Origin: Candidatus Undinarchaeota archaeon
GTDB taxonomy: Archaea; Undinarchaeota; Undinarchaeia; Undinarchaeales; UBA543
DNA: 64,000 nt
Reading direction: 5' to 3'
NCBI GenBank assembly: GCA_964636545.1
Contig: CAZWSR010000003.1
Span: 6,947-70,946 of the forward strand
Shown here: piece after piece, positions 1 through 64,000 of the stretch
Layout: every line of letters starts with the position of its first letter
How positions within the stretch are numbered: position 1 is the first letter of the stretch
Notes under the pieces: model-generated
Told to the model about the DNA's origin: nothing
Seen by the model: only the letters and a program-made list of their open reading frames with translations
The model's database searches: none
Translations under genes and position numbers: made by a program

Positions 1-3000
1 GCCAACAAAACCGCCAACAAGCAGTATGATGACAAAGATAGATACAATACCAAGTGAAAGGCTACTGAGCCATTTACCAATTCTTCCAGGAGGCTTGTCA
101 ACAGCAGCTACTGCAGATTTGATTTTCTCAAGTAGTTCCATTGCCTCATTGTAGTACTGCTCAGATTCAGTGTAATCGCCAGAATTGTATTTCTCTATTG
201 CGTTCTTGATAGCTGCTGAGAATGCTTCCAAATCAGTCTTCATTTCGTCAGTTGCAATTCCTTTAGCTGTAAGAACCTTGACATCTGCTGTAGCATCAGA
301 CAAGTCAGCTTTTATGTCTTCAATGTTAGTGTTAAGCTCGGCAATCTTTGCAGTATCCCAAACCTTTGTAACTTTGAAGGTGACCTTTTTCTCTGCAATT
401 GACAGACCATCTTTGTCTTTTGCTTTAAGCGTGATGGTGTATGATTTTGGTTCTGCGTCAGCAGGTGGGTTGAAAGTTAAATCAAATGTTACAGATTCGC
501 CAGGAGTAAGATCTTCTGTAGCCAAACCAGTTGTTGAAACTTTTAAAGTGTACCAAGAACTTGGGATTCCAATAACTTCAAGCTTGACACCTTCTAGTGT
601 CTTCTTTCCATTATTCTTTATTGTAAAGCTTGTTTTAGCAGTTCTTCCCTGAATAACACTGACCTGACTGTCATAACTTGTTACAGCCATTGAATAGTCT
701 GCACCACTACCGCCACTTCCACCAGTGACACCACTACCGCCAGCATCATCATCACTCCCACTTGATGAAATATCAAGTGAGAATGTGTTTGAGAATGCAC
801 TACCATTGTGGTCTTCACAAGTGATATTCACAACATATGCATCAGGAGCAGTTGGAGTTGTACCAGCGAAAGAGAATGTCCCATTTACATCAGTAGCTAT
901 TGTAGCGTGATAGAACTGGGTACTTTCAGAGCCAACGCTGTTAGTAACATTAACTGTGAAATCCTGCTCAATGTGTGTTAGGTTAAACAAGTAAGAACAA
1001 TTTCCATTTATTGTATAAGATAATCCACTGTTGAGTGTACTACCATTCAAGTTAAGGAAACGCTCATTGGAATTAGTTCCAACACTTGTGAGCTCTGGGC
1101 GCAATCCAAAGTTCTCAGTTATGTTTAGACCTCTGGAAATAACAAGACTAGTATTAGTGTTGTTGGTCTCAAACAAAGTATGGTTTATAGTCAATGCATA
1201 TGTTCCAGCAGGAGCATTGATTATAAACTCACCTTCAGCATTTGAAGTTGAAGAGTAATCAACACCACCGCTTGTGAGTTTTATTGTTGCATTTGGAATT
1301 CTACTATAGTTTGCAGCAGCAGCATAACCAGTCAAGTTTCCAGTAATAGAACCATAATTACTGATCCCAAGTAATCCAAGAGCAGTTACATTAACACTTG
1401 AAGATCCCCAGCTACCCGCAGCTACTTGTTTGGTTAACATCCAATCAAGAGCGTATTTGACAGAACCAGCATATCGATCAGCTGTGGTATCCGAATTTCT
1501 GTCAACATCAACAGTCCATGTAGTTGCTCCAGCTGCCTGTAAGGCCATTACAGTGAGCGCTGTTTCAAAGATATTAATATCAGAACCGAAATGTCCGGAA
1601 ATGTTCTGCTGATCCTTGAGCCAAGTTGTTCCATTTGTTGTGTTTTGAGTTGTATCTCCTGCTGTTGCAAGGGCAAAGATAGCCCATGCAGTATCATTAA
1701 TGTTGTCATTCCAGGAACCATCATTACTCTGGTTTGATTTGAGCCATGCAGTTGCATTTGTAGTTAAAGTTGAGTTATAGCTTGTTGATTTGAGCAAAGC
1801 CGCTAATACAATTGAAGTGTTCTGTGCATCGCAAGGTCGACCAGTAGATGACATGTTTGGCCAGCAAAGTTCAGATTCACTCTGATTGCTTTGGTTCTCA
1901 AGATAACCAACAGTTGAGGATAGGTCAATAAAATTATTAAGCTGGCTTGGAGTTTCAGAGTAACCATTTTCTCTCATTGCCATTAGAACAAGCGCAGTTG
2001 TTATATTACCGTCCCTACCACCATCGTCAAGCCAGAAGTAATTATCAGTTCCAAGCTCCCTTGTTTGGTTAAGCCATAAGGTTGTGTTGTTGATAATAAC
2101 TGATTGTGTGCTGGTTGATGTGTTGGATAAGTGTGTTAAATTGTATGCCCACAATGCCAATGCAGTGTCATAAGTTGAGTTTGAACCAAAGAATCCCATA
2201 CTGATGCTGTGGTTTAATCCAAGCCAGACAGATGCTTTCTGAGAGGATCGTCCATAGTCAGCACCATCTGAACTGGTTGTGTTGTTGATGTGCATGAAAA
2301 CATGGAACCAAGCAATGGTTTGGATTCCACCTCTACCTCCTGAAACTGCAGTGATGTTGAAAGTATAGTTGAATCCAGGTTGAGCTGTGTCAGGAACATT
2401 TATTCTAGCAACGACTGTTTGGTTTGTTTCATTTGTTAGATTAAATGAAGAGTTAGAGAAGCTGATTGTCCAGCCAAGACTAGATGCATTAGATGACATA
2501 TTTATAACATCCCAGTTTTCAGTAAAAGCACCATTTCCTGTGTTGTTGACAACAATTGACACATTTGCAAATGAGCCAGCAGTTGCATTAAGATTGTAGG
2601 ACGTGTTTGTCATGGACACGTTGTTGTAATAGTCGAACACACTACGGTTTATACAATTAAGTTCATCAAAAAGAGTGTCCATAGCATATGTGAAATTACT
2701 TGTGTTACTGGACCAGTTACCTTTAGAAGATGTCACATTAATTGTATAAGGTGTGTAATTCATCAATAGCGATCTTTCTATGCTTGTGAGGTTACCTTGG
2801 ACAACATATTCTGTGAAGAAGGTTGTTGCAGTTGTTCCGTTTGTTGTTGTCAAAGACAAGTTCTCAAAACCAGAACCAGCTGAGGACGTCATCTTGACAG
2901 TTGCATCAGTCAAATTATTGACATGTTCTGCTATACCCTCAGTGTTGTTGATGAGGAATCGGACAGGCCAACTAACAGTTATGTTTGTTCCATTAGTTCC

Positions 3001-3762
3001 AGCAGTTACATTTGCAACAGTGGTGTTGTTGACAGTGATGTTTTGTTGCCAAGACAAAATGTTGTAGGTGTTGGTTGTGGATGAGATGTTGCTGTTTACA
3101 AGAGTTATTGGAGTTTGGTTTATCAACAGACCATTTAAGTTATTGAAGAAATATGTGTCTGAAATGTTGATTGTTCCATTACTTGCATTCAAAGCAAAAC
3201 CAAGTGAGTGCTTGACAGTTGTGTTGTTCATCCAAACAGTACCATTGGATTGGAAACCTGCTTCTGTACCATTTGCGAAATATTCAATATAAGAACCATT
3301 CAAGTAGATTGTTGCATCTTCTCCAACACGGAGATTGTATCCAGCATTGGTGTTATTGGTTGTGACATTTGAACCGTTTGTTACACTGAAAATTGAAGAG
3401 TTTCGGAGAAGGATATCGGTTTTGTTATTAGCAGTACTGTTCATTGTCAGGTTAGTATTGTCAAGAATGATGGTACCATTGATTGTTATGTTTCCTTCAA
3501 CAAAAATTGTAACATTAATGAAGGACACAGAAACTGTGCTGTTGTCAGAAGTTATGCTCCCAGCAACATAGGGATGAAAATTGTAACAGAGCAAACTCTG
3601 ATTCAGTGCCCAATTTCCAGTCCGGTTAGTGTAATTCTCAATTGAATTACCGCTAGTATCAGTACAACCTTCAAATGCACTTGCTGAACTTGCAACAAGC
3701 AAAAAGGCAAAAATCGCAATTATAGCGATAGTAATATAACCATTAGATTTTTTATACGCCAT
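1..3762 (-). CDS. Large secreted, membrane-anchored surface glycoprotein (>1254 aa, 3' end runs off the window) with a prenyltransferase/squalene-cyclase-like alpha-toroid, Ig/CARDB-like domains, a helical bundle and a C-terminal TM helix
   Basis: Hand-translated open frame from ATG at 3762 (MAYKKSNGYITIAIIAIFAFLLVASSASA signal peptide) to the window edge. Contains QW-like repeats WLKSNQSNDGSW, WLKDQQNISGHF and WMLTKQVAAGSW, dense N-x-S/T sequons, and ends in ...GIVSIFVIILLVGGFVG. Absent from the ORF track, presumably because its stop lies outside the window. Confidence 0.85.
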   Translation of the reverse strand, partial: MAYKKSNGYITIAIIAIFAFLLVASSASAFEGCTDTSGNSIENYTNRTGNWALNQSLLCYNFHPYVAGSITSDNSTVSVSFINVTIFVEGNITINGTIILDNTNLTMNSTANNKTDILLRNSSIFSVTNGSNVTTNNTNAGYNLRVGEDATIYLNGSYIEYFANGTEAGFQSNGTVWMNNTTVKHSLGFALNASNGTINISDTYFFNNLNGLLINQTPITLVNSNISSTTNTYNILSWQQNITVNNTTVANVTAGTNGTNITVSWPVRFLINNTEGIAEHVNNLTDATVKMTSSAGSGFENLSLTTTNGTTATTFFTEYVVQGNLTSIERSLLMNYTPYTINVTSSKGNWSSNTSNFTYAMDTLFDELNCINRSVFDYYNNVSMTNTSYNLNATAGSFANVSIVVNNTGNGAFTENWDVINMSSNASSLGWTISFSNSSFNLTNETNQTVVARINVPDTAQPGFNYTFNITAVSGGRGGIQTIAWFHVFMHINNTTSSDGADYGRSSQKASVWLGLNHSISMGFFGSNSTYDTALALWAYNLTHLSNTSTSTQSVIINNTTLWLNQTRELGTDNYFWLDDGGRDGNITTALVLMAMRENGYSETPSQLNNFIDLSSTVGYLENQSNQSESELCWPNMSSTGRPCDAQNTSIVLAALLKSTSYNSTLTTNATAWLKSNQSNDGSWNDNINDTAWAIFALATAGDTTQNTTNGTTWLKDQQNISGHFGSDINIFETALTVMALQAAGATTWTVDVDRNSDTTADRYAGSVKYALDWMLTKQVAAGSWGSSSVNVTALGLLGISNYGSITGNLTGYAAAANYSRIPNATIKLTSGGVDYSSTSNAEGEFIINAPAGTYALTINHTLFETNNTNTSLVISRGLNITENFGLRPELTSVGTNSNERFLNLNGSTLNSGLSYTINGNCSYLFNLTHIEQDFTVNVTNSVGSESTQFYHATIATDVNGTFSFAGTTPTAPDAYVVNITCEDHNGSAFSNTFSLDISSSGSDDDAGGSGVTGGSGGSGADYSMAVTSYDSQVSVIQGRTAKTSFTIKNNGKKTLEGVKLEVIGIPSSWYTLKVSTTGLATEDLTPGESVTFDLTFNPPADAEPKSYTITLKAKDKDGLSIAEKKVTFKVTKVWDTAKIAELNTNIEDIKADLSDATADVKVLTAKGIATDEMKTDLEAFSAAIKNAIEKYNSGDYTESEQYYNEAMELLEKIKSAVAAVDKPPGRIGKWLSSLSLGIVSIFVIILLVGGFVG

Positions 3763-3835
3763 TCAATTAACCCCACAAAGTAAAATCTCCTTATCAAAAG
3801 GGACTTATAAATGCTTCTATAGAAGTGAAATTTAG

Positions 3836-6800
3836 CTATTTTTTAGGAGATTTTGAGATTTTCTGACTTTTGAAGTAAACTCCAGCAATAACACCAATAA
3901 TCAAGAGACTGATAAGCACCACTTTCCAGCTTTTTGCGAATGCGAACTGGACAAAACCAAGTACCATGTTCTTAGATCGAGCATTCAAGAGTGTGGTTGC
4001 TTGAGTTATGTAAGACTGTGCTTCTTCGTAAAGCGCACGAGTTGCTTCAGCATCGCCCTGGCCAGCAGCCACCATTGCTTGTTGAATAAGAGTATCTGCT
4101 TGTTGAAGTAGTTGAGCTACTTCTTTGTTTTTCCTGCTGTTCTTGGCTTCTAATTTAACACCATCAAGCTCTTCAGCAAGAAGTTGGACGTCTTGTTTAA
4201 GTCCATCAACAAGGAGTTGATTAATATCTTCTTCAGGTTCTTCTTGTTCTTCTTCAACTTCATCCTCAAGATTTTGGTTCTGGTTTGGAGTGAATCCTCC
4301 GCCACCTCCACCTCCGCCACCCCAGCCGTTATCTTCTTCTTCCTCAACTGGGAGGGGGCTTGCGAAAAGAGCATATTCACTGAAACCAGTTAGATTTATT
4401 TGGATATGGTTATTTTCTGTGTCAAGAACTGTGTTGTCAGAATCAGAAACAAGCACCCAAGTTGTTCCAACAAGTTTGTAAACTTGGAGTGTTGACTCGT
4501 CAAGAGTTCCAGCAACATTGTTTTGGTTGTAATAGAAATCAACAATTGCATAAGACAATGAGCTGTTGATATTGTTGTCAGGAATTATTTCATAGAATCT
4601 GGAAACATTTAGTTTATCAGCTGGACCGGTTGTCAAATTAGGGTCAGAAGTGTATACTCTGGCTGAGGAAACTGCGTTATTTTTTGTCTGATTAAGTGTG
4701 ACAGTTAATTTGATTTCGTCAGAAGCAAGAACAAGTATTGGAACATTTGCAGTTATTGTTGGAGTTGTGTTTGTATAGATTTTTTCAGCAATTTCAAATG
4801 TGCCTGCAGTTGAATTTGAGTTTTGAGCATTGTCAAAAACAGTGATTGAGTAATTGTAAAGTTTTGTTGGGTAATCTGTGCTGTCGAAAGTATAATAGTA
4901 ACCATTTGCAGACCCTTGAGTCATATTTTGTTTGGTTCCACTAATGTTTAATTCAATATAATCAATAGCATGTCTGTCAGTAGCTGAAACTGTGAAGTTG
5001 ATTGTCTCTGTGCGGTTTATTAGAAGACCTGAAGTTGTGTCAGTGATATTTGGATTCTCTAAATCAACTGTGAAAACATAATTGTCAGCACCTGAGACAT
5101 TGTTTTGAGTAGTGTCATTAACTTGGCAGTTCCAAATATAATTTCCATCTGGAATGTTTGTGACATTTTGCAGAATAATTGTGCTGGATGTGCCATTGGT
5201 GATATTGGAAACATTTGAAGCCAATGCCCCAGAGATATTTGTGAACAAGGTCACTGTACTTATGTTATAATCATCTGTTGCAAGGCATGTGAAACTAAAG
5301 TTTGTCTGAGATGTGTTAAGGAAATTTGCAGGGGAATTTAATGTAACTTCAGGAGGTGTTGTGTCAGTTGGAGTTCTTGTTGTGTTGTTTACCCAAGTGA
5401 AATTGGCAGTTCCACGATTATCAACAGTTCGCAATCCAATTTCATAAGTAGTGTTGATGCTAGCGGTTGTGAAATTGTAGAATTCACCTGAAACATTTGC
5501 ATATAATGAATCATTTATCCAAACTTCAGTGTGGTTGAAATCAACATCGCCTGGGTTTGTCCAATTCCAGTAAATCCAAGTATAGTTCATTGAAACATTT
5601 GTTAGATTTCCAATTGTAGCAGGTGGCAGGTCAACAACTAAAGTGTAATTATTAGTTGCGAAAGTTGTTTCATTGATGCTGTCGTTTGCAAAACAATTCC
5701 AAGAGTATGAGCCAGATGGAATGTTAGCAATTGTCCAGTTTGTCCAGTTCCAAGAACCACCAGGATTGAAGTTTCTGGTTTGGTTTTCATGCCAGGTTCC
5801 AGAGATATTGTGGTAAAGATTAACGTCAGTGATGTTGTAGCTTGTGGTTGCTGAGCAATTGAAAGTTACATTTCCAGTTGTTGAAACATTGTTGTCAGCT
5901 GGCTCATGAATGTCGGAAGTTAAGGTTGCCATGTCTTGAGAACTGATAAGAGAATAGAGTTCTGTTGTTGTTGGGATAGTTGTTCCATTAACAACCAAAG
6001 TCCAGATACCTTCGGCAGGGTCAATGATATTGATTTGTTCTACAACGTTTAGAGAATCAGTTAAGTTTTGGCGAGCTGGAACAGAGGCGTTGGTTGGTGA
6101 TAATGTCCAAGGATAATATTGAGTCCCATTTGGTGCAAATACAATAAGGTCAAGATTATTAACAAGTTCAGTGGCAGCTTCTGCAACTCCTGGATAGTCG
6201 TCCCAAGCAAGAGTGAACTTGAGATTCTCGTTAGTGTTATTTACAAAGAAAGTGTAGGTGTCGTTTTGTGAGTTAGTGACATTGTCTTGGATTATCAACA
6301 AGTTAGTTGAAGTATCATTTGTTACAAAATCAATAGCTTCAGTTGCATTAACTAATCCATATCCAGTTTTGAAATCAGGACCAGTTTCTTCAACATCCAT
6401 TGCAGTGTGAGTAAGTAATGCTTTGAAAGTTGCAGGCCTGACAGAGTTAACATGGGTTGCAGACCATTTTTGCTGGATAAGTGCAATTACACCAGAAACA
6501 GTAGGAGCTGACATTGAAGTTCCGGATTTTTTGCAGTAGGTGTCAGACAAACAAGTTGAATTTAATAATGAACCAATTGCAACAACATCTGGTTTAAGAC
6601 GGCCGTCATCTGTTGGACCCCAACTGCTGTAAGATGACATTGACAAATCCTTATCAAGAGCACCAACAGTTATTGGATTTTTAGCAGTTGCAACAGGCCC
6701 AGTTGTTGTGTTGTAAGTGTGAGATCCTTGATTAACATACCCACAGTAATAACGTTGACCATCAAAAGAAGAAGATCGTTCATTTCCAGCAGAAGCAACA

Positions 6801-7885
6801 ACAGTTAGTGGAGAATCAATATATTCTGCAGTGCCGTCAACAAGATGATCAAATGCAATTGAAAATGAATCGTATTGACCCATTTGAGAGCAATCACCAT
6901 GCACATTATATCCCCAAGAATTTTGAGAAAGCATTGCCCCATAAACTGCAACTGACTCATTTGACTCAAGATATAATTCATTTGTAGTGCCAGGCCACTC
7001 ATAACTGATTAAAGTTGCCTGTGGAGCCATACCTTTCTGCTCTTCAACAGCACCGCCAAGTGATTGACTGAGTGTGCCGTTACCCATCATGGTTCCTGCA
7101 ACATGAGTTGAGTGAGAATGTGGAGAACCGTCATTTGGATCAGCGATTGTAACGCGACCATCAAGATCAGAGTGAACAGCGTGGCCAGCATCCCATTCAG
7201 CTAAGACCACACCACTACCATTCATATAATTATAAGATACGCTTTGAAGGAAATTAACACCGATTCCAGCTCTGCTATCAACATTGTTTGCAAGTAAAGG
7301 AAGGGGCGCATGTTCTACCCATTCTACAATATCTTCAGAAGCAAGACCACTGACCTGATTTTCCTGAACTTCAGCAAGCCAAACATTTCCAACAACTGGC
7401 TCAGAAACAACAGAACCGTAACTTTCAACTATTGTGCGAGCTTCACTTGTTGAAACATCTGGGAAAAAGACAATTGAAATTTCTTGAGTTTGTTCTGATT
7501 CACTAATTTCAATTGTATCAGCAATTTTGTCAGATGAGGAAAGGTCGCCACTAAATGTTAGCCCGTGATTGCCAAGATAGGATTCTCCAGAAGGAGTTAT
7601 GCGGGCAAACCAGGCATTATCTGGAATATAATTAAGAAGATGAACTCCGTTTTGTGCAAATTCTGCTTTTTCAGCATCGGTTGGGATGTGGTCAAGCTGA
7701 ATGATTTTACGGGTTGGGGAATTGCCCTGATCAGCGCCGTTTGCAGCAAATTGTTGAATATTTGTTGGGGTGATTGATCTTGATTTTAGGTGAATTGTCT
7801 TCCCATTTGGATTAATACCGGGCCCAATACTGCAGATTAGTAAAATGAGTAGGAACAATGCAATAAGAGGAGGGAGTTTCTTCAT
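3836..7885 (-). CDS. Membrane-anchored S8 (subtilisin-like) serine protease with Ig-like repeats, a PGF-pre-PGF-like domain and a C-terminal TM helix
   Basis: Signal peptide; catalytic triad motifs LAEWDAG, HSTHVAGT and GTSMSAPTV; C-terminal hydrophobic helix followed by a Lys-rich tail. Confidence 0.92.
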   Translation of the reverse strand: MKKLPPLIALFLLILLICSIGPGINPNGKTIHLKSRSITPTNIQQFAANGADQGNSPTRKIIQLDHIPTDAEKAEFAQNGVHLLNYIPDNAWFARITPSGESYLGNHGLTFSGDLSSSDKIADTIEISESEQTQEISIVFFPDVSTSEARTIVESYGSVVSEPVVGNVWLAEVQENQVSGLASEDIVEWVEHAPLPLLANNVDSRAGIGVNFLQSVSYNYMNGSGVVLAEWDAGHAVHSDLDGRVTIADPNDGSPHSHSTHVAGTMMGNGTLSQSLGGAVEEQKGMAPQATLISYEWPGTTNELYLESNESVAVYGAMLSQNSWGYNVHGDCSQMGQYDSFSIAFDHLVDGTAEYIDSPLTVVASAGNERSSSFDGQRYYCGYVNQGSHTYNTTTGPVATAKNPITVGALDKDLSMSSYSSWGPTDDGRLKPDVVAIGSLLNSTCLSDTYCKKSGTSMSAPTVSGVIALIQQKWSATHVNSVRPATFKALLTHTAMDVEETGPDFKTGYGLVNATEAIDFVTNDTSTNLLIIQDNVTNSQNDTYTFFVNNTNENLKFTLAWDDYPGVAEAATELVNNLDLIVFAPNGTQYYPWTLSPTNASVPARQNLTDSLNVVEQINIIDPAEGIWTLVVNGTTIPTTTELYSLISSQDMATLTSDIHEPADNNVSTTGNVTFNCSATTSYNITDVNLYHNISGTWHENQTRNFNPGGSWNWTNWTIANIPSGSYSWNCFANDSINETTFATNNYTLVVDLPPATIGNLTNVSMNYTWIYWNWTNPGDVDFNHTEVWINDSLYANVSGEFYNFTTASINTTYEIGLRTVDNRGTANFTWVNNTTRTPTDTTPPEVTLNSPANFLNTSQTNFSFTCLATDDYNISTVTLFTNISGALASNVSNITNGTSSTIILQNVTNIPDGNYIWNCQVNDTTQNNVSGADNYVFTVDLENPNITDTTSGLLINRTETINFTVSATDRHAIDYIELNISGTKQNMTQGSANGYYYTFDSTDYPTKLYNYSITVFDNAQNSNSTAGTFEIAEKIYTNTTPTITANVPILVLASDEIKLTVTLNQTKNNAVSSARVYTSDPNLTTGPADKLNVSRFYEIIPDNNINSSLSYAIVDFYYNQNNVAGTLDESTLQVYKLVGTTWVLVSDSDNTVLDTENNHIQINLTGFSEYALFASPLPVEEEEDNGWGGGGGGGGGFTPNQNQNLEDEVEEEQEEPEEDINQLLVDGLKQDVQLLAEELDGVKLEAKNSRKNKEVAQLLQQADTLIQQAMVAAGQGDAEATRALYEEAQSYITQATTLLNARSKNMVLGFVQFAFAKSWKVVLISLLIIGVIAGVYFKSQKISKSPKK

Positions 7886-7969
7886 TGCAAATAAGGTGGG
7901 CGCGGAGGTATATAAGATTTTGTTGAAGCTAACTCAACCTATTTAAATAAGGAAAAACTAATCCCGAAT

Positions 7970-8596
7970 ATGTTCTGGAATATTGATTGGGGCGACATAT
8001 CACGAAACCACAAGATTATTGGATTTACTGGATTAGGATTGTTGTTATTTTATTTTGTATTATCAATTTTCTGGGGCGGTTTTAGGGGGATATTTTTCAG
8101 GGGCTTGTTTATGTTTGTGAGTTTCATTGTAAAACCTAGTATGATAATAGTGCTTGTCCCAATTTACATTAACTGGATAACAAGTGACTTTTTTCAGGAG
8201 CGAAAAGGCACAAGCTTTGTGAATGCATTAACAAACGGAGTTGCTGGGTCTTGGATTTGTGTTGAGTGGATACGTATGTCAGTGAAAGTAAATAGTGCTG
8301 ACCCAAACTTTTTATTGCTGATTGGAAAAATAATGCTGAGCTTGCTGGTTTTGCTTTATGCGGCGTTGGTTATTAAGGATGCTTGGAAAGGAGAAGGAGT
8401 TGTTAGATTTATTGGAAGAGCAAGAGAAATGGGATATATTTCAATAATGATGACGCCAATAATTTACAATGCAGTTCCACTTAGTTTTAGCACATTAGTG
8501 GCAGTGATTTTGATGTTCCCTGTTTTCTATGGAGTTATTGACTTTTTGGAGTTTGCAGTTATACCAACTCCGAAGTTTATGAAGAAGAAATTGTAA
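7970..8596 (+). CDS. Multi-pass membrane protein, function unknown
   Basis: 208 aa ORF with about 5-6 hydrophobic segments, ATG start and a TTTAAATA box upstream. Confidence 0.75.
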   Translation: MFWNIDWGDISRNHKIIGFTGLGLLLFYFVLSIFWGGFRGIFFRGLFMFVSFIVKPSMIIVLVPIYINWITSDFFQERKGTSFVNALTNGVAGSWICVEWIRMSVKVNSADPNFLLLIGKIMLSLLVLLYAALVIKDAWKGEGVVRFIGRAREMGYISIMMTPIIYNAVPLSFSTLVAVILMFPVFYGVIDFLEFAVIPTPKFMKKKL

Positions 8597-9991
8597 TTAC
8601 TTTACGAATGAGTTAAATGACATAACGTACTTATCGATGAAATTCTCATATGCTGTTGGTGGGGCTGTGAATTGATATTGAATGTTGTGTACACCTGGCG
8701 CAACATCAACAATTGCTGGAAAAATCGAGCGAATGCAAGTAGTTAGTGTAGGTAGATATAGATTTAGGAGTGCTGCTTGAACTTTTTTATTACATACAGA
8801 TATTGCTTTTTCCCAACTCTCCCAACAGATAACAGCTTCCCTTGAAATAGTTGCAACCTCTGCTTTCAAGAATTTGTCCTTGAACATTACTGCAAACCAA
8901 GTTGGAATGTGGGTGCCAGGATTGGTTGTTAGAAGATAAAACTGCATTGCAGGGTTTGCCTTTGCTAATTTATTGTTGTGAACATATTTAGTCTGTAAGT
9001 CATTAGCGTGTCCAATTTGATTATGTAAGTGGTGAGCAAGACGTTCCTTACTAATTTCACGGGGGGCAATTTCAGTTAGTGATTTTTCAACCATAACATC
9101 ATTTACTAAATTAGCTACAATATCAAGGACATCAACATCTTTGAGGTCCTTTACTTTTGAAGCTTTTTTCAATTGTTTTTTAGCTTCGACATTATGGTTA
9201 TTCATTGCAAAAAAGGAGGCTTTGACTTGGTCAAGATGATGGAAAACTTCATGGAAAATTGAAGTATAAAAATTAGCTCCAGCATTTGCGTTTTTCTCAA
9301 ATCTATCCTGTTTTAGATACACAATTAAATTCTCATCATCATTATTATCCACTTCTGTTGCAAAATTTGGATAATTATTGTCGTGGAGGATTATGAAAAT
9401 CTGCTTACTGGAAATTGTTGGATACTTTTCAAGTAAAAAAGCAACTGGAGCAAGAACTTGAGTTGCAAAATATTTGCGATGAGTGTCCAGAAACGCGACT
9501 TTGTCAGTTGGAGAACTGCTGAACTGCATAGCGATTTTAACTGGTTTGGAATCTTTTTCTTTTGAGACATTTGCAGTGTATGCAAGTAGGGCTTTCTTAT
9601 TATCAGAAAAGGTTATCTCGGTGTTTGCTGCTGCCTTTTTCATCATATCTTCGGTTTTATAAGTAGAAATAAGCTTGAGTAATCCTTTTGGAGGTTCTAC
9701 TTTTTCATATTTTTTATAATCGCGAGGTTTGAATTGTGGTTCTGCAGATTCAGTTTTTGTTTTTTCAATACTTTTCTGAACATCTGCTGGATCAAGTGCC
9801 TTGAAACTTCCTTTTGTTGGAACAGGATATGATTTGGTTTTGCTTACCTTGAATGCGTTTTCTGATCCTTTTCCCCAGCCACCTTTGCCAAGTTTAGGAT
9901 GTTTTTTTCTGTATTTTCGCCAGATTATAATAATTATAATTAGAACAACGAGAATTCCACCACCGCCACCATACATCATTATTGGTTCCAT
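8597..9991 (-). CDS. N-terminally membrane-anchored protein with an HExxH zinc-metallopeptidase-like motif
   Basis: TM ILVVLIIIIIIW followed by RKYRKK; motif SIFHEVFHHLD; abuts the ychF stop. Confidence 0.7.
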   Translation of the reverse strand: MEPIMMYGGGGGILVVLIIIIIIWRKYRKKHPKLGKGGWGKGSENAFKVSKTKSYPVPTKGSFKALDPADVQKSIEKTKTESAEPQFKPRDYKKYEKVEPPKGLLKLISTYKTEDMMKKAAANTEITFSDNKKALLAYTANVSKEKDSKPVKIAMQFSSSPTDKVAFLDTHRKYFATQVLAPVAFLLEKYPTISSKQIFIILHDNNYPNFATEVDNNDDENLIVYLKQDRFEKNANAGANFYTSIFHEVFHHLDQVKASFFAMNNHNVEAKKQLKKASKVKDLKDVDVLDIVANLVNDVMVEKSLTEIAPREISKERLAHHLHNQIGHANDLQTKYVHNNKLAKANPAMQFYLLTTNPGTHIPTWFAVMFKDKFLKAEVATISREAVICWESWEKAISVCNKKVQAALLNLYLPTLTTCIRSIFPAIVDVAPGVHNIQYQFTAPPTAYENFIDKYVMSFNSFVK

Positions 9992-11188
9992 CTATTTTGA
10001 GCAACTTATTTTAATCACATCGCCATTTTTCAGCTCGTGATCTGCGCCAAGCTTCATTTTGGTTTTTGCATTAACACCGCAAATGAAGTTTTCACCAATA
10101 TCTGTGTGAATTTTATAAGCTAATTGCTTTGTGGTAGTGCCTTTTGAAACTAAATGGACATCTGGGAGAACATTTCCATTCTTGTCAGTGTATTTATTCT
10201 CATCTTCAACTGGGAAAACCGCTATCAAGTCCAGCATTTCAAACGCTGCTTTGTCTAATGCTTGCTGAACTCCGGTGCCATTGAATTTCTTAAGAACATT
10301 ATCTTTAATGAATGTTAATCCTTTTTTCTGGCTGTCAGAAAGCCCTTCTCCAAATGTAAAATCAGTTTCTCCAGGGTAATAATTTATTAAATCTTTTTCA
10401 GCTGCTCTGCGAAGTGCAAGTTCGGAATCAGCAGAAGTTGAAATTAGCATATTTTCAGTATTTTCCAATGGTTTCAGATTTTTTTCAGCTTCTGGAATAT
10501 CGCATTTGTTTGCGCAAAGCATTATTGGTTTTGAAATTTCACGCATTCGGCCAGCGAATTTAAGCAAAGCATCCTCATCCCAGTTTGCTGGATCTTCCAA
10601 GTTAAGTTCAGAGTCTTTTGCTGCCTTGATTATCATTGATTCAGTTACTCCAAGTCCAGAAAACCGTTCTGCAAGCTCTTTTCCAACATCTTTTTTCATT
10701 TGTTGGATTTCGCGAGTGAGTTTTTGCCAATCTTTTTTAAGAAGTGATAAGAACCAAAGGTCAATTTCTTCTTCTAGGAATTTTACATCCTCAACTGGGT
10801 CGTGTTCTCCGGGGTTGCACGGTTTTCCTTCAGCATCAGTTGCTCCAGCAGCGTCAATTATGTGAAGAAGTGCGTCAGCATTACAGAGATCATCAAGAAA
10901 TTGGTTTCCAAGTCCTTTTCCTTCATGAGCTCCTTTGACTAAACCAGCAACATCAAGCAGGTCAATTGGAACAAGTCGAGTTCCATTGTGGCAGGAACCG
11001 TGTTTTGGCTTGCATTCGACTTTGAGTTCTTTGCAAGCGCATTTGACTCTGACATATCCAACTCCGCGGTTTGCTTTGATAGTTGTGAATGGATAATTTG
11101 CGATTTCAGCTCCAGCCATAGTTGCTGCATTAAAGAAAGTTGATTTTCCACAGTTAGGTTTGCCAACTAGGCCTAAGATTTTGGTCAT
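9992..11188 (-). CDS. ychF: YchF/Obg-family P-loop GTPase/ATPase with TGS domain
   Basis: GKPNCGKST, YPFTT, DVAGLV, NKCD and a C-terminal TGS domain (AYKIHTDIG). Confidence 0.93.
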   Translation of the reverse strand: MTKILGLVGKPNCGKSTFFNAATMAGAEIANYPFTTIKANRGVGYVRVKCACKELKVECKPKHGSCHNGTRLVPIDLLDVAGLVKGAHEGKGLGNQFLDDLCNADALLHIIDAAGATDAEGKPCNPGEHDPVEDVKFLEEEIDLWFLSLLKKDWQKLTREIQQMKKDVGKELAERFSGLGVTESMIIKAAKDSELNLEDPANWDEDALLKFAGRMREISKPIMLCANKCDIPEAEKNLKPLENTENMLISTSADSELALRRAAEKDLINYYPGETDFTFGEGLSDSQKKGLTFIKDNVLKKFNGTGVQQALDKAAFEMLDLIAVFPVEDENKYTDKNGNVLPDVHLVSKGTTTKQLAYKIHTDIGENFICGVNAKTKMKLGADHELKNGDVIKISCSK

Positions 11189-11228
11189 TGCACTACCGCA
11201 ATCTATTTATTAATACAAGTATATTAAT

Positions 11229-11723
11229 ATGACCATGAGACTGCCAATTTGCGGGGCTTGTCTTGAGTCAGAAAAACTTTGCGAAGGATGCTCAGATAGG
11301 CTTGAAAAAGGTGAGATCCAGCATTCGGATGTTGAACTAGCAAGAGCAATGGCAAAAGTTTCAGAACAGCACCCGCAATTAGAGAAAGCAGAGTTTTTGA
11401 AAACACATGCAAATGATGATTTATTTGTTGTTGAAGTTCCAAAAGGCAGTGCTGGTCAGATTATTGGGAAAAAAGGCGCACTGATTAAGGAATTATGCAC
11501 TCACATGGGAAAAAGAATTAAGATTGTTGAAGAAACTAATGAGAAGCGCGAATTTGTTGAGAAAGTTTTGAATCCAGCAAAAATGAAAGGCATTACAGTT
11601 GGAGACAAAACATTCAAAATTTATGTTGATAGAATGGATGAGAAAAGAATCGGGAACAAGGCACCGTTTGAGAAGATTTTTTCAGAAGTTATGGGCGGGA
11701 AAGCTGAGATTGTATTTGGGTGA
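11229..11723 (+). CDS. Archaeal NusA-like KH-domain protein with an N-terminal Cys4 motif
   Basis: CGAC...CEGC and the KH motif GQIIGKKG. Confidence 0.8.
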   Translation: MTMRLPICGACLESEKLCEGCSDRLEKGEIQHSDVELARAMAKVSEQHPQLEKAEFLKTHANDDLFVVEVPKGSAGQIIGKKGALIKELCTHMGKRIKIVEETNEKREFVEKVLNPAKMKGITVGDKTFKIYVDRMDEKRIGNKAPFEKIFSEVMGGKAEIVFG

Positions 11724-12920
11724 TTATTTTTTCTTATAAGATATCTTAGAACCATGCCTAATTCTAGAAATAGTTGGATCCATTCTCCGCACATCATTGA
11801 TTATTGCAGTAATATGATAGTTTAATGTACCAGGTTTTAAACCAGAATCAGCATAGGTAGTATGAGACCACTCCTGAAATTGATTGAGAAAAACTTCCTT
11901 TCCTGTAGAAATCTCTTCTATGAACTTCTTTTTGATACCAAGAAGTATTTTTGTGGAGGACTTAGGAAAGGTACTTATGTTTTCGAGAAAGTCATTAATT
12001 TCTTCAATGCTTATTCCTTTCTTGACAATACCTTTATATTTAAGCTTAGAAAAAGGAACATATTTACCAGTTTGCACCATTTGTCTAAACAATATAGTAA
12101 CGATTAGACCTAATTGAGGAATTGGTTTTGAGTACTTTTCATTTACAAGCCTTAAAAATTCTATACGCAATACAGGACCGTCATTAAGCTTTTTAATCAA
12201 GAATGATTTTAATTTAGGAAGTGTTTTCTTGGCCTTTTTACTCAAGTATGAGAATTGAGCTGGATTCAAAGGGAATAATTCTGCTGAGCCAATTGTAATT
12301 TGTTCATACCTGTTTTCTTTTTCAATTCTTTTAGTTGTTTCTTGAATATCTTTTTCAGCAGCTTTTGCGAATTTGTTGCTCAGTTTTTCTTCTTTTTCAT
12401 TAAATTTACTAAACTCCTCATAATATTCTTTCACAAAAATCTTAGAATCTTCAGATAATTCAAATCTGGAAGTAAAGATATCTCTGATGTTTTTGATGTC
12501 TGAGATTTTTTTCCCAACAAGATTAAGAAATCCCATTTTCAGTGCAATTCCACAAAATTTAGGAAGAGTGTCAAGGTTTTGTTTCATAGAAAGTGGTAAG
12601 GCTCTGTCAATCTCACCCCAGCGAAATGGTTTATCATAATCATAAAAATGTAGTAAACAGGTTTCAATAAAGATTATACTCTGTGTATTGAGTGTTCTGG
12701 TGCGACGTGTACGAACTTTATCCATATCTACTTTTTCTTCATTATCTTCTTCATTGTCCCCATCATCTTTCTTTTTCATAGGCGCAACAGCTTTTTGAAG
12801 TCCATCATCTCCCTCTTTGTAGAGTTCCTGTAGTCTGTCGCGAAGCTTTCTGTGTAGTTCCCACATATCTTCTTTAATTTTATCAAGATCACTAATCATT
12901 AAGAAAACATTATAATTCAT
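11724..12920 (-). CDS. Hypothetical protein, possibly with several winged-helix domains
   Basis: 398 aa ORF with no recognisable catalytic motif; the true start may be one of the downstream Met codons. Confidence 0.6.
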   Translation of the reverse strand: MNYNVFLMISDLDKIKEDMWELHRKLRDRLQELYKEGDDGLQKAVAPMKKKDDGDNEEDNEEKVDMDKVRTRRTRTLNTQSIIFIETCLLHFYDYDKPFRWGEIDRALPLSMKQNLDTLPKFCGIALKMGFLNLVGKKISDIKNIRDIFTSRFELSEDSKIFVKEYYEEFSKFNEKEEKLSNKFAKAAEKDIQETTKRIEKENRYEQITIGSAELFPLNPAQFSYLSKKAKKTLPKLKSFLIKKLNDGPVLRIEFLRLVNEKYSKPIPQLGLIVTILFRQMVQTGKYVPFSKLKYKGIVKKGISIEEINDFLENISTFPKSSTKILLGIKKKFIEEISTGKEVFLNQFQEWSHTTYADSGLKPGTLNYHITAIINDVRRMDPTISRIRHGSKISYKKK

Positions 12921-12984
12921 AGAATATAAACTCTGCGTATTGGAGCCGAAAGTTATTTTATACCCTGAAACTTAACATTTTACT

Positions 12985-14721
12985 ATGAGAATAGCAATTT
13001 TGAACAAGGACGACTGCCACCCTGAAAAGTGTGGTGATTACTTGTGTGAAAGAGTTTGTCCTGTTAACAGAACTGGCAAAGAATGTATTGTCAAAGGCGA
13101 AGATGGAAAGGCCTTCATAAATGTGGAACTATGTACAGGATGCGGGATTTGTACGAAAAAGTGTCCGTTTGATGCAATTACAATTATTAATTTACCAGAG
13201 AAACTAGCAGAGAAATGTGTTCATCAATTTGGTGATGAGAACGGTTTCAAATTATTCAGAGAAGCAATACCGATTCCAGGGCAGGTTGTTGGTTTGCTTG
13301 GGCAGAATGGAACAGGTAAAACAACTGCTTTGCAGATTATTGAAGGTGCTTTGAAAGCGAATTTGGGACAGGATCATGAAGCAACTAAGGAAGAACTGTC
13401 CAAATTCTTTGCAGGATCGGAATTACAGGGCTATTTTGCGCATATTGATAAGAAAAAGATGTCTTACAAACCGCAGTATGTTGAGCGGATTCCAAAAGAA
13501 TTCAAAGGAAAAGTAAAAGCACTTCTGAAAAAAGTTGATGAAAAAGGTAATCTTGAAAAAATTGCTAAACAACTTGGTATTGACAATGTTTTAGACAGTG
13601 ATATTTCAAAAATCTCTGGTGGTGAGCTTCAGAAAACTGCAATTGCTGCTTGCTTGCTAAGAGATGCAGATATTTACTTTTTTGATGAGCCATCATCTTA
13701 TTTAGATATCCGCGAAAGATTGAAAATTGCTAAAATAATTCGGAAATTGGCTGAAAAGAAATTAGTTTTGGTAATTGAGCACGATTTGATTATTTTAGAT
13801 TACCTTGCTGACCTCGCACATATCTTTTATGGAAAACCAGGAGCATATGGTATTGTGAGCCAGCCGAAATCAATTAAAGAAGGAATTAATTCTTATTTGG
13901 AAGGTTTTTTGAAAGAAGAAAATGTGCAGTTCAGAGAAAGACCATTGAAATTTGTTGTTAAACAAGCAAGTGAGTCACAGAAAACACACAAGATTGTTGA
14001 ATTCAAAGGACTTAAGAAAAAATTCAAGAATTTTGAATTGAAAATTGATGAAGGTTGGATTCATGAAAAGGAATTGATAGGAGTTTTAGGTCCAAATGCA
14101 ACTGGAAAAACTACTTTTATGAAAATGCTGGCTGGAGAATTAAAATCTGATGCTGGTGAAGTTAGTTCAAAATTAAAAATTGCTTACAAGCCGCAGTATA
14201 TTAAGCCAGATGAAGATGTGATGGTACTGGTTGCGCTGAAAGGTGCTAGCCAGAAGATGATTGCTGATTTGGGACTTGATAAATTGCTGAATCGGACTCT
14301 TGGAGAATTATCTGGAGGAGAATTGCAGAGAGTTGCAATTGTGAAATGTTTGTCGCAAGATGCTGATTTGTATTTGTTAGATGAACCATCAGCTCATTTG
14401 GATGTTGAGCAGAGAGTTAATGCCGCTAATGTTATTCGGCACAGTATTGAGGATAGGGAGAAGAGTGCGATTGTGATTGACCACGATATTATGCTGTTGG
14501 ATTATCTTTCAGACCGTTTAATGGTGTTTGGTGGCGAGCCAGGCAAGAAAGGAACTGGAAAAGGACCATTTGAAATGGGAGAGGGGATGAATTTGTTTTT
14601 GAAAGATTTGGATATTACTTTTAGACGAGAGAAAACAACTGGAAGGCCAAGAGCGAATAAGCAAGATAGTGTGAAGGATAGGGAGCAGAAGAAAAAGGGT
14701 GAGTATTACTATTTGAAATAA
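12985..14721 (+). CDS. rli: Ribosome recycling ATPase ABCE1/RLI
   Basis: N-terminal Fe-S motifs (CHPEKC...CP, CTGCGICTKKCP) and two ABC cassettes (GQNGTGKT, GPNATGKT, SGGELQ twice). Confidence 0.96.
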   Translation: MRIAILNKDDCHPEKCGDYLCERVCPVNRTGKECIVKGEDGKAFINVELCTGCGICTKKCPFDAITIINLPEKLAEKCVHQFGDENGFKLFREAIPIPGQVVGLLGQNGTGKTTALQIIEGALKANLGQDHEATKEELSKFFAGSELQGYFAHIDKKKMSYKPQYVERIPKEFKGKVKALLKKVDEKGNLEKIAKQLGIDNVLDSDISKISGGELQKTAIAACLLRDADIYFFDEPSSYLDIRERLKIAKIIRKLAEKKLVLVIEHDLIILDYLADLAHIFYGKPGAYGIVSQPKSIKEGINSYLEGFLKEENVQFRERPLKFVVKQASESQKTHKIVEFKGLKKKFKNFELKIDEGWIHEKELIGVLGPNATGKTTFMKMLAGELKSDAGEVSSKLKIAYKPQYIKPDEDVMVLVALKGASQKMIADLGLDKLLNRTLGELSGGELQRVAIVKCLSQDADLYLLDEPSAHLDVEQRVNAANVIRHSIEDREKSAIVIDHDIMLLDYLSDRLMVFGGEPGKKGTGKGPFEMGEGMNLFLKDLDITFRREKTTGRPRANKQDSVKDREQKKKGEYYYLK

Positions 14722-14979
14722 CTACTTTTTTGAATATTTCCACTTCATTCCAATTAAAATTATATTAAAACAAACACCAGCAATGTTTGCTCCAATCACA
14801 ATTACATCTTTTATGTGAATACCATACAAAAGCCACAAGAACATTCCAAAGAACAGGAGAAAATACATCCCATAGGAAATATCGCCCATTTCTTTAGATT
14901 TGAAACTTTTGATAATCTGTGGCAAAAATCCAGATAAGGTGATTAAGGCAGCTGCAAGCCCAATAACATACCAAAACAT
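14722..14979 (-). CDS. SemiSWEET/PQ-loop family transporter
   Basis: 85 aa with three TM helices and the FLPQIIKS PQ motif. Confidence 0.88.
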   Translation of the reverse strand: MFWYVIGLAAALITLSGFLPQIIKSFKSKEMGDISYGMYFLLFFGMFLWLLYGIHIKDVIVIGANIAGVCFNIILIGMKWKYSKK

Positions 14980-14980
14980 T

Positions 14981-15382
14981 TTATTCGCCCCCAGTTATTT
15001 GTGCGAGAACAGCATCGAAATCACATTCAATATCCGGGCCTAACTGAACTGCGAATGGTTCTATAGCACCTTCATATGCTGGAATAAGATGAACATGAGT
15101 GTGTGGAACATCCACTCCCATTACAAGCAAAAACACGTACTTAGCGCTTAGTTTTTCTTTTAGGTTTTTTGCGAGCTTTTGGCTTAGGGCGAACAGTTCT
15201 TTTACTTCGTTTTCTGGCATTTCCAGAAATGTTTCGTAATGGCTTTTTGGTATTACGAGTGCGTGGCCTTTTGCTGTTGGATTTATGTCCAGAAACGCGA
15301 GAAACTTTTCGTCCTCGTGAATTTTTTTGCTTGGTATTTCGTTTTTTACTATTTTGCAGAAGATGCAGTTTTCGTTTGTCAT
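14981..15382 (-). CDS. hit: HIT family nucleotide hydrolase
   Basis: CIFCKI N-terminus and the HTHVHLIP histidine triad; GAGGA SD-like sequence upstream. Confidence 0.93.
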   Translation of the reverse strand: MTNENCIFCKIVKNEIPSKKIHEDEKFLAFLDINPTAKGHALVIPKSHYETFLEMPENEVKELFALSQKLAKNLKEKLSAKYVFLLVMGVDVPHTHVHLIPAYEGAIEPFAVQLGPDIECDFDAVLAQITGGE

Positions 15383-15821
15383 TTTTTCCTCTTTTTCCCT
15401 TTGATAAGGTTTTAGGTTTTTGGTTTTTGGTTTTTGGTTTGATTAGAAACGAATCAAAAATTGACTCAAATGATTTTGCTTTCGGTGCCCCGGCTCCACG
15501 GCGCCCCGGCTTTACTTTTTTCGGTTTTTTCTTACTCAGCTTAGCAACTCTGTCAAACATTTTGTCCTTGGAAATAACTAACTGTTTACCTTTTTTGGTG
15601 ATTTTGACAACGCCATACCATTTTAGAACTTGCGTTTCTGAAACAGCTGCGGCTGGAGAGATTTTGACTTTGTCAGGAAATTTGACACAATACTCGCGAA
15701 TGTCGTCATCATAAACAACTGTAAGGGACTTACGCTTTTTTGCTCGAAAAATAGCATCCAAGATAAGAACTGTATTTTTTCCCGGCTCTCCAATTACTTT
15801 TAGAATGTTATCAGGAAGCAT
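15141..15821 (-). CDS. Hypothetical basic protein; the C-terminal 80 codons overlap the HIT gene in another frame
   Basis: TTTAAA box and GAGGTG SD upstream of the ATG. The N-terminal ~100 aa look globular, followed by repeat-derived peptides and a K/R-rich tail. Confidence 0.6.
   Translation of the reverse strand: MLPDNILKVIGEPGKNTVLILDAIFRAKKRKSLTVVYDDDIREYCVKFPDKVKISPAAAVSETQVLKWYGVVKITKKGKQLVISKDKMFDRVAKLSKKKPKKVKPGRRGAGAPKAKSFESIFDSFLIKPKTKNQKPKTLSKGKRGKNDKRKLHLLQNSKKRNTKQKNSRGRKVSRVSGHKSNSKRPRTRNTKKPLRNISGNARKRSKRTVRPKPKARKKPKRKTKR
15408..15442. repeat. AT-rich heptamer array (GGTTTTW x5), coding in-frame for KPKTKNQKPKT
   Basis: ggtttta ggttttt ggttttt ggttttt ggtttga. Confidence 0.8.
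15483..15514. repeat. GC-rich octamer array (single arm), in-frame in the 226-aa ORF (KPGRRGAGAPK)
   Basis: cggtgccc cggctcca cggcgccc cggcttta. Confidence 0.85.
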
Positions 15822-15980
15822 TAGTGCTATTCCACCTCAGAATTGGGTAATAAGTACGTGTTTAAATAGTTTTTAGAGTCCGCCTTGCCGCGGACGATGG
15901 CATGAGGGCATCGCCTTCGGCGAAGCCCTGTCTTGAAATTGGTTCGATCTGCGATAGTTTTTTCTGAGAAACTAAAAAAG

Positions 15981-16054
15981 TGGACCCGTCGTGATTTGAA
16001 CACGAGGCCTCTACCATGCCAGGGTAGCGATCTACCGGACTGATCTACGGGCCC
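15981..16054 (-). tRNA. tRNA-Ala(GGC), no encoded CCA
   Basis: Cloverleaf with acceptor GGGCCCG/CGGGTCC including the G3:U70 alanine determinant, anticodon arm CTACC-CTGGCAT-GGTAG and TTCAAAT T-loop. Confidence 0.95.
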
Positions 16055-16097
16055 AACTGAATTTTCAATAACAACACCACTTTATAATCGTTTTGAC

Positions 16098-16131
16098 TCT
16101 ACCAACTACCTACCACCCACCACCTACTACC
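16098..16131. repeat. GGTAGTA-family heptamer arm; supplies the TAG stop of the EamA gene
   Basis: aactacc taccacc caccacc tactacc (minus strand ggtagta ggtggtg ggtggta ggtagtt). Confidence 0.8.
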
Positions 16132-17038
16132 TTTTCTTAAACAAATAATGAGTCCGCTTAGAACCAGCATAATAAATTATTTTTGATAAACGGCCACGGC
16201 CATATCCACGCATGTAATGTAAGAAAGTTCCGCCAATAAGCAGAACAATAGTTCCTGCAGCAAATCTTGCAGAAAGTGTTTCTCCGAATATGAAGATAGC
16301 ATAGATGAATGCAGATATTGTTGCGCCAAGAAGCAGAGTTATACTCATTGTTTCTGTTTTCAAGCGCATTATAGAATAATTAAAGCAAATATAACCAAAT
16401 CCAGTAGCTCCAACACCAAGAAGAGCTAACCAGTGCCAGACAGCAGCGACATTTCCGAATCCGTAAATCATTGGAAATGGTGCTAGGAATAATGAAGCAA
16501 ATAAGAATATCCAGAAAGTTCCTTTCAAAGTTTGAATCATACCCTCTCTGCGCATATACACAACCATTATTGAGTAAAGCACAACTTCAAGGAACATTAT
16601 TGTTACCCCAATTTGGGATTTGAAAGTGATTGGGTTTAGGACAAGAATTGCAACTGCACCGAAAATAAGTGCAATTAAATCAGATGCGCGGATTCCGTCC
16701 TTGAGAATATACCCACCAAAAACCAGTATGAAGAATGGGAAAAACGCATCCATTACATATGCTTGAGTGATTGTAAGATAGTGAAACGCTGTGTTGAATA
16801 AGGACATTGCAGCGCCGATTAAGAAACCTATTATGATGTAGTATCTGGCTTCACCCTTAGTGATTTTGAATAGATCTCGCCTAAAGAATAAGCCAATGAT
16901 TCCTAGAAAAACAGCTGCAATAAAAACACGTAAGAAATTAACAGTCATAAACGGCACAGCAGTTCCTATAAGGTTGATCCACAATCCTATGCTTCCAATG
17001 GCAAGTGCAGCTAAAACTGCAAATAGGTATTTTCCCAT
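16127..17038 (-). CDS. EamA/DMT family transporter
   Basis: 303 aa, about 10 TM helices in two repeated halves. Confidence 0.88.
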   Translation of the reverse strand: MGKYLFAVLAALAIGSIGLWINLIGTAVPFMTVNFLRVFIAAVFLGIIGLFFRRDLFKITKGEARYYIIIGFLIGAAMSLFNTAFHYLTITQAYVMDAFFPFFILVFGGYILKDGIRASDLIALIFGAVAILVLNPITFKSQIGVTIMFLEVVLYSIMVVYMRREGMIQTLKGTFWIFLFASLFLAPFPMIYGFGNVAAVWHWLALLGVGATGFGYICFNYSIMRLKTETMSITLLLGATISAFIYAIFIFGETLSARFAAGTIVLLIGGTFLHYMRGYGRGRLSKIIYYAGSKRTHYLFKKR

Positions 17039-17088
17039 TAAGAAGAGGATGATTTTGGGATTTAAATAATTTGTTGTAAGAGAAAAAG

Positions 17089-17166
17089 TGGTGCCCCGAC
17101 CGGGATTCGAACCCAGGTCCCAGCCTTGAGAAGGCTGAATGATTGACCGGACTACACCATCAGGGC
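17089..17166 (-). tRNA. tRNA-Glu(CTC), CCA encoded
   Basis: GCCCTGA acceptor, anticodon arm CAGCC-TTCTCAA-GGCTG, GTTCGAATC T-arm and 3' ACCA. Confidence 0.95.
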
Positions 17167-17225
17167 AACAGCTATCTAAAAATCTACTTCTGATTGTTTT
17201 TAAAGTTTGTTATAGGAATAAATAA

Positions 17226-17903
17226 TCAAACCAGTTTCTTCTGCACATATTTTGGCTTCTTTTTTGGGAACAATAATTTCTTCAATCGCTTGAAAAGTCC
17301 TGTGGACAATCGCCTATATCCGTATGTTATGAAGCTAACACCAATAAAAATTGTTATTGCCTTGCCAATTATTGTCCTTGACATTATTTTTAGAACATCA
17401 ACAAGGGTAATCAAGTTCTGTTGCGACACAAGAGATGCAGTTAAAACAATTGAAGCACCAAGCAGAATATAGAGAAGTCCTTTGAATCGATCTCCTGCTT
17501 CTGCTGTTTTCTCATAAAACACAACAATGTTTTTTTGAGTTGAGTGAAAACCATTACTTACTGACTTTCTAAGGGTCCCGATTTGTTTTGCAGTTTCCTG
17601 ATCCTTGACAAAAACAGCCACTGGCCCCATGTCTTGGCTATCCACATGATCAAGAAGATCTTTTTCAAACTGCTCATCAACTTCTTCCTCAATTGCTTCA
17701 CCAATTTCTTCAAGACTGTCTTCAATAAATTCCTGTTCTTCCTCAGCTGTTGCGTTTTTTGGTAATATTGGTTCTTCAGAATCAGATTTGTTTTCCTTAG
17801 GATTGGTTCTTACAGTATCTAAAATAGATTCAATATCATGATGTTCTTTCTTAGCCCTTGGCTTTTTGCTTTTAGCTTTTTTTGGTGATTTTTTGGGACT
17901 CAT
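17226..17903 (-). CDS. Hypothetical membrane protein (basic/acidic N-terminus, two C-terminal TM helices)
   Basis: 225 aa; ATGA overlap with the asnS stop. Confidence 0.75.
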   Translation of the reverse strand: MSPKKSPKKAKSKKPRAKKEHHDIESILDTVRTNPKENKSDSEEPILPKNATAEEEQEFIEDSLEEIGEAIEEEVDEQFEKDLLDHVDSQDMGPVAVFVKDQETAKQIGTLRKSVSNGFHSTQKNIVVFYEKTAEAGDRFKGLLYILLGASIVLTASLVSQQNLITLVDVLKIMSRTIIGKAITIFIGVSFITYGYRRLSTGLFKRLKKLLFPKKKPKYVQKKLV

Positions 17904-19195
17904 GGATGGGACCTATTCATTGTTCTTGGAAAAGTAACAGCTTCCTTGATATTGTCAATGCCACAAATCCATGCTATAACGCGCTCAACACCTACACCAT
18001 AACCAGAATGAGGAACATTTCCATAGCGGCGAAGATCGAAATACCAATCATAATCACCTACAGCTGCATCTTTTTTCTTTGCATCTTTTTTCATCTGCTC
18101 AATGTCAGTTGAGCGCTCAGAACCACCGACAATTTCGCGATATCCTTCAGGAGCTATCATATCAAAACAAAGCGCTACTTTCGGGTTTTTTGGATCAGGA
18201 GGTTTATAAAATGCCATAATTTCTTTTGGATAATAGGTAACAACAACAGGAATTCCGAAATGTTTGCCTAACAGTTCCTCTTCCTTAGTACGAAGATCTT
18301 TACCCCAAGGAACCTTCATTTTGTATTCTTTGTCAAGAATTTTCAAAGCTTCCGTGTAAGTTATCGTGGGATATTTTTCTTTTGCATATTTCTCAAGAAG
18401 TGGAATATCTCGCTCAAGAAGCTTCAGCTCTTCTTTGTTTTCTTTCAGAACTTTTTGAATAATAAATCTGATTTCGTCTTTTGCAACTTCTGTAACTTCG
18501 TCAAGTTTCATCCAGGCAGCTTCCATTTCAGCCATCCAGAATTCAGCAATGTGCATTGAAGTTTTTGATGGCTCTGCTCTGAAAGTAGGAGAAACATCAT
18601 AGATTTTTTCAAGTGCAAATATACCTGCCTCAGCATAAAGTTGCCAAGATTGAGAAAGGTATAAGATTTCATCAAAATATTTGACCTCAAACAGAGTCAT
18701 AGCGCCCTCACACGCATTTGGTGTCAGAACAGGTGGGTCAAATTCAAAATAACCACGACCACGGAAAAATTCATGGATAGCACCCATTACTGTATGACGA
18801 ATTTTGAGTATTGCGGTTAATCGTCTGCTCCTCAGCCAGAGATGGCGGTTATCTAAAAGAAATTCTGGACTTTGATCTTTAGTAATTGGAAACCGCTCTG
18901 CTAAACCAACTATTTCAAGAGAGTCAACATCGATTTCATATCCAGTTGGAGCACGGCCGTCTTTGCGAACTTTGCCAGAAAGCTGAATTGAACTTTCCAT
19001 TGTAACTTTCTTTGCTTCTGAAAATGCTTTCTTGCTATCGGTTTTGACAATTACCTGAATTATTTCAGAAGAATCTCGTAGCACAATAAAAACCTTGTCC
19101 TTAAGCTTCCGCTCCCGATAAACCCAGCCACGGACAGAAACTGTTTTCCCTTCTTGTTTGCTGGAAAGCGCTTGTTTTATGGGAATGAACTCCAT
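17900..19195 (-). CDS. asnS: Asparagine--tRNA ligase (archaeal type)
   Basis: OB-fold N-terminus (RGWV...FIVLRDSS), YLSQSWQLY, APEGYREIVGGSER, WYFDLRRYGNVPHSGYGVGVER. Start placed at MEFIPIK rather than at the longer ORF-track start. Confidence 0.88.
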   Translation of the reverse strand: MEFIPIKQALSSKQEGKTVSVRGWVYRERKLKDKVFIVLRDSSEIIQVIVKTDSKKAFSEAKKVTMESSIQLSGKVRKDGRAPTGYEIDVDSLEIVGLAERFPITKDQSPEFLLDNRHLWLRSRRLTAILKIRHTVMGAIHEFFRGRGYFEFDPPVLTPNACEGAMTLFEVKYFDEILYLSQSWQLYAEAGIFALEKIYDVSPTFRAEPSKTSMHIAEFWMAEMEAAWMKLDEVTEVAKDEIRFIIQKVLKENKEELKLLERDIPLLEKYAKEKYPTITYTEALKILDKEYKMKVPWGKDLRTKEEELLGKHFGIPVVVTYYPKEIMAFYKPPDPKNPKVALCFDMIAPEGYREIVGGSERSTDIEQMKKDAKKKDAAVGDYDWYFDLRRYGNVPHSGYGVGVERVIAWICGIDNIKEAVTFPRTMNRSHP

Positions 19196-19495
19196 AGTAT
19201 CATCTAAGTAATCCTTTTTTATAAAGGTTTGTAGCAACCAAATTTTAAGGAAAAGTATATAAACAATATTTTACTAACGTTAAATTAGAAACAACAGAAA
19301 AAGAGATCAAAGCCAGGAACAACCATGAGTTGCCGCTCATGATATTGGTTTTGATGGGTGGTCGATGTGAATTTTAGATAATACTATTTTAGTTACTATC
19401 ACAATTATAAAGAGATAGTAAAACTGAGTATATAAGCATTTCGGAAAAAGTTGGTTTTTCTATTTCTTAAAAAATTTGGAGGCAAAAAAACTAAA

Positions 19496-20599
19496 ATGGA
19501 TTTCCTAGTGAAAAACGCAATAAGCAGAGAAGAAGAAAAGACCTCACCACTCGGTACAATGAATGCAAACATTGTTGTCGTTGGTGCAGGCGGTGCTGGT
19601 AACAACTCAATCACACGATTGATGAGCATGGGTGGAATTAAAGGTGCAAAAAGTGTGATAATGAACACAGATGCCCAGCATTTAGAAATGTCAAAAGCAG
19701 AAAAGAAGCTGTTATTGGGATATGCGCAAACAAAAGGACTTGGAGCAGGCGGATTCCCAGAAATTGGCAGGCAAGCGGCAGAAGCAAGCAAAAACGAGAT
19801 TAAGGACTGTGTAAAAGATGCAAATCTTGTTTTCTTGACATGTGGACTTGGTGGTGGAACTGGAACAGGCGCATTACCAGTTGTTGCTGAGATTGCAAAA
19901 AACTCTGGCGCAATTGTTGTAGCCACTGTCACAACTCCATTTGACCTGGAGAAAGCTCGCCTTGTAAAGGCTGAAGAAGGCCTTGTTGAATTACGCGAAC
20001 ATTGTGACACTGTAATCGTAGTTGACAACAACAAGTTGCTGGAATATGTGCCAGACCTGCCCGTAGATAAAGCTTTTGGGGTTGCTGACGAGCTAATAGC
20101 CACAATGATGAAGGGAATTTCAGAAACAATCACTGTGCCTAGCTTGATGAACCTTGATTATGCAGATGTTAAGTCAATAATGACTGGTGGCGGAGTTGCA
20201 ATGATCGGCGTTGGAGAAGCAGAAGGCAAAAACCGCGTTGAAGAGGCAGTGCACGACGCTATGAACCACCCATTATTGGATGTAGATTACAGAGGCGCAA
20301 GCGGAGCATTGATCCATGTAACAGGTGGACCAGGAATGACTCTTGCTGAAGTTACTGACGCAGGAGACGCTATTTCAGGCGCATTAGACCCAAGTGCCCA
20401 GGTGATATGGGGCGCTAGAATTGACCCACAGATGGAGGGTAAGATTCGAGTTATGACTATCATAACTGGAGTAAAAAGTCCTAACATTATGGGAAAGAGG
20501 CTGAGTATTGGAGACACTGTACCAACAACACAAACATCTAGAATAAGTGCAAAACAGCCACCCTTGATGAAAGAACTGTCCATCGACTATATTTCCTAA
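19496..20599 (+). CDS. ftsZ: Cell division GTPase FtsZ
   Basis: GAGGAGNN, GGGTGTG tubulin signature and NLDYADV; GGAGG SD upstream of ATG 19496. Confidence 0.96.
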   Translation: MDFLVKNAISREEEKTSPLGTMNANIVVVGAGGAGNNSITRLMSMGGIKGAKSVIMNTDAQHLEMSKAEKKLLLGYAQTKGLGAGGFPEIGRQAAEASKNEIKDCVKDANLVFLTCGLGGGTGTGALPVVAEIAKNSGAIVVATVTTPFDLEKARLVKAEEGLVELREHCDTVIVVDNNKLLEYVPDLPVDKAFGVADELIATMMKGISETITVPSLMNLDYADVKSIMTGGGVAMIGVGEAEGKNRVEEAVHDAMNHPLLDVDYRGASGALIHVTGGPGMTLAEVTDAGDAISGALDPSAQVIWGARIDPQMEGKIRVMTIITGVKSPNIMGKRLSIGDTVPTTQTSRISAKQPPLMKELSIDYIS

Positions 20600-20933
20600 G
20601 AACCTTTCTTTGGTTCTACTCTAGGAAAGCCATTCAAGCAGGGTCCCACCCACTATTTTTTAAGGGGGCCCTGCTTCCCACCCCTGTCAATATTTGAATT
20701 GGTTAAATTGGTTAATTGGTTATTGGATGGAAGTGCAGGGGACACTTCGTACTGCATGAAGCCCACTTCAGTAGTTTAAATTTGCGAAGCTGAAGGGGCT
20801 TAAACAATTCTATAGAAATTGGTTCGGTCTGCTATTTTTTGTTAAAATAGTAGTAATTATTTGCCATATAGACATTAATTAGGCCAAAAAAATGCTCTGA
20901 GGGTTTTAAACCCCAGAGCTATATCATTAATGC

Positions 20934-23900
20934 TTACTTCTTTTTGAGTGACCAGTATGCAATACCAGCTACTACAACCACTATTACAATCAACCAGTAT
21001 ACCCAAGTTGGGATGTCCATTGCTGTTGAAGGCACTGTTGTCTCAGTAGTGTCTTCTGCATCACCAGTTGAAACAACTGATGGACCATCATCTGCGCTGG
21101 AAGGTGCAGGTGTGTCAGCAACTGTTGTGTCACCTGTTCTTGCTGCAGCGAAACCAGATTCAACCTTAGTCACAGTAATGTCTGCAATTCCACGTTTCAC
21201 ACCGTTCAAGGTCAGTTTCAAGTCACTAATAGAATCACCATTCAAGTCAACATACTTTGGAGTAGCAATCTTCAAAGTGTAAGACATTGGAGTTGATGCA
21301 ATTGTAACAACTGCATAACCACTACCAACTTCTCTAACTGTCAGTGTATGGCTTTCTGAACTTGATGAACCAGTATCCTGGTCAAACACTTCAATGCTTA
21401 CGCCCATTACATCATCTGCAACCAACTGAACATTTGCTTCTTCAACAATGTTGTTTGTTGCAGAATCAATAGCTTCTTCGAAGTATTGCTCGATTGGAGT
21501 TGGACTAGAAGCAGTACCACCACTACCAGCACCGCCAGAGCCTGCACCAGAAGTATCTTCCTCTCCGCCACCACAGGTAGCAGTTGTGAAGTCCCAGGTG
21601 TATTGAGTTGCAAGTGAGTTGTTGGCAGAATCCTCAACTGAAGTTTCTATGGTTGCATTATACTTTGTACCACAAGTCAAGGAGTTGTTTGGATTCATAG
21701 TTATTGTAGTGTTATCGCTTGTGCTTATTACATTGCCAATACCAGTACCATCTGTTTTATTGATCCATAAGTTGGTCACTGTGATTGTGCTCATATCCAT
21801 CTTGTCATTAAATGTAATCACAATATCGTCAGTGATATCAACACCAGTGTTTCCATCACCAGGTACAGTTAATGTTACATTTGGCTGCTCATCATCCTGT
21901 GCTCTTATTTCTAGCTCAATACCACTGAAGTGAGGAACTCTAATCCAAATCATTTCTTCAGCTGGAGTGATGTAAGCAAAGGAAGTACCAGTAGCTAGTT
22001 TAACAGCAGTTGTGTTGTTAACAATCATACCAGTTCCATTCCAGTAAGTTGAGTAACTGAAGTACCTGTTGGTTATAGGAGTGTCATTCCACTCTTCATA
22101 CAAGAATGTAGATGCATTAACTAAAGGAGTTGATCCATTTGGATTCCACTCAACATTCCAATTCTCATCATAGAAGTTGAGAACAGATACATTGATGATA
22201 CCAGTTTCATTGAACCTTGAGTCATTATATGGAAGTCCAAGGATTACATAATCATATGAATCGCGTGGGATAAAGCTACCAACAATCCAAGTTTCAACTA
22301 AATTAGAATCACTTTCTGTATTGTTTGAATTGTCATCTTCTGTCTTTATAGAAGTTCTGTTGAAGTGAACATCAGGTACAACACCAACTAAAGAGTTAAC
22401 ACCAGCATAGTGCACAGTGAAGTTAGTTGCTACATCAACAACTCTCAAACTGTAGTTTCCACCACCTAGGGCAGTTTGTAATACATCAAAGTCTCCTGCA
22501 GAGTAGTTGTAACCACCAGAAGGCTGATCTGGGAATTGAGCAGTACATGGACCAGATGCATTAGAGAAGTTACCTTCATTACAGGTTGTGTTGTGTGTTA
22601 ATCTCTGTACAGTTACACTTGGAAGTGAAGTTCCATCACGCTGAGAGTTCTTGTAGGAATCCATTGTCAATGTAACGGAAGTTCCAGACAAGTTACCTGC
22701 AACAAGACCAACTGCTTTGTATGAGGAAAATCTAGTATCAGTGGTGTACACATTTATCTTGTCAATTGGTGCGCTGAACACAGGTATGGAGAAGTTTCCA
22801 TTACCACCAGTTCCGCGAACAGACTTGACCCAAGTAAATGCAGTTGTGTTGTTGTTCATACTAGTATCATTAACATATGCAGTGTAGTTCACATCAACTG
22901 TAACATGTGCATATCTTGGACTGACATTGCCGTTTGTTAAGTTGAAGGTCATCAACTTAGATGTTACTGTCCAAGGTGTACTCTCATATGTACTATTAGG
23001 AATAGAGATATTATATACGTCTCCTTGAAGCTCGTATGCAGTCATTGCAAAGTCAGTTATATTGAATGTATTATACCCTTGTGCAGCTGCGCCATCAACA
23101 ACCATTGTGATGTTTCTAAATGCACCATAATAGGTAAGGTTGCTCTCAACACAAGTTGCTCCGCCGGAACAATTGGTTAATGCAGCAAACAACATAATTG
23201 TAATGTTCTCAGATGATTTGTTACCATCCAAAGACAAAGATGAATTTGCATCGCCTACTGGAAGAGTTATGTTGAAATTACCAGTTGCAGGAATATATAT
23301 ATCAGTGTATGTTGAGCCTGCAATTCCACTTAAATTGAAAGGCAACATACCATCTTCATCAAGACGCCCCTTACCATCCATTATCCATGCCATCATAGTC
23401 ATGTTGTCAAAGGTATTACTTGTCCCATTATCAACTGTTGTAACATTACCTGAAACCCAAATAAATGGAAGTTCATTAAGAGTATCATTAACTTTCCTGA
23501 CACCAGGAGCTAACAATGTTACATTGTTACACAATGAGAATGCAACAATTGAACTTGTATTGTAGATGTGGTAAGTAAATGGTATTGAAGTGTTTGGATA
23601 TACCATCATAGTGTAGTTTCTTCCTCTTGGCAAACCAACTGAAAGATGAGTTACACCAGCTTTGAGCTCTTCATATACAACAAAACTTGTGTTCGCATCA
23701 TATATCTTATATTTGAAAGTTAGGTTGATTGCACCTGTTAAATCAGCATCAAGAGATTCGCCTAATCTAAGATCGAGATCATCACCAGATGTGTTGTTCA
23801 TTACAGTTACATTAAGTGTGTATGCTTCCTGGATGTAGACACTTAAGTTAGATAGTGTGTGTAGTTCTGTAACAGATATTGGAGGTAGGAATGAACCTGT

Positions 23901-24254
23901 AAAGTTCTTAGTAGCAGCAGGAGTTCCATTCAGTACACGTAGTTTGTATGTGTAACCACCAGTGTTCCAGTTTCCAGAAGTATTATTGTAGATACCAGTT
24001 ATGTTCCAGGTACCATTGTGATCAGAAACACTCCAGTTTGTGAAAACTTCAGTTGTGCCATTATAAACTTGTATTGACACATTCATTCCAGCAGCAGTGT
24101 TTCCAGAAGTATTATAAACCATACCAGAAAGATTGAAAGTTTCATTCATTCTAGCAGAGTTACATTTTTCTGCAGCAGTACATGCAGCTTGTGCACTGCC
24201 TGCAATGCAGAGCAGTGTTAGTAGTATAGCAAAAAATACAATTGTTTTTTTCAT
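20934..24254 (-). CDS. Large secreted surface glycoprotein with an SbsA/Big_5-like Ig domain and a C-terminal TM anchor
   Basis: Signal peptide MKKTIVFFAILLTLLCIAGSAQA (alternative start 24266); dense sequons; VPGDGNTGVDITDDIVITFN...YTWDFTT domain; TM helix followed by KKK. Confidence 0.85.
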   Translation of the reverse strand: MKKTIVFFAILLTLLCIAGSAQAACTAAEKCNSARMNETFNLSGMVYNTSGNTAAGMNVSIQVYNGTTEVFTNWSVSDHNGTWNITGIYNNTSGNWNTGGYTYKLRVLNGTPAATKNFTGSFLPPISVTELHTLSNLSVYIQEAYTLNVTVMNNTSGDDLDLRLGESLDADLTGAINLTFKYKIYDANTSFVVYEELKAGVTHLSVGLPRGRNYTMMVYPNTSIPFTYHIYNTSSIVAFSLCNNVTLLAPGVRKVNDTLNELPFIWVSGNVTTVDNGTSNTFDNMTMMAWIMDGKGRLDEDGMLPFNLSGIAGSTYTDIYIPATGNFNITLPVGDANSSLSLDGNKSSENITIMLFAALTNCSGGATCVESNLTYYGAFRNITMVVDGAAAQGYNTFNITDFAMTAYELQGDVYNISIPNSTYESTPWTVTSKLMTFNLTNGNVSPRYAHVTVDVNYTAYVNDTSMNNNTTAFTWVKSVRGTGGNGNFSIPVFSAPIDKINVYTTDTRFSSYKAVGLVAGNLSGTSVTLTMDSYKNSQRDGTSLPSVTVQRLTHNTTCNEGNFSNASGPCTAQFPDQPSGGYNYSAGDFDVLQTALGGGNYSLRVVDVATNFTVHYAGVNSLVGVVPDVHFNRTSIKTEDDNSNNTESDSNLVETWIVGSFIPRDSYDYVILGLPYNDSRFNETGIINVSVLNFYDENWNVEWNPNGSTPLVNASTFLYEEWNDTPITNRYFSYSTYWNGTGMIVNNTTAVKLATGTSFAYITPAEEMIWIRVPHFSGIELEIRAQDDEQPNVTLTVPGDGNTGVDITDDIVITFNDKMDMSTITVTNLWINKTDGTGIGNVISTSDNTTITMNPNNSLTCGTKYNATIETSVEDSANNSLATQYTWDFTTATCGGGEEDTSGAGSGGAGSGGTASSPTPIEQYFEEAIDSATNNIVEEANVQLVADDVMGVSIEVFDQDTGSSSSESHTLTVREVGSGYAVVTIASTPMSYTLKIATPKYVDLNGDSISDLKLTLNGVKRGIADITVTKVESGFAAARTGDTTVADTPAPSSADDGPSVVSTGDAEDTTETTVPSTAMDIPTWVYWLIVIVVVVAGIAYWSLKKK

Positions 24255-24371
24255 TGGATTCCCCATTCTGAACGAAGCTAGTTACATAACCTTTATATAC
24301 CTTTCGCCGAGGTCAAAAAAATCTAAAACCGATAGCAAGCAAGGTAGAAATTCGTAAAAAGTGTGAAAAAA

Positions 24372-26045
24372 TTACTTGTGAGAGAGGATAAATTTATTTT
24401 TTGTTTCTTTTTTGCAGAACCCAAATCTCTCAAACTGGACAACGCCTTCCGGTTTTATGTCAGCAACTACAGCTTCAGCTTTTCCTTTAATTTTTTTCAA
24501 ACCATCTTTTCCAACTTCGCCAGGGACAGTAACTTCAATTTCAATGTTCTCTTCAGTAACCCACTGTATCTTGCTTGTGTTTGGTTTGACTTCAACTGAA
24601 TCAAATTCTGCTTTACCTTTTCCAATATATTTGACATTAAATAAATCCTTTAATCTGAAAATATTTCCCTTTTTCAAATTCTTTTCATCATCAGAACTGA
24701 TGTAAAAAATATCATTTGTTTTTACTTTTCGTGTTCCGTGCTCTGGATGATTTGGATGCATTTTTAGCTCAGCTGTTTTTCCAGTAGCGCCCTTGACAGT
24801 GAGCTTAACTGGAGTTGGAACAAAGAAATATCTGTCTGCTTGCTCATCCAAAATCTTCCGGTTGATACCGAAAATGGTTTTGTAATCAATAGTAGTTGAG
24901 CTCTTTGTCATCCGAACTTCCAATGCAAGTTGGCGCAAAGTCTCTGGTAAAATACCTCGTTTTTTCAATCCTTTAATTGTCACAAGTCGTGGATCATCCC
25001 AGCCAGTTACGTCGCCGCTATCGATTAATGGTTGGATTTCTCTTTTGGAAGTTGGAGCACCACTTGTATTTATTCTAGAGTAGGAAATAATTTCAGGATT
25101 TTTGTAGCCAAGAAGTTCGCGTAATTTGTTCTGCAGTTCATCCCTTTGCACAAATTCATTTGACCTTAGCACATGAGTTATTCCGCTTTCAGCATCAGCA
25201 ATTGAATTTGCAAAATCATAAAGTGGCCACACACGGTACTTTTTCTTCTGTAATGGATGACTGTCCTCAACAATTCTGAAAAGAGTTGGATCGCGCATCA
25301 CACTGTTTTTTGCCTGCATGTCTGCTTTCAACCTAAGGACTGCTGTTCCTTTTTCCATATCTTTCAGCATTTTGTTCCAGAGTTCAAGGTTCTTCTTTGC
25401 ATCCTGTTTCCTGCATTTGCAATCTTTTCCATCATATCTATTTTTTCTGGACGTCTCAACAGGACATGAACAAATATACACATAATTATTTTTTATCAAC
25501 TGTTCTGCTTTCTCATAAAAAAGATCAATAAAATCTGAGTCGTTTTTCCTCTCTATATATATTATACCAAGCCAGTCAATATCTTCAGCAATTGAATCAT
25601 AGAATTCTTTTTTTTCTTTTCCAGGATTTGTATCCTCGAATCTCAGTAAAAGTTTGCCTTTGTACTTCTTGGCGTAATACTCATTAAAGAAAAATGAAAT
25701 TGCGTGGCCAATATGCATGTGCCCATTTGGCTCAGGTGGTAGACGAGTTACAACTTTTCCAATTTTTGCATTTGGTAATTCCGGAAGCTCGCGAGGCCCT
25801 TCCTTCTCTTTTGGTTTGAAAAAGTCTGGCCAGAGTTCAAGTAATCTTTTTTCCTGATCATCAGCTCTCATCAAGTTCACTTTGTTTGTTACCTCTGCAA
25901 TCTGATTTTGAATTTTCTTAATATTGTTCTTGAGCTTTGGATCTTCAGAAAGCACTCTGCCAATAACAGCGCCAATGTTCGCTTTTCCATTATGCTGCAC
26001 AGCATTTGCAAGTGCGTGCTTCTCAATTAACTCATCAGGTTTCAT
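24372..26045 (-). CDS. gltX: Glutamate--tRNA ligase
   Basis: RLPPEPNGHMHIGH (HIGH motif), LRFEDTNP and THVLRSNE. Confidence 0.95.
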   Translation of the reverse strand: MKPDELIEKHALANAVQHNGKANIGAVIGRVLSEDPKLKNNIKKIQNQIAEVTNKVNLMRADDQEKRLLELWPDFFKPKEKEGPRELPELPNAKIGKVVTRLPPEPNGHMHIGHAISFFFNEYYAKKYKGKLLLRFEDTNPGKEKKEFYDSIAEDIDWLGIIYIERKNDSDFIDLFYEKAEQLIKNNYVYICSCPVETSRKNRYDGKDCKCRKQDAKKNLELWNKMLKDMEKGTAVLRLKADMQAKNSVMRDPTLFRIVEDSHPLQKKKYRVWPLYDFANSIADAESGITHVLRSNEFVQRDELQNKLRELLGYKNPEIISYSRINTSGAPTSKREIQPLIDSGDVTGWDDPRLVTIKGLKKRGILPETLRQLALEVRMTKSSTTIDYKTIFGINRKILDEQADRYFFVPTPVKLTVKGATGKTAELKMHPNHPEHGTRKVKTNDIFYISSDDEKNLKKGNIFRLKDLFNVKYIGKGKAEFDSVEVKPNTSKIQWVTEENIEIEVTVPGEVGKDGLKKIKGKAEAVVADIKPEGVVQFERFGFCKKETKNKFILSHK

Positions 26046-26102
26046 TGTTGATTGGGTAAGATGTTGTATTATATAAATGGTTTGAGTTAGTTGAATTATA
26101 TA

Positions 26103-26175
26103 TTAAGGTAGTAGGCAGTTGGCACTAGGTAGTAGGTCTTACCCACTGCCCCCTGCCCACCACCCACAACCTTAA
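26103..26175. repeat. GGTAGTA-family heptamer hairpin, both arms, bounded by TTAAGGT...ACCTTAA
   Basis: ttaa ggtagta ggcagtt ggcacta ggtagta ggtcttacc cactgcc ccctgcc caccacc cacaacc ttaa. Confidence 0.85.
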
Positions 26176-26230
26176 CAAACAAGTCAGCTGATTAGTTACT
26201 TTTATAAACTTGCCAGAATAATCCCCAACT

Positions 26231-27136
26231 ATGGTAAAACACGAACTTGTAACATGGGTCAAAGATGGTCTAACAAAAGGCCATGAACTTGAGAAATTAT
26301 TAAGCAATCTCAAGACGCAGGGTTATCCTGATGTTGATATTGTTGAAGTGCGTTCTCATGTCACAGGGAAAAAACCAGCTCCAAAAATCCAAGCGAAATC
26401 AGTAGGAGGGGGCACATTTATGCAAGTTATGCGCTGGCTAAGTGGAATATTTTTTGAGCCACATAATACAATCAAACAAATTGCAGATCATGCCAGACAC
26501 ATCCATGTTGCACTTATGGGTGGAATAGCAGTTGCAGTTGTTTTCAGTGCATTTTTGTTAAACAGTATAATGATAGAAGGACTACAAACTTTGCCGTCAC
26601 AAGTGATGAGCAAATTCAGTTTAATAATTTCACCACAAGGAAGTTTTGCAAAAGTCATTGGTTTTGGTGAGCTCTCAATTTCAGGAATTTTCGCAAACAT
26701 AATTGCAGGGGTTCTGCACTATTTCATTCCACTGCTTGGTATCGCTTTCTTAGCACATATGATCCTAAAAGGAATCTATCAGAAAAATAATATGTGGACT
26801 GCTTACAAAGCAATTGGAATACCGTACGGAGCTGGAACAATTGCAATAAGTTTACTAAATCTTTTGCTTGTTCCATTCCTTTTCATTGCAGAGCAAGTTG
26901 GATCAGCAAGCTTTTTTGCAAAAGCAATTACAGGCGTGATATTAATTGTGCAAATGGGAATAATCTTTTTTGGAATTGCAATTGCAATTTACACTTATGT
27001 GGCATATGCAATGGTAATAAAAGAAAAATACGAAACCAAAACATTGATGGCAATTGGAGTTTCAGTTGTAAGTGGCTTCTTTGTTGTAAAAGTGATTCTA
27101 CCGCTTTTGGTTCTTCTTGTTGCAAGCTTATTCTAG
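26231..27136 (+). CDS. Yip1-like multi-pass membrane protein with a small N-terminal helical domain
   Basis: Soluble N-terminal helical segment followed by about 5 TM helices. Confidence 0.65.
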   Translation: MVKHELVTWVKDGLTKGHELEKLLSNLKTQGYPDVDIVEVRSHVTGKKPAPKIQAKSVGGGTFMQVMRWLSGIFFEPHNTIKQIADHARHIHVALMGGIAVAVVFSAFLLNSIMIEGLQTLPSQVMSKFSLIISPQGSFAKVIGFGELSISGIFANIIAGVLHYFIPLLGIAFLAHMILKGIYQKNNMWTAYKAIGIPYGAGTIAISLLNLLLVPFLFIAEQVGSASFFAKAITGVILIVQMGIIFFGIAIAIYTYVAYAMVIKEKYETKTLMAIGVSVVSGFFVVKVILPLLVLLVASLF

Positions 27137-28468
27137 TTTTTTGTCAAGCTGAAGGCGCTGACCATTTTGGAGAATGTGCATTGTTTCTCCAAGCAAATAT
27201 TTGTCATCCCGTCTCTCTGAAGCGAGCTTAGCATAAGAACTTAATTTATCCAATCCACCGTGACAAGGTATCACATGATCTGGGTTTAGCATTGTAAGAA
27301 GATCTCGATGATCCTCTTTTCCAGCGTGTCCACTAACATGCACATCTCGGAAAATTCGGGCTCCATAGAATTGTAATTTTCTTTCAAGAATATCTCGATT
27401 TGCAATATTACTTGGATTAGGAATTGTACTGCAGGAGAAAATAACCTCATCCCCTGGATCAATTTTGTATTCATATTCGCCATTAGCAATTCTGGAAAGA
27501 ACAGCATTTGGCTCACCCTGACCACCAGTAACCACAAAGATGTAGTCCTTTTTGTTTTTGGCTGCTTCATTCAAAGCTTTCTTTCGTCCTTTGCTTCTGC
27601 CATAAATTTCAAATTCTGTAAAGTCACGGATCCCACAATTCTGCGCAACTTTCATGTATTTTGACATTGAGCTTCCGCAGAAAACAATCTGTCTTCCAAG
27701 TTTTTTGCCAACTTCCAAAATAGAATTTAGACGCTCAATGTGTGAGCTGAAACAAGTAACAAGAATCCCATTATTGTCATTCAGTGTCTCAGTCATTGTG
27801 TCATTTAGCATTTGTTTTGCAACAACTTCTGACGGAGTTTTGCTAGGATCATCAGCCCTAACAGATTCCACAATCATTGCTTTGACACCTTCTTTCCCCA
27901 GCTTCTGAAGACGCTTGTAATCTGGTGGTTTTTCAAGAGCCTGATAATTATCAAATTTGTAATCATTGGCGTAGAAAACAACTCCTTCAGCTGTGTGAAG
28001 TGCAGTGAAAGTTGTTTGTGGAGTTGAGTGAGTTACATGCAAAAATTCAACAGCAAGATCACCAAGCTCCATCACTTCTCCAAATTGCATTTCAACAAAT
28101 TTAGTTGGCTTTTCCCGCTCTTCTTTTAGGTTTTCCTTGAGGATGCCAAGAGTAAATGGTGTTCCAACAATTGGCGCATTATATTTTTTAGCTAGTTTTC
28201 CAATTGCACCAATATGGTCAAGGTGAGCATGTGAAGCAATAATTGCAGAGACCTGACCGCGATATTTGTCAAGAACTGTGTCGTCAGGAACCACACCCAT
28301 GCGAGTAAGTTCTGGCTCGCCCAAAGCTTCTACAGATTCACCCCAAAGAAGGAGCTTATCCAAGGCAATTCCCATGTCCATAATAACGACTTGGTCATCA
28401 ACCTTAACTGCGGTCATATTTTGTCCAACTTCTTCATAACCGCCTACAGCGAAAATTTCTATTGTCAT
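27128..28468 (-). CDS. rnj: Ribonuclease J (MBL/beta-CASP)
   Basis: AVGGYEEVGQNMT, SHAHLDHIG and HVSGHA. Confidence 0.93.
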   Translation of the reverse strand: MTIEIFAVGGYEEVGQNMTAVKVDDQVVIMDMGIALDKLLLWGESVEALGEPELTRMGVVPDDTVLDKYRGQVSAIIASHAHLDHIGAIGKLAKKYNAPIVGTPFTLGILKENLKEEREKPTKFVEMQFGEVMELGDLAVEFLHVTHSTPQTTFTALHTAEGVVFYANDYKFDNYQALEKPPDYKRLQKLGKEGVKAMIVESVRADDPSKTPSEVVAKQMLNDTMTETLNDNNGILVTCFSSHIERLNSILEVGKKLGRQIVFCGSSMSKYMKVAQNCGIRDFTEFEIYGRSKGRKKALNEAAKNKKDYIFVVTGGQGEPNAVLSRIANGEYEYKIDPGDEVIFSCSTIPNPSNIANRDILERKLQFYGARIFRDVHVSGHAGKEDHRDLLTMLNPDHVIPCHGGLDKLSSYAKLASERRDDKYLLGETMHILQNGQRLQLDKKLE

Positions 28469-28519
28469 AATTGCAGATAACTGTTGTGGGTTTATAAAAG
28501 TATGCCAACTAATGCAAGT

Positions 28520-29365
28520 TTACTCAAAAATTACACTACCATATCCAACAACTTTTGTCAAGTCTTTTGTTGTATCTCCAGAAGTTGCGTATTTTAGCAA
28601 ATGACCGGTCTGTGCATGTCTGCTTTGCGCATAAGACATTGCAGAAATTATTGGACCTTTGCCGCAGATGCTTGGTTTCTTCGCTGTCAAGTATTGGTTG
28701 AATCCGAAAATATCTAATGCTTCAATTTTCTGAAGAGCTCCAGAATCCATTGCCTCGGCCTGTTTTTGAGTAATGTAATGCGAGAAATCAGTACTTGCAA
28801 TAACTGTAACTTTCTTTTTTTCACAAACTTTTGCAATTGCATCCCCAAGCTCTTGAGCCACATTTAGTTCATGTCTGGCCATGCAAATTGGAACAATTTT
28901 GAACTTCTTTGTTTTCTGAACATGTTGTAAGAAAGGTAATTGAACTTCAATTGAATGCTCGTATAGGTGCGCTGCTTCTTCAATATCAATGGTTCCGGTT
29001 TCATCAACTAAATCTTGAGCAATCTTGTCATCAATTTTAATTTGACCAAGTGGAGTTGCCCATGCACCTGCTCCACTAATTGAAATTGGGGCTCCCTGGC
29101 CAGTGTGATTTGGACCTAGTATAATATATGTATCAGCCTGCTGGCTGTATTTTATTACATTGTAAAAGTGCGCAGCAACAGGACCAGAGTAGGTATAACC
29201 AGCATGAGGCGCAATACCTGCAGTAACCATTGGGAACTTTTTAGAAGGTGCTTTCTTAAGAATTCCTGGACCTAGCTTTGACTTAAAACAAGCATCCAAT
29301 TGCTTAACAAGCTCAGGTTTTGTGCCAGCATAAAACTGGCCAGCGACTGCCGGTGCTCTTACCAT
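28520..29365 (-). CDS. MEMO1 family protein (AmmeMemoRadiSam protein B)
   Basis: VRAPAVAGQFY, PHAGYTYSG, EHSIEVQLPFLQ, STDFSHY and ICGKGPI. Confidence 0.93.
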   Translation of the reverse strand: MVRAPAVAGQFYAGTKPELVKQLDACFKSKLGPGILKKAPSKKFPMVTAGIAPHAGYTYSGPVAAHFYNVIKYSQQADTYIILGPNHTGQGAPISISGAGAWATPLGQIKIDDKIAQDLVDETGTIDIEEAAHLYEHSIEVQLPFLQHVQKTKKFKIVPICMARHELNVAQELGDAIAKVCEKKKVTVIASTDFSHYITQKQAEAMDSGALQKIEALDIFGFNQYLTAKKPSICGKGPIISAMSYAQSRHAQTGHLLKYATSGDTTKDLTKVVGYGSVIFE

Positions 29366-29422
29366 GCTAAGTTTTGTAAAAATAATGATTTATAAGTTTA
29401 TCCAATGGGTTAAATTGGTTCG

Positions 29423-29457
29423 GGTAGTAGGCAGGGGGCAGGGGGTAGTAGGATTAG
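29423..29457. repeat. GGTAGTA-family heptamer arm
   Basis: ggtagta ggcaggg ggcaggg ggtagta ggattag. Confidence 0.8.
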
Positions 29458-29491
29458 GAAAAGGTTTATACTAAAAAAACAAACAGAGATT

Positions 29492-29842
29492 GTGAAAATA
29501 AAAAAAGTAAAAGATGTTGAAGATTTTAAAAAAGGCGATGAGGTTCTTGTAATACATGAAAGTAAGTTTCCATCAATGAGATTTATGTTTCATGGAAAAT
29601 TCTTGGACATTAATAGAGGAATAAAAGTAAAGGGAGCTGACAAAAAAGGAGAAGGATGGATACGGTTCACAGACATTATTCAACTGCCACTGACAACCTT
29701 TCTGGGGGACGAAAAAAGAATTAAGCATATAGTAAAGATTCTGAGAAAACTTGAAGACCCAAAACATCCGCGTGAGAAAGGGCCAAAAGGATACCATCTA
29801 AGTATTACTAAAAAAGGTTGGACTGCTTACAAAATAAGTTAA
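29492..29842 (+). CDS. Small basic hypothetical protein
   Basis: 116 aa, GTG start, TTTATA box upstream; convergent with and abutting rps2. Confidence 0.55.
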   Translation: MKIKKVKDVEDFKKGDEVLVIHESKFPSMRFMFHGKFLDINRGIKVKGADKKGEGWIRFTDIIQLPLTTFLGDEKRIKHIVKILRKLEDPKHPREKGPKGYHLSITKKGWTAYKIS

Positions 29843-30502
29843 TTATTCTTCTTCAGGAAAATCTTCAAATTCTTCAACAGTGTATTTGAAAGCATCTGCT
29901 TTCTTGATTTTTCCCTGCTTCAACATAACTTCCCTTGCCAATAACCAGAAAATCATTGACAAAGATTTCTTTCCCTTGTTGTTGCATGGGATTATGAAAT
30001 CAATATTCTGAGTCATGTTATTTGAATCGCAAAGTGAAATAATTGGAATATTCATTTTCAAAGCTTCCATTAATGCCTGTCTGTCTGCTCCTGGATCAAT
30101 AATGAAAATTAATTCTGGCTCAGTGTATTTTACATAAGCAGGATTTGTCAAACTACCTGGCATGAATCTTGTAATAATTGGAGTTGCTCCAATCAAATCA
30201 CAGAATTTTTTAATAGCTGGCCTGCCAACATCACGAGCACAAACTACCATGATTTTTTCTGGCTTGTAATTAGCGAGCATATTTGAAGCTGTCTTAAGTC
30301 TGCGATCAATTTCAGAAACATCAAGAACTGACAAACCATCTGGCCTAACTTTGTAAATGAATTTTGCCATGTCATTTAGCTTTCGCTGTGTGCCAATATG
30401 AACTCCAGCAGACAAGTACTTGTCCAAAGGAACTAGAGTATCTTGTGCCGGTAGTGCGTCTTCTTTTGGCGCTTCTTCTTTGGTTTTTGGTTCTTCTGTC
30501 AT
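29843..30502 (-). CDS. rps2: 30S ribosomal protein S2 (uS2)
   Basis: YLSAGVHIGTQ, RFMPGSLTNP and IPCNNKGKKSL. Confidence 0.96.
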   Translation of the reverse strand: MTEEPKTKEEAPKEDALPAQDTLVPLDKYLSAGVHIGTQRKLNDMAKFIYKVRPDGLSVLDVSEIDRRLKTASNMLANYKPEKIMVVCARDVGRPAIKKFCDLIGATPIITRFMPGSLTNPAYVKYTEPELIFIIDPGADRQALMEALKMNIPIISLCDSNNMTQNIDFIIPCNNKGKKSLSMIFWLLAREVMLKQGKIKKADAFKYTVEEFEDFPEEE

Positions 30503-30581
30503 TTTGGTTTTTGGTTAAATGTATCGGGCATCTGGCTTCGGGTATCAGGCCTGATACCTGATGCCTGTTACCTGATCCCTA
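30503..30581 (-). repeat. CAGGTAT-family heptamer hairpin between eno and rps2
   Basis: Minus strand caggtaa caggcat caggtat cagg-cctgata cccgaag ccagatg cccgata catttaa ccaaaaa; perfect 18-bp palindrome ggtatcaggcctgatacc at 30541-30558. Confidence 0.88.
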
Positions 30582-31800
30582 TTTTGCCCATCCCAGCTTC
30601 TGTTTTTTCAGCGATTCTGAGTAGCTCATCGAGCTTTGCAATTCGTTCTCCCCCAGTCACGCCGCACTTAATGATAGGTGCGGAAAAGCCAACAGCAATA
30701 TGAGATATTGATGTATCTGTAGTCTCACCAGAACGATGTGACACCACAGGAGTGTACATATTCTCAATAGCCGTGTTTATAACCTTTTCTGTATCTGTGA
30801 GTGAGCCGATTTGATTTGGTTTTACAATTATAGAATTAGCTGATTTTTGCTTTATGCACTTGTCAAAAATCTTCGGATTGGTGACAGTTAGGTCATCTGC
30901 AACAACCAAACATTGATTTCCAACCCTTTTTGTAAGCTCAGCAAATGACTTAAAATCGGCCTCATGAAACGGATCTTCAAGATAGAAAATTCCAAAATGG
31001 TCAACAAGTTGTTCCATATAATCAATTTGTTCTGCAGGAGTTTTCTTAACTCCATTCTTGTAAACATAAGCTTCTTTGTCAGCATTCCAGAACTGAGTTG
31101 CTGCTAAATCCAGACCAGATTTGACTGTAAAACCAACTTGGTCAGATGTCTTAATACAAGCTGCAACCAAGATTTCAAGAGCTTCATCATTATCCATTTG
31201 CGGAGCCCAGCCACCTTCATCATTTCTACCTTTTGTGAAATTCGGAATTTTTGATTTAATAAGCTCAAGCACGATCTTGTGTGCGGTTTCATTCGCCATT
31301 ACTGCATCATGAATATTATCTGCACCAGTTGGGATGACAAGATATTCCTGGAAATCAGGACTTCCTTTTCCAGCATGCGCACCCCCGCCAATCACATTTC
31401 CAAGCGGAAACGGCATTGTGTAATTATTTGTTTTTGTGAAAATTTCAAAAAAATCTTTTCCATCAACTTCTGCTTTCAGCTTGCCAACAGCCATTGACAA
31501 CGCAACTGCAAGATTGCCCCCAAGCAATGAAAAACCAGGATCAAGCTCCTTGAATTTTGAATCAACTTGATGAAAATCAGCAGAAATATTTACAAACTTT
31601 TCAGCATAAGAATCATTGAATCGCTTAACTGCTGCTGCAACTCCTTGCTTTGGAAATGCAATAACTTCATTGGATCCAGTTGATGCACCAGAAGGCGCTG
31701 CCGCGATTGCACTTTGTTTTCCAGCCCAGACCTCAACTTCAATTGTTGGGTTTCCACGTGAATCAATTATTTCTCTTGCATGTAATTTTGTAATAGGCAT
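30568..31800 (-). CDS. eno: Enolase
   Basis: IIDSRGNPTIEV, PSGASTG, NVIGGGAH, KPNQIG and SHRSGET. Start at MPITKL (31800), with a TATA box about 25 nt upstream. Confidence 0.95.
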   Translation of the reverse strand: MPITKLHAREIIDSRGNPTIEVEVWAGKQSAIAAAPSGASTGSNEVIAFPKQGVAAAVKRFNDSYAEKFVNISADFHQVDSKFKELDPGFSLLGGNLAVALSMAVGKLKAEVDGKDFFEIFTKTNNYTMPFPLGNVIGGGAHAGKGSPDFQEYLVIPTGADNIHDAVMANETAHKIVLELIKSKIPNFTKGRNDEGGWAPQMDNDEALEILVAACIKTSDQVGFTVKSGLDLAATQFWNADKEAYVYKNGVKKTPAEQIDYMEQLVDHFGIFYLEDPFHEADFKSFAELTKRVGNQCLVVADDLTVTNPKIFDKCIKQKSANSIIVKPNQIGSLTDTEKVINTAIENMYTPVVSHRSGETTDTSISHIAVGFSAPIIKCGVTGGERIAKLDELLRIAEKTEAGMGKIGIR

Positions 31801-31856
31801 GAAAAAGAGTAGGCTGTTCGTTATATAAATACGTTGAGTTCGTTGATATTTTTTCA

Positions 31857-31923
31857 GGGGCTCCGGGGCGCAGGGGCTCAGTAGATCCGTACGGCGCTCC
31901 GGCTCCACGGATTCACGGCTCCC
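31857..31923. repeat. GC-rich octamer hairpin between the divergent eno and psmB promoters
   Basis: ggggctcc ggggcgca ggggctca gtagatccgta cggcgctc cggctcca cggattca cggctccc. Confidence 0.88.
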
Positions 31924-32018
31924 ATTATCAAATTTAACCAATAATAAAACTTATAAACCCAACAATCAACACTTAACCAAGCAATTTTAAGAGTTTTAAA
32001 ACTTTAAAGGTGAGAATA

Positions 32019-32654
32019 TTGGAAAAAAAAGATATGGAAAAATATTTGAAAGGGACAACCACTGTTGGTTTTACATGCACTGACGGTGTCGTAATGGCTT
32101 CTGATAGCAGAGCAACAATGGGCTTCATGATAGCTGACAAAAATGCCCGAAAAATATATGCAATTGATGACAAGATCGCAATCACAACAGCTGGAATGGT
32201 TGGCGACAACCAAATGCTTGTTCGATTAATGAAAGCACAACTTGCGCTTTACAAAATGGATGGAAAACCAATAACAGTAAAGGCAGCAACCACATTACTT
32301 TCAAATGTACTGCACCAAAATCGCTTTTACCCAATGTATGTACAGAACATAATTGGCGGATTTGATACAAAAGGAAGAATATTTGAATTGGATATGGCAG
32401 GCGGAATGGGTGAGAAAGATATATCATCCACAGGATCCGGCTCCCCAACAGCATACGGTGTTCTTGAAAATGATTGGAAAAAAGGAATGACTGTAGACGA
32501 AGGTGTTCACCTTGGTGTAAAATGTATCCACACTGCTTTGGAACGAGATGCAGCAACAGGAAACAATGTTCGCGTAATGAAAATAACTGCAAACGGAGTT
32601 GAAGAAGTTTCAAAAGAAACAATTGCACAAATAAGAACTGAGTTAGCAAAATAA
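32019..32654 (+). CDS. psmB: Proteasome beta subunit
   Basis: Propeptide followed by KG|TTTVG, ASDSRAT and GSGS. Start at TTG 32019 (GGTGA SD) or ATG 32034. Confidence 0.95.
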   Translation: MEKKDMEKYLKGTTTVGFTCTDGVVMASDSRATMGFMIADKNARKIYAIDDKIAITTAGMVGDNQMLVRLMKAQLALYKMDGKPITVKAATTLLSNVLHQNRFYPMYVQNIIGGFDTKGRIFELDMAGGMGEKDISSTGSGSPTAYGVLENDWKKGMTVDEGVHLGVKCIHTALERDAATGNNVRVMKITANGVEEVSKETIAQIRTELAK

Positions 32655-32657
32655 AGA

Positions 32658-32722
32658 ATCGTTTTTAGTCTTTCGTTATTCGTTTTTAGTAAACGAACAA
32701 CGAGAAACCAATAACGAATAAC
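32658..32722. repeat. AT-rich heptamer hairpin between psmB and fttA
   Basis: atcgttt ttagtct ttcgtta ttcgttt ttagta aacgaac aacgaga aaccaat aacgaat. Confidence 0.8.
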
Positions 32723-32763
32723 AAGATAATAATCACGTTTTCAAAATTTAGGAGAATAATATA

Positions 32764-34674
32764 ATGACAGTATTTCTTGACGAAATTCAGGAGAATATCC
32801 CAAAACCAGCACAAGTAGAGAAAGTGCAGCTAGAGGGATCTAAAATTGTAATTTATGCAAAAAAACTAGATTACTTTAGTGCAAATCCAGAAATTGTCAA
32901 AAACATTGTTGGAAAATACAAAAAGCGCGTTGATGTACGAGCAGATGTTACTGTTCTAACAGATGTTGAAAAAGCTAAAAAAACAATAATGGATATTGTT
33001 CCAAAAGAAGCAGAAATCACAGAAATTATTTTCATGAGCGATGTGAGTCGAGTTATAATTGAAGCAAAGAAACCAGGGCTTGTTATTGGAAAAGCAGGAA
33101 CAACATTGCGAGAAATCAAAAAAGAGATAAAATGGTCTCCACGTGTTGAGCGAACTCCCGTGATTCCATCAAAAATCATACAAACAATAAGGCATGTTCT
33201 TTATACTGGTGGAGCAGACAGATCAAAATTCCTAGCATCACTTGGAAGAAAAGTCAGGCCGAAAACAATTGGACCAGATGGAGATGAAGGTGACAAGTGG
33301 ATTAGAGTAACATCACTTGGAGGTTTCAGAGAAGTTGGCCGCAGTGCAGTGCTTTTGCAAACACAGGACAGCAAAGTTTTGATGGATTGTGGAGTTAATG
33401 TAGCAGCGCACGGCTCAAATGCATTCCCATATTTGAATGCCCCAGAATTTGATTTGAAAACACTGGATGCAATTGTTGTAACCCACGCCCACCTTGACCA
33501 CTCAGGATTTATTCCATATTTGTACAAGTACGGTTATGACGGACCGGTTTACTGCACACCAGGAACACGGGACTTAATGACCTTGCTACAGCTTGATTAT
33601 GTTGATATTGCACAGCGAGAAGGAAAGAAAATCCCTTACTCTAAAAAAGAAATTCAAGAAGTTATCAAACACACAATAACATTAGATTATGAAGAAGTTA
33701 CTGACATAACACAGGACTGCAGACTTACACTTTATCCAGCAGGACACATTCTTGGATCTTCAATGGCACACATACATATTGGTGAGGGGCTTCATAATAT
33801 TATTTACACTGGAGATATTAAATTTGAAAACACTAACCTACTTCAGGGAGCAGCAAGCAATTTCCCTCGTCTTGAAACATTGATTATGGAGAGTACATAC
33901 GGTGGAAAGAATGACATGCAAGCTCCACGACAAGATGCAGAGACAAAACTTGCCGATGTTTTAAAAGAAACAATTGCAAGGAAAGGAAAAGTTTTGATTC
34001 CAGTTCTTGCTGTTGGACGTGCACAGGAAGTTATGATTGTTCTTGAAAGACTTGCTCGACAGAAAAAAGTTGGAGACTTCAATATTTATCTAGATGGCAT
34101 GATTTGGGATGCAACAGCAATCCACACAGCTTATCCAGAATACTTATCACGAAACCTAAGACAACAGATATTCCACGATGACAAGAATCCGTTTATGTCT
34201 GGAGTTTTCAAGAGAGTTGGCGGAAAGAAAGAACGTGAGGAATTAATAGAGCATGGAGATCCTTGTGTAATTTTGGCAACATCTGGTATGCTTGCTGGCG
34301 GTCCGTCAGTTGAGTATTTCAGACGCTTTGCTGAAAGTGCAAAGAATTCTATTGTATTTGTGTCATATCAGGCAGAAGGCTCACTTGGAAAAAGGATACA
34401 GAAAGGTTTCAAGCAAATTACACTGGAAAACGGAAAAGGGCAGAATGAAATTGTTAATATGAAAATGCCTGTTCACACAATTGATGGTTTCTCAGGTCAC
34501 AGTGACCGAAGATCTTTAATGAATTTTGTTGGAAAACTGAATCCAAAACCAGACAGAGTGCTGGTAAATCACGGAGATAATATGAAATGTTTGGATTTAG
34601 CAAGTTCTTTGCATAAGGCCTACAAGGTTGACACTTATGCTCCAAAGAATTTAGAGACAATTAGGTTGCGGTAA
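32764..34674 (+). CDS. fttA: aCPSF1/FttA beta-CASP ribonuclease with KH domains (transcription termination factor)
   Basis: KPGLVIGKAG KH motif, LGGFREVGRS, THAHLDH, AGHILGS and FSGHSD. Confidence 0.95.
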   Translation: MTVFLDEIQENIPKPAQVEKVQLEGSKIVIYAKKLDYFSANPEIVKNIVGKYKKRVDVRADVTVLTDVEKAKKTIMDIVPKEAEITEIIFMSDVSRVIIEAKKPGLVIGKAGTTLREIKKEIKWSPRVERTPVIPSKIIQTIRHVLYTGGADRSKFLASLGRKVRPKTIGPDGDEGDKWIRVTSLGGFREVGRSAVLLQTQDSKVLMDCGVNVAAHGSNAFPYLNAPEFDLKTLDAIVVTHAHLDHSGFIPYLYKYGYDGPVYCTPGTRDLMTLLQLDYVDIAQREGKKIPYSKKEIQEVIKHTITLDYEEVTDITQDCRLTLYPAGHILGSSMAHIHIGEGLHNIIYTGDIKFENTNLLQGAASNFPRLETLIMESTYGGKNDMQAPRQDAETKLADVLKETIARKGKVLIPVLAVGRAQEVMIVLERLARQKKVGDFNIYLDGMIWDATAIHTAYPEYLSRNLRQQIFHDDKNPFMSGVFKRVGGKKEREELIEHGDPCVILATSGMLAGGPSVEYFRRFAESAKNSIVFVSYQAEGSLGKRIQKGFKQITLENGKGQNEIVNMKMPVHTIDGFSGHSDRRSLMNFVGKLNPKPDRVLVNHGDNMKCLDLASSLHKAYKVDTYAPKNLETIRLR

Positions 34675-34718
34675 AAGCTCACCGCTAACCCCTAATTCCC
34701 GAAAAATTTAATCCAATT

Positions 34719-35162
34719 TTAAGCTAATGGATTTGTTTCTGCTGGCTCTTCAGGTAGTGGACTCAAATCAGATGGCCCAACACTAACAGGTTCCATTCCA
34801 GCTCGTGCAATTCTGACACTTGGAGGTGTAATAACAATTATATCCTCTTTAATGCCTGCAATATCGCCGCCAATGGCTGAAGTTGTTCGCTGAATACGCT
34901 TCAAAGCTCGTTTTAGTTCCATTTTCTCTTGAACTAAAGAAGGCTTGACCTTAAGCACAACAACATTAGAACGGTCACGAAGATGTGCAAGGATACCCTC
35001 TACATCAGTGAACTCGTTTAGTGAAAGAACACGCAAAACATGTGCAGAATCTGCTTTTCCACCTTTCCAGTCTAGCTCGAGATACTTTGGCTCGCGCGAA
35101 ACATGAGTAGGTGCTCTGGCGCCTACACTTGGTTTAAGTATTTTATCTAGTAATCTCCTCAT
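34719..35162 (-). CDS. sepF: Archaeal SepF (DUF552)
   Basis: ELKRALKRIQ...GGDIAGIKEDIIVITP pattern. Confidence 0.85.
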   Translation of the reverse strand: MRRLLDKILKPSVGARAPTHVSREPKYLELDWKGGKADSAHVLRVLSLNEFTDVEGILAHLRDRSNVVVLKVKPSLVQEKMELKRALKRIQRTTSAIGGDIAGIKEDIIVITPPSVRIARAGMEPVSVGPSDLSPLPEEPAETNPLA

Positions 35163-35227
35163 TATAACTCCCCTCGGACTTAATGTGTTAGCGTGTTTGT
35201 TTATATATTTTTCTCCAGTGAACTATG

Positions 35228-35494
35228 TCACTTCTTGTTATTACCACTTAATGACTCAACCATGCTCAATGCTTGGTAAATGAACGTTCTTGTGCTCATA
35301 TCAATGTTTGAGTCACCTGCCATATCCTCAAGATGCTGGAGTGCCTTGTTCTTTCTAGCCTCAATTGAATCGCCATTGTCCTGCAGAACTTTTGAAACTG
35401 TTTCAGCTCGTGTACGGACATTTTGTGGAAGATAAGTATCCTCCGAAAGCTCAGACAAATTCTCAACAATCTGATTTAGAACAGAAACACTCAT
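35228..35494 (-). CDS. UPF0147 family protein
   Basis: LSEDTYLPQNVR...DSNIDMSTRTFIYQALS pattern. Confidence 0.85.
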   Translation of the reverse strand: MSVSVLNQIVENLSELSEDTYLPQNVRTRAETVSKVLQDNGDSIEARKNKALQHLEDMAGDSNIDMSTRTFIYQALSMVESLSGNNKK

Positions 35495-36471
35495 TTTGAA
35501 ACGCGCTCCTTGATTATTTGAACTGCTTTTTCCAATGCTGCATCGATATTTTGTGTGTTCTTGCCATTAACACCAGCAGCATTTGGATGACCGCTTCCAG
35601 TTCCTTCAATAATTTTAGATAGCTCTGGAGCAATATCTGTTCCTAAGTTTATCCCAGTTGCATCTGAAAATGAACTTTTAGATCGCATACTTATCCGAAC
35701 TTCCTTGTCCTTGTGAGCAGCTGCGATTGCAACATCAGCTCCGCTTCTTAAAAGAGCGCGGGCAGTTGCTGCTTCAAATGTTCCAACAACTGTTGTAACA
35801 ACTAAAAACTCAGAAACGCGAGTTGTCTGAAGACGTTGCATTCCTTTTAGAACAGCGATTCTCTCAGAAACATCAGGAACTAGTGAAAGAGTTTCCATTA
35901 TTTCTTTTGGCTCAATATTGTGCTCTTTCATCAAAGTAGTAATCATCTCAAAAGTTGAAACCTTTGCAAATCGGAAGTGAGCAGTGTCAGTCACCATTCC
36001 AAGAATAAGAGCAAGAGCTGTTTTTCGATTAAGCTCATAACCAAGAAGAGGCACTAGCTTGTAAACAAGCTCAGTTGTGCTAACTGCATTTACATCAACG
36101 ATTTTTTCATCAGCAGTTATTGATTCGCCTTGGATTGCATGATGATCAATAACAACTCGTGGGATTTTTGAATTTAAAACAGTATTAGAGTAAGAAGACA
36201 ATTGTCCCGGAGTTGAAGTATCAACTAAAATAACAAGATCGCAATCTAGTGGTGGGCTTTTAACAAACTCAGCACCTAGGCTAGACATTACTTTTTTGGA
36301 AAGCTTGCTGATACTTTCTGCAAAACCGATAACAGTCTCGCAACCCAAACTTTTCAGTGCTTCTGAAAGAACATAAGCGGACCCAACTGCGTCAGGATCA
36401 GCATTATGATGTCCAATAATAACTACTTTTTTTCCAGAATACTGTTTGAGAAAATCAGCGATTTTTTCCAT
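35491..36471 (-). CDS. DHH/DHHA1 family phosphoesterase
   Basis: HHNADPDA, LVDT, IDHH, TDT and GSGHPNAAG. Confidence 0.92.
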   Translation of the reverse strand: MEKIADFLKQYSGKKVVIIGHHNADPDAVGSAYVLSEALKSLGCETVIGFAESISKLSKKVMSSLGAEFVKSPPLDCDLVILVDTSTPGQLSSYSNTVLNSKIPRVVIDHHAIQGESITADEKIVDVNAVSTTELVYKLVPLLGYELNRKTALALILGMVTDTAHFRFAKVSTFEMITTLMKEHNIEPKEIMETLSLVPDVSERIAVLKGMQRLQTTRVSEFLVVTTVVGTFEAATARALLRSGADVAIAAAHKDKEVRISMRSKSSFSDATGINLGTDIAPELSKIIEGTGSGHPNAAGVNGKNTQNIDAALEKAVQIIKERVSK

Positions 36472-36475
36472 TATC

Positions 36476-36844
36476 TTATTCAGACTTTTTTTCTGGTGCG
36501 CCAGGAAGAATTCCCTGTAACCTGTCCTGAATGGACTTCAAGTTGTTTGTAAGCTTTTCTTCTTGGGAAGAAAGTGACTTCATACGAACTTCAAGAGAAT
36601 CAACTTTTTCCTTTAATTCACCAGAGATGGTTGCCTTGTCAGTTTTGATAAGGATTTGTCCAACAATCTTGTGAACTTCGGATTTATCATCTGTTTTCTC
36701 AAGTTCTTCCAGTGCAGATTGTGCTTCCTTTAATTGGATTTCTGCTTGGTATTTCTGAGACATAATCATTCGAGCCTGTTGCTGGCCTTCTTGAAATTCT
36801 CTTAGTTTGTCCTGAATATCAGGAGACATTTTTTCTTCAGTCAT
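36476..36844 (-). CDS. pfdB: Prefoldin beta subunit
   Basis: Coiled coil with a central hairpin (VHKIVGQILIK); operon context. Confidence 0.92.
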   Translation of the reverse strand: MTEEKMSPDIQDKLREFQEGQQQARMIMSQKYQAEIQLKEAQSALEELEKTDDKSEVHKIVGQILIKTDKATISGELKEKVDSLEVRMKSLSSQEEKLTNNLKSIQDRLQGILPGAPEKKSE

Positions 36845-36930
36845 TTTTGTTTATCCTCTTGGTTAAGGTTTCAGCCCTCGGCCATCAGCCATCAGTTCCT
36901 GAGGGCTGACTGCTGACTGCTGATACCTGT
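36845..36930 (-). repeat. CAGGTAT/TCAGC-family heptamer hairpin between pcc1 and pfdB
   Basis: Minus strand acaggtatcagcagtcagcagtcagccctcaggaactgatggctgatggccgagggctgaaaccttaaccaagagga; near-identical to 51929-52013. Confidence 0.9.
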
Positions 36931-37146
36931 TTATTCCAACCCCTCCGCAACTTGAACAAGCCGCAGGTAAGAGTTAAGCGCTGCTTTGAGCGCAGCAACA
37001 TCAGTTGCCTCTATGTTGAACACGAGTTTGTTACCAGATGCAGATGCTTTTACTGAAAAGCGATTAGCATCTTCCATATCTGGTTTTAGTGAGTCAATTA
37101 CTCTCTGTGGATTTTCTGTTTCGATATTAACCTGTGCAGTAATCAT
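36931..37146 (-). CDS. pcc1: KEOPS complex subunit Pcc1
   Basis: SLKPD and DVAALKAALNSYLRLV; start at MITAQ. Confidence 0.88.
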   Translation of the reverse strand: MITAQVNIETENPQRVIDSLKPDMEDANRFSVKASASGNKLVFNIEATDVAALKAALNSYLRLVQVAEGLE

Positions 37147-37147
37147 T

Positions 37148-37291
37148 TTAACGGGATGAAACTTTGCAAGCAACAGGTTGTCTAACCTTGAAGAAAATCT
37201 TGTAACCGCATTTCACGCAGCGTATACTGCCTGAAGAATCGCGCGGTTCAGTTGTTTTTTCATGACAATTCCAGCATGTGTATTCAGCCAT
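37148..37291 (-). CDS. rpoP: RNA polymerase subunit P (Rpo12), 47 aa
   Basis: Hand-translated MAEYTCWNCHEK...IRCVKCGYKIFFKVR; missing from the ORF track (too short). Confidence 0.9.
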   Translation of the reverse strand: MAEYTCWNCHEKTTEPRDSSGSIRCVKCGYKIFFKVRQPVACKVSSR

Positions 37292-37576
37292 TTATTTTTC
37301 CTCCTGTTTAGATTCAGATTCATAATCTTCCACAGCAACTACTTGAGATTTTTTCTCTGTTTTAGTTAATGGAGCATAAGCGCCACCAGCGTATTTTGCA
37401 CCACATTTTGAGCATTCCCAAACACCAGTAGCAGTACGTTTAGCAGATTTCATTTGGCATTTAAGGCAAGGATGCTTGGCTTTTGAAACAGCTTCAATTG
37501 CCTTTACCTTGTTCCTGATTTTTCTACCGTACCGTGGGCCGAATCTACCTGTACTTCCTACTTTTTTTGTTGCCAT
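37292..37576 (-). CDS. rpl37ae: 50S ribosomal protein L37Ae (eL43)
   Basis: [12 protein letters not shown]...WECSKCG and AGGAY. Confidence 0.95.
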
Positions 37577-37666
37577 CTTTTGTTTTTCCTTTTGGTTAAG
37601 GTGTCAGCCCTCTGCCCTCTGCCTTCAGGTCCTGAAGGCTGAATGCTGACTGCTGATACCTGTTTA
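37577..37666 (-). repeat. CAGGTAT/TCAGC-family heptamer hairpin between rrp42 and rpl37ae
   Basis: Core gccttcagg-t-cctgaaggc at 37620-37638; ends ccttaaccaaagga...ATG. Confidence 0.9.
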
Positions 37667-38479
37667 TCACATCTTCCCAGCACTTGGCTGAGCTTCTTGT
37701 GGACTGGTTTTTGCTTGTGCAAGAGCATCTTGCACAATTTTCCGCTTTTCAGCAGCACGAGTTATTGCAATGTCAACACATTTCATTATTTCTTCTATTG
37801 ACCATGCACCACCAAGTGCCTTTTGCATTGCACAGACATTGTTATTCTCCTCAACAGTTATTGTTAAGCGAGCGTCTGCGACATTCTCTTCTGCCACTGT
37901 TGGGTCAAGCAATATGTCACTATCCACCTTTATAAAAGTATTGGATATTGGCATTTTGGTAATCGGCAAAGGGCCGAAATCCTCAATCACAGTGTTGTGA
38001 AGAGCTGCAACTGCTGCTAAAGAAGCTGCATCCATGTAATTTCCGCTGTTGTCTAGGACATAAGCATCAATACACACAATTCTTGTTTCTTCTCCAGGAG
38101 TTATGCAAAGCTTTTCAAGGTCAATACATTTTGACTCGCGGATTCCGCGGTCAACGACTCTTGCAAGTTCAATTGCTACCTCACTTGGAGGTCCTGGCTG
38201 GAATTTAGGATCAGCTGATGCATTAAGCTCAGCATTGGTTGTCAAAACACCCATGTTTGGTGAGTCAGGGTATGGAACTGCTTTTCCAATTTTGATTCCT
38301 GAAGCAACCATTGTCTGGCCAAGCCAGCAGGTTGCAGATCCTTCAGCACGTTTGTAGTCGCCGATAGTCAGTTTAATTGGCCTAAATTGGTCAAAAGCCC
38401 GACCATCTGCACGCTTACCGCTTTTAATTAGCTCACGTGTTGATTTCTTTTCCAGATTTGGAATTATTGTTACACTCAT
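37667..38479 (-). CDS. rrp42: Exosome complex component Rrp42
   Basis: [24 protein letters not shown] and LDPTVAEE. Confidence 0.94.
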
Positions 38480-39192
38480 TTGTATCTCCTCCGAAGCGCA
38501 TCCTTTTGCGCCTCATACAATTGGTTGCATCCGTCTGTTGCATACTTAATTGCCTGGCTGAGCTCGTCTTTTGTCAAAAGCCCATCCATCTGAAGCAAAG
38601 TTATATGTTTGCCTCGGCCAGTAACTGCAACTGGGACATCTGCTTCTCCACAATTGTCTTCAATGCCATTCAAATCTAGAACAACAGTGCCGTCGATTTT
38701 TCCTGCTGCGCAGGATGAAAGAAGGTCTGTCATTGCGATTCCAGCATCGGCAAGAGCCACAGAAGCAGCAGTAAGGCCAACAACACGTGTTCCAGCATCT
38801 GCTTGAACAACATTGATGTCAATCTCTATTGCTGATCTTGGGTACTTTTCAAGTAAAACTACTGATTCAAATGCCTCGCGAGTAACTTTTCCGATTTCGC
38901 GTGACCTTCGATCAGGGCCTGGGCGTTTCCTGTCAGAAACTGAGAAAGGAAGCATATTATACCTCACTTTCAAAACACCTTTGTCAGGCCGCAATGCGTG
39001 CCTTGGGTGCATTTCAACAGGGCCGTAAACAGACGCATATGCGTGGGTTTCGCCAAGTTCTACATATGCAGAACCGTCAGCTCGCTCCAGTACACCTGCC
39101 TCTATCTTAAAAGGCCTCATGTCTCCTGGTCCACGACCGTCAGTTCGCTTGCCATCGACAAGCAGTTTAACATCAGTTTGAGTTCCTCCCAT
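38476..39192 (-). CDS. rrp41: Exosome complex exonuclease Rrp41
   Basis: RTDGRGP...[21 protein letters not shown] and LQMDG. Confidence 0.95.
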
Positions 39193-39193
39193 T

Positions 39194-40093
39194 TTAAAAC
39201 ACCTCCATGTCATCAACCTTTTTCTCTTCAGGTGCTTCAGATCCTTTTATTTTTGGAAGCTCAGCTTCTGCAAGTTTTTTAACTTGTGGAACTGGCTTTG
39301 GAGCTGGTGCTGCCTGAGCAACAGGTGCTGGTGCCGCTGCTGGTGTAGCTTGTGCTACAGGAGCAGGTGCGCCAGGAGTTGCTGGTGCTGCAAGTGCTAC
39401 TGGTTTTGGTGCAGATATTCCTGTTGATTTTGACAGAAATTTCTGAACTTCATCAGTCAAACCCTGTTTGTGTGCATTCTTTTCAATTAGACGAATTGCG
39501 TCAACAGCAAGTTGCATGTTAACACCGCTAATCCAGATGCGTCCGTTCTGACCAACTACAATTCTGCAGCCAGTTTTGTCCTTTATCATCTGAATCATTG
39601 TGCCTTTCTTTCCAATTATGCGTGGCACTTTTGTTGGGCAGATTTCTATCATTTGCCCACCATTCAGTTTGTACAAGCCGCGATCTTTCATTGTAAGACC
39701 TGCGACAAGAGATTCTGAAACATTATCCACTTTTGCTAGGATAACATCACCAATTGCGTATATGTCTGACAGCTTTTCGCTGTTCAGATCAACGTATCGC
39801 TCGCATCCGTTTGCTACTGAAAGCACTGCGGAATAATTAGAATTTATTTCCAAGTTCCACATTGAAAATGCAATATCGGTTATTACACCAATTACAAGAT
39901 CGCGTGGCTTTGGAAGATATTTTCCCTTAAGCGGTATCACTTTTAAGAAGGATTCTTTTGCATCCAAAAGTCCAAGAACTGAAGCATAGACTCCAGTCTC
40001 GTCTCGGAATGTTCCTTCACCGAGCAGATAGTCACCTTCTGCTATCTGATCACCAGGCAAAACCAATTGCCTGTTCTCTATTTTTAAAGTCAT
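39194..40093 (-). CDS. rrp4: Exosome RNA-binding subunit Rrp4 with a long Ala/Pro-rich C-terminal tail
   Basis: VLPGD, S1 domain and KH motif [10 protein letters not shown]...GQNGRIW. Confidence 0.93.
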
Positions 40094-40109
40094 TTTTTAT
40101 TTTTCTCCT

Positions 40110-40808
40110 TTAATTATTAATTTTGTTAAATTGTGCTTGTCCTTTTGTTTCGTTTTGAATTTCTTCATAAAAGTCAGTTTCAATTCCAGCTGGAATAACA
40201 ACAATTGCTTTTAGGAATCCGTTGTTGTCCCATTCTTCTTTTGCAAGAGAATGATGCTTTAGTATTCCGTAAACCTTTCCTGTGTATTCCGGCGGAATTG
40301 TGACTTCTATCTTCAGCTGTTCTATACTTATTGGAATCAGCGGCTTTAGGGCCTGCACAACTTTCTCAACTTGGTCCTCTGCTTTTGCAAAAGGACTTAT
40401 TGAAACGCGCGCCTCTTCAATTGCTGTCTCGATTCTTTGAGGCGGGTGAGGTGTTTTTGTTTGTGGGTTATACGCCTCTCGCGCTATTATCGCTATGATT
40501 GCTCGCTTTTTTTCTTCAGACATTTTCTTTTTCTGTTCTGTTGTAAGTTGAACCTCTCCTTTTTGTATGATTTGAGAGGCAACTTGTTCAGAATCATTCG
40601 TTCCGAATATGTCTTTCATCACATTTTCTGATGCTTTGTCGCCTTTGCGAGCGTCTTTGTAGATTTCATTTGATGCCAGCACATCGCGAATGCTTACGCT
40701 GGTTTCCCCGTCTTTTAGCTTTAATGCAAGGACAGGGTCTACATATATTTCGAAATTATGGCCACCTTGACTATAACGTGCAAGGACTGCCTTATCAATG
40801 TTTACCAA
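40110..40808 (-). CDS. Ribosome maturation factor SBDS/Sdo1
   Basis: FEIYVDP, GEVQLTTEQ and PHPPQRIE. Confidence 0.94.
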   Translation of the reverse strand: MVNIDKAVLARYSQGGHNFEIYVDPVLALKLKDGETSVSIRDVLASNEIYKDARKGDKASENVMKDIFGTNDSEQVASQIIQKGEVQLTTEQKKKMSEEKKRAIIAIIAREAYNPQTKTPHPPQRIETAIEEARVSISPFAKAEDQVEKVVQALKPLIPISIEQLKIEVTIPPEYTGKVYGILKHHSLAKEEWDNNGFLKAIVVIPAGIETDFYEEIQNETKGQAQFNKINN

Positions 40809-40846
40809 TGTTTTCTCCTATTACTCAACAAGTCGGTGAGTATGAT

Positions 40847-41590
40847 CTATTTTTTGCCTTTTTTGACATTCCCTATTACTTTCAGAATGTATTCTTTTAT
40901 TTTTTCAGGCTTTGGTGCGTGGAACTTTCCATTTATATCAATGTACACGATTTCAATGCTTCGTTCATTGAACCTTTCGTTTGTTCCTTTGTAAAGGGCT
41001 TTTAATCCCAGTTCTATAGCTTGTTCAAGCCCCATTTCCTCTTTATAACCTTTTTGGAGCAGTTCTTTTACTTTTTCAACGTTCTCACCAATGGCTGTAG
41101 CCTTATATTCCCAAAAAGAGCCACTTGGGTCAGTTTCAAAGAGTTTTGGAGAGCCATCAACACCTGCTAACAAAAGTGCAGTGCCGAATGGCCTCACGCC
41201 AGCGACTTGGGTGTGTAATTGCTTGTAGTCACAAATTTCTTTTGTAATTGAGTCAACTGCTATTGGTTCATCATAAGTTATTTTATGAGATTGTGCAATA
41301 ACTCTTGCTTTGTCAATGATTCTTCTGCCATCTGCAACTAATCCAGATGTTGCAGCACCAACGTGCTCATCAATCTTGAATAGTTTTTCAACAGAATCAG
41401 CTACCATTAATTCCTCATTTACATTCTTGTCAGCAGCTAGAAGAACTCCGTCTTTGTAAACAATTCCAAGGGATACTGTCCCTTTTTTTACAGCTTCTCT
41501 TGCATATTCAACTTGGTAAAGTCGTCCTTGCGGAGAGAAAACCGTTATTGCGCGGTCATATCCCATCATTTGTGGGGGTTGCATTTCCAT
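40847..41590 (-). CDS. psmA: Proteasome alpha subunit
   Basis: GYDRAITVFSPQGRLYQVEYA and RPFGTALL. Confidence 0.97.
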   Translation of the reverse strand: MEMQPPQMMGYDRAITVFSPQGRLYQVEYAREAVKKGTVSLGIVYKDGVLLAADKNVNEELMVADSVEKLFKIDEHVGAATSGLVADGRRIIDKARVIAQSHKITYDEPIAVDSITKEICDYKQLHTQVAGVRPFGTALLLAGVDGSPKLFETDPSGSFWEYKATAIGENVEKVKELLQKGYKEEMGLEQAIELGLKALYKGTNERFNERSIEIVYIDINGKFHAPKPEKIKEYILKVIGNVKKGKK

Positions 41591-41648
41591 TCTTTAATCA
41601 CCTCATAATAATATCTGTGGATACTGGGGTAGTGGTATTTAAGGGTTG

Positions 41649-41987
41649 TTATATGAATTTCACTTTTGCTTTCTTAATTGTCCCTGAAACTCCTTTCACT
41701 ACAAAAGCTGCTTCAACATCTCCGATTTTCGTAATTGTAGTTACTGAAGCAACAACTGTCTGAACTGCCTTGTGTGAACAGCGAACAATTCCCTTCTTTG
41801 TTTTAGCATCATATTCAATAAGCCAGACATTTGTTTTTGAAGCTCCAAATTCACCAAACATTCGAAGTATTGAACCAGTAATTGCACGTACAACATCCTG
41901 CTCCTTGACACTGGTTTTTGATATCAGATCAAATACAATGTATCTCCAAGTTTCTTTCATTGTTGGTTTTACGCGAAATTTGGTCAT
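41649..41987 (-). CDS. rnp2: RNase P protein component 2 (Pop5/Rpp14)
   Basis: PTMKETWRYIVF, GIVRCSH and GVSGTIKKA. Confidence 0.92.
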   Translation of the reverse strand: MTKFRVKPTMKETWRYIVFDLISKTSVKEQDVVRAITGSILRMFGEFGASKTNVWLIEYDAKTKKGIVRCSHKAVQTVVASVTTITKIGDVEAAFVVKGVSGTIKKAKVKFI

Positions 41988-42649
41988 TTGATTTCAACTC
42001 CCTCTGAAACAATTTTTCCAGATAATTTCTTTCTGTTTGTTTCAACAATCTTTTTTGGAGTAGTGAATATTGCTTTTTTTGCTTCATCTTTTTTAAAACC
42101 AATTGCTTCTGCGAAAAGCTGAATTTGTTTTGGAGTTCTCATGTCATAAATTGTTTTGGCCCCAGTTGTTAGAACAATTGGTGTTTTGTATTTTCTTGCA
42201 AGACGAAGATTGAAATTCAATTTAGAAAGCAAGTTAGCACGCTTCATACCGTAAACTTGGAGAATATCTCTCAAATTTACTTCAAGTGCAACATTATTTT
42301 TAGCAGCATCGCGTGCAGTTGTCTGGTCCACAAAAGCGTGTGAGATTATGTCAACATCAGACATTTCAGCAGCAGCTCTTGCAACTGACACATCCTCAGC
42401 ATCAACCATTACAACAACTGCTTGATTGCGGACTCGTTTGACTGTCTGCTTGAGCTCGTTTTCCCGTTTTGCTTTGATTTCAACAACTGGGATAAGATCA
42501 AGTTTAACTTGTTTCTCAATTTTATCAAAAACCCCACCATCAATTTTATTCTCAAAAACAACACCTAGACCCTTGATTCCAAAACCCTCTACTACAGTAG
42601 GTTTTTCCTTAAATAAAATCTTGTTGTGCAAGTCGTACATAATCAACAT
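41984..42649 (-). CDS. rnp3: RNase P protein component 3 (Rpp30)
   Basis: ARKYKTPIVLTTGA...DMRTP; position between rpl15e and pop5. Confidence 0.88.
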   Translation of the reverse strand: MLIMYDLHNKILFKEKPTVVEGFGIKGLGVVFENKIDGGVFDKIEKQVKLDLIPVVEIKAKRENELKQTVKRVRNQAVVVMVDAEDVSVARAAAEMSDVDIISHAFVDQTTARDAAKNNVALEVNLRDILQVYGMKRANLLSKLNFNLRLARKYKTPIVLTTGAKTIYDMRTPKQIQLFAEAIGFKKDEAKKAIFTTPKKIVETNRKKLSGKIVSEGVEIK

Positions 42650-42664
42650 TTAGAATGGCGCCTT

Positions 42665-43168
42665 TTATTTGTTTCTAAGGCCGCGAATCTTTTTAGCAGC
42701 ACTTGTCAAACCACGGTTTGCTCTGTGAGTGTGCTGTTTTTCGCATATCCATTTCAAGTTCTTGTCATTCTGTATTTGTGGATGCATTGGGTCAACGATT
42801 ATAACTTCATACCAAACTGATTTACTGTCAGTTCCAACCCAGTAAGAGTTCAGAACTTCCATGTTTGGATATTTTCGCTGTACTCGCTCCTCAAGCATTA
42901 GGCGTTTGCTCTTTCCAGGAGTTACATGAACACCAAGTTTTGAAGGCTTTCTACCTTTGTTTGGCCTTGGTCGTTTCCTGCCACCTGTTCGCATTTTTGC
43001 CCTAACCACAAATATCCCTTCTTTTGCCTTGTAACCAAGTGCTCGTGCACGGTTTATCCTAGTAGGTCTTTCAAGTCGTAGGAAAGATGGATCGCGTCTC
43101 CACTGAATAAAACGTTCCTTGTCTTTACTTTGTAGAAATGATTTGTTTAGATATTTGTAATATCCCAT
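42665..43168 (-). CDS. rpl15e: 50S ribosomal protein L15e (eL15)
   Basis: RPTRINRARALGYKAK, VLNSYWV and RGLTSA; start at MGYY with a GAGGA SD. Confidence 0.95.
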   Translation of the reverse strand: MGYYKYLNKSFLQSKDKERFIQWRRDPSFLRLERPTRINRARALGYKAKEGIFVVRAKMRTGGRKRPRPNKGRKPSKLGVHVTPGKSKRLMLEERVQRKYPNMEVLNSYWVGTDSKSVWYEVIIVDPMHPQIQNDKNLKWICEKQHTHRANRGLTSAAKKIRGLRNK

Positions 43169-43177
43169 TTTATTATC

Positions 43178-43246
43178 CTCGTTTTTAGTTTTTGGTTCTT
43201 CGTTTTTCGTTACCAATAACTAATTACTAATAACGAAAGACGAATT
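43178..43246. repeat. AT-rich heptamer hairpin in the rpl15e leader
   Basis: ctcgttt ttagttt ttggttc ttcgttt ttcgtta ccaat aactaat tactaat aacgaaa gacgaat; same family as 32658-32722. Confidence 0.8.
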
Positions 43247-43346
43247 ATCTATTTTCGCTCAAGCCAAAGCCATCAACGCAACGGACGTATCCGCAAATAG
43301 ACTTGATTTTATCAAACAGGTGGTTTAAAAAGGTTTGTATTGATTA

Positions 43347-43724
43347 CTATGCAGAAGCTGGTTCTGCAGGAGTTTCGGGTTCAGGTTTTTCAATTGGTTC
43401 TGGTGTTGGCTCTGGTTCAGCCACAGGTTCTGGTGTCGATTCCTCTTTCTTAGCTTCCTGTATTTCAACTTCCTTAAAACTTTCCTCAATTTTTGGTTCC
43501 TTTAATTTCTCTCCACAGAATGGACATTTTTTATGAATGTGCCTAATCACAAGATCCTCTATTTTTTCTTCGGCTTTCTTTACATCATCACGATCATTAG
43601 TGTCAACAGCAATCATTAGTTCCATAACAGCGTGATTACAGGAATTACAAGATGCTTTCAAAATATCATATCCTTTCTTGTTATCTTCAGGGTGTTCCTT
43701 TTTTCCGAAAAATTTTAGATTCAT
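43347..43724 (-). CDS. Hypothetical protein with CxxC...CxxC (possible Zn binding) and a Pro/Glu tail
   Basis: CNSCNH, CPFCGE and EPVAEPEPTPEP. Confidence 0.7.
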   Translation of the reverse strand: MNLKFFGKKEHPEDNKKGYDILKASCNSCNHAVMELMIAVDTNDRDDVKKAEEKIEDLVIRHIHKKCPFCGEKLKEPKIEESFKEVEIQEAKKEESTPEPVAEPEPTPEPIEKPEPETPAEPASA

Positions 43725-43780
43725 GACATTGCTTTGTAAAGTATTCTATAAAAAGTTTTCCTCCAATCAACTACACAAAC

Positions 43781-43812
43781 GACCTACTACCTCCTACCTA
43801 CTACCCACTACC
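43781..43812. repeat. GGTAGTA-family heptamer arm immediately downstream of the rhomboid gene
   Basis: tactacc tcctacc tactacc cactacc. Confidence 0.8.
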
Positions 43813-43838
43813 TTATTAAAAAACTCCGCCTAATAACT

Positions 43839-44465
43839 TTACATCCACTTCTTTTCCCATTGGTCAAATGACTCTCCGCTAATTTCAATATCGTTTTTTC
43901 TATTGTGTTTTACTTCCTTGAATTTCTTATAGAAATAAATTCCAAAACCAATTCCAATAAACAATCCAGCAAGATGAGCGGCATTCGCTGTCCCACTTGG
44001 CACAAACAATCCTATAAAATCACCGAAAGCCCAGAATGCTGCAGCAACTGCCATTGGCATTGGAAAACCAGTAACCCATACGGTCATTTTTGGCCTGAGA
44101 ATTGCAAGTGCACCTAGGATTCCGAAAATTGCCCCAGAAGCTCCGAGAACTGCGCCGTAAAAAGGAATGGAAATAAATGCAGATGCTAGCCCTGCAGCAG
44201 CGTATAGTATAAGAAAATTTTTACTGCCTATAACTTTTTCTAGTATGGGACCGAAGATTAGAAGCGCGAACATATTATAAAGTAAATGTGAAAAACCGCC
44301 ATGCATGAACGCATGTGTCACAATTGTCCAAGGCCGGAAGACTGCATAATCAGAGACCAGTACAAAATAATTTTGGAGATCTCCAATAATAAATTGTATT
44401 ACAAAAACTCCCATACAGATTAGAGCAATGCGTATTGACCACCAAGAGGATTTTTTTTTAATCAT
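43839..44465 (-). CDS. Rhomboid intramembrane serine protease
   Basis: RPWTIVTHAFMHGGFSHLLYNM, GASG and AHLAG; ATGA overlap with the upstream gene. Confidence 0.93.
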   Translation of the reverse strand: MIKKKSSWWSIRIALICMGVFVIQFIIGDLQNYFVLVSDYAVFRPWTIVTHAFMHGGFSHLLYNMFALLIFGPILEKVIGSKNFLILYAAAGLASAFISIPFYGAVLGASGAIFGILGALAILRPKMTVWVTGFPMPMAVAAAFWAFGDFIGLFVPSGTANAAHLAGLFIGIGFGIYFYKKFKEVKHNRKNDIEISGESFDQWEKKWM

Positions 44466-45109
44466 ATTATGAACCACATAACAATTGAAACTGCAAGAGG
44501 AATTGTGAAATTATCATCAAGTCGGATTGGGAGAGACTCAACAATCATTCCGACAACCGCGGCAATGATTGCTAATGGAAGTGAAGTAATAATTAAACAA
44601 GCAATAAACGATGTCAAGAGACCAGCTATAGAACCTTCCCATGTTTTTTGTCGATTAAAGGAAATTTTGTGTTTTCCAAAATGTACTCCGATTAATGTAG
44701 AAAAAGAATCACCAACAGCTAACACAAGCATTGCTATTCTGAAAACAGCAGGTCCGAAAACAAGCAGGGAAATAAAACCACTGAAAAAAATAGTTGTGAT
44801 CCCAATATAAATTCCAAGTCGGCGCTCTTCAGCTCTGGCAAAACTATGGCAATAATCAAGAACTCTTTTGAGAAAACCTAATCTGTGTGAAAGTGGACGG
44901 AAAAAGCACAATGTAGAGCCAACAACAAATCCTAGAATTAAAAATAATAAAAGAAATACTTTTGGAATAAAATAGCTTGCAATCACCATTATCATTCCAA
45001 ATAAGTGAAAGAGCTGTCGTTTAAATTCCAAAGTCATGGCCAGAAATTGAATCAGTGAGTTTAAATAAATTATTATTGCAAAAATAGCGATAACTATAAA
45101 AGCCACCAA
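44462..45109 (-). CDS. Dolichol/phytol kinase-like CTP-dependent lipid kinase (SEC59/DGK1 family)
   Basis: RQLFH, GDSFSTLIG...KTWEGS and DDNFTIP. Confidence 0.85.
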   Translation of the reverse strand: MVAFIVIAIFAIIIYLNSLIQFLAMTLEFKRQLFHLFGMIMVIASYFIPKVFLLLFLILGFVVGSTLCFFRPLSHRLGFLKRVLDYCHSFARAEERRLGIYIGITTIFFSGFISLLVFGPAVFRIAMLVLAVGDSFSTLIGVHFGKHKISFNRQKTWEGSIAGLLTSFIACLIITSLPLAIIAAVVGMIVESLPIRLDDNFTIPLAVSIVMWFII

Positions 45110-45127
45110 AATATAGGGTGAAACATT

Positions 45128-46165
45128 GTGAGGCTAGACGAAAAGATTTTAGATTATATTAAGAGAACTGGACCATGCACTCCGATTGAGGTAGCGCAGC
45201 GTGTTGGTTCTGATTCCTTGATTGTTGCAGCAGTTTTAGTTGATGCAGTTAGCCAGAAGAAAATAAAACGCTCAAAAAGAAAAGCTGGTGGAAGCCATCG
45301 TTATTATTACTATCAAGAACAACTTTCAATGCTCCAGAAAAGAATCAACAGCGTCCTGACACCGCAGGACAAAGAGATGGTGCAGAAAATTCTGGACAAG
45401 AAAATGTTCAGTGAATTAGAAGTAGAACCGCAAGAAGTCAGCATACTTTCAGGTCTAGAAGACCTTATCACAGGATTTACATTTGAATATGACAATCACC
45501 TTATACGAGGATGGTGCGCACCAAATATTCCTGAAGAAAAAGCTCGAGAAGATGTTTTGAAAAAATTGCAGAAGAAATTACAAAAAGAGGCTGCAAAAGA
45601 AGAAGCCGCAAAAGAAGAAGAAGCTCCAGCTCCTAAACAAGAAGAACCTAAAGCTGCAGAACCTGAAGAACCTAAAAAAAAACCTCAACCAGAAGAAAAA
45701 AAGGAAAAAGAGCAAGAAAAGCCAACAAGCCAAAGCAAAGAAAGTCCAAAAAAAGAAAAAAAGGACGAGGAAAGTAAGGAAGACATCAAAGAGCAAATAA
45801 GAAAAGAAGTTCTGGCAGAAGTTAAGGGAAGTTTTGTTGATAATATTATACAAGCACTTGAAAAGCAAGAAATCGATCTCACAGACCAGCGAGTTGTGAA
45901 AAAAGACAAGGAATATGAAATGATAATTTCTGTTCCAACAAAACTAGGCATAACCCAGAGATATCTTGTAAGAATTTTTGACCATGGCAAGAAAAAGATT
46001 GGTTCAAAAGACATTTTCAGTTTAGGAATGGATGCGATTTCAAGAAAGATTCCTGCAATAGCAGTAAGCTCAACAGGATTTGCAAAAACCGCTATTAAGA
46101 AATGGAAAGAAGAATTGCAAGACATGATGCTGCTGATGACTGAGGACGATTTATCGGACATTTAA
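45128..46165 (+). CDS. Hypothetical protein: N-terminal winged helix, charged linker and a C-terminal Mrr/restriction-endonuclease-like fold (tentative)
   Basis: ILDYIKRTGPCTPIEVAQRVG; K/E-rich linker; C-terminal IAVSSTGFAKTA. Confidence 0.6.
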   Translation: MRLDEKILDYIKRTGPCTPIEVAQRVGSDSLIVAAVLVDAVSQKKIKRSKRKAGGSHRYYYYQEQLSMLQKRINSVLTPQDKEMVQKILDKKMFSELEVEPQEVSILSGLEDLITGFTFEYDNHLIRGWCAPNIPEEKAREDVLKKLQKKLQKEAAKEEAAKEEEAPAPKQEEPKAAEPEEPKKKPQPEEKKEKEQEKPTSQSKESPKKEKKDEESKEDIKEQIRKEVLAEVKGSFVDNIIQALEKQEIDLTDQRVVKKDKEYEMIISVPTKLGITQRYLVRIFDHGKKKIGSKDIFSLGMDAISRKIPAIAVSSTGFAKTAIKKWKEELQDMMLLMTEDDLSDI

Positions 46166-46717
46166 ATGAAAATTTTCTACAAAGACATTGAATTGGATAT
46201 TTTAGATCAGGTTTATGAGCCACGAGAGGATTCAATATTGTTAGCTGACCAGTTGAATGTTAAAAAAGGAATGAATGTTTTAGATATTGGAACTGGGTGC
46301 GGGATTCAGGCAATTGTTTCTGCAAAACAAGGAGCAAGTGTGGTTGCAACTGATATTAATCCAAATGCAATTGAATGTGCAAAGCAGAATGCGGAAAAGA
46401 ATAATGTTGAGATTGAGTTTCGACAGGGAGACTTATTTGAGCCAATTACTGAAAAATTTGATTTGATTATTTTCAATGCACCTTATTTGAAAGAAGAAAG
46501 TGCACCAGCTGAAAAACAACCAATTGATGATAGTTATGCAGGTGCTGGAAAGATCAATGAATTTCTTGAACAATATAAAAATTATTTAAAACCAGATGGA
46601 AGCGCACTATTAGTTTACAGTTCACTTTCTGGAATTGAAGTAACTGGAGAAATAATTGCCACTAAGAAAGTAGCTTTTGAAGAAATTTTTGTTATTAAAT
46701 TAAATGCACGGAATTGA
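46166..46717 (+). CDS. HemK2/PrmC-like SAM-dependent methyltransferase (putative release-factor Gln methylase)
   Basis: VYEPREDSILL, LDIGTGCG and FNAPY (NPPY-like). Confidence 0.85.
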   Translation: MKIFYKDIELDILDQVYEPREDSILLADQLNVKKGMNVLDIGTGCGIQAIVSAKQGASVVATDINPNAIECAKQNAEKNNVEIEFRQGDLFEPITEKFDLIIFNAPYLKEESAPAEKQPIDDSYAGAGKINEFLEQYKNYLKPDGSALLVYSSLSGIEVTGEIIATKKVAFEEIFVIKLNARN

Positions 46718-46876
46718 ACCACGGCAGAAAAACAAGAAAATTATAATAACAACAATGATACCAATTATTGCACCAACACCCATACCTTTCTCGCTTCTAA
46801 TTTTGTAAATTGCGTCCTTTAGAGACATTTCAGTACGATTATCACAAATACCGTTGATTGTGTCACTAATGTCCAT
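46700..46876 (-). CDS. 58-aa single-TM small protein, pilin-leader-like
   Basis: Hand-translated MDISDTINGICDNRTEMSLKDAIYKIRSEKGMGVGAIIGIIVVIIIFLFFCRGSIPCI; TTAAATA box 22 nt upstream of the ATG. Confidence 0.55.
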   Translation of the reverse strand: MDISDTINGICDNRTEMSLKDAIYKIRSEKGMGVGAIIGIIVVIIIFLFFCRGSIPCI

Positions 46877-46919
46877 AGTTAGAATAAGGATATTGCACTA
46901 TTTAAGTGTTTTTTTTAGG

Positions 46920-46980
46920 AATTTAGATTTTAGAATTTGGAATTTAGAATCAATTCTAAACCCCAAAATCAAAACTCCAA
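46920..46980. repeat. AT-rich heptamer hairpin downstream of the DUF2085 gene
   Basis: aatttag attttag aatttgg aatttag aatcaatt ctaaacc ccaaaat caaaact. Confidence 0.7.
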
Positions 46981-46987
46981 GCTCTAT

Positions 46988-47551
46988 TCACAGAAGCACG
47001 AAAATCAGTTTGACTATTACTGAAACCCCAAGAGAAAGTGAAAGAAGAATAGATAAGAAAATTAGGAAAAGACTAGCCCCGTTTGAGAATGTTTTGAATG
47101 ATTTAGAATTTCTACCTAAGTGAAAAATCAGAAAAACAATTGGTGCTATCAAGAAACTAAGAAGCGAGTTCCAGTTTGGAATAGTTGCAACAACTGTTCC
47201 GCTTGCGAAAACTTTAGAGAAAACAAAAAAGAAACTGGTTGCAATTGCTGAGCCAGCAAGATAGCCAGAGAAAAACCGAATTGTGTTATTACTTTCTCTC
47301 AATTTAAACAACTGAGTAAATCCGTCAATAGCAACTGGAAGGATCATTAAACCGATTAGCCAGATTGAGAATGAAACACTTGAAAGTCCATAAAAGATAA
47401 ACAGCCAGATCAGAGTAAACAAAAACCCATACTGATTTCCAGTGCATCTTGAGCATAAAACCGAGAAGCTGTCAGCAAGTTTGAAACAGCGGTTCTTTTT
47501 CTGGTGGCAAGCAAATCGTAAAATTATTCTGAACAATTCAAGGTTGTTCAT
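46988..47551 (-). CDS. DUF2085-like membrane protein
   Basis: CHQ...CSRCTG motif and DGFTQL...ESNNTIRFFSG. Confidence 0.82.
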   Translation of the reverse strand: MNNLELFRIILRFACHQKKNRCFKLADSFSVLCSRCTGNQYGFLFTLIWLFIFYGLSSVSFSIWLIGLMILPVAIDGFTQLFKLRESNNTIRFFSGYLAGSAIATSFFFVFSKVFASGTVVATIPNWNSLLSFLIAPIVFLIFHLGRNSKSFKTFSNGASLFLIFLSILLSLSLGVSVIVKLIFVLL

Positions 47552-48627
47552 TCTTTCTCCAAAATCAAACCAAGAACATCTCCGTCCTTGACTTTATGTT
47601 TTAGATGAACTTTTTGAGCATCAAACTTGGCACTTGGACCCCAGACCTCAGCATATCGGAATCGCTTGAGAAATGATTTGTGCAATTGTTTGCAAACATC
47701 TTCAATAGTTGAACCTTTTTTGATAATCAGCGGCTCTTCTAAATCAGCTTTCTTTCCTTGTTTTTTCATGAAAACCCTAATGAAATTTAGTTTTTTGAAA
47801 ATCATTTCCCTGAGCTTGTCAATATTTACACCTTTGTCAGCTGAAATTGTCAAATCGTGTTTTACTTTTGGAACAATTTCAACTGCATCAATTTTATTTA
47901 GAATCCGCAATGCAGGAACATATTTCCGGTTTCCAATAACTGCATCAAGGAAATCATCAAAAGTCAGTTTTCCGCGAGCTGAAACATGAACATTAAGATA
48001 GCCAAATTCAGTAAGAACATCCTTTATTGATTGATTGTCAAGTTTAACTGCGCTGGACTTGTCAATTGTAATTCCACCATACATCTTTTTCTTAACTGCA
48101 ACTGCTGGCTCTGGCTGATCTAATCTGAAATTTGCATCATACAACTCCTTTTCCATTTCAGCAAGTTGTTTTGGTTTGGTTGCATCAATTAAAAGAACAA
48201 CCAAATCTGCGTTTCTGATAACTGAAAGCACTTCCTTACCACGCCCTTTTCCTCCAGCAGCTCCTGAAACAAGTCCTGGAACATCAAAAATCTGGAGTTT
48301 AGAATGATTGTAATTCATCATACCTGGAACAACATTGAGAGTTGTGAATTCGTAGGCGCCAACTGGAGATTCTGCATTTGTGAGCTGATTAAGAAGAGTT
48401 GACTTTCCAACAGACGGGAAGCCGACCAGAATCACAGTAGCGTCGCCTGTTTTCCTTAAACCATAACCAAGACCCTGCGCCTTTCCAACACTTGCTGATT
48501 TTACTAATTGCTCTTTTAATCTAGCGAGTTTTGCTTTAATTTTCCCAATATGGTGCTGAGTAGCTTTGTTGTACTTGGTTGTTACAAGTTCTTCTTCAAG
48601 TTCTTTGATTTCGTCTTCAATTGCCAT
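47548..48627 (-). CDS. drg: DRG/Rbg-family GTPase with TGS domain
   Basis: GFPSVGKST, YEFTTL, DVPGL and NKID; start at MAIEDEI. Confidence 0.93.
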   Translation of the reverse strand: MAIEDEIKELEEELVTTKYNKATQHHIGKIKAKLARLKEQLVKSASVGKAQGLGYGLRKTGDATVILVGFPSVGKSTLLNQLTNAESPVGAYEFTTLNVVPGMMNYNHSKLQIFDVPGLVSGAAGGKGRGKEVLSVIRNADLVVLLIDATKPKQLAEMEKELYDANFRLDQPEPAVAVKKKMYGGITIDKSSAVKLDNQSIKDVLTEFGYLNVHVSARGKLTFDDFLDAVIGNRKYVPALRILNKIDAVEIVPKVKHDLTISADKGVNIDKLREMIFKKLNFIRVFMKKQGKKADLEEPLIIKKGSTIEDVCKQLHKSFLKRFRYAEVWGPSAKFDAQKVHLKHKVKDGDVLGLILEKE

Positions 48628-48679
48628 ATAATAAAATATAAAAAGGTAGATATGATATAAAGATACTGGTAAGGTAAAA

Positions 48680-48889
48680 ATGGTAAGAAAAGGAAAAAGA
48701 GCAAAAGATAACAACAGCAAGAAAGAAAAAAAGAAAAACTTTGCAACAATTAATTGTAGAATCTGCGGAGCATTTGCAGGGCAATTTGAATATACTGAGA
48801 AAGTAGATTATCAGCGAAAAGTAAAAAAGGAGTTAGGAAACACGCAGTGGCGAAATGTGAAAAATGTAAGAATGATAAAGAATTTGTAA
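48680..48889 (+). CDS. Small basic hypothetical protein (CxxC)
   Basis: 69 aa with an ATG start, divergent from drg; no recognisable family. Confidence 0.4.
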   Translation: MVRKGKRAKDNNSKKEKKKNFATINCRICGAFAGQFEYTEKVDYQRKVKKELGNTQWRNVKNVRMIKNL

Positions 48890-49005
48890 TAGTTGTGAAA
48901 GGAAAAACAAGAGATATAATAAAATAGACAGAAAGGTTGTTATATTATAAAGATATTTGGTAGCTGACCCAAAACTAATTTAAACCAAACAATTAACTCT
49001 AAATT

Positions 49006-49806
49006 ATGAAAAATCAGGAATGGCTAGCAACCTGCCAAGCAATCGGCGATGAGGCATCAAGAGAGGTTATGCATTATTACAAACGCAATACAGGGACTGA
49101 GGAGATTGGACGAGGTTATGGCGGAGATATGACAATGCAGGTTGACAAGATTGCTGAGGACATTATTATCAAACACCTGAAAAAAACAAATGAAAACATC
49201 AAATTAACCACAGAAGAAGCAGGAGTTGTGAAAATCGGGAAAGGTGAACCAGATTATTTAGTATTTGCAGATCCGCTGGACGGCTCATTCAATTTCAAAA
49301 TGGGAATTGGTTATTTTGGAACTTCAATCGCCGTTCTAGATGCAAAAAAGAATATTGATGTTGTTGGCTACACTAAAAATTTTGTAAGCAAATCAGAATA
49401 TTATGCAATGCTTGGCAAAGGTGCTTTCAAAAATGGAGACAGAGTTTACACAAGCAAGAAAGAAACACCTGAAAACGTTATGCTGGAATGCTCGTATGGT
49501 GCAAATTTTGATAGTATTAAAAAAATCACAGATGTTTTTCACACAGCACGACACTCCAGAATGGCTGGAGCAGTTGCAATTGATTACTGCAAAGTTGCAA
49601 GTGGCGGATTTGATGCTTTGATTTACGCTGGATCAAAAAGATATTTAGATGTTGTTGCAGGAAATTTCATTATCAAGGAAGCAGGTGGAGTGATTACTGA
49701 CTTTACTGGCAATGAAACAATTTACAAAGGAAATGAGCTTCTTGCAAGTGATTTGCTGGTTTGCGGAAACACGAAAATTCGAGATTATATTTTGGGGAAG
49801 AAATGA
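49006..49806 (+). CDS. suhB: Inositol monophosphatase / FBPase (SuhB family)
   Basis: TEE, DPLDGS and YLDVVAG...EAGG. Confidence 0.9.
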   Translation: MKNQEWLATCQAIGDEASREVMHYYKRNTGTEEIGRGYGGDMTMQVDKIAEDIIIKHLKKTNENIKLTTEEAGVVKIGKGEPDYLVFADPLDGSFNFKMGIGYFGTSIAVLDAKKNIDVVGYTKNFVSKSEYYAMLGKGAFKNGDRVYTSKKETPENVMLECSYGANFDSIKKITDVFHTARHSRMAGAVAIDYCKVASGGFDALIYAGSKRYLDVVAGNFIIKEAGGVITDFTGNETIYKGNELLASDLLVCGNTKIRDYILGKK

Positions 49807-50576
49807 TTACAGTTGTCTTAATTGAACCACATTATTCTGGGAATATTGGCTCAGTTTGCAGAGCTATGAAGAATTTTGGATTTAGTAAATTGGAATTTGT
49901 TAATCCAAAAAAGATTACAGCTGAAGCTGGGATGATGGCTGTTCATGCAAAAGATGTTCTGGAAAAAGCAAAAACAGTAACTAAGTTTGATTTTAAGAAA
50001 TATGATTATGTAATTGGAACAAGTTGCAAAGCAACAGAAAAGGATGATTATTTTTTGAGAATGACAACGCCACTGAAAGAGTTGAAAAAGAAATTTGGGG
50101 CACCGGGGCGCGGGGGCGCCGCTGGACAGAAACGGCGCTCCGGATCCACGGCGCTCCGGCCAACTGGAAAGATAGCAATTGTGTTTGGTCCAGAACCTTC
50201 TGGCTTGTCAAATGAATTTCTTGAGAAATGTGATATCATCACAACAATCCCAACTTCTCCAAAATACAGAAGCATGAATTTGTCACACGCTGTTGCAGTA
50301 GTGCTGTACGAACTTGCAGGTAGTGGGCAGGGGGCAGTGAGCAGTGGGGCAACAGTGCGATTAGCAAATTCAAAGGAGAAATCACTAATCAATACCAATA
50401 TGAAAAGTATTGTTAAGAAAAGTGGTTATCCTGCTGAAAAACACAAAGTATTTAACAGCATGTTCCAGAAGCTCCTAGGGAGAGCAGTAGTAACTGGGAG
50501 AGAAGCAAACACATTAATAGGCGTTCTCAAACGTATAAAGAAGGCAACAGGCGTCAGGGATCAGGCATCAGGATAA
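49803..50576 (+). CDS. trmJ: TrmJ/TrmH-family SPOUT tRNA methyltransferase carrying repeat-derived in-frame insertions
   Basis: VLIEPHYSGNIGSVCRAMKNFG, VFGPEPSGLSNE and SMNLSHAV; ATGA overlap with suhB. Confidence 0.92.
   Translation: MITVVLIEPHYSGNIGSVCRAMKNFGFSKLEFVNPKKITAEAGMMAVHAKDVLEKAKTVTKFDFKKYDYVIGTSCKATEKDDYFLRMTTPLKELKKKFGAPGRGGAAGQKRRSGSTALRPTGKIAIVFGPEPSGLSNEFLEKCDIITTIPTSPKYRSMNLSHAVAVVLYELAGSGQGAVSSGATVRLANSKEKSLINTNMKSIVKKSGYPAEKHKVFNSMFQKLLGRAVVTGREANTLIGVLKRIKKATGVRDQASG
50097..50164. repeat. GC-rich octamer hairpin, in-frame inside trmJ (GAPGRGGAAGQKRRSGSTALRPT)
   Basis: ggggcacc ggggcgcg ggggcgcc gctggacagaaa cggcgctc cggatcca cggcgctc cggccaac. Confidence 0.9.
50319..50346. 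repeat. GGTAGTA-family heptamer arm, in-frame in the trmJ linker (GSGQGAVSS)
   Basis: ggtagtg ggcaggg ggcagtg agcagtg. Confidence 0.8.
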
Positions 50577-50616
50577 CAAAACCTGATACCAGAAACCCGA
50601 TACCTGATACCTGTAA
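50548..50616 (+). repeat. CAGGTAT-family heptamer hairpin encoding the trmJ C-terminus and stop
   Basis: caggcgt cagggat caggcat caggata acaaaa cctgata ccagaaa cccgata cctgata cctgtaa. Confidence 0.88.
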
Positions 50617-50635
50617 AAAAGAGGTAAATAAAAAA

Positions 50636-51928
50636 ATGTCATTACTTATGGGCGGCGGCGGATCAACAGTTCAGACAATGATAAACTGGGGTATAATGCT
50701 TTTTATCTTCATGTTTATTTTGCCTAAATTGTACTTTTACCAGATATTTTCAAAACTGGAACTAAGTGCTAGGAAACTTGAGGCACTTTCTGATAAAGCT
50801 CAGAAACAATTGCTCAAAGATACAAAAAAATGGAGCAATAGCCAGAGTGGGCCAAAGGGAATTCTCAAAGGCTTTATTGACTTTTTCATGATACCCCCAA
50901 TTAATCTTGATCCATTTGGAATTGTTAAGAAACTGGGTCACATGATAGACCACACAGAAAACAGGTTCAAAGAAACTGCAAAACAAATGGTGCCAAAAGC
51001 AAATAGTGAGCAGATAATGAATGTGAATATGGGATTGCAAGCAGCAACCATGCTCCACCAGCTCTCAAAAATAGTTAGACACTATGTTGAAATGGCAAAG
51101 AAATTCAAGAACTTGCAAATCGCAATGATAATTCAGATGCAGATGCCAATACTTGAGAAAATCGCAGAAGCACAATATGATGGAATGGAAACTTTCCTCA
51201 AAGGAGAAGCAATTGGAGATGCAGCAGGACCGCTAACAATCGCCAGTTTGCTTGACAAAGAAGGAAAAGAAATTGCACAAGATGTTGTTGCAGTAACTGA
51301 AAAGAAATGGGGCAGAAACATAACATTCCTTAAAGCAAGTGGACCAGGTGGACGCCTTGGAAAACTTGGAGAAGCTGTTGCAAAAGCTTGCAAAGGCAGG
51401 AAAATAACAAAAATAATCACAATTGACGCTGCTCAGAAGCTTGAAGGAGAGAAAACAGGCAGTGTTGCAGAAGGAGTAGGTGTTGCAATGGGTGGAGCGG
51501 GAGTACAGAGATCGCAAATTGAAGCAACTGCAGTTACTTTAGGTGTTCCAGTTGAAGCAGTTGCAATAAAAATGAGTCCTTTCCAGGCAATTAAGCCAAT
51601 GACAATTAATGTATTGAAAGCAATTGACAAGGCAACTGGATTACTTAGAATGAGAGTAGAAGCCACACCGAAAGGTTCAAATATAGTAGTGATTGGTGTA
51701 GGTAACACTTGTGGTATTCCTAACACAAACAAAAACCTTAAAAGCGTTGAGGAAGCCATAAAGAAAGCCGCTAGGAAGAAAAAAGCAGAAGAACAGAAGA
51801 AAATGAAGAAAGGCCTGTTCAAGAGAAAGAAAAAACAAGGCGACTATGACGATGATGATGTGCCAGCTACTGGTTCAATGTCAAAACTTGGGATGTTCAT
51901 GAATTTCATGTATTCCAGAATAAGATAA
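50636..51928 (+). CDS. DUF1512 family protein
   Basis: N-terminal TM; GDAAGP, IITIDAAQKLEGEKTGSVAEGVGVAMGG and IGVGNTCG. Confidence 0.88.
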   Translation: MSLLMGGGGSTVQTMINWGIMLFIFMFILPKLYFYQIFSKLELSARKLEALSDKAQKQLLKDTKKWSNSQSGPKGILKGFIDFFMIPPINLDPFGIVKKLGHMIDHTENRFKETAKQMVPKANSEQIMNVNMGLQAATMLHQLSKIVRHYVEMAKKFKNLQIAMIIQMQMPILEKIAEAQYDGMETFLKGEAIGDAAGPLTIASLLDKEGKEIAQDVVAVTEKKWGRNITFLKASGPGGRLGKLGEAVAKACKGRKITKIITIDAAQKLEGEKTGSVAEGVGVAMGGAGVQRSQIEATAVTLGVPVEAVAIKMSPFQAIKPMTINVLKAIDKATGLLRMRVEATPKGSNIVVIGVGNTCGIPNTNKNLKSVEEAIKKAARKKKAEEQKKMKKGLFKRKKKQGDYDDDDVPATGSMSKLGMFMNFMYSRIR

Positions 51929-52013
51929 GAGGCATCAGGTGTCAGCAGTCAGCCATCAGGACCTGATGGCTGAAGGCCGAGGGCTGAAACCTTAACCAAG
52001 AGGACAAATAAAA
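51929..52013 (+). repeat. CAGGTAT/TCAGC-family heptamer hairpin upstream of uL16
   Basis: Perfect 12-bp arms tcagccatcagg-a-cctgatggctga at 51949-51973; ends ccttaaccaagagga...ATG. Confidence 0.9.
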
Positions 52014-52544
52014 ATGGGTGAACGAAGAGGAGGAATTTACGCAAGGTTCGATTCAAGGCCGAACTGTAGAAAGAGTGAGCGAAAGCCTCGAAAAGGATAT
52101 GTAAAAGGAGTTCCAGGACTACGAATTCACCACTTCCACACAGGAAACAGGAAAAGCAAATTTGATATTGAACTTTCACTTGCACCAGAGAATGATGTTC
52201 AGATAAAGCACACAGCTCTGGAAGCAGCTCGTATTAGCGCTGGAAAAACACTTGCAACCAAACTTGGCGAGCAGAATTTTCATTTACTTATTAGAAAGTA
52301 CCCACACCACATTTTGAGGGAAAACTCAATGGCTACTGGTGCTGGTGCAGACCGATTTTCAAGTGGTATGAGCAAATCTTTTGGTAGACCTATTGGAATG
52401 GCAGCCCGTGTTAGACGCGGAGAGAAGATTATGAGCTTGTTTGTTCCAAAAGGCAGTGAAGTTGTTGCAAAAGATGCACTACGAAGAGCAAATATGAAAT
52501 TCCCAGCAAGATGCAGTACCACTATTGAGAAGGTATTGGAATAA
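52014..52544 (+). CDS. rpl10e: 50S ribosomal protein L10e/L16 (uL16)
   Basis: ALEAARI, YPHHILREN...GAGADR and GMSKSFGRPIG. Confidence 0.95.
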   Translation: MGERRGGIYARFDSRPNCRKSERKPRKGYVKGVPGLRIHHFHTGNRKSKFDIELSLAPENDVQIKHTALEAARISAGKTLATKLGEQNFHLLIRKYPHHILRENSMATGAGADRFSSGMSKSFGRPIGMAARVRRGEKIMSLFVPKGSEVVAKDALRRANMKFPARCSTTIEKVLE

Positions 52545-52590
52545 AGCAGATTTCTAAAAGAATTTATACTAAAAAGTTAAAGGAATAGCC

Positions 52591-53451
52591 ATGACACCAT
52601 CCTGGAGAAGAAAATTTGAGGAATTTAATAACGAGAAGGTAGTTGATACGATTCTTGAAAAACTTGAGACTAACATAAGAGACAAGGACGAAAAAAAGAG
52701 GGAAGTTGAAATAGACTGGGATCATGACGGAGATACAGATGCATGGGAAAGAAATGAACGGACCATTGCAGAATTTGTTAACAAAGAAAAATTTATTTCA
52801 AAACTTGTGAAAGGAGTAAAACCAATAAGAGTGGATGGAAATGAAAGATTTTATGGATTATTTGCACAAGAAATAGATGGCTGGAAAGTTCTACTAGAAC
52901 CATGGACACAAGTGGACAAAGGAAAGGTAATTAGTGCAGAGTATGAGAGTGTTACGATAATTATAGCAAAGATAGACAACAAAAGAAATTTGGAATACAA
53001 GGCTGATCGAATCTATGGAGAACATTTAGCAGTACAACATGAAGATTGCTCATCTTTTTTAGGTGCAAAATTTGACTTGAAATTCAAAACATCAAAGAAT
53101 CCAAAGGGCCTGATTCTTGGAGAAGATTTGTATGATTTCGCAGGAGAACTTATTGAATTATCAAAAAGTATGGATTGTGGAATAGGAGTAAAAAACATTA
53201 AGCAGAAAAAGAACGGAGAGTTGAAATTCCATGGAGGAATACATATCTACCCTCGTTTTCAAAGCTCATTTAAGAACAATAAAATGAAGATACAAATGGG
53301 TTATGCTTTATTTTATAGAGAAGGATATGAGTTATGGGGCAACAGAATAGGATTGAACAAAACAGATGATAAGGCAAATGGAGTTGAACTAAAGATCCCA
53401 TATACAACAGGAGATCTTGATGATCTTGGATTTACAGACGGAGAGTCGTGA
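52591..53451 (+). CDS. Hypothetical protein
   Basis: 286 aa ORF with a TTTATA box upstream; no recognised motif. Confidence 0.65.
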   Translation: MTPSWRRKFEEFNNEKVVDTILEKLETNIRDKDEKKREVEIDWDHDGDTDAWERNERTIAEFVNKEKFISKLVKGVKPIRVDGNERFYGLFAQEIDGWKVLLEPWTQVDKGKVISAEYESVTIIIAKIDNKRNLEYKADRIYGEHLAVQHEDCSSFLGAKFDLKFKTSKNPKGLILGEDLYDFAGELIELSKSMDCGIGVKNIKQKKNGELKFHGGIHIYPRFQSSFKNNKMKIQMGYALFYREGYELWGNRIGLNKTDDKANGVELKIPYTTGDLDDLGFTDGES

Positions 53452-53518
53452 ATAACTGAAACTCACATTACCCACTATTTATTTAAACCCGCGATTACTA
53501 CTGCGATTAAGATAAAAC

Positions 53519-56266
53519 ATGGATTATATTGTATGGTTCAAAGATTTGAATAAAAAAAGCATCAGCGTAGCTGGAGGTAAAGGAGCAAACCTTGGTGAGC
53601 TGACTGCTGCTGGAATGCCAGTGCCTGAAGGTTTTATTTTAACTGCACAAACCTACAAGAAATTTATTGACGAGGCAGATCTGAATGAAGACATAAACGA
53701 AATTCTAAAGGACTTGGATGTTGAGGATAATGACAAACTGCAGAAGGCATCAAAAGATATTGGAAGTATGATAACTGGTTCTCCAATGCCAGATGAAGTG
53801 CAGGAAGCAATCAAAACCGAGTATGAAAAAATTGAATCAACTGATAATATTATAATTGCAGGAACAGGGCAAGAACCAGGAGAATTTGTTGCAGTGCGCT
53901 CTTCAGCAACTGCAGAGGACCTGCCAGGCGCAAGTTTCGCAGGCCAACAAGCAACTTTCTTGAATGTGAAAGGTGGAACCAACCTAATCCACGCAGTAAA
54001 AGAGTGCTGGGCTTCATTGTTTACAGCAAGAGCAATTTATTATCGTGTGAAAAAAGGTTTTGAGCATGAGAAAGTTCTGATTTCAGTTATTGTTCAGAAA
54101 ATGATTGACTCAGACAAGTCAGGAGTTATGTTTACTGTAAATCCAGTTGATAATGACCGCTCAAAAATTTCAATTGACTCTGCTTGGGGACTTGGAGAAG
54201 CAATTGTTGGCGGACAAGTTACTCCAGATCACTTCCTTGTTGATAAAGAAACACAAGAAATTACAGAAAGTAAAGTTTCTAAAAAGGACTTCATGTACAC
54301 CCGAGATATTGCAGAAGGAAACACAACAAAAGTGACTTTGACTGACGAAACCGCGAATAAGAGCTCAGTTACTGATGAGGAAGTTAAAACTCTTGCTGAG
54401 TTTGGGAAGAAGATTGAGGCGCATTATGATTATCCACAAGATATTGAATGGGCAATTGATAGTGGTGAATTTTTCATTTTGCAATCAAGGCCAGTTACGA
54501 CTTTAGGGGATGAAGATGGAAAGGCAGTAGGTAGTGGGCAGAAGGCAGTAGCTGAAAAACCTCAAACCACTGCACCAACAGGCGATGTTTTAGTAAAAGG
54601 TTTTGGCGCAAGCCCAGGAATTGGCGGCGGAAAAGTGAAGATTGTTCACGATGCTAGTGAATTAACAAAAGTTGAAAAAGGAAATGTGCTTGTTGCTAAA
54701 ATGACTAGCCCAGATATGGTTCCAGCAATGGAAAGAGCAAGTGCAATTGTCACAAATGAAGGTGGAGTAACTTGTCATGCTGCAATTGTTTCACGAGAAC
54801 TTGGAATACCATGTATTGTTGGAAGTGAAAATGCAACTGAAGTTTTGAAAGATGATCAAGAAGTCACAGTTGATGCAAAAGCAGGAGTTGTTTACCCTGG
54901 AATAAAAGCAAATGCAAGCACAGAACCAATAAAACTTGAAACAGCTGACAAAATCCCAACAAAAACAAAGATTTATGTTAATTTAGGAATTCCAAGCAAG
55001 GCAAAAGAGGTTGCTGCACTGCCAGTTGACGGTGTTGGTTTGATGCGAGAAGAATTTTTAATTGCTTCGCAGATTGGTGAGCACCCACTTGCAATGATTG
55101 AACGTGGAGCATCGCAGGAGTTTATTGACAAATTAGCTGACGGAATTCAGCAAGTTGCTGAAGCATTTAATCCACGACCAGTTGTTCTGCGACTAAGTGA
55201 TTTGAAAACAAATGAGTACCATGACTTGAAAGGTGGAGATAAATTTGAAGATCCTGAAGATAATCCAATGATTGGATGGCGCGGATGCTCAAGATACACT
55301 TCTGACAAATACAAAGAGGCATTCAAGCTTGAATTGAAAGCTGTGAAGAAGGTGCGTGATGCTGGTTTCAAGAATATTGTAATAATGTTACCGTTTGTTA
55401 GAAAACTTGATGATGTTACACGAGTTACAGAACTGATGAAAGAAGAAGGACTTGAGCGCGGCGAGGACTTGAAATTATGGATAATGGCAGAAGTTCCTTC
55501 AGTTGTTATTCTTGCTGACGAATTTGCAAAACTTGTTGATGGATTTTCAATTGGCAGTAATGATTTAACTCAATTGACAATGGGAGCAGACCGCGATTCT
55601 GAATTGCTTGAGAAACTTGGTTATTTTGATGAGCGAGATGAAGCAGTTATGCGATCAATTGCACGTTTGATAAAATTAGGAAATAATGCAGGAATTACTG
55701 TTTCAATTTGCGGACAAGCACCTAGCACAAAGCCAGAGATTATCAAAGTTTTAGTTGAGAAAGGAATTACTTCAATAAGTGCAAATCCAGATGTTGCTGT
55801 GCAGACAATGAAAATGGTTGCTCAGGAAGAGAGTAAGATTACTTTAGCTAAGGATGAAATTGAATCAGGGGCTCCGGGGCGCAGTGAAACCGGGGCGACG
55901 GAGCGGAGTATAGACGTAGAGACGAAAACAGAACCTCAAACTCCAAACCCACAACCCCAAACCACTGAACCAATTGAAATACAAACTCCAAGCCATGTAG
56001 AACCGAAACCACCTAGCGCACCAGCCCCTATGCCACCTAAAGAAGAATCAGAGAAAAAGCAAGAGAACCTACCCCATTTTTCACCTCCAGCACAACTTCC
56101 AAAAAAAGATGATGACGAAGACGACGAGGATGACGATGATAATGGATTTATTGAGAAAGTAGAAGATGTTGTTGAAGATATTGGAGATAAAGTTGAAGAA
56201 ATTGGAGAAAAAGTAACTGGATTTTTCAGGCATGATAAGGACGAGGAAGGGAAGGAAGAAGAATAG
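53519..56266 (+). CDS. ppsA: Phosphoenolpyruvate synthase with a long low-complexity C-terminal extension
   Basis: GGKGANLGEL, AVRSSATAEDLPGASFAGQQ, GGVTCHAAIVSRELG, NPMIGWRG and SIGSNDLTQ. Confidence 0.96.
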   Translation: MDYIVWFKDLNKKSISVAGGKGANLGELTAAGMPVPEGFILTAQTYKKFIDEADLNEDINEILKDLDVEDNDKLQKASKDIGSMITGSPMPDEVQEAIKTEYEKIESTDNIIIAGTGQEPGEFVAVRSSATAEDLPGASFAGQQATFLNVKGGTNLIHAVKECWASLFTARAIYYRVKKGFEHEKVLISVIVQKMIDSDKSGVMFTVNPVDNDRSKISIDSAWGLGEAIVGGQVTPDHFLVDKETQEITESKVSKKDFMYTRDIAEGNTTKVTLTDETANKSSVTDEEVKTLAEFGKKIEAHYDYPQDIEWAIDSGEFFILQSRPVTTLGDEDGKAVGSGQKAVAEKPQTTAPTGDVLVKGFGASPGIGGGKVKIVHDASELTKVEKGNVLVAKMTSPDMVPAMERASAIVTNEGGVTCHAAIVSRELGIPCIVGSENATEVLKDDQEVTVDAKAGVVYPGIKANASTEPIKLETADKIPTKTKIYVNLGIPSKAKEVAALPVDGVGLMREEFLIASQIGEHPLAMIERGASQEFIDKLADGIQQVAEAFNPRPVVLRLSDLKTNEYHDLKGGDKFEDPEDNPMIGWRGCSRYTSDKYKEAFKLELKAVKKVRDAGFKNIVIMLPFVRKLDDVTRVTELMKEEGLERGEDLKLWIMAEVPSVVILADEFAKLVDGFSIGSNDLTQLTMGADRDSELLEKLGYFDERDEAVMRSIARLIKLGNNAGITVSICGQAPSTKPEIIKVLVEKGITSISANPDVAVQTMKMVAQEESKITLAKDEIESGAPGRSETGATERSIDVETKTEPQTPNPQPQTTEPIEIQTPSHVEPKPPSAPAPMPPKEESEKKQENLPHFSPPAQLPKKDDDEDDEDDDDNGFIEKVEDVVEDIGDKVEEIGEKVTGFFRHDKDEEGKEEE
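54523..54550. repeat. GGTAGTA-family heptamer arm, in-frame in the ppsA inter-domain linker (KAVGSGQKAV)
   Basis: ggcagta ggtagtg ggcagaa ggcagta. Confidence 0.8.
55868..55907. repeat. GC-rich octamer arm, in-frame in the ppsA tail (GAPGRSETGATER)
   Basis: ggggctcc ggggcgca gtgaaacc ggggcgac ggagcgga. Confidence 0.8.
55934..55968. repeat. Heptamer arm, in-frame in the ppsA tail (PQTPNPQPQT)
   Basis: cctcaaa ctccaaa cccacaa ccccaaa ccactga. Confidence 0.65.
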
Positions 56267-56302
56267 CTAACATTTTTATACCATAACTTGAAGGAATTTA
56301 TT

Positions 56303-57286
56303 ATGCAAGACAAGATTTTACAAGCAGTTCAGGAAAAAGGAGCAAAGAAGATAGGACTGCAGGTTCCAGAAGGCCTGAAGAACAAGGCAGTTGAGTGGGC
56401 ACAAGAAATTGAGAAAACTGGAGCAAAAGTTTATATTTTCGCTGATCCATGCTATGGAGCTTGTGATTTATGGGATTTTGAAGCAGACCGACTTGGTTGC
56501 GATTTGCTAATTCATGTTGGGCATTCTACAATTGGAATTGAAGAAAAAATTCCAACAGTTTACATTGAATATGAATCTGACTTGGATATTTCAAAAATTG
56601 TTGAGAAAGCTGGACAGGAAATTGAAGAAAAAAAGATTGTATTAACCACTACACTGCAACACATCAAACAACTTGATAAAATTAAAGAAATTCTGGAAAA
56701 ATCTGGAAAAGAAGTTGTTATTGGAAAAGCAGGAACTCGTTCAAAATATGATGGACAGATTCTTGGATGCGACCCAGGAGTTATTGCTGATGCAGATGCA
56801 TATCTTTACATTGGTACTGGAAACTTCCACGCAATTGAAATTGCACTTGCAACAGGCAAAAAAGTTTACATTGCTGATCCTGAGCTTGACCAAATTAGGA
56901 TTTTAGATGATGAAAAAGAGGAATTCTTAAGAAAACGATTTGCAAAAATTGAGAATGTGAAGGGGGCGCCGGGGCGCCGGGGCGCCGGGGCTCAGAAGTT
57001 CGGTATTCTGGTCAGCATAAAACCAGGTCAGAACCGAATGGACTTGGCTGAAAAACTGAAAAAGATGTGTGAAGAGAAAGGAAAGCAAGCAGAAATTCTT
57101 GTGATGGACTACATTAGCCCAGAAAAACTACTTGGATTTGGATTTGATGCATATGTAAACACAGCTTGTCCGCGAATTGCTATTGATGATTCTGGAAATT
57201 ATGACAAGCCGCTACTAACTCCGCAGGAATTAGAGATTGTTCTGGGAATTAGAGAATGGGAAAAATATAAATTAGATAGATTCTAA
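56303..57286 (+). CDS. dph2: Diphthamide biosynthesis radical-SAM enzyme Dph2
   Basis: Three Fe-S cysteines in DPCYGACD, ILGCD and TACPR; LQVPEGLK. Confidence 0.94.
   Translation: MQDKILQAVQEKGAKKIGLQVPEGLKNKAVEWAQEIEKTGAKVYIFADPCYGACDLWDFEADRLGCDLLIHVGHSTIGIEEKIPTVYIEYESDLDISKIVEKAGQEIEEKKIVLTTTLQHIKQLDKIKEILEKSGKEVVIGKAGTRSKYDGQILGCDPGVIADADAYLYIGTGNFHAIEIALATGKKVYIADPELDQIRILDDEKEEFLRKRFAKIENVKGAPGRRGAGAQKFGILVSIKPGQNRMDLAEKLKKMCEEKGKQAEILVMDYISPEKLLGFGFDAYVNTACPRIAIDDSGNYDKPLLTPQELEIVLGIREWEKYKLDRF
56963..56994. repeat. GC-rich octamer array, in-frame in dph2 (GAPGRRGAGAQ)
   Basis: ggggcgcc x3 perfect, followed by ggggctca. Confidence 0.9.
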
Positions 57287-57295
57287 TAATAAGAT

Positions 57296-58000
57296 ATGAG
57301 TTTTGAAACTGAAAACGAAAAACTAAAACAGAATGAAGTTATTACATATGAAAGTAAGGTGAATATAAAGAATATTAAAGATGACTACGAGAAACTGATA
57401 ATCGATATTGGCGCAATTGGAGATATTGAAAAAGAAATCGGGTTTGGAAAAATACTTCTACCATGTGTTGAGCTGTCAAAGAACAAGAAATGGTTTGTAA
57501 CAGCTATTGATCTACCATTTATAACTGTAGAAGATATGATTACAGTTGAGGAATTCTGCGAAAATGATCTCCAAAAACTGAAGAGGAAGAATTTAGGTAT
57601 GAGAATTCTGGAAACAAATTACAAGACACTTCCGTTTGACACTTCAATTTTTGACAGGGTTGAGATGCATTATGTTCTTACAATTTGCGACAAAAACGCA
57701 AAGAATATTCTAAGTGAAGCTGACAGAGTCCTGAAACCAGGTGGAGTCATGATGATAAGTGGCGAGTATGGTTCACTAGTGAACTTGGATAGAAAGCAGA
57801 AAAAACTTCTACATAAGTTCATACAAAAGAAAAAATATACAAAAATAAAACCTGTGACAAAACAAGTGATGGTTAGTAACTTTGGTGAGGAGTTTGGAGA
57901 TGAGAAAGAACATCGTTTATACATGCTAAGAAAACCAGTTGAAAAAGATAAGAGAGGAATACTCAATAGTTTGAAAAAGTGGATAACTAATTGGATGTGA
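57296..58000 (+). CDS. Class I SAM-methyltransferase-like protein (divergent)
   Basis: LIIDIG and LPFDTSIFDRV...EADRVLKPGG. Confidence 0.65.
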   Translation: MSFETENEKLKQNEVITYESKVNIKNIKDDYEKLIIDIGAIGDIEKEIGFGKILLPCVELSKNKKWFVTAIDLPFITVEDMITVEEFCENDLQKLKRKNLGMRILETNYKTLPFDTSIFDRVEMHYVLTICDKNAKNILSEADRVLKPGGVMMISGEYGSLVNLDRKQKKLLHKFIQKKKYTKIKPVTKQVMVSNFGEEFGDEKEHRLYMLRKPVEKDKRGILNSLKKWITNWM

Positions 58001-58030
58001 AAATTATAAATTGGACCGATTTTAAGCCAA

Positions 58031-58062
58031 TTACCTACCACCCACTACCCACTACCTGAACC
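58031..58062. repeat. GGTAGTA-family heptamer arm upstream of the rpoL promoter
   Basis: ttacc taccacc cactacc cactacc. Confidence 0.78.
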
Positions 58063-58111
58063 AATTGGATAAACTTATAAACACCCAAAAACTCAGAATA
58101 GAGGTAATAAA

Positions 58112-58384
58112 ATGGAACTAAAAATTTTAAAAGATGAAAAAGACCTTCTTGAGGTTGAACTTGTTGGAGAAACACACACTCTAACAAATGTACTGAAAGA
58201 TATTTGTAATGAAGATAAGAGTATTGACAGTGCATCATACAGAGTGGATCACCCAATGACATCCAACCCAATTCTAGTTATTAGAACAAAAACAGGTTCA
58301 CCAAAAACTGCAGTGAAGAAAGCAGCAGCAGCACTAGAAAAAATCGCAGCTGACTTTGGAAGCAAGTTCAAAAAATCTATATAA
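58112..58384 (+). CDS. rpoL: RNA polymerase subunit L (Rpo11)
   Basis: GETHTLTNVL and SYRVDHP. Confidence 0.94.
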   Translation: MELKILKDEKDLLEVELVGETHTLTNVLKDICNEDKSIDSASYRVDHPMTSNPILVIRTKTGSPKTAVKKAAAALEKIAADFGSKFKKSI

Positions 58385-58424
58385 ACTGTAATAACTAATT
58401 CTTACAAAGCTGGGGAAGATTATT

Positions 58425-58952
58425 TTGAAAATAAAACTTAGCAAAAAGACAAAGAGCTTTTTAGAAACGCTTGCATATATTTTCATAGGTTACCTAATCG
58501 CTGTTGGAGCAAACAAAGGAATGTCAATGGCAATGCACACAGACTACCCAGTTGTTGCTGTTGTTTCAAGTAGTATGGAACATGACGATCCCATTAGTTA
58601 TGAAACATGGTTTATTGATAGAAAATATGATGAGGCAGATAGAGAAGAATGGGATTTTGGAAGAGGAATCAACAAAGGAGATATAGTTTTTGTTAATGGG
58701 GTTCCATTAGAAGAGATTGGTAGCGGAGATGTAATAGTTTACAAATCAGGCAATATGGAGCCGATAATCCATAGAGTTATTGAAGTCACAGATGATGGAT
58801 TAAGAACAAAAGGTGACAATAACATGGATGTTGATCAGGATGATAGTATTCCAATTGTAACACAAGGGGCTTTGCAAGGAAGAGCAGTTTTCCGAGTTCC
58901 AATGTTAGGTTATGTTAAAATCGCGTTTATGAAAATTACAGGGAGGAGCTAG
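58425..58952 (+). CDS. sec11: Signal peptidase I (Sec11 type)
   Basis: TM helix, VVSSSME (Ser), IIHRV (His), TKGDNN and PMLGYVK; TTG start. Confidence 0.9.
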   Translation: MKIKLSKKTKSFLETLAYIFIGYLIAVGANKGMSMAMHTDYPVVAVVSSSMEHDDPISYETWFIDRKYDEADREEWDFGRGINKGDIVFVNGVPLEEIGSGDVIVYKSGNMEPIIHRVIEVTDDGLRTKGDNNMDVDQDDSIPIVTQGALQGRAVFRVPMLGYVKIAFMKITGRS

Positions 58953-58954
58953 AA

Positions 58955-59035
58955 CAGGTGTCAGGTAACAGGGATCAGGGTTCAGGATAACAGTTCCTGA
59001 TACCCGATGCCCGAACCCCGATACCTTTAACCAAA
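58955..59035 (+). repeat. CAGGTAT-family heptamer hairpin between sec11 and tfs
   Basis: caggtgt caggtaa cagggat cagggtt caggata acagtt cctgata cccgatg cccgaac cccgata cctttaa ccaaa-ATG. Confidence 0.9.
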
Positions 59036-59362
59036 ATGCAATTCTGTCCAAAATGTGGTGCAATGATGCAACCGCGTGAAAAAAAAGGAACTGATGACAT
59101 GGAGCTTGTCTGCCCAAAGTGCAAATATGTTGAAGGCGCTGATGAAGATGCTCACACAAGCACAGAAGTTCAGGAGAAAGTTGAAGAAGTTGCAGTTATT
59201 GATGAAAACTCAGTTGCACTGCCAAAAACCGATAATGAGTGCCAGAAATGCCACAATAAGAAAGCGTACTGGTGGCTTGAGCAAACAAGATCTGCTGACG
59301 AAGCACCTACTAGATTTTACAGATGCACAAAGTGCGGAAATACTTGGCGGGAATATAGTTAG
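59036..59362 (+). CDS. tfs: Transcription factor S (TFS/RpoM)
   Basis: FCPKCG...CPKC, CQKC...QTRSADE...CTKCG. Confidence 0.95.
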   Translation: MQFCPKCGAMMQPREKKGTDDMELVCPKCKYVEGADEDAHTSTEVQEKVEEVAVIDENSVALPKTDNECQKCHNKKAYWWLEQTRSADEAPTRFYRCTKCGNTWREYS

Positions 59363-59366
59363 TTCC

Positions 59367-59418
59367 GTGAATCCGGGGCTCCGCAGGGCCGTACGGCGCT
59401 CCGGCTCCACGAATTCAC
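59367..59418. repeat. GC-rich octamer hairpin directly after the tfs stop
   Basis: 59389-59418 matches 31887-31916 at 29 of 30 nt (ccgtacggcgctccggctccacgRattcac). Confidence 0.88.
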
Positions 59419-59480
59419 TGAAACAGAGATACACGATACATTTATAAGTTCAAAACAATTACTCCAAACTTGATGTTAAA

Positions 59481-59678
59481 ATGGCTTCAATAAAACACTC
59501 AAAAGTATGGGAATCAATGCTCGTTGCAGGCGGAATAGTTTTCGCCTTCGGGATGATCTGGGGCGCGTTTCTGATGGCAAAGCGGTTCACTGAAGCGCAA
59601 GGCGCACTTGTTCTGGTAGTTATTGGAATAATATTACTTGTAATGTCAGAATCAATATTGATAAGCTTCAAAAAGTGA
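59481..59678 (+). CDS. Small two-TM membrane protein
   Basis: 65 aa with two hydrophobic helices; directly upstream of rpa3. Confidence 0.6.
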   Translation: MASIKHSKVWESMLVAGGIVFAFGMIWGAFLMAKRFTEAQGALVLVVIGIILLVMSESILISFKK

Positions 59679-59679
59679 A

Positions 59680-59982
59680 ATGGACAAACCTAGAAGAGCA
59701 CCAGCTGTAGAGAAGAGCATTCCAGAGGTTACTGAAACGGATATTAAAATCCGTGTGATAGGGCGAGTTATTAAACCGGATGATAGTGGTTTCACGCTTG
59801 AGTATGACAAAAACAGCATAAAAGTAGATACTCAAGAAAATCATAAAGAAGGAACACTCGTACGGGTTTTTGGCAGACCAACGAACATGAATAATGAGCT
59901 AGTACTTAGCTCAGAACTCATTCAGGACATAAACTCCATGGATGAAAAGGTATATAAGAAGATTAAGACACAAGGGTTATGA
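59680..59982 (+). CDS. Replication protein A small subunit (Rpa3/RPA14-like OB fold)
   Basis: RRAPAVEK...IRVIGRVI...VRVFGR...ELIQD pattern resembles Thermococcales RPA14. Confidence 0.75.
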   Translation: MDKPRRAPAVEKSIPEVTETDIKIRVIGRVIKPDDSGFTLEYDKNSIKVDTQENHKEGTLVRVFGRPTNMNNELVLSSELIQDINSMDEKVYKKIKTQGL

Positions 59983-60233
59983 TGAAAAAGCAATACGCAA
60001 TAATATTAGTTGCAGTTCTTGTCATGATGATGACAATGAGCGCTGTTTACGCACGAACAAGCAAAGACGAAGAAGGAGAATGTGTAAACCAGCCAACCAA
60101 GGCATTCGGTCTTGACATGGTTACAGAAAGCGCAGTCTACCTGTTCTCAGGCGGACTTGGACCATTATTAATGGTTGGCCTTATCGTTGTGATAACTGCA
60201 ATAATTTCATACTTTGCCTTTAACGGATTTTAG
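59979..60233 (+). CDS. Small exported membrane protein
   Basis: Signal-like N-terminus plus a C-terminal TM helix; ATGA overlap. Confidence 0.6.
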   Translation: MMKKQYAIILVAVLVMMMTMSAVYARTSKDEEGECVNQPTKAFGLDMVTESAVYLFSGGLGPLLMVGLIVVITAIISYFAFNGF

Positions 60234-60309
60234 TTGAGTTAAACTACATACCGTAGAGGCATGTCCTATTTGGGAATGGGATTAATATTATACAGAGGGA
60301 GAGAGATTA

Positions 60310-61062
60310 ATGGCGAAGAAATTCAAAGCAGTAATACAAGATTCAGAATTGTTAAAGGACAGCATAAATGCTGTTTCTAACTTGCTCAATGAAGGAGTTT
60401 TCAGAGTAACTAAGAACGGAATGGAGCTTACTAGCATGGACTCCGCAAATGTTGCAATGGTTGACATGAAAATTCTTTCAAGTGCTTTTTCAGAATTTAC
60501 TGTTGAAGAAGATGTTGGAATTGGAGTTAATATTGTAGAGTTCACAAATATTTTGAAAAGAGCAAAAGCAACTGACACAATTACTTTGGAACTGGAAGAC
60601 AATACTTTACATATTTCATTTGCAGGCGGATTTAATAGAGCTTTCAAAGTTCCGTTATTGGATTTGAAACACGAAGCAAAAACACCAAATCTTGAGTTCC
60701 CAGTTGATGTTCAGATTAGAAGTGTTATTTTGGAAGACGGTATTAGCGATGCTGAATTGATTTCAGATGCAGTAACACTTGAAGCAGATCCTGATAATTT
60801 TATAATGAGGACTGAAGGTGATTCAAGAAAAGCTGAATTGAAACTTGAAAAAGGAAATGACGCACTTGTTGGTTTGAATGCAAAAGATCATGTGAAGAGC
60901 ACTTTTCCACTTGATTATTTGAGAAAGATGTCAAAAGCAGCTAAATTAGCTGACTCAGTTACAATTAAACTTGGAAATGATTATCCAATGCGAATGGACT
61001 TTACAGTTGTTGATAAAGTTCAATTAGGATTTGTTTTGGCTCCTAGGATAGAATCAGAATAA
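60310..61062 (+). CDS. pcn: DNA polymerase sliding clamp PCNA
   Basis: SMDSANVAMVDM, FKVPLLDL, DYLRKM and LAPRIE. Confidence 0.96.
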   Translation: MAKKFKAVIQDSELLKDSINAVSNLLNEGVFRVTKNGMELTSMDSANVAMVDMKILSSAFSEFTVEEDVGIGVNIVEFTNILKRAKATDTITLELEDNTLHISFAGGFNRAFKVPLLDLKHEAKTPNLEFPVDVQIRSVILEDGISDAELISDAVTLEADPDNFIMRTEGDSRKAELKLEKGNDALVGLNAKDHVKSTFPLDYLRKMSKAAKLADSVTIKLGNDYPMRMDFTVVDKVQLGFVLAPRIESE

Positions 61063-61165
61063 AACAACTCGATAAACTCACAAGAGTTAATGAAGAGTTA
61101 TATACGGCTAAGCACATCTATTTTTAGAAAGTTTTAAATACTATAGCAAGCTATAGTGAGCTATA

Positions 61166-61414
61166 ATGACTCCAACAACAATTCAACTTGACACAAACAC
61201 AAAACATCGTCTTGACGAGCTTAAGCCTTATCCAAGAGCGACTTATGATGAGGTGGTAGTTCAGCTAATACAAGTTTCTGAAAATCTTAGTAAGGAACCT
61301 GAACTGAAGGAGAAAGTTATGCAAGATATCAAAGAAGCAAGAAAGAATTTTCAGCTTGGAAAAACAATAAGTACAGATGAACTTTTGAAGGAACTTGGTA
61401 TTAATGACTTATGA
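61166..61414 (+). CDS. Antitoxin (RelB-like, RHH-type N-terminus)
   Basis: TTIQLDTNTKHRLDELK...TYDEVV; acidic C-terminus ISTDELLKELG overlapping the toxin start. Confidence 0.8.
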   Translation: MTPTTIQLDTNTKHRLDELKPYPRATYDEVVVQLIQVSENLSKEPELKEKVMQDIKEARKNFQLGKTISTDELLKELGINDL

Positions 61415-61661
61415 AATCGTGTGGGATCCTAAAACAAAAAAATGTCTCAAAAAACTAGAAACAAAATGGATTAGAGAAATTATTAGAAAAGTTCGTGAAT
61501 GTGCTGAAAACCCGTTTCTTTACCTGAAAAAACTAAAAGGAGATAACGGATGGCGGTTACGTGTCGGTGATTTTAGAGTTATTATTGACATATATTCAGC
61601 AGAAAATAAAATGAATATTACAACATTAGGCCACAGGAAGGATATTTACAAAGAAGTGTAG
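61404..61661 (+). CDS. relE: RelE/ParE-family toxin
   Basis: LKKLKG...WRLRVGDFRVI...GHRKDIY. Confidence 0.9.
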   Translation: MTYEIVWDPKTKKCLKKLETKWIREIIRKVRECAENPFLYLKKLKGDNGWRLRVGDFRVIIDIYSAENKMNITTLGHRKDIYKEV

Positions 61662-61733
61662 AGTTTTGGCGCCACGGATTGAAAGTGAGTAAGGAAACTG
61701 TTTTATATTGAAAAAACGAAAGTATTTACTCAT

Positions 61734-63233
61734 ATGAATGATCGAATAAAATATTTTCTAGTGAAAGAGCTGAAAAAAATCGGAATTGTAAAAGAGCATG
61801 TGTGGGTTCATGCAAAACTGCATGAGAAAACAGTTAACAGACTACTTGAGAGAACACCAGAAGAAATTCTTGAAAATCCTGAAATAACACAAGAAGAGTT
61901 TAAAGTAGTTCAAGAAGAGCTTGATAAAATTAGGAATTCTTACACCACAAAATATTACGAGTATTTTGTTGCAAAAGCTCTTCAAAGGGCAGGGATTTCG
62001 CTAAAAACAGCATCCACATTAAGAAATATAAAATATGCTACAATCATTACCTGGTATACAAACAGGTCTAAACCAAAAGGGATTGTTGAAAATTTTTACA
62101 ATAAGGAGCGGATACGATGTGCAGTTAATTATTGTAGAAGAAAAATCAAGAAAAAGAGGCTGGGCGAGAATTTGAAGTATTTTATTTTCAGAGAGGTGTA
62201 TACAAAATATGAAGTAGCATATGAGAGAATAGCAAAAGAACTTGGGATTACTGGAGACCGTGCAGGCCACTGGGCAAGCGGCGACAGGAAAGCTCATTTG
62301 GAGAAGTTTAGAAGAGATTATGAAAAAGATATTGAGCCATATGTCTTGGAAATTAGAGAGACTCTGACCAGAGAAGGAATAACATACTTCCTTGCAATGG
62401 AAATGAAGAAATACAAAATTGTTCCAACAATCGTGGACAAGTATTTGGGTATAAACAATTCAGCGAATTGGACTCAAGTAGGAAGAGTGAAAATAAAGGT
62501 GTATCCAAAAGTCAAGGTGCAATCAATAATTGATGAAGAGATTGTCCCCCTTAAGAAAAGATATACAGAAGACAATAAGGATTATTTTATTGTGATGAGG
62601 ATGATGGAGTATGGATATCCTGTGTATAAGATAAGAAACAAAACAGGGTTGGGTGAGAGTAAGATAAGAGGGTGGATGAAGCTGGGAAGAAAACCTGTCT
62701 ATTTCAGAGAAGATTTCATAGATAAAGAATACTTGAAAGAAGAAATCCTGAAAAAGCTTGATAAGGAAAAATACAAGTTTGATGTAGAAGATATAAACAA
62801 AATTTCATTGAAGAGGAAAGAGGTTACAAATGGAGAACTTGAAACCTTCTTGAAAAAATGTGATGAAAAAAAGATAGATAGGAAAAAAGTTCTAAAATAC
62901 ATAACAAATAATTACAACTACAAAAAAATAGGACCAGGAATTAGTCAACTTCTACTATTTTATTACATTAAGAAAAGTGGGGGGGAGGGAAAGTGGGTTG
63001 GAAACAACGCAGTTGCAAATGAGATTGCTCAAGTGTTCAGCAGGATTTTGTTCAGAATGTCTATGGATATAACTTGGGAAAACTGTACTAAGCAGATAAG
63101 TAACCACTCTATTAGTCATTTAGCAAGAAACCTAACAAGAGGAGAAGCAGACTTCCTGCTAAGGCTTGATGAGATATATAGTATTGTTAAGAAGAAAACA
63201 GCTAATAAAGTACCTTACAGAAGACCTCTTTAA
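61734..63233 (+). CDS. Hypothetical protein with five tandem HTH-like repeats
   Basis: YF-anchored repeats at aa 7, 77, 149, 218 and 284; the clearer repeats show an HTH-like LGI...W-G-KP pattern. Confidence 0.7.
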   Translation: MNDRIKYFLVKELKKIGIVKEHVWVHAKLHEKTVNRLLERTPEEILENPEITQEEFKVVQEELDKIRNSYTTKYYEYFVAKALQRAGISLKTASTLRNIKYATIITWYTNRSKPKGIVENFYNKERIRCAVNYCRRKIKKKRLGENLKYFIFREVYTKYEVAYERIAKELGITGDRAGHWASGDRKAHLEKFRRDYEKDIEPYVLEIRETLTREGITYFLAMEMKKYKIVPTIVDKYLGINNSANWTQVGRVKIKVYPKVKVQSIIDEEIVPLKKRYTEDNKDYFIVMRMMEYGYPVYKIRNKTGLGESKIRGWMKLGRKPVYFREDFIDKEYLKEEILKKLDKEKYKFDVEDINKISLKRKEVTNGELETFLKKCDEKKIDRKKVLKYITNNYNYKKIGPGISQLLLFYYIKKSGGEGKWVGNNAVANEIAQVFSRILFRMSMDITWENCTKQISNHSISHLARNLTRGEADFLLRLDEIYSIVKKKTANKVPYRRPL

Positions 63234-63275
63234 GAAGTAGAAACTATTTTATAATCCAATACTAATCATTTTATC

Positions 63276-64000
63276 ATGGATATTCCACACAACTTTCTTG
63301 GACTGCCTGAACAATTTTCACACTGGCAAGGTTCAAAAATAGTTGTACTTCCTGTTGCTTATGGCGGAGAACCTGTTTGGGGAGCTGGAGCTGAGAAAGG
63401 ACCTGATGCAATACTTGAAGCTAGCAAGAACATGGAGCCGTATGACGAAGTTCTCAAACAAAATACTGCAATAAATGTTATTCACACTGGCCACACTATT
63501 GAAGATGATAAGCCAGAAACAGTTATTAGAAAAGTGCAAGACAAAGTTACTCTTGTTGCAGGTGCAAATAAGTTTCCAGTAATTATTGGCGGAGATCATT
63601 CAATAACTCCAGGAGCAGTTGCTGCTTTGAAAGAATATTATCCAGACATGAGTGTTCTTCAATTAGATGCGCATGCTGACATGTGGGACAAATACAAAGA
63701 TAGTGCAAATTCGCCTGCTTGCGTAATGACAAATATTCGCAAAATGAAAATTCCAGCAGTTCAAGTTGGTATTAGAAGTTTGAGTGAGGATGAAGAAGCA
63801 CTTATCAAAAAACACAATTATGATATTTTCTATGCTCATGAAATGAAAACCTGCAAGAGTTGGCAGGAAAAAGCTTTGAAAGGACTTGGAAATGATGTTT
63901 ACATTACACTTGATTTAGATGTGCTGGATCCAAGTATTATGCCAGCTACTGGAACACCTGAGCCAGGTGGGATGTTGTGGGATGAGATTTTAGAGTTTTT
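63276..64000 (+). CDS. speB: Agmatinase/ureohydrolase family protein (runs off the window end)
   Basis: Hand-translated GGDHS, QLDAHAD, QVGIRS and YITLDLDVLDPSIMPATGTPEPGG; missing from the ORF track. Confidence 0.9.
   Translation, partial: MDIPHNFLGLPEQFSHWQGSKIVVLPVAYGGEPVWGAGAEKGPDAILEASKNMEPYDEVLKQNTAINVIHTGHTIEDDKPETVIRKVQDKVTLVAGANKFPVIIGGDHSITPGAVAALKEYYPDMSVLQLDAHADMWDKYKDSANSPACVMTNIRKMKIPAVQVGIRSLSEDEEALIKKHNYDIFYAHEMKTCKSWQEKALKGLGNDVYITLDLDVLDPSIMPATGTPEPGGMLWDEILEF

Follow-up and report, generated by a model that had tools for sequence, protein, structure and literature searches.

What are the short hairpin elements, built from tandem units of 7 or 8 nt, which occupy gene junctions and coding frames in a 64-kb stretch of archaeal DNA (hereafter the window), and how did they come to be there? 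The host, taken for an archaeon in a preliminary description of the sequence, is placed in the Undinarchaeota (DPANN) and has a small genome. That description had counted ~25 elements in four family groups, with complete and half copies and several unit families side by side. Re-analysis gave the same tally, both kinds of copy and the coexisting families were seen, and the observation of unit-built hairpin elements in the window is confirmed.

Census and Architecture of the Elements

At a TRF score cut-off of at least 30, the window contains 25 repeat rows of period 7 and 12 of period 8, versus means of 1.8 (maximum 4) and 1.9 (maximum 5), respectively, in 30 dinucleotide-preserving shuffles of the window. 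The density is well above chance for this composition, and tandem units of the kind which characterizes long simple-sequence repeats (LSSRs; 5–11 nt, in excess of composition) are therefore present. After the TRF rows were merged and the sequences read by eye, ~25 elements were recognized between positions 15408 and 59420 (table 1). They comprise the heptamer families TCAGG/TCAGC (n = 6, all complete hairpins) and GGTAGT/GGCAGN (n = 7), AT-rich heptamers (n = 5), GC-rich octamers (n = 6), and one extra possible hairpin, A/P-coding, in Rrp4.

The elements are 25–75 nt long, with arms of four to five heptamers or three to four octamers, all degenerate. About half of them (13) are complete, that is, composed of a left arm, a short spacer and a complementary right arm; 10 of these inverted pairs are of heptamers and three of octamers. 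Two inverted arrays of one family are termed a doublet and one array a singlet. The doublets fold into imperfect hairpins or cruciforms, in which helices of 5 bp are separated by 2 × 2 mismatches. The elements make up 2.9% of the region from 15 to 60 kb and, with an approximate gene map, ~22% of its non-coding bases. Beyond the window, their extent was followed in contigs of the same species.

Table 1. Unit-built elements of the window, with their sites and the evidence for each.
Element	Position	Strand	Type and units	Site	Evidence
E1	15408..15440	.	half copy, (GGTTTTW) x4.7	between HIT gene start and small protein gene, or tail of ORF 15141..15821	TRF period 7, 96% matches
E2	15483..15510	.	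half copy, octamer CGGNGCCC x3.5	encodes PGRRGAGAP in ORF tail (ORF read-through)	TRF, sequence
E3	16099..16132	-	half copy, (AGGTAGT-like) x4.9	overlaps EamA gene stop codon; tRNA-Ala downstream	TRF, sequence
E5	26103..26175	.	complete hairpin, GGTAGT/GGCAGT family, TTAAGGTAGT...ACCTTAA	between two divergent TATA-like boxes	-43.5 kcal/mol as RNA, - strand; z -3.25
E6	29422..29458	+	half copy, GGGTAGT AGGCAGG GGGCAGG GGGTAGT AGG	divergent junction	
E7	30479..30516	-	(AACCAAA) units	straddles S2 start codon: 5' leader and first codons	TRF, sequence
E8	30521..30580	-	complete hairpin, TCAGG family	enolase to S2 junction, over enolase stop codon	z -4.0
E9	31854..31923	.	complete hairpin, GC octamer	divergent enolase/proteasome-beta junction	z -0.66, within composition
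E10	32659..32722	+	complete hairpin, AT-rich, TCGTTTT / AACGAAN	proteasome-beta to FttA junction	z -4.5
E11	36866..36928	-	complete hairpin, TCAGC family	immediately 5' of prefoldin-beta ribosome-binding site and start codon	z -5.4
E12	37599..37661	-	complete hairpin, TCAGC family	Rrp42 to L37ae junction	z -7.5
E13	39327..39378	-	possible member, in-frame hairpin, helices ~7 nt apart	Ala/Pro-rich C-terminal part of Rrp4; 106-nt stretch at -51 kcal/mol	folding, window only; no TRF flag
E14	43179..43245	-	complete hairpin, AT-rich	upstream of L15e	z -2.2
E15	43782..43813	-	half copy, (AGGTAGT) x4.6	past rhomboid gene stop codon	TRF
E16	46914..46975	-	complete hairpin, AT-rich, TTTAGAA / TTCTAAA	DUF2085 gene stop to small ORF	z -2.8
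E17	50097..50161	+	complete hairpin, GC octamer	in frame in SpoU methylase	
E18	50322..50351	+	half copy, GGCAGNG x4	in frame in SpoU	
E19	50542..50613	+	complete hairpin, TCAGG family	SpoU 3' end and junction to DUF1512	z -5.95
E20	51929..51993	+	complete hairpin, TCAGC family	DUF1512 to L10e junction	z -4.7
E21	54522..54576	+	GGCAGTA family	in frame, PEP synthase inter-domain linker	
E22	55865..55908	+	GC octamer	in frame, near PEP synthase C-terminus ('GAPGRSETGATERS')	
E23	56963..56991	+	perfect (GGGGCGCC) x3.6	in frame in Dph2	TRF
E24	58032..58056	.	half copy, (TACCCAC) x3.6	just 5' of RpoL promoter	TRF
E25	58953..59026	+	complete hairpin, TCAGG family	signal peptidase to TFS junction	z -2.9
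E26	59365..59420	.	complete hairpin, GC octamer	TFS stop codon to next promoter	z -1.9

The window was compared with eight assemblies of its species made independently of one another (JGI, NCBI, and Logan). Identity is 99.87–100% over stretches of up to 17.3 kb, the alignments have zero gaps, and no element contains a SNP. The doubt raised earlier that these are assembly artefacts can be dismissed; the same data show that they are not hypermutable, and that they are fixed and stable in the species. Variation of unit number by slippage between close strains, as in LSSRs, was found in none of the eight assemblies. E23 is the sole perfect array that looks recently expanded, and its sequence points to probable recent slippage in place.

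Empty and Filled Sites among Relatives

In order of protein identity, the relatives of the window species are L015, then L005 and then the sister species L001 (75–82%). In L001, the same junctions and protein loops are clean empty sites. In the closer relatives UBA543 and L005, elements are often located at the same sites with different unit sequences. For instance, SpoU and DUF1512 (the E19 site) overlap in L001 and are 7 nt apart in L005, and the gap between DUF1512 and L10e (E20) is 5 and 3 nt, respectively, whereas both are filled in the window. The genes of signal peptidase and TFS (E25) abut in L001. The spacer after TFS (E26) is 20 nt in L001 and holds a different octamer hairpin in UBA543, and the site upstream of RpoL (E24) has an octamer array in UBA543 and a short spacer with no element in L001.

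As previously described, elements occupy gene junctions as well as protein-coding frames, and those within genes are always in frame and stop-free. Coding elements were compared with relatives in SpoU, Dph2, and PEP synthase (two sites in the latter). E17 is a 19-aa insertion of SpoU which is absent from L001, represented by its right arm only in L005 and 95% identical in UBA543, and E18, a 5-aa insertion of the same protein, is missing in L001, L005, and L015. E21 has a complete hairpin as its orthologue in UBA543 and no equivalent in L001 or L005; E22 is common to the window and L005 and absent from L001 and L015; the 8-aa insertion E23 of Dph2 is missing in L001, L002, and L015. In-frame, stop-free palindromic insertions absent from orthologues, like those of Rickettsia, thus occur in all three proteins. 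The empty orthologous sites of the sister species also settle the alternative that the elements are ordinary conserved protein segments, which they are not. The sites are restricted to the places of a compact genome that tolerate additional DNA, namely gene junctions and the linkers and loops of proteins.

The density of period-7/8 repeats per 10 kb is 5.8 in the window, 7.0 in UBA543 / L015, 8.9 in L005, and 1.4 in the sister L001/L007. In nearly all of ~75 other DPANN loci it is 0–3, and the main outlier among them (L043, 6.4) is of AT-rich low complexity. The elements entered or grew in one Undinarchaeota subclade after its split from the element-free sister.

Copies, Hairpins, and Competing Explanations

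The arms of the six TCAG-family hairpins align gap-free, with 5 + 5 units. The three TCAGC copies E11, E12, and E20 have their unit variants in identical order, with E11 and E20 showing 88.7% identity over 97 nt, and the TCAGG copies E19 and E25 have the loop GATAACA in common. The shared order of variants identifies the elements as dispersed copies and not as independent products of slippage, and within one genome the copies at separate loci derive from one another.

A purely local origin, in which each array arises by independent slippage of a local seed and is mirrored by fold-back with no copying between loci, is quite unlikely. It would account for the AGG/AGGT core of many unit families, the AGG of the ribosome-binding site being an example of a seed, and for first units in register with the native flank (AGAGG before E20, ACAGGGA before E25, and the stop codon CTAG of Dph2 in UBA543). 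The perfect array of E23 and the idea of a polymerase footprint behind 7-nt slippage (Mrazek 2007, as far as relayed in PMC4679880) are also in its favor. Against it, distant copies agree in their termini and loops as well as in the number and order of unit variants, E9 and E26, which are 27 kb from each other, have almost the same right arm, and an odd nested insert recurs in the two elements of UBA543.

Between genomes the units turn over. At orthologous intergenic sites every unit of both arms differs; for instance, TCAGG in the window corresponds to TTAGG in all units of UBA543, with the other arm changed to match. Five junctions are filled in both genomes with different families, a pattern more in line with inheritance plus homogenization than with separate transpositions, provided that permissive sites are not very scarce.

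The heptamer hairpins have DNA folding z-scores from −2.2 to −7.5, and in seven out of ten no shuffle folded as well; convergent arrays of one heptamer family capable of stem-loops, as known from Xanthomonas, are therefore present. The GC octamer hairpins (z −0.7 to −1.9) show no excess over their own composition. At three pairs, C<->G flips are compensated in the opposite arm. Within each unit only the five conserved core bases pair, and mismatches are the rule at the two free positions. The ability to form a hairpin may therefore stem in part from the convergence of two arrays of one motif.

The same pattern, a 5-base core recurring every seven bases, would be expected if the arrays were double-stranded sites for a sequence-specific protein or G-quadruplex arrays, the hairpin being a by-product. 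The arm size of four to five units here, with a mode of four in unrelated contigs, matches the four-unit preference and G4 formation of GGGAATC arrays (PMC4692102), and several G-rich arms have four G-runs (e.g., the − strand of E5, and E23). Yet at least five unrelated unit families coexist in one genome, the AT-rich ones being incapable of G4 formation, the families differ between close relatives, and no candidate binding protein was found. Such an explanation seems very unlikely.

Alternatively, the elements may be functional cis-acting RNA hairpins, intercistronic or in 5′ leaders, which, among closely spaced genes, stabilize transcripts or set them apart, or adjust translation of the gene downstream. 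The six TCAG-family hairpins, at same-strand junctions, have one orientation relative to the downstream gene, which could be a sign of function. They end 4–25 nt before the start codons of S2, prefoldin-beta, L37ae, DUF1512, L10e, and TFS, so that they might influence mRNA stability or translation; a free GAGG follows three of them, and AAGG is found at L37ae. Pairing survives the C<->G flips, and CTGA-containing TAACTGA arrays just 5′ of starts in Beggiatoaceae offer a parallel (PMC4679880). In the coding hairpin E17, third-position identity between the window and UBA543 is 0.89 in the arms versus 0.64 in the surrounding gene, a hint of constraint at the nucleotide level which is at odds with a purely neutral reading.

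Nevertheless, a role as RNA hairpins is unlikely for the elements at large. The G:T(U) wobble pairs, formerly read as a sign of selection on an RNA hairpin, do not bear this out: of the 11 complete hairpins that are intragenic or flanked by genes of one strand, seven fold better as antisense and just four as sense, and the wobble asymmetry is suggestive of transition drift in one of the arms. Half copies and coding copies are without such a role, E5 may be untranscribed given its position between divergent TATA-like boxes, L001 copes with 0–20 nt at the same junctions, and units are swapped wholesale between close genomes. The hairpins are not archaeal terminators either, because no U-tract follows them.

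Comparison with Known Repeats

Several known classes were examined. CRISPR was rejected, in agreement with the preliminary description, as the units are contiguous and degenerate with no spacers, and no cas domain was detected by Pfam in ~40 ORFs screened. The absence of a transposase from the window also holds by Pfam/NCBIfam, as does that of a reverse transcriptase or primase-like gene. MITEs were rejected, since no insertion sequence was found and the comparison of filled and empty sites gave no constant target-site duplication (AAGAGG lies on both sides of E20 only). Rfam covariance models reached the gathering score in the window for two tRNAs only, with no match for the elements.

The novelty claimed for several coexisting unit families was too strong, since an excess of heptamer repeats and inverted array pairs have already been published (PMC4692102). 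Heptamer repeats are over-represented in prokaryotes (PMC4692102; Mrazek et al. 2007, as relayed in PMC4679880), and the same architecture, with ~4 heptamers per arm (mode 4), was found in >120 unrelated metagenome contigs. Xanthomonas genomes have 70–75 inverted heptamer-array pairs each, with a four-unit preference (Rehm et al. 2015, PMC4692102). Like their GGGAATC arrays, the elements consist of degenerate tandem 7-nt units, mostly intergenic near gene ends, in arrays of about four units with frequent convergent stem-loop pairs and stable loci. They differ in their archaeal host with its very small compact genome, in their several families, including octamers and AT-rich units, none of which dominates, in being dispersed paralogues with a common unit order, and in that several copies lie in frame within conserved proteins.

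Heptamer arrays of several families are also known as the STRR of cyanobacteria (PMC4679880). The TAACTGA repeats of Beggiatoaceae, cyanobacteria, and Bacteroidetes likewise place forward CTGA-type units just 5′ of starts, including those of ribosomal-protein operons, and their stop codons in three frames, counted here as a further likeness, bar forward copies from coding regions (PMC4679880). However, the STRR/TAACTGA repeats are nearly all direct, with a single indirect repeat among 170 sets in BOGUAY, and consist of one exact unit spread over phyla (PMC4679880). In the window, by contrast, inverted pairs make up half of the elements, and even sister genomes have different units.

With REP/REPINs the elements share inverted-repeat doublets with a long imperfect hairpin and immobile-looking singlets, both found here as a within-genome population, together with extragenic, genome-specific sequence populations and long persistence in a lineage (PMC3116915, PMC3337134). 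On the other hand, the REP unit is a single short palindrome and not a 7-nt array (PMC3116915, PMC3337134). REPINs are not found in frame within genes, and they are tied to a RAYT gene (Y1 HUH transposase), whereas searches of the 64-kb window and of ~50 kb of related loci yielded neither a RAYT nor another mobilizing enzyme. To our knowledge, all published REPIN/RAYT cases are bacterial.

Rickettsia palindromic elements (RPEs), the coding palindromes of Methanocaldococcus jannaschii, and the GC clusters of yeast mitochondria are palindromic and selfish-looking. Their likenesses to the present elements are survival in protein-coding genes as stop-free, in-frame insertions in permissive regions, in the Rickettsia case a functional resemblance with no sequence relation, and GC-rich palindromes scattered over an AT-rich compact genome. 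Unlike the elements of the window, with their interchangeable units, all three have a fixed family consensus and are longer (RPE 100–150 bp) or without 7/8-nt periodicity. RPEs are mentioned in PMC10969869.

The explanation preferred here, which we consider about as likely to be right as wrong in its entirety, is that these are short, lineage-specific, dispersed unit-array repeats, born by slippage, mirrored, copied between loci, and neutral to selfish. Replication slippage, which has been proposed for the heptamer repeats of bacteria, would generate unit arrays and drive their turnover, and intrastrand template switching would mirror an array into a hairpin. The hairpin would then let elements be copied or homogenized between loci, either by an enzyme acting in trans, with a logic like that of REPIN/RAYT, or by short-tract gene conversion. 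Arrays of heptamer repeats are known from bacteria; the elements are an archaeal form of this class, and most likely neutral or selfish hairpin DNA.

Census of the repeats and their host

At a TRF score of at least 30, the 64 kb of the window hold 25 period-7 and 12 period-8 rows, against means of 1.8 (maximum 4) and 1.9 (maximum 5), respectively, in 30 dinucleotide-preserving shuffles. Period 9 is also in excess (14 rows vs 2.3 in shuffles), which is ordinary coding periodicity. After the arrays were read with their flanks and the TRF rows merged, about 25 elements were obtained, and both this number and the four family groups proposed in the preliminary description were recovered. Complete hairpins, i.e., a left arm, a spacer and an inverted right arm, are formed by all six TCAGG/TCAGC heptamer elements (the TCAG family), one out of seven GGTAGT/GGCAGN heptamers, three out of five AT-rich heptamers (GGTTTTT, TCGTTTT, and TTTAGAA) and three out of six GC-rich octamers (GGGGCGCC / CGGNGCTC); one possible extra hairpin lies within Rrp4. 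The elements occupy 2.9% of the 15-60 kb stretch and, by an approximate gene map, about 22% of its non-coding bases.

Folded as ssDNA, the heptamer hairpins gave z values of -2.2 to -7.5, with seven out of ten unmatched by any shuffle, and the GC octamer hairpins did not fold beyond their own composition (z -0.7 to -1.9 against shuffles). The usual fold is a ladder of 5-bp helices, one per unit, separated by 2x2 mismatches.

The window carries the archaeal genes for exosome Rrp4, Rrp41 and Rrp42, proteasome subunits, RNase P proteins, PCNA, TFS, FttA, Dph2, and ABCE1, and the closest relatives of its DUF1512 protein are found in Undinarchaeota MAGs, within GTDB representatives that do not include the window's own genome. 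Its L10e protein is also encoded on eight independent contigs (four from JGI metagenomes, two from NCBI assemblies and two from Logan runs), all of them gap-free in alignments of up to 17.3 kb with the window and 99.87-100% identical to it. The few SNPs among these assemblies all fall outside the elements. The elements are therefore real and fixed in the population, which rules out an assembly artefact and, at this time scale, hypermutable contingency loci, as no element contains an indel or SNP.

Coordinates of the repeat-bearing interval and of other features in the window and in compared contigs
Feature	Window	Other contigs
Merged repeat elements	15408-59420	
Small-protein ORF	15141-15821 (-)	
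GC-rich hairpin GAGGGCATCGCCTTCGGCGAAGCCCTG	15880-15975	L001 5625-5745; L015 15690-15735
Plain hairpin AAGCAGGGTCCCACCC...GGGGGCCCTGCTT	20640-20680	
Turn of cumulative GC skew	~44000-45000	
L10e to PEP synthase junction	52591-53451	L015 9466-10551
Region to compare with the Dph2-end remnant	57250-57289	
Methyltransferase gene	57296..58000	
Dph2-end remnant	57990-58027	
DUF7557 / ParE-like toxin-antitoxin pair	~61100-61700	L207 15945-16440
Hairpin resembling the TCAGC subfamily		L124 1237-1360

Gain, copying and change of the elements

Protein identity to the window is 78-90% in UBA543 (L015), 76-82% in another element-bearing relative (L005/L006), 75-82% in the sister species GCA_964567575.1 (L001-L004/L007) and 45-65% in the remaining Undinarchaeales, where a match existed. 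Per 10 kb, the window has 5.8 period-7/8 arrays, L015 has 7.0 and L005 has 8.9, whereas L001/L007 have 1.4 and almost all of the remaining ca. 75 DPANN loci have 0-3; the sole high outlier, L043 (6.4 per 10 kb), consists of AT-rich low complexity. By these densities, the system is limited to the subclade of the window, UBA543 and L005.

The sister species provides clean empty sites. The SpoU and DUF1512 genes overlap in L001, are separated by 7 nt in L005 and by 60 nt with element E19 in the window, and the spacing of DUF1512 and L10e is 5 nt in L001, 3 nt in L005 and 85 nt with E20 in the window. Similarly, the signal peptidase and TFS genes abut in L001 and lie 83 nt apart around E25 in the window, the spacer of about 20 nt downstream of TFS in L001 is the place of E26, and the Dph2 stop codon directly adjoins the RpoL promoter in L001, with E24 just upstream of that promoter in the window. 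Target duplications, which the preliminary description had also raised, proved inconsistent from site to site in these filled-versus-empty comparisons (TAA, TTAA, or AAGAGG), so no constant target-site duplication was found.

Elements inside genes are in-frame insertions into otherwise well-conserved proteins. The SpoU methylase gains 19 residues (PGRGGAAGQKRRSGSTALRP) from the octamer hairpin E17 and five from E18, Dph2 gains eight from the three perfect octamers of E23, and PEP synthase carries E21 in an inter-domain linker and E22 near its C-terminus. Together with the filled and empty sites, these insertions identify the elements as gained DNA rather than conserved sequence. The array density far above that of shuffles, the concordant assemblies and the orthologues free of the segments all run against the outcomes that would have refuted the preliminary description, and the repeats are a genuine, statistically solid, lineage-specific set.

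Two side observations concern gene ends in the window. The small-protein ORF of the minus strand reads through elements E2 and E1, giving ...KPGRRGAGAPKAKS...KPKTKNQKPKT..., and then overlaps the HIT gene by 240 nt in a different frame; the arrival of E2/E1 may have cost it the original stop codon. Just after a methyltransferase gene that L001 and L015 lack at this position, a non-coding remnant of about 30 nt repeats the Dph2 3′ end (...AAATTATAAATTGGACCGATTTTAA) and is closer to the Dph2 end of L001 than to the window's own. This suggests that the methyltransferase gene was inserted into the Dph2 end and duplicated it.

The copies are dispersed paralogues. The six TCAG-family hairpins (E8, E11, E12, E19, E20, and E25) align without gaps in arms of five units. 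Their 5′ arms repeat TCAG without variation at 7-nt intervals, their 3′ arms have C-N-GA, and all share the termini AGG(T)...ACCTTAACCAA. Within subfamilies the order of unit variants is common, and in one of them the loop as well. For instance, E11, E12 and E20 have the order GCAG / GCAG / GCCN / GGA; of these, E11 and E20 lie on opposite strands at a distance of 15 kb and show 88.7% identity across 97 nt. E19 and E25 have the same loop, GATAACA, and the right arms of the octamer hairpins E9 and E26 are near-identical despite a separation of 27 kb. Independent slippage, site by site, cannot account for such shared unit orders, loops and arms, which show that copying or conversion has taken place between loci. 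Some features point to local growth as well: the array of E23 is perfect, and the first units of several arrays are in register with native flanks, i.e., the ribosome-binding-site AGAGG before E20, ACAGGGA before E25 and the Dph2 stop-codon CTAG in UBA543.

Five junctions are occupied in both the window and UBA543, with differing unit sequences. At SpoU/DUF1512 and DUF1512/L10e the left ends and flanks are clearly homologous, but without exception among the units, UBA543 has TTAGG where the window has TCAGG or TCAGC, and each unit of the opposite arm differs in the complementary way; the two UBA543 elements have a peculiar nested insert in common. Upstream of the RpoL promoter a 7-nt array in the window faces an 8-nt array in UBA543, downstream of TFS both genomes have octamer hairpins but different ones, and between peptidase and TFS, UBA543 has a different GC-rich insert without unit structure. 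Copies within a genome are thus more alike than positional counterparts across genomes, a pattern that is the signature of concerted evolution or repeated replacement. In the alignment of the six hairpins, three base pairs alternate between C-G and G-C among subfamilies; the alternation keeps pairing, and it is equally a simple consequence of the two arms being of one subfamily.

Elements in genes evolve unlike the intergenic ones, as seen in E17. Comparison of the window with UBA543 gives 95% identity for its arms, and 0.89 at third codon positions; the corresponding values for the remainder of SpoU are 82% and 0.64. L005 has only the right arm at this site.

Possible roles and candidate enzymes

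The preliminary description took G:T(U) wobble pairing as a sign of selection on an RNA or ssDNA hairpin. Among the 11 complete hairpins that are intragenic or separate genes of one strand, the better fold is on the sense strand in four and on the antisense strand in seven; the wobble pairs therefore do not support selection on a sense-strand RNA. The better-folding strand shows no consistent + or - preference that might be linked to the direction of replication. E5, situated between two divergent TATA-like boxes, might escape transcription altogether. Because pairing is confined to the 5-base core of each unit, the two free positions being mostly mismatched, the ability to fold may arise in part simply because two arrays of one motif converge. 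A rule of "G/T-rich arm first" was discarded, since any hairpin of this kind obeys it whichever strand is read, and the TCAGC subfamily breaks it. An RNA role is retained as a rival to the reading as spreading repeats, because all six TCAG-family hairpins have one orientation relative to the downstream gene and end 4-25 nt before its start codon, three of them being followed by an unpaired GAGG. They are not intrinsic terminators, as no T-runs follow the hairpins, and no known RNA family was matched. Another idea is a three-frame stop cassette, in which period 7 or 8 would place TGA, TAG or TAA in all three frames, but random 70-nt stretches at 38% GC already have stops in most frames.

Other structured sites were noted beside the elements. 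A GC-rich hairpin adjoins tRNA-Ala and recurs slightly changed, in other contexts, in L001 and L015; at this locus L001 has a structured intergenic region of 440 nt. This GC-rich hairpin possibly belongs to an unannotated small RNA, and in the window it had no Rfam match at gathering score. A strong plain hairpin without unit structure, immediately preceded by a second one, follows an FtsZ-like gene between convergent genes. Where gene orientation flips from the - to the + strand, the cumulative GC skew stops declining and begins to climb; either a coding-strand bias or some replication landmark may underlie this.

In agreement with the preliminary description, Pfam and NCBIfam searches of the window ORFs found no transposase, nor any reverse transcriptase, primase-like or Cas domain. 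For the related loci, the precomputed Pfam assignments likewise include no such domain, the only exception being one LAGLIDADG-like ORF in L015. The junction of L10e and PEP synthase is a gene-insertion hotspot, with a 286-aa protein in the window, an unrelated 361-aa LAGLIDADG-like ORF in UBA543 and no insert in L001/L005. These two proteins were rejected as mobilisers, since they are non-homologous and neither gene tracks the repeats. The 286-aa protein and a 499-aa protein of the window matched no protein family or solved structure; upstream of the latter lies a DUF7557 / ParE-like toxin-antitoxin pair. Viral contigs gave only seven matches to the hairpin core pattern, and thus no sign of a viral vector.

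Wider occurrence and proposed origin

The hairpin core TCAGNNNTCAGNNNTCAGG-N(1-12)-CCTGANNNCNGA, used to scan JGI metagenome contigs, has three matches in the window, none in 100 shuffles and occurs in at least 120 contigs. Among the contigs listed, GC ranges from 36 to 71% with almost no similarity to window proteins, and nearly all have more in-register units outside the pattern. Among the matches listed, the modal arm has four units, rarely above seven, and in 62% the two arms have equal unit counts or are one unit apart.

Individual contigs showed further features. Among the matches listed, ten low-GC contigs (L093, L096, L099, L106, L131, L149, L152, L168, L178, and L196) carry one larger conserved element, with a TCAGGTN/CCTGAAA heptamer hairpin as core, the loop AATCGCCAGA and fixed flanks (TTGAGCGAAAACCTCGCCATCGGGTCTCG... 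and ...AAACCAAAAAGTCTTGGAAAGCTATTAAC). It is present twice in one sample, on separate contigs, looks MITE-like and matched no Rfam family. L087 (Ga0163179_10008697, 6.6 kb, 61% GC), with 97 period-7/8 TRF rows, is far denser than the window and consists in large parts of TCAGGGG/CCCTGA heptamer arrays. L124 (Ga0187827_10083448, 36% GC), which has two tRNA genes, contains a hairpin closely resembling the window's TCAGC subfamily and ending in ...CTGACACCCTAACCAATTTCAAAAAAGATG; it possibly derives from a further relative with that subfamily.

Heptanucleotide repeats are the most abundant longer simple-repeat class in most prokaryotic genomes surveyed by Mrazek 2007, who is summarised in PMC4679880 and to whom the proposed connection to the polymerase footprint is credited. 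Xanthomonas genomes have 70-75 convergent GGGAATC array pairs each, with four units preferred, mostly between aligned ORFs, transcribed and at stable loci (PMC4692102), and TAACTGA arrays of Beggiatoaceae lie immediately upstream of start codons (PMC4679880). REPINs are inverted-repeat doublets, with singlets too, mobilised by RAYTs (PMC3116915, PMC3337134). The window elements resemble REPINs in population behaviour and the Rickettsia elements in their tolerance inside proteins, and fit best into the heptamer-array (inverted LSSR) class, of which they are an archaeal variant. Our literature search found no paper reporting elements of this kind from Undinarchaeota or from any other DPANN archaea.

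In the most likely account, slippage would create and turn over unit arrays, fold-back synthesis or template switching would mirror an array into a hairpin, and a copy or conversion process by a putative agent would spread and homogenise the hairpins. The compact genome would retain only copies in junctions or protein linkers, the elements themselves being presumably neutral.

The prokaryotic heptamer excess and inverted pairs of about four units were recorded in 2007-2015 without a mechanism. New here are a DPANN archaeal example in a strongly streamlined genome, where elements make up about one-fifth of the stretch's non-coding DNA, filled-versus-empty orthologous sites with in-frame insertions in the widely conserved archaeal SpoU methylase, Dph2 and PEP synthase, and dispersed paralogous copies, the units of each element all changing in concert from species to species. 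Since an element-free sister exists next to an element-rich clade with very small genomes, comparative genomics can address which gene or process gives rise to the arrays. We consider it improbable that hairpins with about four to five 7-nt units per arm form a cross-domain class made or moved by a dedicated activity, such as a hairpin-specific HUH-type enzyme or a unit-adding polymerase/primase. If this were true, Undinarchaeota would be the cleanest handle on the hairpin-making activity: an element-rich clade (the window species, UBA543 and L005) with genomes of about 1 Mb stands beside the element-free sister GCA_964567575.1, so that a comparison of gene presence and absence could name the responsible gene.

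Follow-up and report, generated by a model that had tools for sequence, protein, structure and literature searches.

Hairpins built of 7-bp repeats (STRR) have been described between hupS and hupL (PMC2670836), and heptamer repeats have been observed immediately 5′ of start codons, their biased orientation stemming partly from their stop-codon content (PMC4679880). RPEs are located within ORFs (PMC10969869). In archaea, intra-operon processing beside the ribosome binding site (RBS) of r-protein genes leads to greater stability and translation (PMC5499594). The palindromes of 7–8-nt units in this study, from a tiny, streamlined archaeal genome of the DPANN (Undinarchaeota-like), are an archaeal equivalent of the STRR hairpins of cyanobacteria and the REP/RPE elements of bacteria, but unlike REPs they have no GTAG/CGTC head. 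Our favoured reading, held tentatively, is that six hairpins at gene junctions (A1–A6) are the junction copies of a lineage-specific, short-period palindromic repeat family, whose layout would follow from the origin of the copies and from purifying selection.

All six were present at the junctions named in the earlier note, within the 64-kb window (the whole stretch of DNA analysed), and the flanking genes verified by Pfam agree with the ribosomal-protein, prefoldin and TFS genes it had placed downstream. In each, the arms consist of 7-nt units in tandem, NNNCAGS and then SCTGNNN, and no other CAGS-type copies were found in the 64-kb window. A1 (eno>rps2, 30503–30590, minus strand) has its hairpin at 30525–30590, with a 5′ arm of GGATCAGG TAACAGG CATCAGG TATCAGG and a 3′ arm of CCTGATA CCCGAAG CCAGATG CCCGATA; the eno stop TAA (30568–30570) falls within the second 5′ unit, the tail TTAACCAA (30511–30518) is preceded by AT, and the rps2 ATG (30500–30502) has no SD. 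A2 (pcc1>pfdB, 36845–36930, minus) has TCAGCAG-type units and a hairpin at 36866–36928, with the pcc1 stop TAA at 36931–36933, the tail at 36859–36866, an SD (GAGGA, 36854–36858) and the pfdB ATG at 36842–36844. A3 (rrp42>rpl37ae, 37577–37666, minus; hairpin 37599–37661) is preceded by two stops, TGA (37667–37669) and then TAA (37664–37666), and followed by the tail (37592–37599), the SD AAGGA and the rpl37ae ATG (37574–37576). In A4 (trmJ(SpoU)>DUF1512, 50547–50635, plus; hairpin 50547–50614) the trmJ ORF runs through the whole 5′ arm, which supplies the final 9 residues of TrmJ; the stop TAA (50574–50576) lies in the loop, and there is no TTAACCAA before the SD GAGGT (50621–50625) and the DUF1512 ATG (50636). 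The hairpin of A5 (DUF1512>uL16, 51929–52013, plus; hairpin 51929–51993) immediately adjoins the stop TAA (51926–51928), and is followed by the tail (51992–51999), the SD GAGGA (52000–52004) and the uL16 ATG (52014). A6 (sec11-like>tfs, 58953–59035, plus), with five NCAGG units in a hairpin at 58956–59026, lies between a TAG stop (58950–58952) and the tail (59027–59034), which leads to the tfs ATG (59036) with no SD.

The placement between a stop and the next start that had been claimed for every copy therefore holds for four, and not for A1 and A4. The tail immediately follows the 3′ arm in five copies, and occurs 12 times in the window against 4.7 expected, a number reached by no shuffle; the YYTTAACCAA ending claimed for these five has AT instead of YY in the copy at 30503. 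Four copies rather than three possess an SD, and the A-type elements end 0–2 nt 5′ of it, or 9–18 nt 5′ of an SD-less ATG. The near-identity of the copies at 36845 and 51929 was confirmed, with 36836–36931 and 51927–52022 being 89% alike over 96 nt.

All six hairpins beat dinucleotide shuffles, none of 200 of which folded as well as any of them, with minimum free energies (MFE) of −24.5 to −35.5 kcal/mol and z of −3.4 to −6.0 (A1 −25.5, z −3.4; A2 −33.7, −5.2; A3 −31.6, −6.0; A4 −24.5, −4.3; A5 −35.5, −5.5; A6 −34.0, −5.6). Stable hairpins immediately 3′ of stop codons could be taken for transcription terminators or attenuators between genes, but this is highly improbable, as a T-run follows none of the six, the 3′ flank being AACCAA or an A-rich spacer, and the downstream genes lack their own promoters. 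Termination in archaea relies on oligo-T and FttA and is not known to depend on hairpins.

The hairpin core is approximately its own reverse complement and both strands fold; in repeat family D4, opposite-strand copies align in the same sense. The sense of A1–A6 is thus set only by the tail and SD, the flanking codons and mismatches. The antisense strand folds at least as stably as the sense strand in all six copies (−30.7 in A1 and −32.2 in A4) and in 12 of 13 elements overall, and A·C oppositions on the sense strand outnumber G·U (35 vs 21), which is the reverse of the pattern expected for a selected sense RNA helix. Together these findings give no sign of selection acting on the sense RNA. 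The earlier note had also claimed a strict common orientation, and all six copies are indeed co-directional with their genes; however, 49 of the 64 junctions in the window are co-directional, which gives p ~0.2 by junction count and ~0.05 by intergenic length, so the positional regularity is statistically weak. Minus-strand copies all lie left of ~45 kb and plus-strand copies all right of it; gene direction flips and cumulative GC skew turns at the same point, so that transcription and replication direction are inseparable here. Much of the strict orientation is inherent in the self-complementary core and in the genes on either side.

Comparison with relatives at ~70–80% protein identity, slightly more distant than the sister lineages (L010/L011, L012, L013, L021 and L024) revealed that, where the hairpin is missing, the orthologous junctions overlap or span 0–29 nt, with the SD in the last codons of the upstream gene, indicating that the hairpins are insertions. 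The eno–rps2 gap is 1 nt or 0 nt in L010 and L013, and pcc1–pfdB overlap or have a 5-nt spacer; rrp42–rpl37ae have a 29-nt spacer in L012 and overlap in L010 and L013; trmJ–DUF1512 have a 7-nt spacer in L021 and overlap in L024; DUF1512–uL16 are 3 nt apart in L021 and 5 nt in L024; and sec11-like–tfs are separated by 1 nt in L024 and by a different structured element in L023. The SD, A-rich spacer and ATG form a generic initiation region that is kept in these hairpin-less relatives, and are therefore not part of a special module. At rps2 and tfs the ancestral SD has been lost, and the starts now lie 18 and 9 nt 3′ of the hairpin.

A1–A6 belong to a larger set in the window, which comprises 20 or more periodic palindromes or half-palindromes (types A–F) with a strict unit period of 7–8 nt; a family copy consists of a tandem array of units and the inverted complement of that array. 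Junctions are occupied at the same rate (~25–29%) whether co-directional (13/49), divergent (2/8) or convergent (2/7), and the architecture also occurs at promoter-upstream sites and in coding sequence. D1 (32659–32722, plus; TCGTTTTTAG units, T/G-rich then A/C-rich), directly after the psmB stop at psmB>fttA, is a seventh operon-junction hairpin that the earlier list had missed, and is lacking in L010 and L013. D2 (43181–43247, minus), a periodic hairpin with a AACCAAAAAC tail, sits between the conserved rpl15e leader and the SD GAGGA, where L010 reads ...AAATAGAGGAATTAACTAAAATG, insert-free. A C-type full palindrome of GGTAGTAGG and then CCYACYRCC units (26105–26173, plus) lies between two divergent TATA boxes, and a B-type palindrome of GGGGCTCC octamers (31854–31923, plus), followed by TTTAACCAA and a TATA box, between the divergent eno/psmB promoters. 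Another B-type palindrome (59363–59422, plus) is found just 3′ of the tfs stop and 5′ of the next TATA box, a site at which L023 has a GCTAGGG-unit palindrome, and an E-type palindrome of TTTAGAAT units (46914–46984, plus) separates convergent genes. C-type half elements are located upstream of the rpoL TATA box (58027–58068, plus; a C-rich array only, with a GAACCAA end, its place in L023 being taken by a CTATGCCC array), upstream of the Memo-gene TATA box (29415–29452, minus; GAACCAATTTAACC end) and in the gap from the rhomboid stop to the following TATA box (43781–43814, minus; G-rich in sense). Within genes, trmJ contains an in-frame, GC-rich B-type octamer palindrome (50094–50167, plus; −39.5 kcal/mol) that inserts ~18 aa (GAPGRGGAAGQKRRSGSTALRP) and is also present in L023, partial in L021 and missing from L024. 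Dph2 has an in-frame B-type array of GGGGCGCC x3.6 (56962–56993, plus), an insert of 8 aa (GAPGRRGA) that is peculiar to this genome, and a B-type element in the PPDK C-terminal tail (55865–55908, plus) is translated as GAPGRSETGATERS, with GAPGLRGAG at this site in L021.

The strict period would also be expected if the units (NNNCAGG, TAGGCGT, TTAGGGTC, GGTAGTAGG and others) were sites for a lineage-specific nucleic-acid-binding protein, or G-tract structures, acting on DNA (chromatin, replication, recombination) or on RNA, with the complementary arm secondary. This agrees with the half elements that have no complementary arm, the universal polarity by which the G/T-rich arm is always 5′, and the greater regularity of that arm (CAGG intact in 4/4, 4/4 and 5/5 units, CCTG in 1/4, 3/5 and 1/4), as well as with units that are species-specific yet common to several loci within a genome. 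Such arrays are nonetheless unlikely, given several unrelated unit types in one genome and T/A-rich D and E types without G tracts, and no candidate binding protein emerged.

Two sister lineages possess hairpins at the same junctions with other units (TAGGCGT and TTAGGGTC), the latter forming a hairpin at rrp42>rpl37ae in L014 (3887–3952). In L023, the A4 orthologue has TAGGCGT units and 4 compensatory pairs, DUF1512>uL16 has a hairpin (5229–5312) of different units, and its two junction hairpins have a common nested sub-hairpin. Only one orthologous pair could be aligned; of its 17 base pairs, 4 have been altered on both sides with no pairing lost, and C-G gave way to U-A in all units together. 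Self-complementarity is retained in orthologous copies with other units. Paralogous copies in one genome are closer than orthologues: A2 and A3 are 84% alike over 105 nt and A6 is related to A1, whereas orthologous arms of the sister lineages match at only 50–71%, roughly what unrelated low-complexity sequences give. The sequences show insertion status, a multi-type population and within-genome homogenisation. Contigs of the same species from several samples do not differ in unit number; the arrays thus show no visible instability, which counts against the repeat family. Other assemblies break at the repeat elements.

Near-identical copies 15 kb apart, which all point away from ~45 kb, together with such breaks and the short direct repeats at A2 (ATAAAC...ATAAAC) and A5 (AAGAGG...AAGAGG), could point to a non-autonomous transposon (MITE or REPIN) with a transposase in trans, its strand-specific insertion (IS200/IS605-type) being tied to replication direction. 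This seems still less likely than binding arrays, as no transposase was found in the 64-kb window or in the relatives' loci fetched, there is no REP-like head, and the flanking 'duplications' are the generic SD/A-rich motif, with length and register varying among copies. To mobilise so many unrelated unit types, numerous transposases would be required, and sister lineages re-use orthologous sites.

A selected mRNA module is a possibility of some weight, albeit a doubtful one. Hairpin, single-stranded C/A-rich tail, SD and A-rich spacer would form an insulated initiation region (standby site) or a processing or stability boundary, uncoupling highly expressed rps2, rpl37ae, uL16, prefoldin and TFS from a weakly expressed upstream cistron; the hairpin could block the 3′-5′ exosome on the upstream fragment or shield the downstream fragment from RNase J or aCPSF, and a terminating ribosome could re-initiate across the helix base. 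The intra-operon hairpins have no TATA box or promoter and no T-run after them, and so must be transcribed. The closeness of the tail to the SD, the SD-less starts of rps2 and tfs, the position and pairing kept in sister lineages, the exosome, RNase J and aCPSF1/FttA genes within the window, and the r-protein processing precedent (PMC5499594) all suit such a module. Hairpins that share both units and layout with these also recur in tailed-phage contigs, the stop 1–8 nt before and the ATG 3–10 nt after in compact late operons, which hints at a shared function. The mRNA-level function proposed in the earlier note gains from the transcribed position and the pairing kept in sister lineages, but not from stability and wobble pairs, which have no sense-strand bias, nor from copies of the same architecture in non-transcribed gaps and coding sequence. 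Near relatives with the same genes manage without hairpins at these junctions, and an RNA helix needs neither a 7–8-nt period nor within-genome homogenisation. A role in RBS insulation, stability or processing is possible but unproven, and the layout is better explained by repeat origin and tolerance than by proven mRNA function. That two sister lineages have kept hairpins, with compensatory pairing, at four or five of the orthologous positions would also fit selection for structure.

Under the favoured repeat family, slippage would grow the arrays, and template switching would make and correct the inverted arm. Whole stop-to-start cassettes may spread from junction to junction by recombination over short homologies in the generic flank (SD, A-rich spacer and ATG, or BRE/TATA for promoter-side types), and such flank-guided copying would fix orientation relative to the downstream gene. 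In operons, the only layouts to survive would be those in which the upstream ORF stops at the 5′ edge and the start is preceded by an unstructured C/A-rich tail, whether or not an SD is present. An insert that self-folds in the mRNA would bring stop and start together and leave the SD open, making it tolerable, and an exonuclease barrier or RBS insulator could arise as a by-product of this fold. In favour of the repeat family, the insert point is immediately 5′ of the SD in A2–A5, D2 and the X and Y copies. The A and D types adjoin initiation regions only, three of them preceding ribosomal-protein genes, a confinement that counts against it.

The six hairpins that an earlier note had placed at the junctions eno>rps2, pcc1>pfdB, rrp42>rpl37ae, trmJ>DUF1512, DUF1512>uL16 and sec11-like>tfs (A1 to A6, the CAGS type) are all present there between the genes it named, as evidenced through a check of the sequence and of the genes by Pfam. 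The 5' arm of each consists of tandem heptamers NNNCAGG or NNTCAGC and the 3' arm of the complementary CCTGNNN or GCTGANN, and TRF reports arrays of period 7 or 8 in each arm of every copy, as well as at about 25 other places in the window. Their minimum free energies range from -24.5 to -35.5 kcal/mol (z -3.4 to -6.0), which none of 200 dinucleotide shuffles equalled. The shared tail was also recovered, with TTAACCAA ending five of the six hairpins and this octamer occurring 12 times in the window against 4.7 expected, and the near-identity claimed for the copies at 36845 (A2) and 51929 (A5) amounts to 89% over 96 nt; A2 and A3 are 84% alike over 105 nt. No seventh CAGS-type copy was found within the 64-kb window.

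Two details of the earlier description have to be amended. Four copies have a Shine-Dalgarno sequence (SD), rather than three, those before rps2 and tfs being without one, and the placement between a stop and a start codon, said to be invariable, holds for most copies but not where the eno stop lies inside the 5' arm, or where the trmJ ORF crosses the whole 5' arm and reaches its stop in the loop. The 3' arms of A1 to A6 contain TGA in all frames, so these copies cannot be translated. Downstream of them the flanks are TTAACCAA or A-rich with no T-run, on which ground an intrinsic terminator was rejected, and that the hairpins are terminators is hardly credible. A BHB intron was likewise set aside, the internal loops being symmetric (1x1 or 2x2) rather than 3-nt bulges, as was CRISPR, there being no repeat-spacer array. 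An (AACCAAA)n array at 30479-30516 runs from the tail of A1 across the rps2 start into the first codons (MTEEPKTKEE...), and the same unit is found in arrays at 15408-15440 and in the tail of D2, an insert before the rpl15e SD.

At least 20 further periodic palindromes or half-palindromes, of other unit types, are present in the intergenic regions of the window. The units are the octamer GGGGCKCC (B type), GGTAGTAGG (C type), TCGTTTTTAG (D type) and TTTAGAAT (E type), with further arrays of AACCAAA and TTGGTTAA. Every kind of gap is represented, with palindromes between divergent TATA boxes (26105-26173 and 31854-31923), between convergent genes (46914-46984) and between an operon's final gene and the TATA box after it (59363-59422), and one-armed arrays upstream of promoters (58027-58068, 29415-29452 and 43781-43814). 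Two elements that had not been listed before lie at the psmB>fttA junction (D1, 32659-32722) and before the rpl15e SD (D2, 43181-43247). Dispersed, multi-copy and mainly intergenic, the elements occupy 17 of the 64 junctions in the window, and equally so by class (13/49 co-directional, 2/8 divergent and 2/7 convergent). That such arrays, one-armed copies included, are periodic sites for a binding protein is quite unlikely. The convergent intergenic region 20600-20933 (334 nt) holds several strong hairpins, e.g., AGCAGGGTCCCACCC...GGGGGCCCTGCT, together with three TTGGTTAA units, and an unannotated RNA or small gene may be hidden there.

Some elements have invaded genes in frame. A B-type palindrome forms an 18-aa insert in TrmJ (50094-50167), which also carries a second insert of 5 aa (50319-50348), and there is an 8-aa insert in Dph2 (56962-56993), one in the tail of PPDK (55865-55908), and an array in the ORF 15141-15821 (15483-15510). 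These inserts are rich in Gly, Ala, Pro and Arg and consist of GC-rich octamers (GGGGCGCC) and one GGCAGGG-type array; in alignments, the two TrmJ inserts and those of Dph2 and PPDK are each missing from at least some orthologs. The only units found inside genes are stop-free, namely the B type and the G arm of the C type.

The gene set of the window is archaeal informational (exosome subunits, proteasome, aCPSF1/FttA, RNase J, ribosomal proteins, TFS and PCNA), with a G+C content of 38%, and the best named relatives of its Rrp42 are MAG proteins of 'Candidatus Undinarchaeales', at 53-70% identity. Several metagenome assemblies and two NCBI MAGs contain contigs 99.8-100% identical to the window, which was taken to come from an uncultivated Undinarchaeota-like (DPANN) archaeon. 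Orthologous loci were gathered via Rrp42 and DUF1512 homologs. The six junctions overlap or measure 0-29 nt in loci L010, L011 and L024 (one MAG, 70-75% identity), L013 (62%) and L012 (73%), and in L021 (TrmJ 80%) the two junctions that its locus covers are of 7 nt (trmJ>DUF1512) and 3 nt (DUF1512>uL16). These overlapping or short junctions show that the A1 to A6 hairpins are insertions. In all of these relatives the final codons of the upstream gene encode the SD (GAGGT), after which come TAA, an A-run and ATG; the order of SD, A-rich spacer and ATG is the generic initiation region of the clade. As a conserved signal TTAACCAA was rejected, sister lineages having TTTAAACAA, TTTCAAAAA or CTGAACCTA there and AACCAAA being itself a repeat unit of the window. 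A scan for the tail pattern GGGCTGANACCTTAACCAA returned only five chance matches, all bacterial, in a genome contig collection without this genome; in metagenome contigs it matched A2 and A5 again, both on short contigs, and nothing else.

Closer relatives carry hairpins of their own. The closest lineage, L023 (TrmJ 85%), has them at trmJ>DUF1512, at DUF1512>uL16, after tfs and inside trmJ, with TAGGCGT units in the junction hairpins and GCTAGGG units after tfs, whilst L014 (Rrp42 76%) has a hairpin of TTAGGGTC units at rrp42>rpl37ae, and L021 has periodic palindromes in one divergent and one convergent gap and a C-rich array upstream of the PPDK promoter. Around a quarter of the gene junctions in the window hold 40-90-nt periodic palindromes whose place is kept and whose sequence is rewritten in sister species. 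A scan of MFE over 80 nt proved too noisy for genome comparison between loci of differing GC. At trmJ>DUF1512 (window 50610-50625; L023 3930-3950) the end of the 3' arm (UACCU / UGCCU) can pair, in both lineages, with the SD AGGUA 9 nt downstream, and this helix competes with the outermost hairpin stem.

In the only orthologous pair that could be aligned, trmJ>DUF1512 of the window and of L023, 4 of 17 hairpin pairs have changed on both sides and none is broken; three of the four compensatory changes are the identical C-G to U-A replacement in successive units. At other orthologous sites the arms are 50-68% alike, the level of unrelated low-complexity sequence, against 72-81% complementarity within hairpins, and the two junction hairpins of L023 have in common a nested sub-hairpin, itself with compensatory changes. 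Within a genome, copies resemble one another more than orthologs do (89% for A2 and A5), which shows concerted evolution or repeated overwriting. Contigs of the same species from different samples have no hairpin indels, and the arrays are thus stable on short timescales. Independent assemblies of the same species end exactly at hairpins (51956/51984, 36834 and 37568; contigs L030, L004, L020 and L032), so the repeats fragment MAGs of this lineage.

The two strands of an array with its inverted complement behind it read nearly alike, and the orientation of an element is therefore set only by its tail, SD, flanking stop and start, and mismatches. The repeat finder accordingly aligned A5, on the plus strand, to A2 and A3 in the same sense despite their opposite strands (repeat family D4 in its output, a label distinct from the D-type elements), and the antisense fold is as good as or better than the sense fold in all six hairpins and in 12 of 13 elements examined. 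As 49 of the 64 junctions in the window are co-directional, the finding of six out of six has p ~0.2 by count and ~0.05 by intergenic length, so that the positional statistics for the six hairpins are weak. The minus-strand copies all lie left of ~45 kb and the plus-strand copies all right of it; genes change direction there, and the cumulative GC skew turns as well, and the directions of transcription and replication are consequently confounded.

Selected RNA helices normally keep their pairing by compensatory changes, of which the aligned pair has four, and tolerate G·U but avoid A·C on the transcribed strand. When each 5' arm was aligned to the reverse complement of its 3' arm and the transition-type oppositions were counted, there were 21 sense G·U against 35 sense A·C (equal to antisense G·U), typically CAGG opposite CCCG. 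The elements show no sense-RNA signature; the excess of A·C gives no support to an RNA role, though such a role may exist all the same, and the counts fit maintenance at the DNA level or slight selection for a weaker hairpin in the mRNA.

A regular polarity was observed, with the G/T-rich arm 5' and the C/A-rich arm 3' in 18 of the 21 elements of the archaeal set (window, L014, L021 and L023). This arrangement is its own reverse complement, and the polarity therefore holds on both strands; the mirror arrangement was found neither among the 21 nor in the phage sets. In the CAGS types the stop-free array (TCAG) comes first, and the one that follows it (CTGA) has TGA in each of the three frames; units of 7 or 8 nt pass through every frame in turn. 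The polarity rule is a concrete and testable regularity that no current model explains.

On balance, our tentative preference, held at a little short of even confidence, is to regard the six hairpins as the junction-resident part of a family of short-period palindromic repeats that is specific to this lineage and whose copies arise and are homogenised at the DNA level. Slippage may grow the arrays, and template switching, a process by which quasi-palindromes are corrected, may both make and correct the inverted arm; archaeal family-B polymerases reportedly elongate short palindromic tandem repeats in vitro by a hairpin-coil mechanism (work ascribed to Ogata and Miura). Whole stop-to-start cassettes would spread through short-homology recombination at generic flanks, where the A and D types would use SD/A-run/ATG and the C type BRE/TATA. 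Spread of this kind would account for the association of unit type with context as well as for the fixed orientation. The copies surviving in operons would be those that end the upstream ORF at their 5' edge and leave an open C/A-rich tail, with or without SD. The insert is predicted to fold back on itself, so that stop and start stay spatially adjacent and the SD free, and 60-90 nt could thereby be tolerated where the ancestor had overlapping genes.

The main rival to this reading is that the copies were recruited or are maintained as an mRNA module (an insulator or standby site for the ribosome-binding site (RBS), an exonuclease barrier or a processing boundary) that uncouples highly expressed downstream genes. 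This is a real possibility, albeit a doubtful one. Three observations speak in its favour: the elements persist in position although DPANN genomes are among the most streamlined known, the ancestral SD has been lost at rps2 and tfs, and there are parallels in phages. The mRNA-level function suggested in the earlier note is supported only in part. If functional, the elements would be a portable way of splitting ancestral, translationally coupled operons upstream of ribosomal-protein genes. If selfish or mutational, they would offer a clean archaeal case of dynamics like those of REP, STRR and RPE repeats, in which copies evolve in concert, proteins are invaded in frame and assemblies break, and a caution for the annotation of 'regulatory hairpins'.

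The phage parallels come from scans of viral contigs, in which TCAGCAGTCAGCNNTCAGS matched 90 stretches against 5 for a composition-matched scrambled heptamer pattern. At 40 of 112 viral sites three or more SCTGA units follow just downstream, the opposite polarity being found at none, and a scan for CCTGATACC-type 3' arms added 9 hairpins with polarity 9:0, the CCCGA variant known from the window included. Palindromes of TCAGC or GGTATCAGG units are present at loci L054, L056, L048, L093, L090, L060, L147, L141, L172 and others, some 34-kb phage contigs have 12 matches each, and at L099 a pure (CAGCAGT)x17 array abuts an ATG. The genes that follow encode head-closure, tape-measure and other tail proteins. 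Typically a stop ends 1-8 nt before the hairpin and an ATG lies 3-10 nt after it, often without SD; the ORF-based junction classes are noisy in these high-GC contigs and were used for the stop and start offsets only.

In units, in the order of array and inverted array, in polarity and in stop/start placement, the phage palindromes resemble the window hairpins, but they have no TTAACCAA tail, many copies are without SD, and the contigs are mostly of high GC (0.45-0.66, for the most part 0.5-0.66). Neither the layout of stop, hairpin and start nor the units themselves are therefore confined to this archaeon. We know of no description of TCAGC or GGTATCAGG heptamer palindromes in tailed phages. 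It is conceivable, if unlikely, that such cassettes are a cross-domain intercistronic device, shared by a DPANN archaeon and tailed phages of high-GC bacteria and acting in termination-reinitiation, shunting across the helix base, RBS insulation or as processing boundaries, in which case the 7-8-nt period would be selected because stops then fall in all three frames. Were the elements functional, their recurrence in phage late operons, with units and polarity alike, would point to a general and undescribed intercistronic mechanism.

Among known repeats, the STRR of filamentous cyanobacteria are 7-bp repeats that form hairpins between the co-transcribed hupS and hupL, for which a role in transcript stability or translational coupling was proposed, not shown (PMC2670836), and in Nostoc heptamers lie near start codons or promoters genome-wide (bioRxiv 10.1101/2022.06.06.494920). 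Dispersed and intergenic, with tandem 7-bp units and adjacent complementary arrays that form hairpins between co-transcribed genes, they are similar to the window elements. The latter, on the other hand, are from an archaeal (DPANN) host rather than a heterocystous cyanobacterium, have CAGS, GGGGCKCC, GGTAGTAGG and other units in place of the canonical STRR, are palindromic as a rule, comprise several unit types including 8-mers, and are in some copies translated in frame; for them it was also shown here that sister species conserve the position whilst the units turn over. The TAACTGA direct repeats of Beggiatoaceae, cyanobacteria and Bacteroidetes mostly lie a few nt upstream of starts in 'forward' orientation, in r-protein operons as well, and often without SD; some sets begin within the end of the preceding ORF, a few in reverse orientation are translated, and stop-codon content has been proposed as one constraint on their placement (PMC4679880). 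They share the CTGA core within a heptamer, but are bacterial, have a single conserved heptamer and lack the inverted arm (1/170 inverted).

RPEs insert in frame in Rickettsia genes (PMC10969869), as do the B-type GGGGCGCC elements in TrmJ, Dph2 and PPDK, though not the CAGS copies; RPEs are also ~100-150 bp long, without short tandem units, and bacterial. In Methanolobus psychrophilus, endonucleolytic RNA processing beside the RBS of r-protein genes raises stability and translation (PMC5499594). These sites are likewise intergenic or in 5'-UTRs, just upstream of the r-protein RBS in polycistronic archaeal mRNAs (PMC5499594), but they are defined by RNA 5' ends that were mapped and by a single-stranded, U-rich motif at the cleavage site, not by a repeated hairpin, whereas the window hairpins are known from sequence.

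The window hairpins resemble REP/BIME elements (REPIN) in being multi-copy, species-specific intergenic palindromes. REP/BIME are imperfect palindromes in the intergenic regions of operons, co-transcribed and stabilising upstream mRNA segments. The window elements differ from REP in having tandem 7-8-nt units in their arms, a greater length (60-75 nt) and a position directly 5' of the SD of the next gene, REP being mainly at 3' ends. The REP head GTAG/CGTC is missing, the 5' ends of the hairpins reading (T)AAACAGGT, GAGGCATCAGG and GGATCAGG, and no RAYT (IS200/IS605-type) transposase is present in the window or the fetched loci of relatives. Direct repeats flank some copies (ATAAAC at A2 and AAGAGG at A5); they vary in length and register and fall together with the generic SD/A-rich motif. 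The whole element is palindromic, and the sequence examined contains no parent insertion sequence; an origin as classical MITEs is very unlikely. A literature search for such elements in Undinarchaeota or DPANN returned nothing relevant. Repeats of the STRR, REP and RPE kinds and heptamers adjacent to start codons are known already; new, to our knowledge, are their occurrence in an archaeal (DPANN) genome, the fact that the form is obligately palindromic whilst several unit types coexist, the positional conservation with concerted unit turnover, the polarity rule, and the recurrence of the window units in phage late operons.

Other features were observed in the same loci. A two-hairpin motif, AATCAGGGCTTCGC(C)GAAG(G)CGAANGCCCTC with a second stem-loop, adjoins tRNA-Ala in the window (15876-15935, minus strand) and is also present at L023 12315-12385 and at L010 1645-1720, equal to L024 5650-5730; in a sister lineage it occupies the sec11>tfs junction, where the window has A6. 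Rfam gave no match at E<=1 around the GGGCTTCGCC motif, and at gathering level only two tRNAs in the window; the motif may represent a further repeat family or a small RNA that has not been described before. The structured leader of rpl15e (CTATTTGCGGATACGTCCGTTGCGTTGATGGCTTTGGCTTGAGCGAAAATAG, 43249-43300, minus strand) is conserved in L010 (70% identity), and a D-type hairpin is inserted in the window between this leader, which may be an r-protein leader or autoregulatory element, and the SD. Between uL16 and PPDK, L023 has an ORF with a LAGLIDADG domain (6100-7185), the window an unrelated-looking ORF of 286 aa without a Pfam match (52591-53451), and L021 and L024 no ORF. Downstream of PCNA, a gene pair encoding a DUF7557 protein and a ParE-like toxin (61166-61661) is probably a toxin-antitoxin module.

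Follow-up and report, generated by a model that had tools for sequence, protein, structure and literature searches.

Short GC-rich repeats built of octamer units, between and within the genes of a marine Undinarchaeales archaeon

The octamer elements and their setting

The DNA analyzed here (the window, 64 kb) has a base composition of 38% GC and carries six loci of an octamer family (E1 to E6; Table 1), all of them GC-rich islands in a GC-island scan. Two are intergenic: E1 lies between the divergent promoters of enolase and proteasome-beta, and E2 starts 1 nt past the TFS stop codon, upstream of the next promoter. The remaining copies (4/6) are intragenic. The longest inverted repeat of the window is E2, with 34-nt arms that are 79% complementary.

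Table 1. Octamer elements and heptamer-unit features of the window
Feature	Positions	Strand	Form and setting	Sequence or z-score
E1	31857-31923	+	two-armed, intergenic	GGGGCTCC GGGGCGCA GGGGCTCA GTAGATCC GTAC GGCGCTCC GGCTCCAC GGATTCAC GGCTCCC
E2	59363-59422	+	60-nt imperfect palindrome, center CCGTACGG	GTGAATCC GGGGCTCC GCAGGGCC GTAC GGCGCTCC GGCTCCAC GAATTCAC
E3	50097-50164	+	two-armed, within TrmJ/SpoU methylase gene	GGGGCACC GGGGCGCG GGGGCGCC, loop, C GGCGCTCC GGATCCAC GGCGCTCC GGCCAAC
E4	55868-55923	+	single-armed array, PpsA C-terminal tail	GGGGCTCC GGGGCGCA GTGAAACC GGGGCGAC GGAGCGGA GTATAGAC GTAGAGAC
E5	56963-56994	+	in Dph2	(GGGGCGCC)x3 then GGGGCTCA
E6	15484-15515	-	array in conserved 226-aa ORF (15141-15821, minus strand)	GGTGCCCC GGCTCCAC GGCGCCCC GGCTTTAC (+ strand reading)
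Heptamer hairpin (GGNNTCA / TGANNCC)	50548-50613		TrmJ 3' end	z -4.9 plus strand, -8.4 minus strand
Heptamer hairpin	51930-51992		between DUF1512 gene and L10e, then CCTTAACCAAGAGG and start codon	z -5.6, -6.8
Heptamer hairpin	58954-59026		between S24-like gene and TFS	
Heptamer hairpin	37599-37661		L37ae/Rrp42 junction	
Heptamer hairpin	30523-30576		S2/enolase junction	
Heptamer array	50320-50351	+	within TrmJ	GGTAGT GGGCAGG GGGCAGT GAGCAGT GGGG

The elements are modular arrays of two 8-nt unit types, GGNGCNCC, which is self-complementary (i.e., its own reverse complement), and GTGRANCC (or its complement, GGNTYCAC), and the two types alternate in all octamer arrays. A sequence-only reading had described a family with distinct left and right arms; the family is real, but both arms are one unit. 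GGGGCKCM occurs at 14 sites, compared with 2.07 expected, and CGGCKCYC at 13, compared with 0.92 expected (a count that includes some left-arm GGGGCKCM sites seen as the reverse complement); each count was reached in 0/100 shuffles. A census of arrays with at least three in-register units found six in the window and 0.02 in shuffles, and TRF called a period of 8 at E6, E1, E3, and E5. Directly after the loop stands a core, CGGCGCTCC, that is invariant in all five two-armed copies. No Rfam family matched the octamer elements. Because E1 to E6 are identical in sequence across independent assemblies (JGI, NCBI GCA_030751255.1, and Logan contigs from four runs), they are not an assembly artifact.

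Within genes, the copies are recognizable as additions or replacements. E3 (translated as GAPGRGGAAGQKRRSGSTALRPT) is a net gain of 57 nt over the TrmJ genes of the related lineages L128, L155, and L157, with an ancestral KNKK replaced, and matches to solved TrmJ structures are split in two by it; L129 also lacks the TrmJ insert, and the TrmJ of L127 has a shorter element with the same borders. Orthologs of the PpsA insert (E4, GAPGRSETGATERS...) occur in L127 and L155 (GAPGLR...) but not in L128, L129, or L157. E5 is a 24-nt in-frame insertion that encodes GAPGRRGA and is missing from 12 of 12 aligned Dph2 orthologs, one of them 83% identical; orthologs of 64-83% identity lack it, it forms a gap in the alignment to PDB 6q2d, and in an AF2 model of Dph2 it is predicted to be a loop (221-231) with the lowest pLDDT, between H202-220 and E232-237. 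In an alignment, E6, encoding PGRRGAGA, takes the place of a segment of the same length in a variable K-rich linker, where a 77%-identical homolog has KKPSKPTT.

Each of the eight length changes in coding sequence is divisible by 3 (+24, +57, +57, 0, +24, +33, +21, +15), and the coding copies contain no stop codons and sit in loops or disordered linkers (low-complexity linkers or tails in all but Dph2); thus, they are translated. The encoded peptides are FGAPGRGG (TrmJ), SGAPGRSE (PpsA), KGAPGRRGAGAQ (Dph2), and KPGRRGAGAPK (226-aa ORF). These translations agree with the earlier claim of four coding copies with recurrent GAPGR and PGRRGAGA peptides, although the copy in the 226-aa ORF falls outside the range (31857-59418) to which that claim was attached. 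The coding copies are in-frame insertions confined to particular lineages rather than peptides conserved in distant orthologs, so this comparison leaves the claim standing. They are best read as copies tolerated within protein loops and linkers.

Distribution among relatives and copying between loci

Octamer elements are present in the window and in L127, L155/L158, L160/L162, and L161, and there are none in ~77 kb of L128, L159, L129, L156, and L157. In these sequences, the family is restricted to one Undinarchaeales clade. Within it, the TrmJ insert is shared by the window and L127, yet is not found in L155, the sister of L127; recombination or a hot spot would be needed to explain this.

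At many gene junctions of one Undinarchaeales clade there are hairpins with a period of 7 or 8 nt, typically placed after a stop codon and ahead of a Shine-Dalgarno sequence or promoter. The occupant of a junction turns over: depending on the lineage, one site may be empty or hold either an octamer element or a heptamer hairpin, and the two kinds of hairpin interchange between the same flanks. The E1 site is empty in L158 and L159, has a different hairpin (GGGGCTA units) in L160 and L162, and has another element of the octamer family in L161. The E2 junction is occupied by a heptamer hairpin in L155 and carries no hairpin in L128, L129, L156, or L157. The L37ae/Rrp42 junction of L160 holds a GC-rich octamer element next to the same left flank (CCTCTTGGTTAAGG), and at the S2/enolase junction L161 has an octamer-family array, whereas S2 and enolase are separated by 1 nt in L159 and L160. 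TrmJ carries a second in-frame insertion specific to the lineage, the heptamer array (+5 aa), which has GGCAGGGGGCAG in common with an intergenic array at 29421-29445. The best explanation places the octamer family, as one sequence variety, in a broader class of imperfect palindromes with periodic 7- or 8-nt units.

Several composites of units recur at unrelated loci. E1 (31888-31917) and E2 (59389-59418) are identical at 29 of 30 positions, as the sequence-only reading had noted in proposing that one was copied, and the proposal is borne out by the extended match (39/44) and by a 45/48 match to the E3 core at a separate locus on a further contig, with an intergenic-looking flank. The coding E3 and an intergenic element of L160 (15622-15698) have the same architecture and common blocks (GGGGCACCGGGGC, TCCACGGCGCTCCGG), an 18-mer (GGAGCCCCGGATTCACGG) is common to E2 (as the reverse complement) and the L127 TrmJ insert, and arrays of (GGGGCGCC)n occur in at least four further contigs of run X1. 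Any single octamer subfamily has a low copy number; that of E1 and E2 has only two copies in the metagenome that holds the genome at ~12x depth. We found no target-site duplications at the elements, and no transposase, RAYT, or other mobilizing gene among the ORFs scanned in the ~64 kb and the ~150 kb of relatives inspected. No polymorphism within the population, in presence or in unit number, was seen in assembled contigs, which hide rare variants.

Folding and rival explanations

Counting Watson-Crick pairs only, the arms are already 71% complementary in E1, 72% in E3, and 79% in E2, and wobble contributes only one or two extra pairs, about equally on either strand; the earlier statement that the arms pair well only with G:T was thus overstated. 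Any array of GGNGCNCC folds because the unit is its own reverse complement, and 0.44-0.91 of unit-order permutations fold at least as well as the real order, which leaves the step from G:U-compatible arms to a single-stranded hairpin unsupported in the form in which it was argued. Dinucleotide-shuffle z-scores are weak (-1.2 to -2.3 for E1 and E3), and the compensatory changes that had been suggested as a check did not appear as covariation (RNAalifold, term +2.24). For these three reasons, the G:U-based case for a single-stranded hairpin is weakly supported. The better folding of E2 on the minus strand (-34.9 kcal/mol vs -26.1 on the plus strand) and the mixed orientation relative to transcription speak against it too. 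Some residual support for a hairpin comes from the plus strand, which folds better in four of five two-armed copies, and from the invariant CGGCGCTCC, which yields G.T in the window and L160, whereas in L161 that T opposes A. The invariant core and this G.T versus A-T difference hint at some constraint on pairing or on a recognition site, beyond what a purely selfish model needs.

It is unlikely, but worth considering, that the hairpins are functional RNAs, that is, intercistronic or 3'-end stem-loops that stabilize, process, or terminate transcripts (cf. REP/BIME, terminator hairpins), of which the octamer family would be one sequence solution and the coding copies an accidental spill-over. 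The stereotyped position right after stop codons and ahead of the Shine-Dalgarno sequence or promoter of the next gene, the strong structure of the heptamer hairpins (z -3.4 to -8.4), and the different hairpins per lineage at one junction (as if the site could need a hairpin) all fit this explanation, as do the conserved core with its A-T in L161 and the plus-strand preference noted above. However, sister lineages do without a hairpin at the same junctions, with genes just 1 nt apart; E1 lies where no 3' end is expected; and the hairpins are not followed by a T-run. Relative to transcription, the two-armed copies are sense in two cases (E2, E3), antisense in two (both in L160), and between divergent genes in one (E1); for E2 and the majority of the heptamer hairpins, the better-folding strand is the one antisense to the upstream gene. 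The lack of covariation and the equal folding of permuted units count against it as well. Quadruplex formation by the G-rich arms, as a regulatory or replication-pausing structure of DNA or RNA, is hardly credible: four G-tracts with loops of 3-6 nt do occur in E5 (GGGGG CGCC GGGG CGCC GGGG CGCC GGGG) and in L160 (15622-15653), but most copies either have just two or three (E1, E3, E4, and the PpsA copies) or belong to the C-type arrays (E6, L127 TrmJ, L161), and the complementary C-containing units favor a duplex or hairpin.

Purely local growth, in which chance GC-rich octamers expanded in place by replication slippage (as in mini- or microsatellites) with no copying between loci, seems improbable. 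The arrays are indeed head-to-tail with a period of 8, the number of units at a site varies by lineage (3, 4, or 7 in PpsA; 4 units vs 7 units plus a loop in TrmJ), and the ancestral GCTCAG of Dph2 overlaps the last unit (GGGGCTCAG). Slippage alone leaves unexplained the multi-unit composites common to unrelated loci and genomes (39/44, 45/48, and the 18-mer), the alternation of the same two unit types everywhere, the invariant core after the loop in 5/5 copies, and the AT-rich ancestral sites that have no seed octamer (e.g., AAAAATAAGAAA in TrmJ). Selection at the protein level, with GAPGR and PGRRGAGA recruited into several proteins as functional linkers or as motifs for modification or interaction, is very improbable, given that the same DNA occupies noncoding sites (E1, E2, L160, L161), close orthologs lack the peptides, the reading phase varies among copies (e.g., E6 vs E5), the L127 TrmJ copy is read in the opposite orientation (GAPDSRRPGAP), and the Dph2 insert is modeled as a low-confidence loop. 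On its side are the recurrence of one peptide in three or four unrelated proteins, sense-strand G-type units in all four clearly independent coding events (PpsA, Dph2, 226-aa ORF, and L158 Rrp4), and retention of the PpsA insert in three lineages.

A probable family of copied repeats and its counterparts

We consider it reasonably probable that the octamers form a family of short, non-autonomous copied repeats that is young and restricted to its lineage, in the genome of a small marine member of the Undinarchaeales (DPANN). They would spread by copying at the DNA level, through gene conversion and repair templated by hairpins or microhomology, or by a trans-acting enzyme, after which unit slippage may alter their length. 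Counting against this reading are the low copy number of each subfamily, the lack of target-site duplications, of a mobilizing gene, and of population polymorphism in the sequences covered, the uneven presence of the TrmJ insert, and the signs of constraint on the core. The ability to form hairpins would be largely a by-product of the palindromic unit, and any benefit of intercistronic copies (e.g., stabilizing or processing of mRNA 3' ends, by analogy with REP) would be secondary.

Among archaea, the MJRE palindromic repeats of Methanocaldococcus jannaschii (Suyama et al. 2005, FEBS Lett) reportedly have a few coding copies that keep the frame, show no unit periodicity, and are old rather than recent. 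They are likewise an archaeal palindromic repeat family, but from a different phylum and with a different sequence. REP-like elements have also been reported from archaea (PMC3733652, PMC12306157). Like REP/BIME/REPIN of bacteria, the octamer elements are imperfect palindromes some tens of nucleotides long that recur in the genome, vary among strains, and are GC-richer than their surroundings, and those elements too lie mostly between genes of one transcription unit, just past stop codons (PMC3733652, PMC12306157). Unlike them, ours lack a conserved GTAG/CGTC head and were not seen with a RAYT gene, their arms consist of tandem 8-nt (or 7-nt) units, most window copies are intragenic, and copy number per subfamily is low. 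Bacterial and archaeal MITEs are similarly short, noncoding, and repeated, with inverted ends, and can fuse in frame with host ORFs (PMC10969869), but octamer elements are far shorter, with tandem units inside and no target-site duplication or related IS seen.

The heptamer arrays recall the heptanucleotide repeats of cyanobacteria and Beggiatoaceae (TAACTGA; PMC4679880) in being abundant, intergenic, of period 7, near start codons, and patchy in phylogeny, with a mechanism known for neither. TAACTGA arrays nearly always repeat a single fixed heptamer in direct orientation (PMC4679880), whereas the heptamer arrays have inverted arms and a conserved core with variable positions.

Rickettsia palindromic elements (RPE) also occur as in-frame insertions in conserved housekeeping genes that are unrelated to one another and are not destroyed by the insertion; the added peptide lies at the surface or in a loop, and there are intergenic copies too (review PMC10969869). 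They are bacterial, ~100-150 bp long, and fall into defined consensus families (PMC10969869), whereas the octamer elements are archaeal, modular, and 24-70 nt long, and the two have no sequence relationship. Yeast mitochondrial GC clusters (e.g., GC42; PMC4478555), and likewise fungal and sponge mitochondrial hairpin elements (PMC7218506, PMC2800124), are GC-rich hairpin mini-elements in AT-rich compact genomes, optional among close relatives, with several classes that merge and shuffle; a transposase is known neither for them nor for the octamer elements. These elements are organellar, and GC42 has a 42-nt sequence that is fixed, a target duplication (AG), and substitutions biased toward the loop (PMC4478555), none of which is seen in the octamer elements; the periodic unit structure is a feature of the octamer elements, not of GC42. 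On our best reading, which is by analogy, the octamer family resembles REP, MITE, RPE, and GC-cluster elements, and it appears akin to the selfish palindromic repeats of Rickettsia and yeast mitochondria, placed both between genes and in frame inside conserved genes.

The octamer family and its genomic setting

A scan of the window for islands of at least 75% GC recovered six loci of one family, all at 75% GC or more against ~38% for the window: two intergenic elements (E1 and E2) and four within coding sequence (E3–E6). TRF reports a period of 8, and in-register reading resolves the elements into two unit types: (a) GGNGCNCC, with variants GGGGCTCC, GGGGCGCC, GGGGCACC, GGCGCTCC, GGAGCCCC, and GGTGCCCC; and (b) GTGRANCC or its complement GGNTYCAC, with variants GTGAATCC, GTGGAGCC, and GTGAAACC, and GGATTCAC, GGCTCCAC, and GGATCCAC. 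Elements are 24–70 nt long and end in GGGG..., GTGAATCC, or ...TTCAC. The octamer motifs picked out in the sequence-only reading are indeed enriched (14 vs. 2.07 expected and 13 vs. 0.92 expected, with neither count reached in 100 shuffles). Their division into “left” and “right” arms, however, does not stand: the motifs are real, but because GGNGCNCC is its own reverse complement (19 occurrences vs. 3.4 expected), they represent one unit with differing free positions. A census of arrays of at least three in-register units gave 6 in the window vs. 0.02 in shuffles. Beyond the window, the family occurs in the homologous loci L127, L155/L158, L160/L162, and L161 of relatives, and was not found in ~77 kb of L128, L159, L129, L156, and L157.

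The host is a marine DPANN archaeon (Undinarchaeales). The window encodes archaeal housekeeping functions, among them enolase, proteasome, exosome subunits, Dph2, TFS, and PCNA, and its exact proteins were found in an NCBI MAG (GCA_030751255.1), in several JGI metagenomes, and in seawater and hydrothermal-vent metagenome runs. Homologs bear the source name Candidatus Undinarchaeales archaeon, and relatives carry a fused PriS-PriL primase. Independent assemblies and Logan contigs of four runs give the same element sequences, so the elements are real. Downstream from PCNA is a putative toxin–antitoxin, a small DUF7557/ParE-toxin-like gene pair annotated on the identical locus L121. Seven sizeable ORFs (208–499 aa) have no Pfam match, and no NCBIfam match where scanned.

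Positions of elements, arrays, and neighboring features (window coordinates unless a relative's locus is named)
Feature	Position	Remark
E6	15484-15515	226-aa ORF; GC-island scan
E1	31857-31923	intergenic; GC-island scan
E3	50097-50164	TrmJ; GC-island scan
E4	55868-55923	PpsA; GC-island scan
E5	56963-56994	Dph2; GC-island scan
E2	59363-59422	intergenic; GC-island scan
Period-7 arrays	15408-15440, 16099-16132, 26106-26171, 29421-29445, 30523-30576	intergenic junctions
Period-7 arrays	32657-32740, 36866-36928, 37599-37661, 43199-43244, 43782-43813	intergenic junctions
Period-7 arrays	46923-46980, 50548-50613, 51930-51992, 58032-58056, 58954-59026	intergenic junctions
Heptamer array in TrmJ ORF	50320-50351	in-frame insertion
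Unit-family hairpins, L155	11015-11170, 15782-15813, 19646-19691, 20141-20170	
Unit-family hairpins, L158	3100-3200, 8569-8654	
Unit-family hairpins, L160	14745-14871	
Octamer element, L160	15622-15698	intergenic
HIT-family gene	14981..15382	
226-aa K/R-rich ORF	15141..15821	
Overlap of HIT gene and 226-aa ORF	15141-15382	minus strand
Promoter-like block upstream of ppsA	53470-53495; L127 5960-5985; L155 6165-6190	
PpsA C-terminal extension	55850-56266	
Putative toxin–antitoxin	~61166-61661	
ORFs without Pfam match	7970-8596, 8597-9991, 11724-12920, 17226-17903, 44462-45109, 45128-46165, 61734-63233	

Turnover at gene junctions and insertion into proteins

Many intergenic junctions of the window carry arrays of a related, period-7 class, many of them long imperfect hairpins built from units such as GGNNTCA/TGANNCC. 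These heptamer hairpins are strongly structured (z −3.4 to −8.4) and, after E2, which comes first, account for most of the window's inverted-repeat list. They lie immediately 3′ of stop codons and ahead of the next gene's SD (CCTTAACCAAGAGG...ATG) or promoter, and for most the better fold is on the strand antisense to the gene upstream. The period-7 junction arrays of the window were not found in the sister lineages L128/L159 and L157.

Compared across syntenic junctions, octamer and heptamer elements are both interchangeable and optional. After TFS, the window has E2 where L155 has a GTAGAAG/CTTCTAC heptamer hairpin and L128, L129, L156, and L157 have nothing. Between enolase and proteasome, the window has E1, L161 another octamer element, L160 and L162 a GGGGCTA/TAGCCCC hairpin (with the same right flank), and L158 and L159 no element. 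The L37ae/Rrp42 junction holds a heptamer hairpin in the window and an octamer element in L160, behind the same left flank (CCTCTTGGTTAAGG), and the two genes are 1 nt apart in L158 and L159. At S2/enolase, a heptamer hairpin in the window corresponds to an octamer array in L161 and to genes 1 nt apart in L159 and L160; at Memo/S2, a heptamer array in the window corresponds to an octamer hairpin in L160 and L162. In one metagenome run that contains the host (X1), a low-depth contig has an E3-like core (45 of 48 positions) behind a flank resembling the Memo/S2 junction. Every relative has its own junction-hairpin unit families (e.g., GGAAGGT/ACCTTCC, GCTTTCGG, TTAGGCG/CGCCTAA, GGGACNNN); the TTAGGCG family is common to L158 and L160 at the prefoldin/Pcc1 junction, which in the window is occupied by an ATCAGG-type hairpin.

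The peptides read earlier from the four coding copies (in TrmJ, PpsA, Dph2, and the 226-aa ORF) are all present as described; the copies are in-frame insertions, and their peptides are not conserved. In Dph2, exactly eight residues (GAPGRRGA; 24 nt, or three units) are missing from all 12 orthologs compared (51%–86% identical in the alignment, the closest 83% by BLASTP). The insert is a gap relative to PDB 6q2d and, in the AlphaFold model (mean pLDDT 88), forms a helix-to-strand loop (221–231) modeled with the lowest confidence in the protein. In the DNA, the ancestral AAA ACC GCTCAG has become AAG (GGGGCGCC)x3 GGG GCTCAG, without target duplication. The TrmJ insert adds 57 nt in the window and 24 nt in L127, with identical borders and with the ancestral KNKK replaced in both; it was not found in L128, L155, or L157. 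The PpsA insert is common to the window (seven units), L127 (four), and L155 (three), and was not found in L128, L129, or L157. In the 226-aa ORF, PGRRGAGA takes the place of a segment of the same length in a variable K-rich linker. Coding copies were also found in relatives, in the linker of Rrp4 (L158) and the tail of L37ae (L161). All eight measured coding length changes are multiples of three and none brings in a stop codon, from which we infer that the copies are translated; splicing as BHB introns was rejected on the same grounds. The TrmJ ORF also contains a heptamer array (GGGCAGG GGGCAGT GAGCAGT). This second in-frame insertion is also lineage-specific (+5 aa, GSGQGAVSSGA), and the array shares a 12-mer with the intergenic one at 29421-29445.

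Some of these genes have other features. The ~130-aa C-terminal extension of PpsA, Pro-rich and then strongly acidic, is variable among relatives, and ordinary PEP synthases lack it. Upstream of ppsA, a promoter-like block (CACCCACTATTTATTTAAACCC) is conserved in the window, L127, and L155, preceded in the latter two by ACCTTCT-type heptamer arrays. The 226-aa ORF overlaps the HIT-family gene by ~200–240 nt in another frame. The overlapping frame is open in five of five homologs, and the C-terminal part of the ORF is its most conserved region. The overlap could be genuine dual coding, or the conservation could be forced by the HIT frame.

Copying, slippage, and folding

The near-identity of E1 and E2 (29 of 30 nt) was confirmed, and reaches 39 of 44 when extended. 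The recent copying proposed on that basis holds, in that composites of more than one unit are found again at loci unrelated to one another and in different genomes. The coding element E3 and the intergenic L160 element at 15622 have the same architecture and common blocks of 13 and 15 nt, an 18-mer is common to E2 and the L127 TrmJ insert, and the X1 contig repeats the E3 core. Arrays of (GGGGCGCC)n occur in at least four other contigs of run X1, in which the E1/E2 subfamily has only two copies. Purely local slippage does not account for composites shared across loci and genomes. Slippage also happens, as is shown by unit numbers that differ at orthologous sites; no indel or unit-number variation was seen at E2, E3, E4, or E5 in contigs of four runs, although contigs drop rare variants. 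Scanning genome contigs with CGGCGCTCCGGMTCCACG gave only chance matches in high-GC bacteria. In a metagenome contig collection, the 18-mer GGAGCCCCGGATTCACGG had 23 matches, all unrelated (contigs of 53%–74% GC), and the 25-mer common to E1 and E2 had none, indicating that the collection does not include the organism's own samples. A scan of viral contigs returned nothing relevant, and thus no sign of a virus carrying the elements.

The argument that G:U-compatible arms imply a single-stranded hairpin is not supported as made. The arms are already 71%–79% Watson-Crick complementary without wobble (E2, 79% over 34 nt; E3, 72% over 25 nt; E1, 71% over 17 nt). By hand count, wobble adds one or two pairs on either strand. 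RNA folding surpasses dinucleotide shuffles by little in E1 (z −1.2 to −1.3) and in E3 (z −2.1 to −2.3). For E2, the minus-strand fold is the more stable (−34.9 kcal/mol, z −4.6 to −4.7; plus strand, −26.1). In all five two-armed copies (E1, E2, E3, and two in L160), 44%–91% of permutations of unit order fold equally well or better. RNAalifold returns a consensus hairpin for these five but an unfavorable covariation term (+2.24), with neither covariation nor stem bias detectable. It follows that the ability to fold is mostly a side effect of the palindromic unit. Some points do favor the G:U claim: the plus strand folds better in four of the five copies; the post-loop 9-mer CGGCGCTCC, the source of the G.T, is invariant in all five; and in L161 that T lies opposite an A (GGAGCGCC with GGCGCTCC) and pairs perfectly. 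The two-armed copies of the window and L160 are co-oriented (5/5), a pattern broken by L161. GC skew in the window tracks gene strand and so gives no replication direction.

An RNA-level role may apply to the intercistronic copies, whose position is stereotyped and whose core is conserved. However, their orientation to transcription is mixed, the antisense strand folds better, covariation is absent, and sister lineages do without the hairpins. Rfam has no matching family at the gathering threshold or at E ≤ 1 (the sole matches are sub-threshold and miRNA-like, to one AT-rich hairpin). As for a DNA-level agent, no transposase-like domain, including Y1_Tnp and IS200-like, was found in the proteins scanned or among the Pfam domains listed for ~150 kb of related loci, and no autonomous IS with matching ends was seen in the loci inspected. 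Filled and empty sites compared at Dph2, TrmJ, PpsA, E1, and E2 revealed no target-site duplication, and two coding copies (TrmJ and the 226-aa ORF) replace host sequence. On the most economical reading, the family is a non-autonomous repeat. Its copying would rely on templated repair or gene conversion where DNA is prone to form hairpins, or on an enzyme whose gene lies elsewhere in the genome. The repeat would then evolve via unit gain and loss and would be tolerated only at “safe” sites (stop-to-promoter/SD gaps, divergent-promoter gaps, and protein loops and tails). It is a good deal less probable that one Undinarchaeales clade harbors an undescribed self-propagating modular hairpin element, with arms of 7- or 8-nt units that have a fixed core and free positions, copied and overwritten at junctions by dedicated DNA-level machinery. 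Candidates for that machinery would be a strand-specific ssDNA transposase or nuclease recognizing the CGGCGCTCC core, or a template-switching polymerase/primase, and the GC-rich octamer variety would also seed new Gly/Ala/Pro/Arg loops in essential proteins.

Related systems and significance

Several known systems share some of these traits. REP/REPIN sequences, which are associated with a cognate RAYT (Y1 transposase) gene, are short (about 20–40 nt) imperfect palindromes able to fold into a stem-loop. E1, E2, and E3 likewise have imperfectly complementary arms of 17–34 nt, and there is a likeness to REPs in position. REPs have a conserved GTAG or CGTC tetranucleotide at one palindrome end (PMC3733652), whereas no such head was found at the element ends (the only GTAG is internal, in E1); and REP/REPINs are high-copy and essentially extragenic, whereas four of the six loci in these 64 kb are intragenic. 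MITEs have terminal inverted repeats; E2 has GTGAATCC...GAATTCAC, as any palindrome trivially would, and the single-armed copies E4, E5, and E6 have none. Target-site duplication, another MITE trait, was not found for the elements. The presence of one repeat in frame in several unrelated conserved genes (TrmJ, PpsA, Dph2, and the 226-aa ORF in the window; Rrp4 and L37ae in relatives), absent from orthologs, is the behavior of Rickettsia RPEs (PMC10969869), but those are ~100–150 bp, against 24–70 nt for these elements, which lack sequence homology to the RPE families and come from an archaeal host. The likeness is no more than an analogy. Yeast mitochondrial GC clusters are likewise GC-rich hairpins in an AT-rich genome, optional at syntenic sites; GC42 shows a dinucleotide target duplication and stem-constrained substitutions (PMC4478555), whereas here there is no target duplication, and five copies reveal no covariation or stem bias. 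Head-to-tail units varying in number between relatives (three, four, and seven in PpsA) are typical of a slippage minisatellite, but in that case independent loci would not share composites. The literature searched contained no account of such elements from Undinarchaeota or DPANN. What is unusual is the modular architecture of 7/8-nt units and the in-place turnover from one unit family to another.

Because DPANN genomes are tiny and streamlined, a recent repeat bloom in one is unexpected. With it, gene junctions of about 1 nt have grown to 60–100 nt, and elements have entered essential genes (Dph2, TrmJ, PpsA, Rrp4, and L37ae). The result is a natural experiment in the invasion of compact genomes by selfish or structural DNA and in the gain of new loops by proteins. 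Given the syntenic series of empty, heptamer, and octamer states in close lineages, gain, loss, and replacement are testable from existing metagenomes. For annotation, the elements account for odd GAPGR-type peptides and C-terminal ORF extensions in these MAGs. Should the hairpins act at the RNA level, they would be for archaea what REP elements are for bacteria. Any dedicated machinery would amount to a new archaeal mobile-element system, here in a genome-reduced DPANN member, and its activity would be a source of protein innovation.
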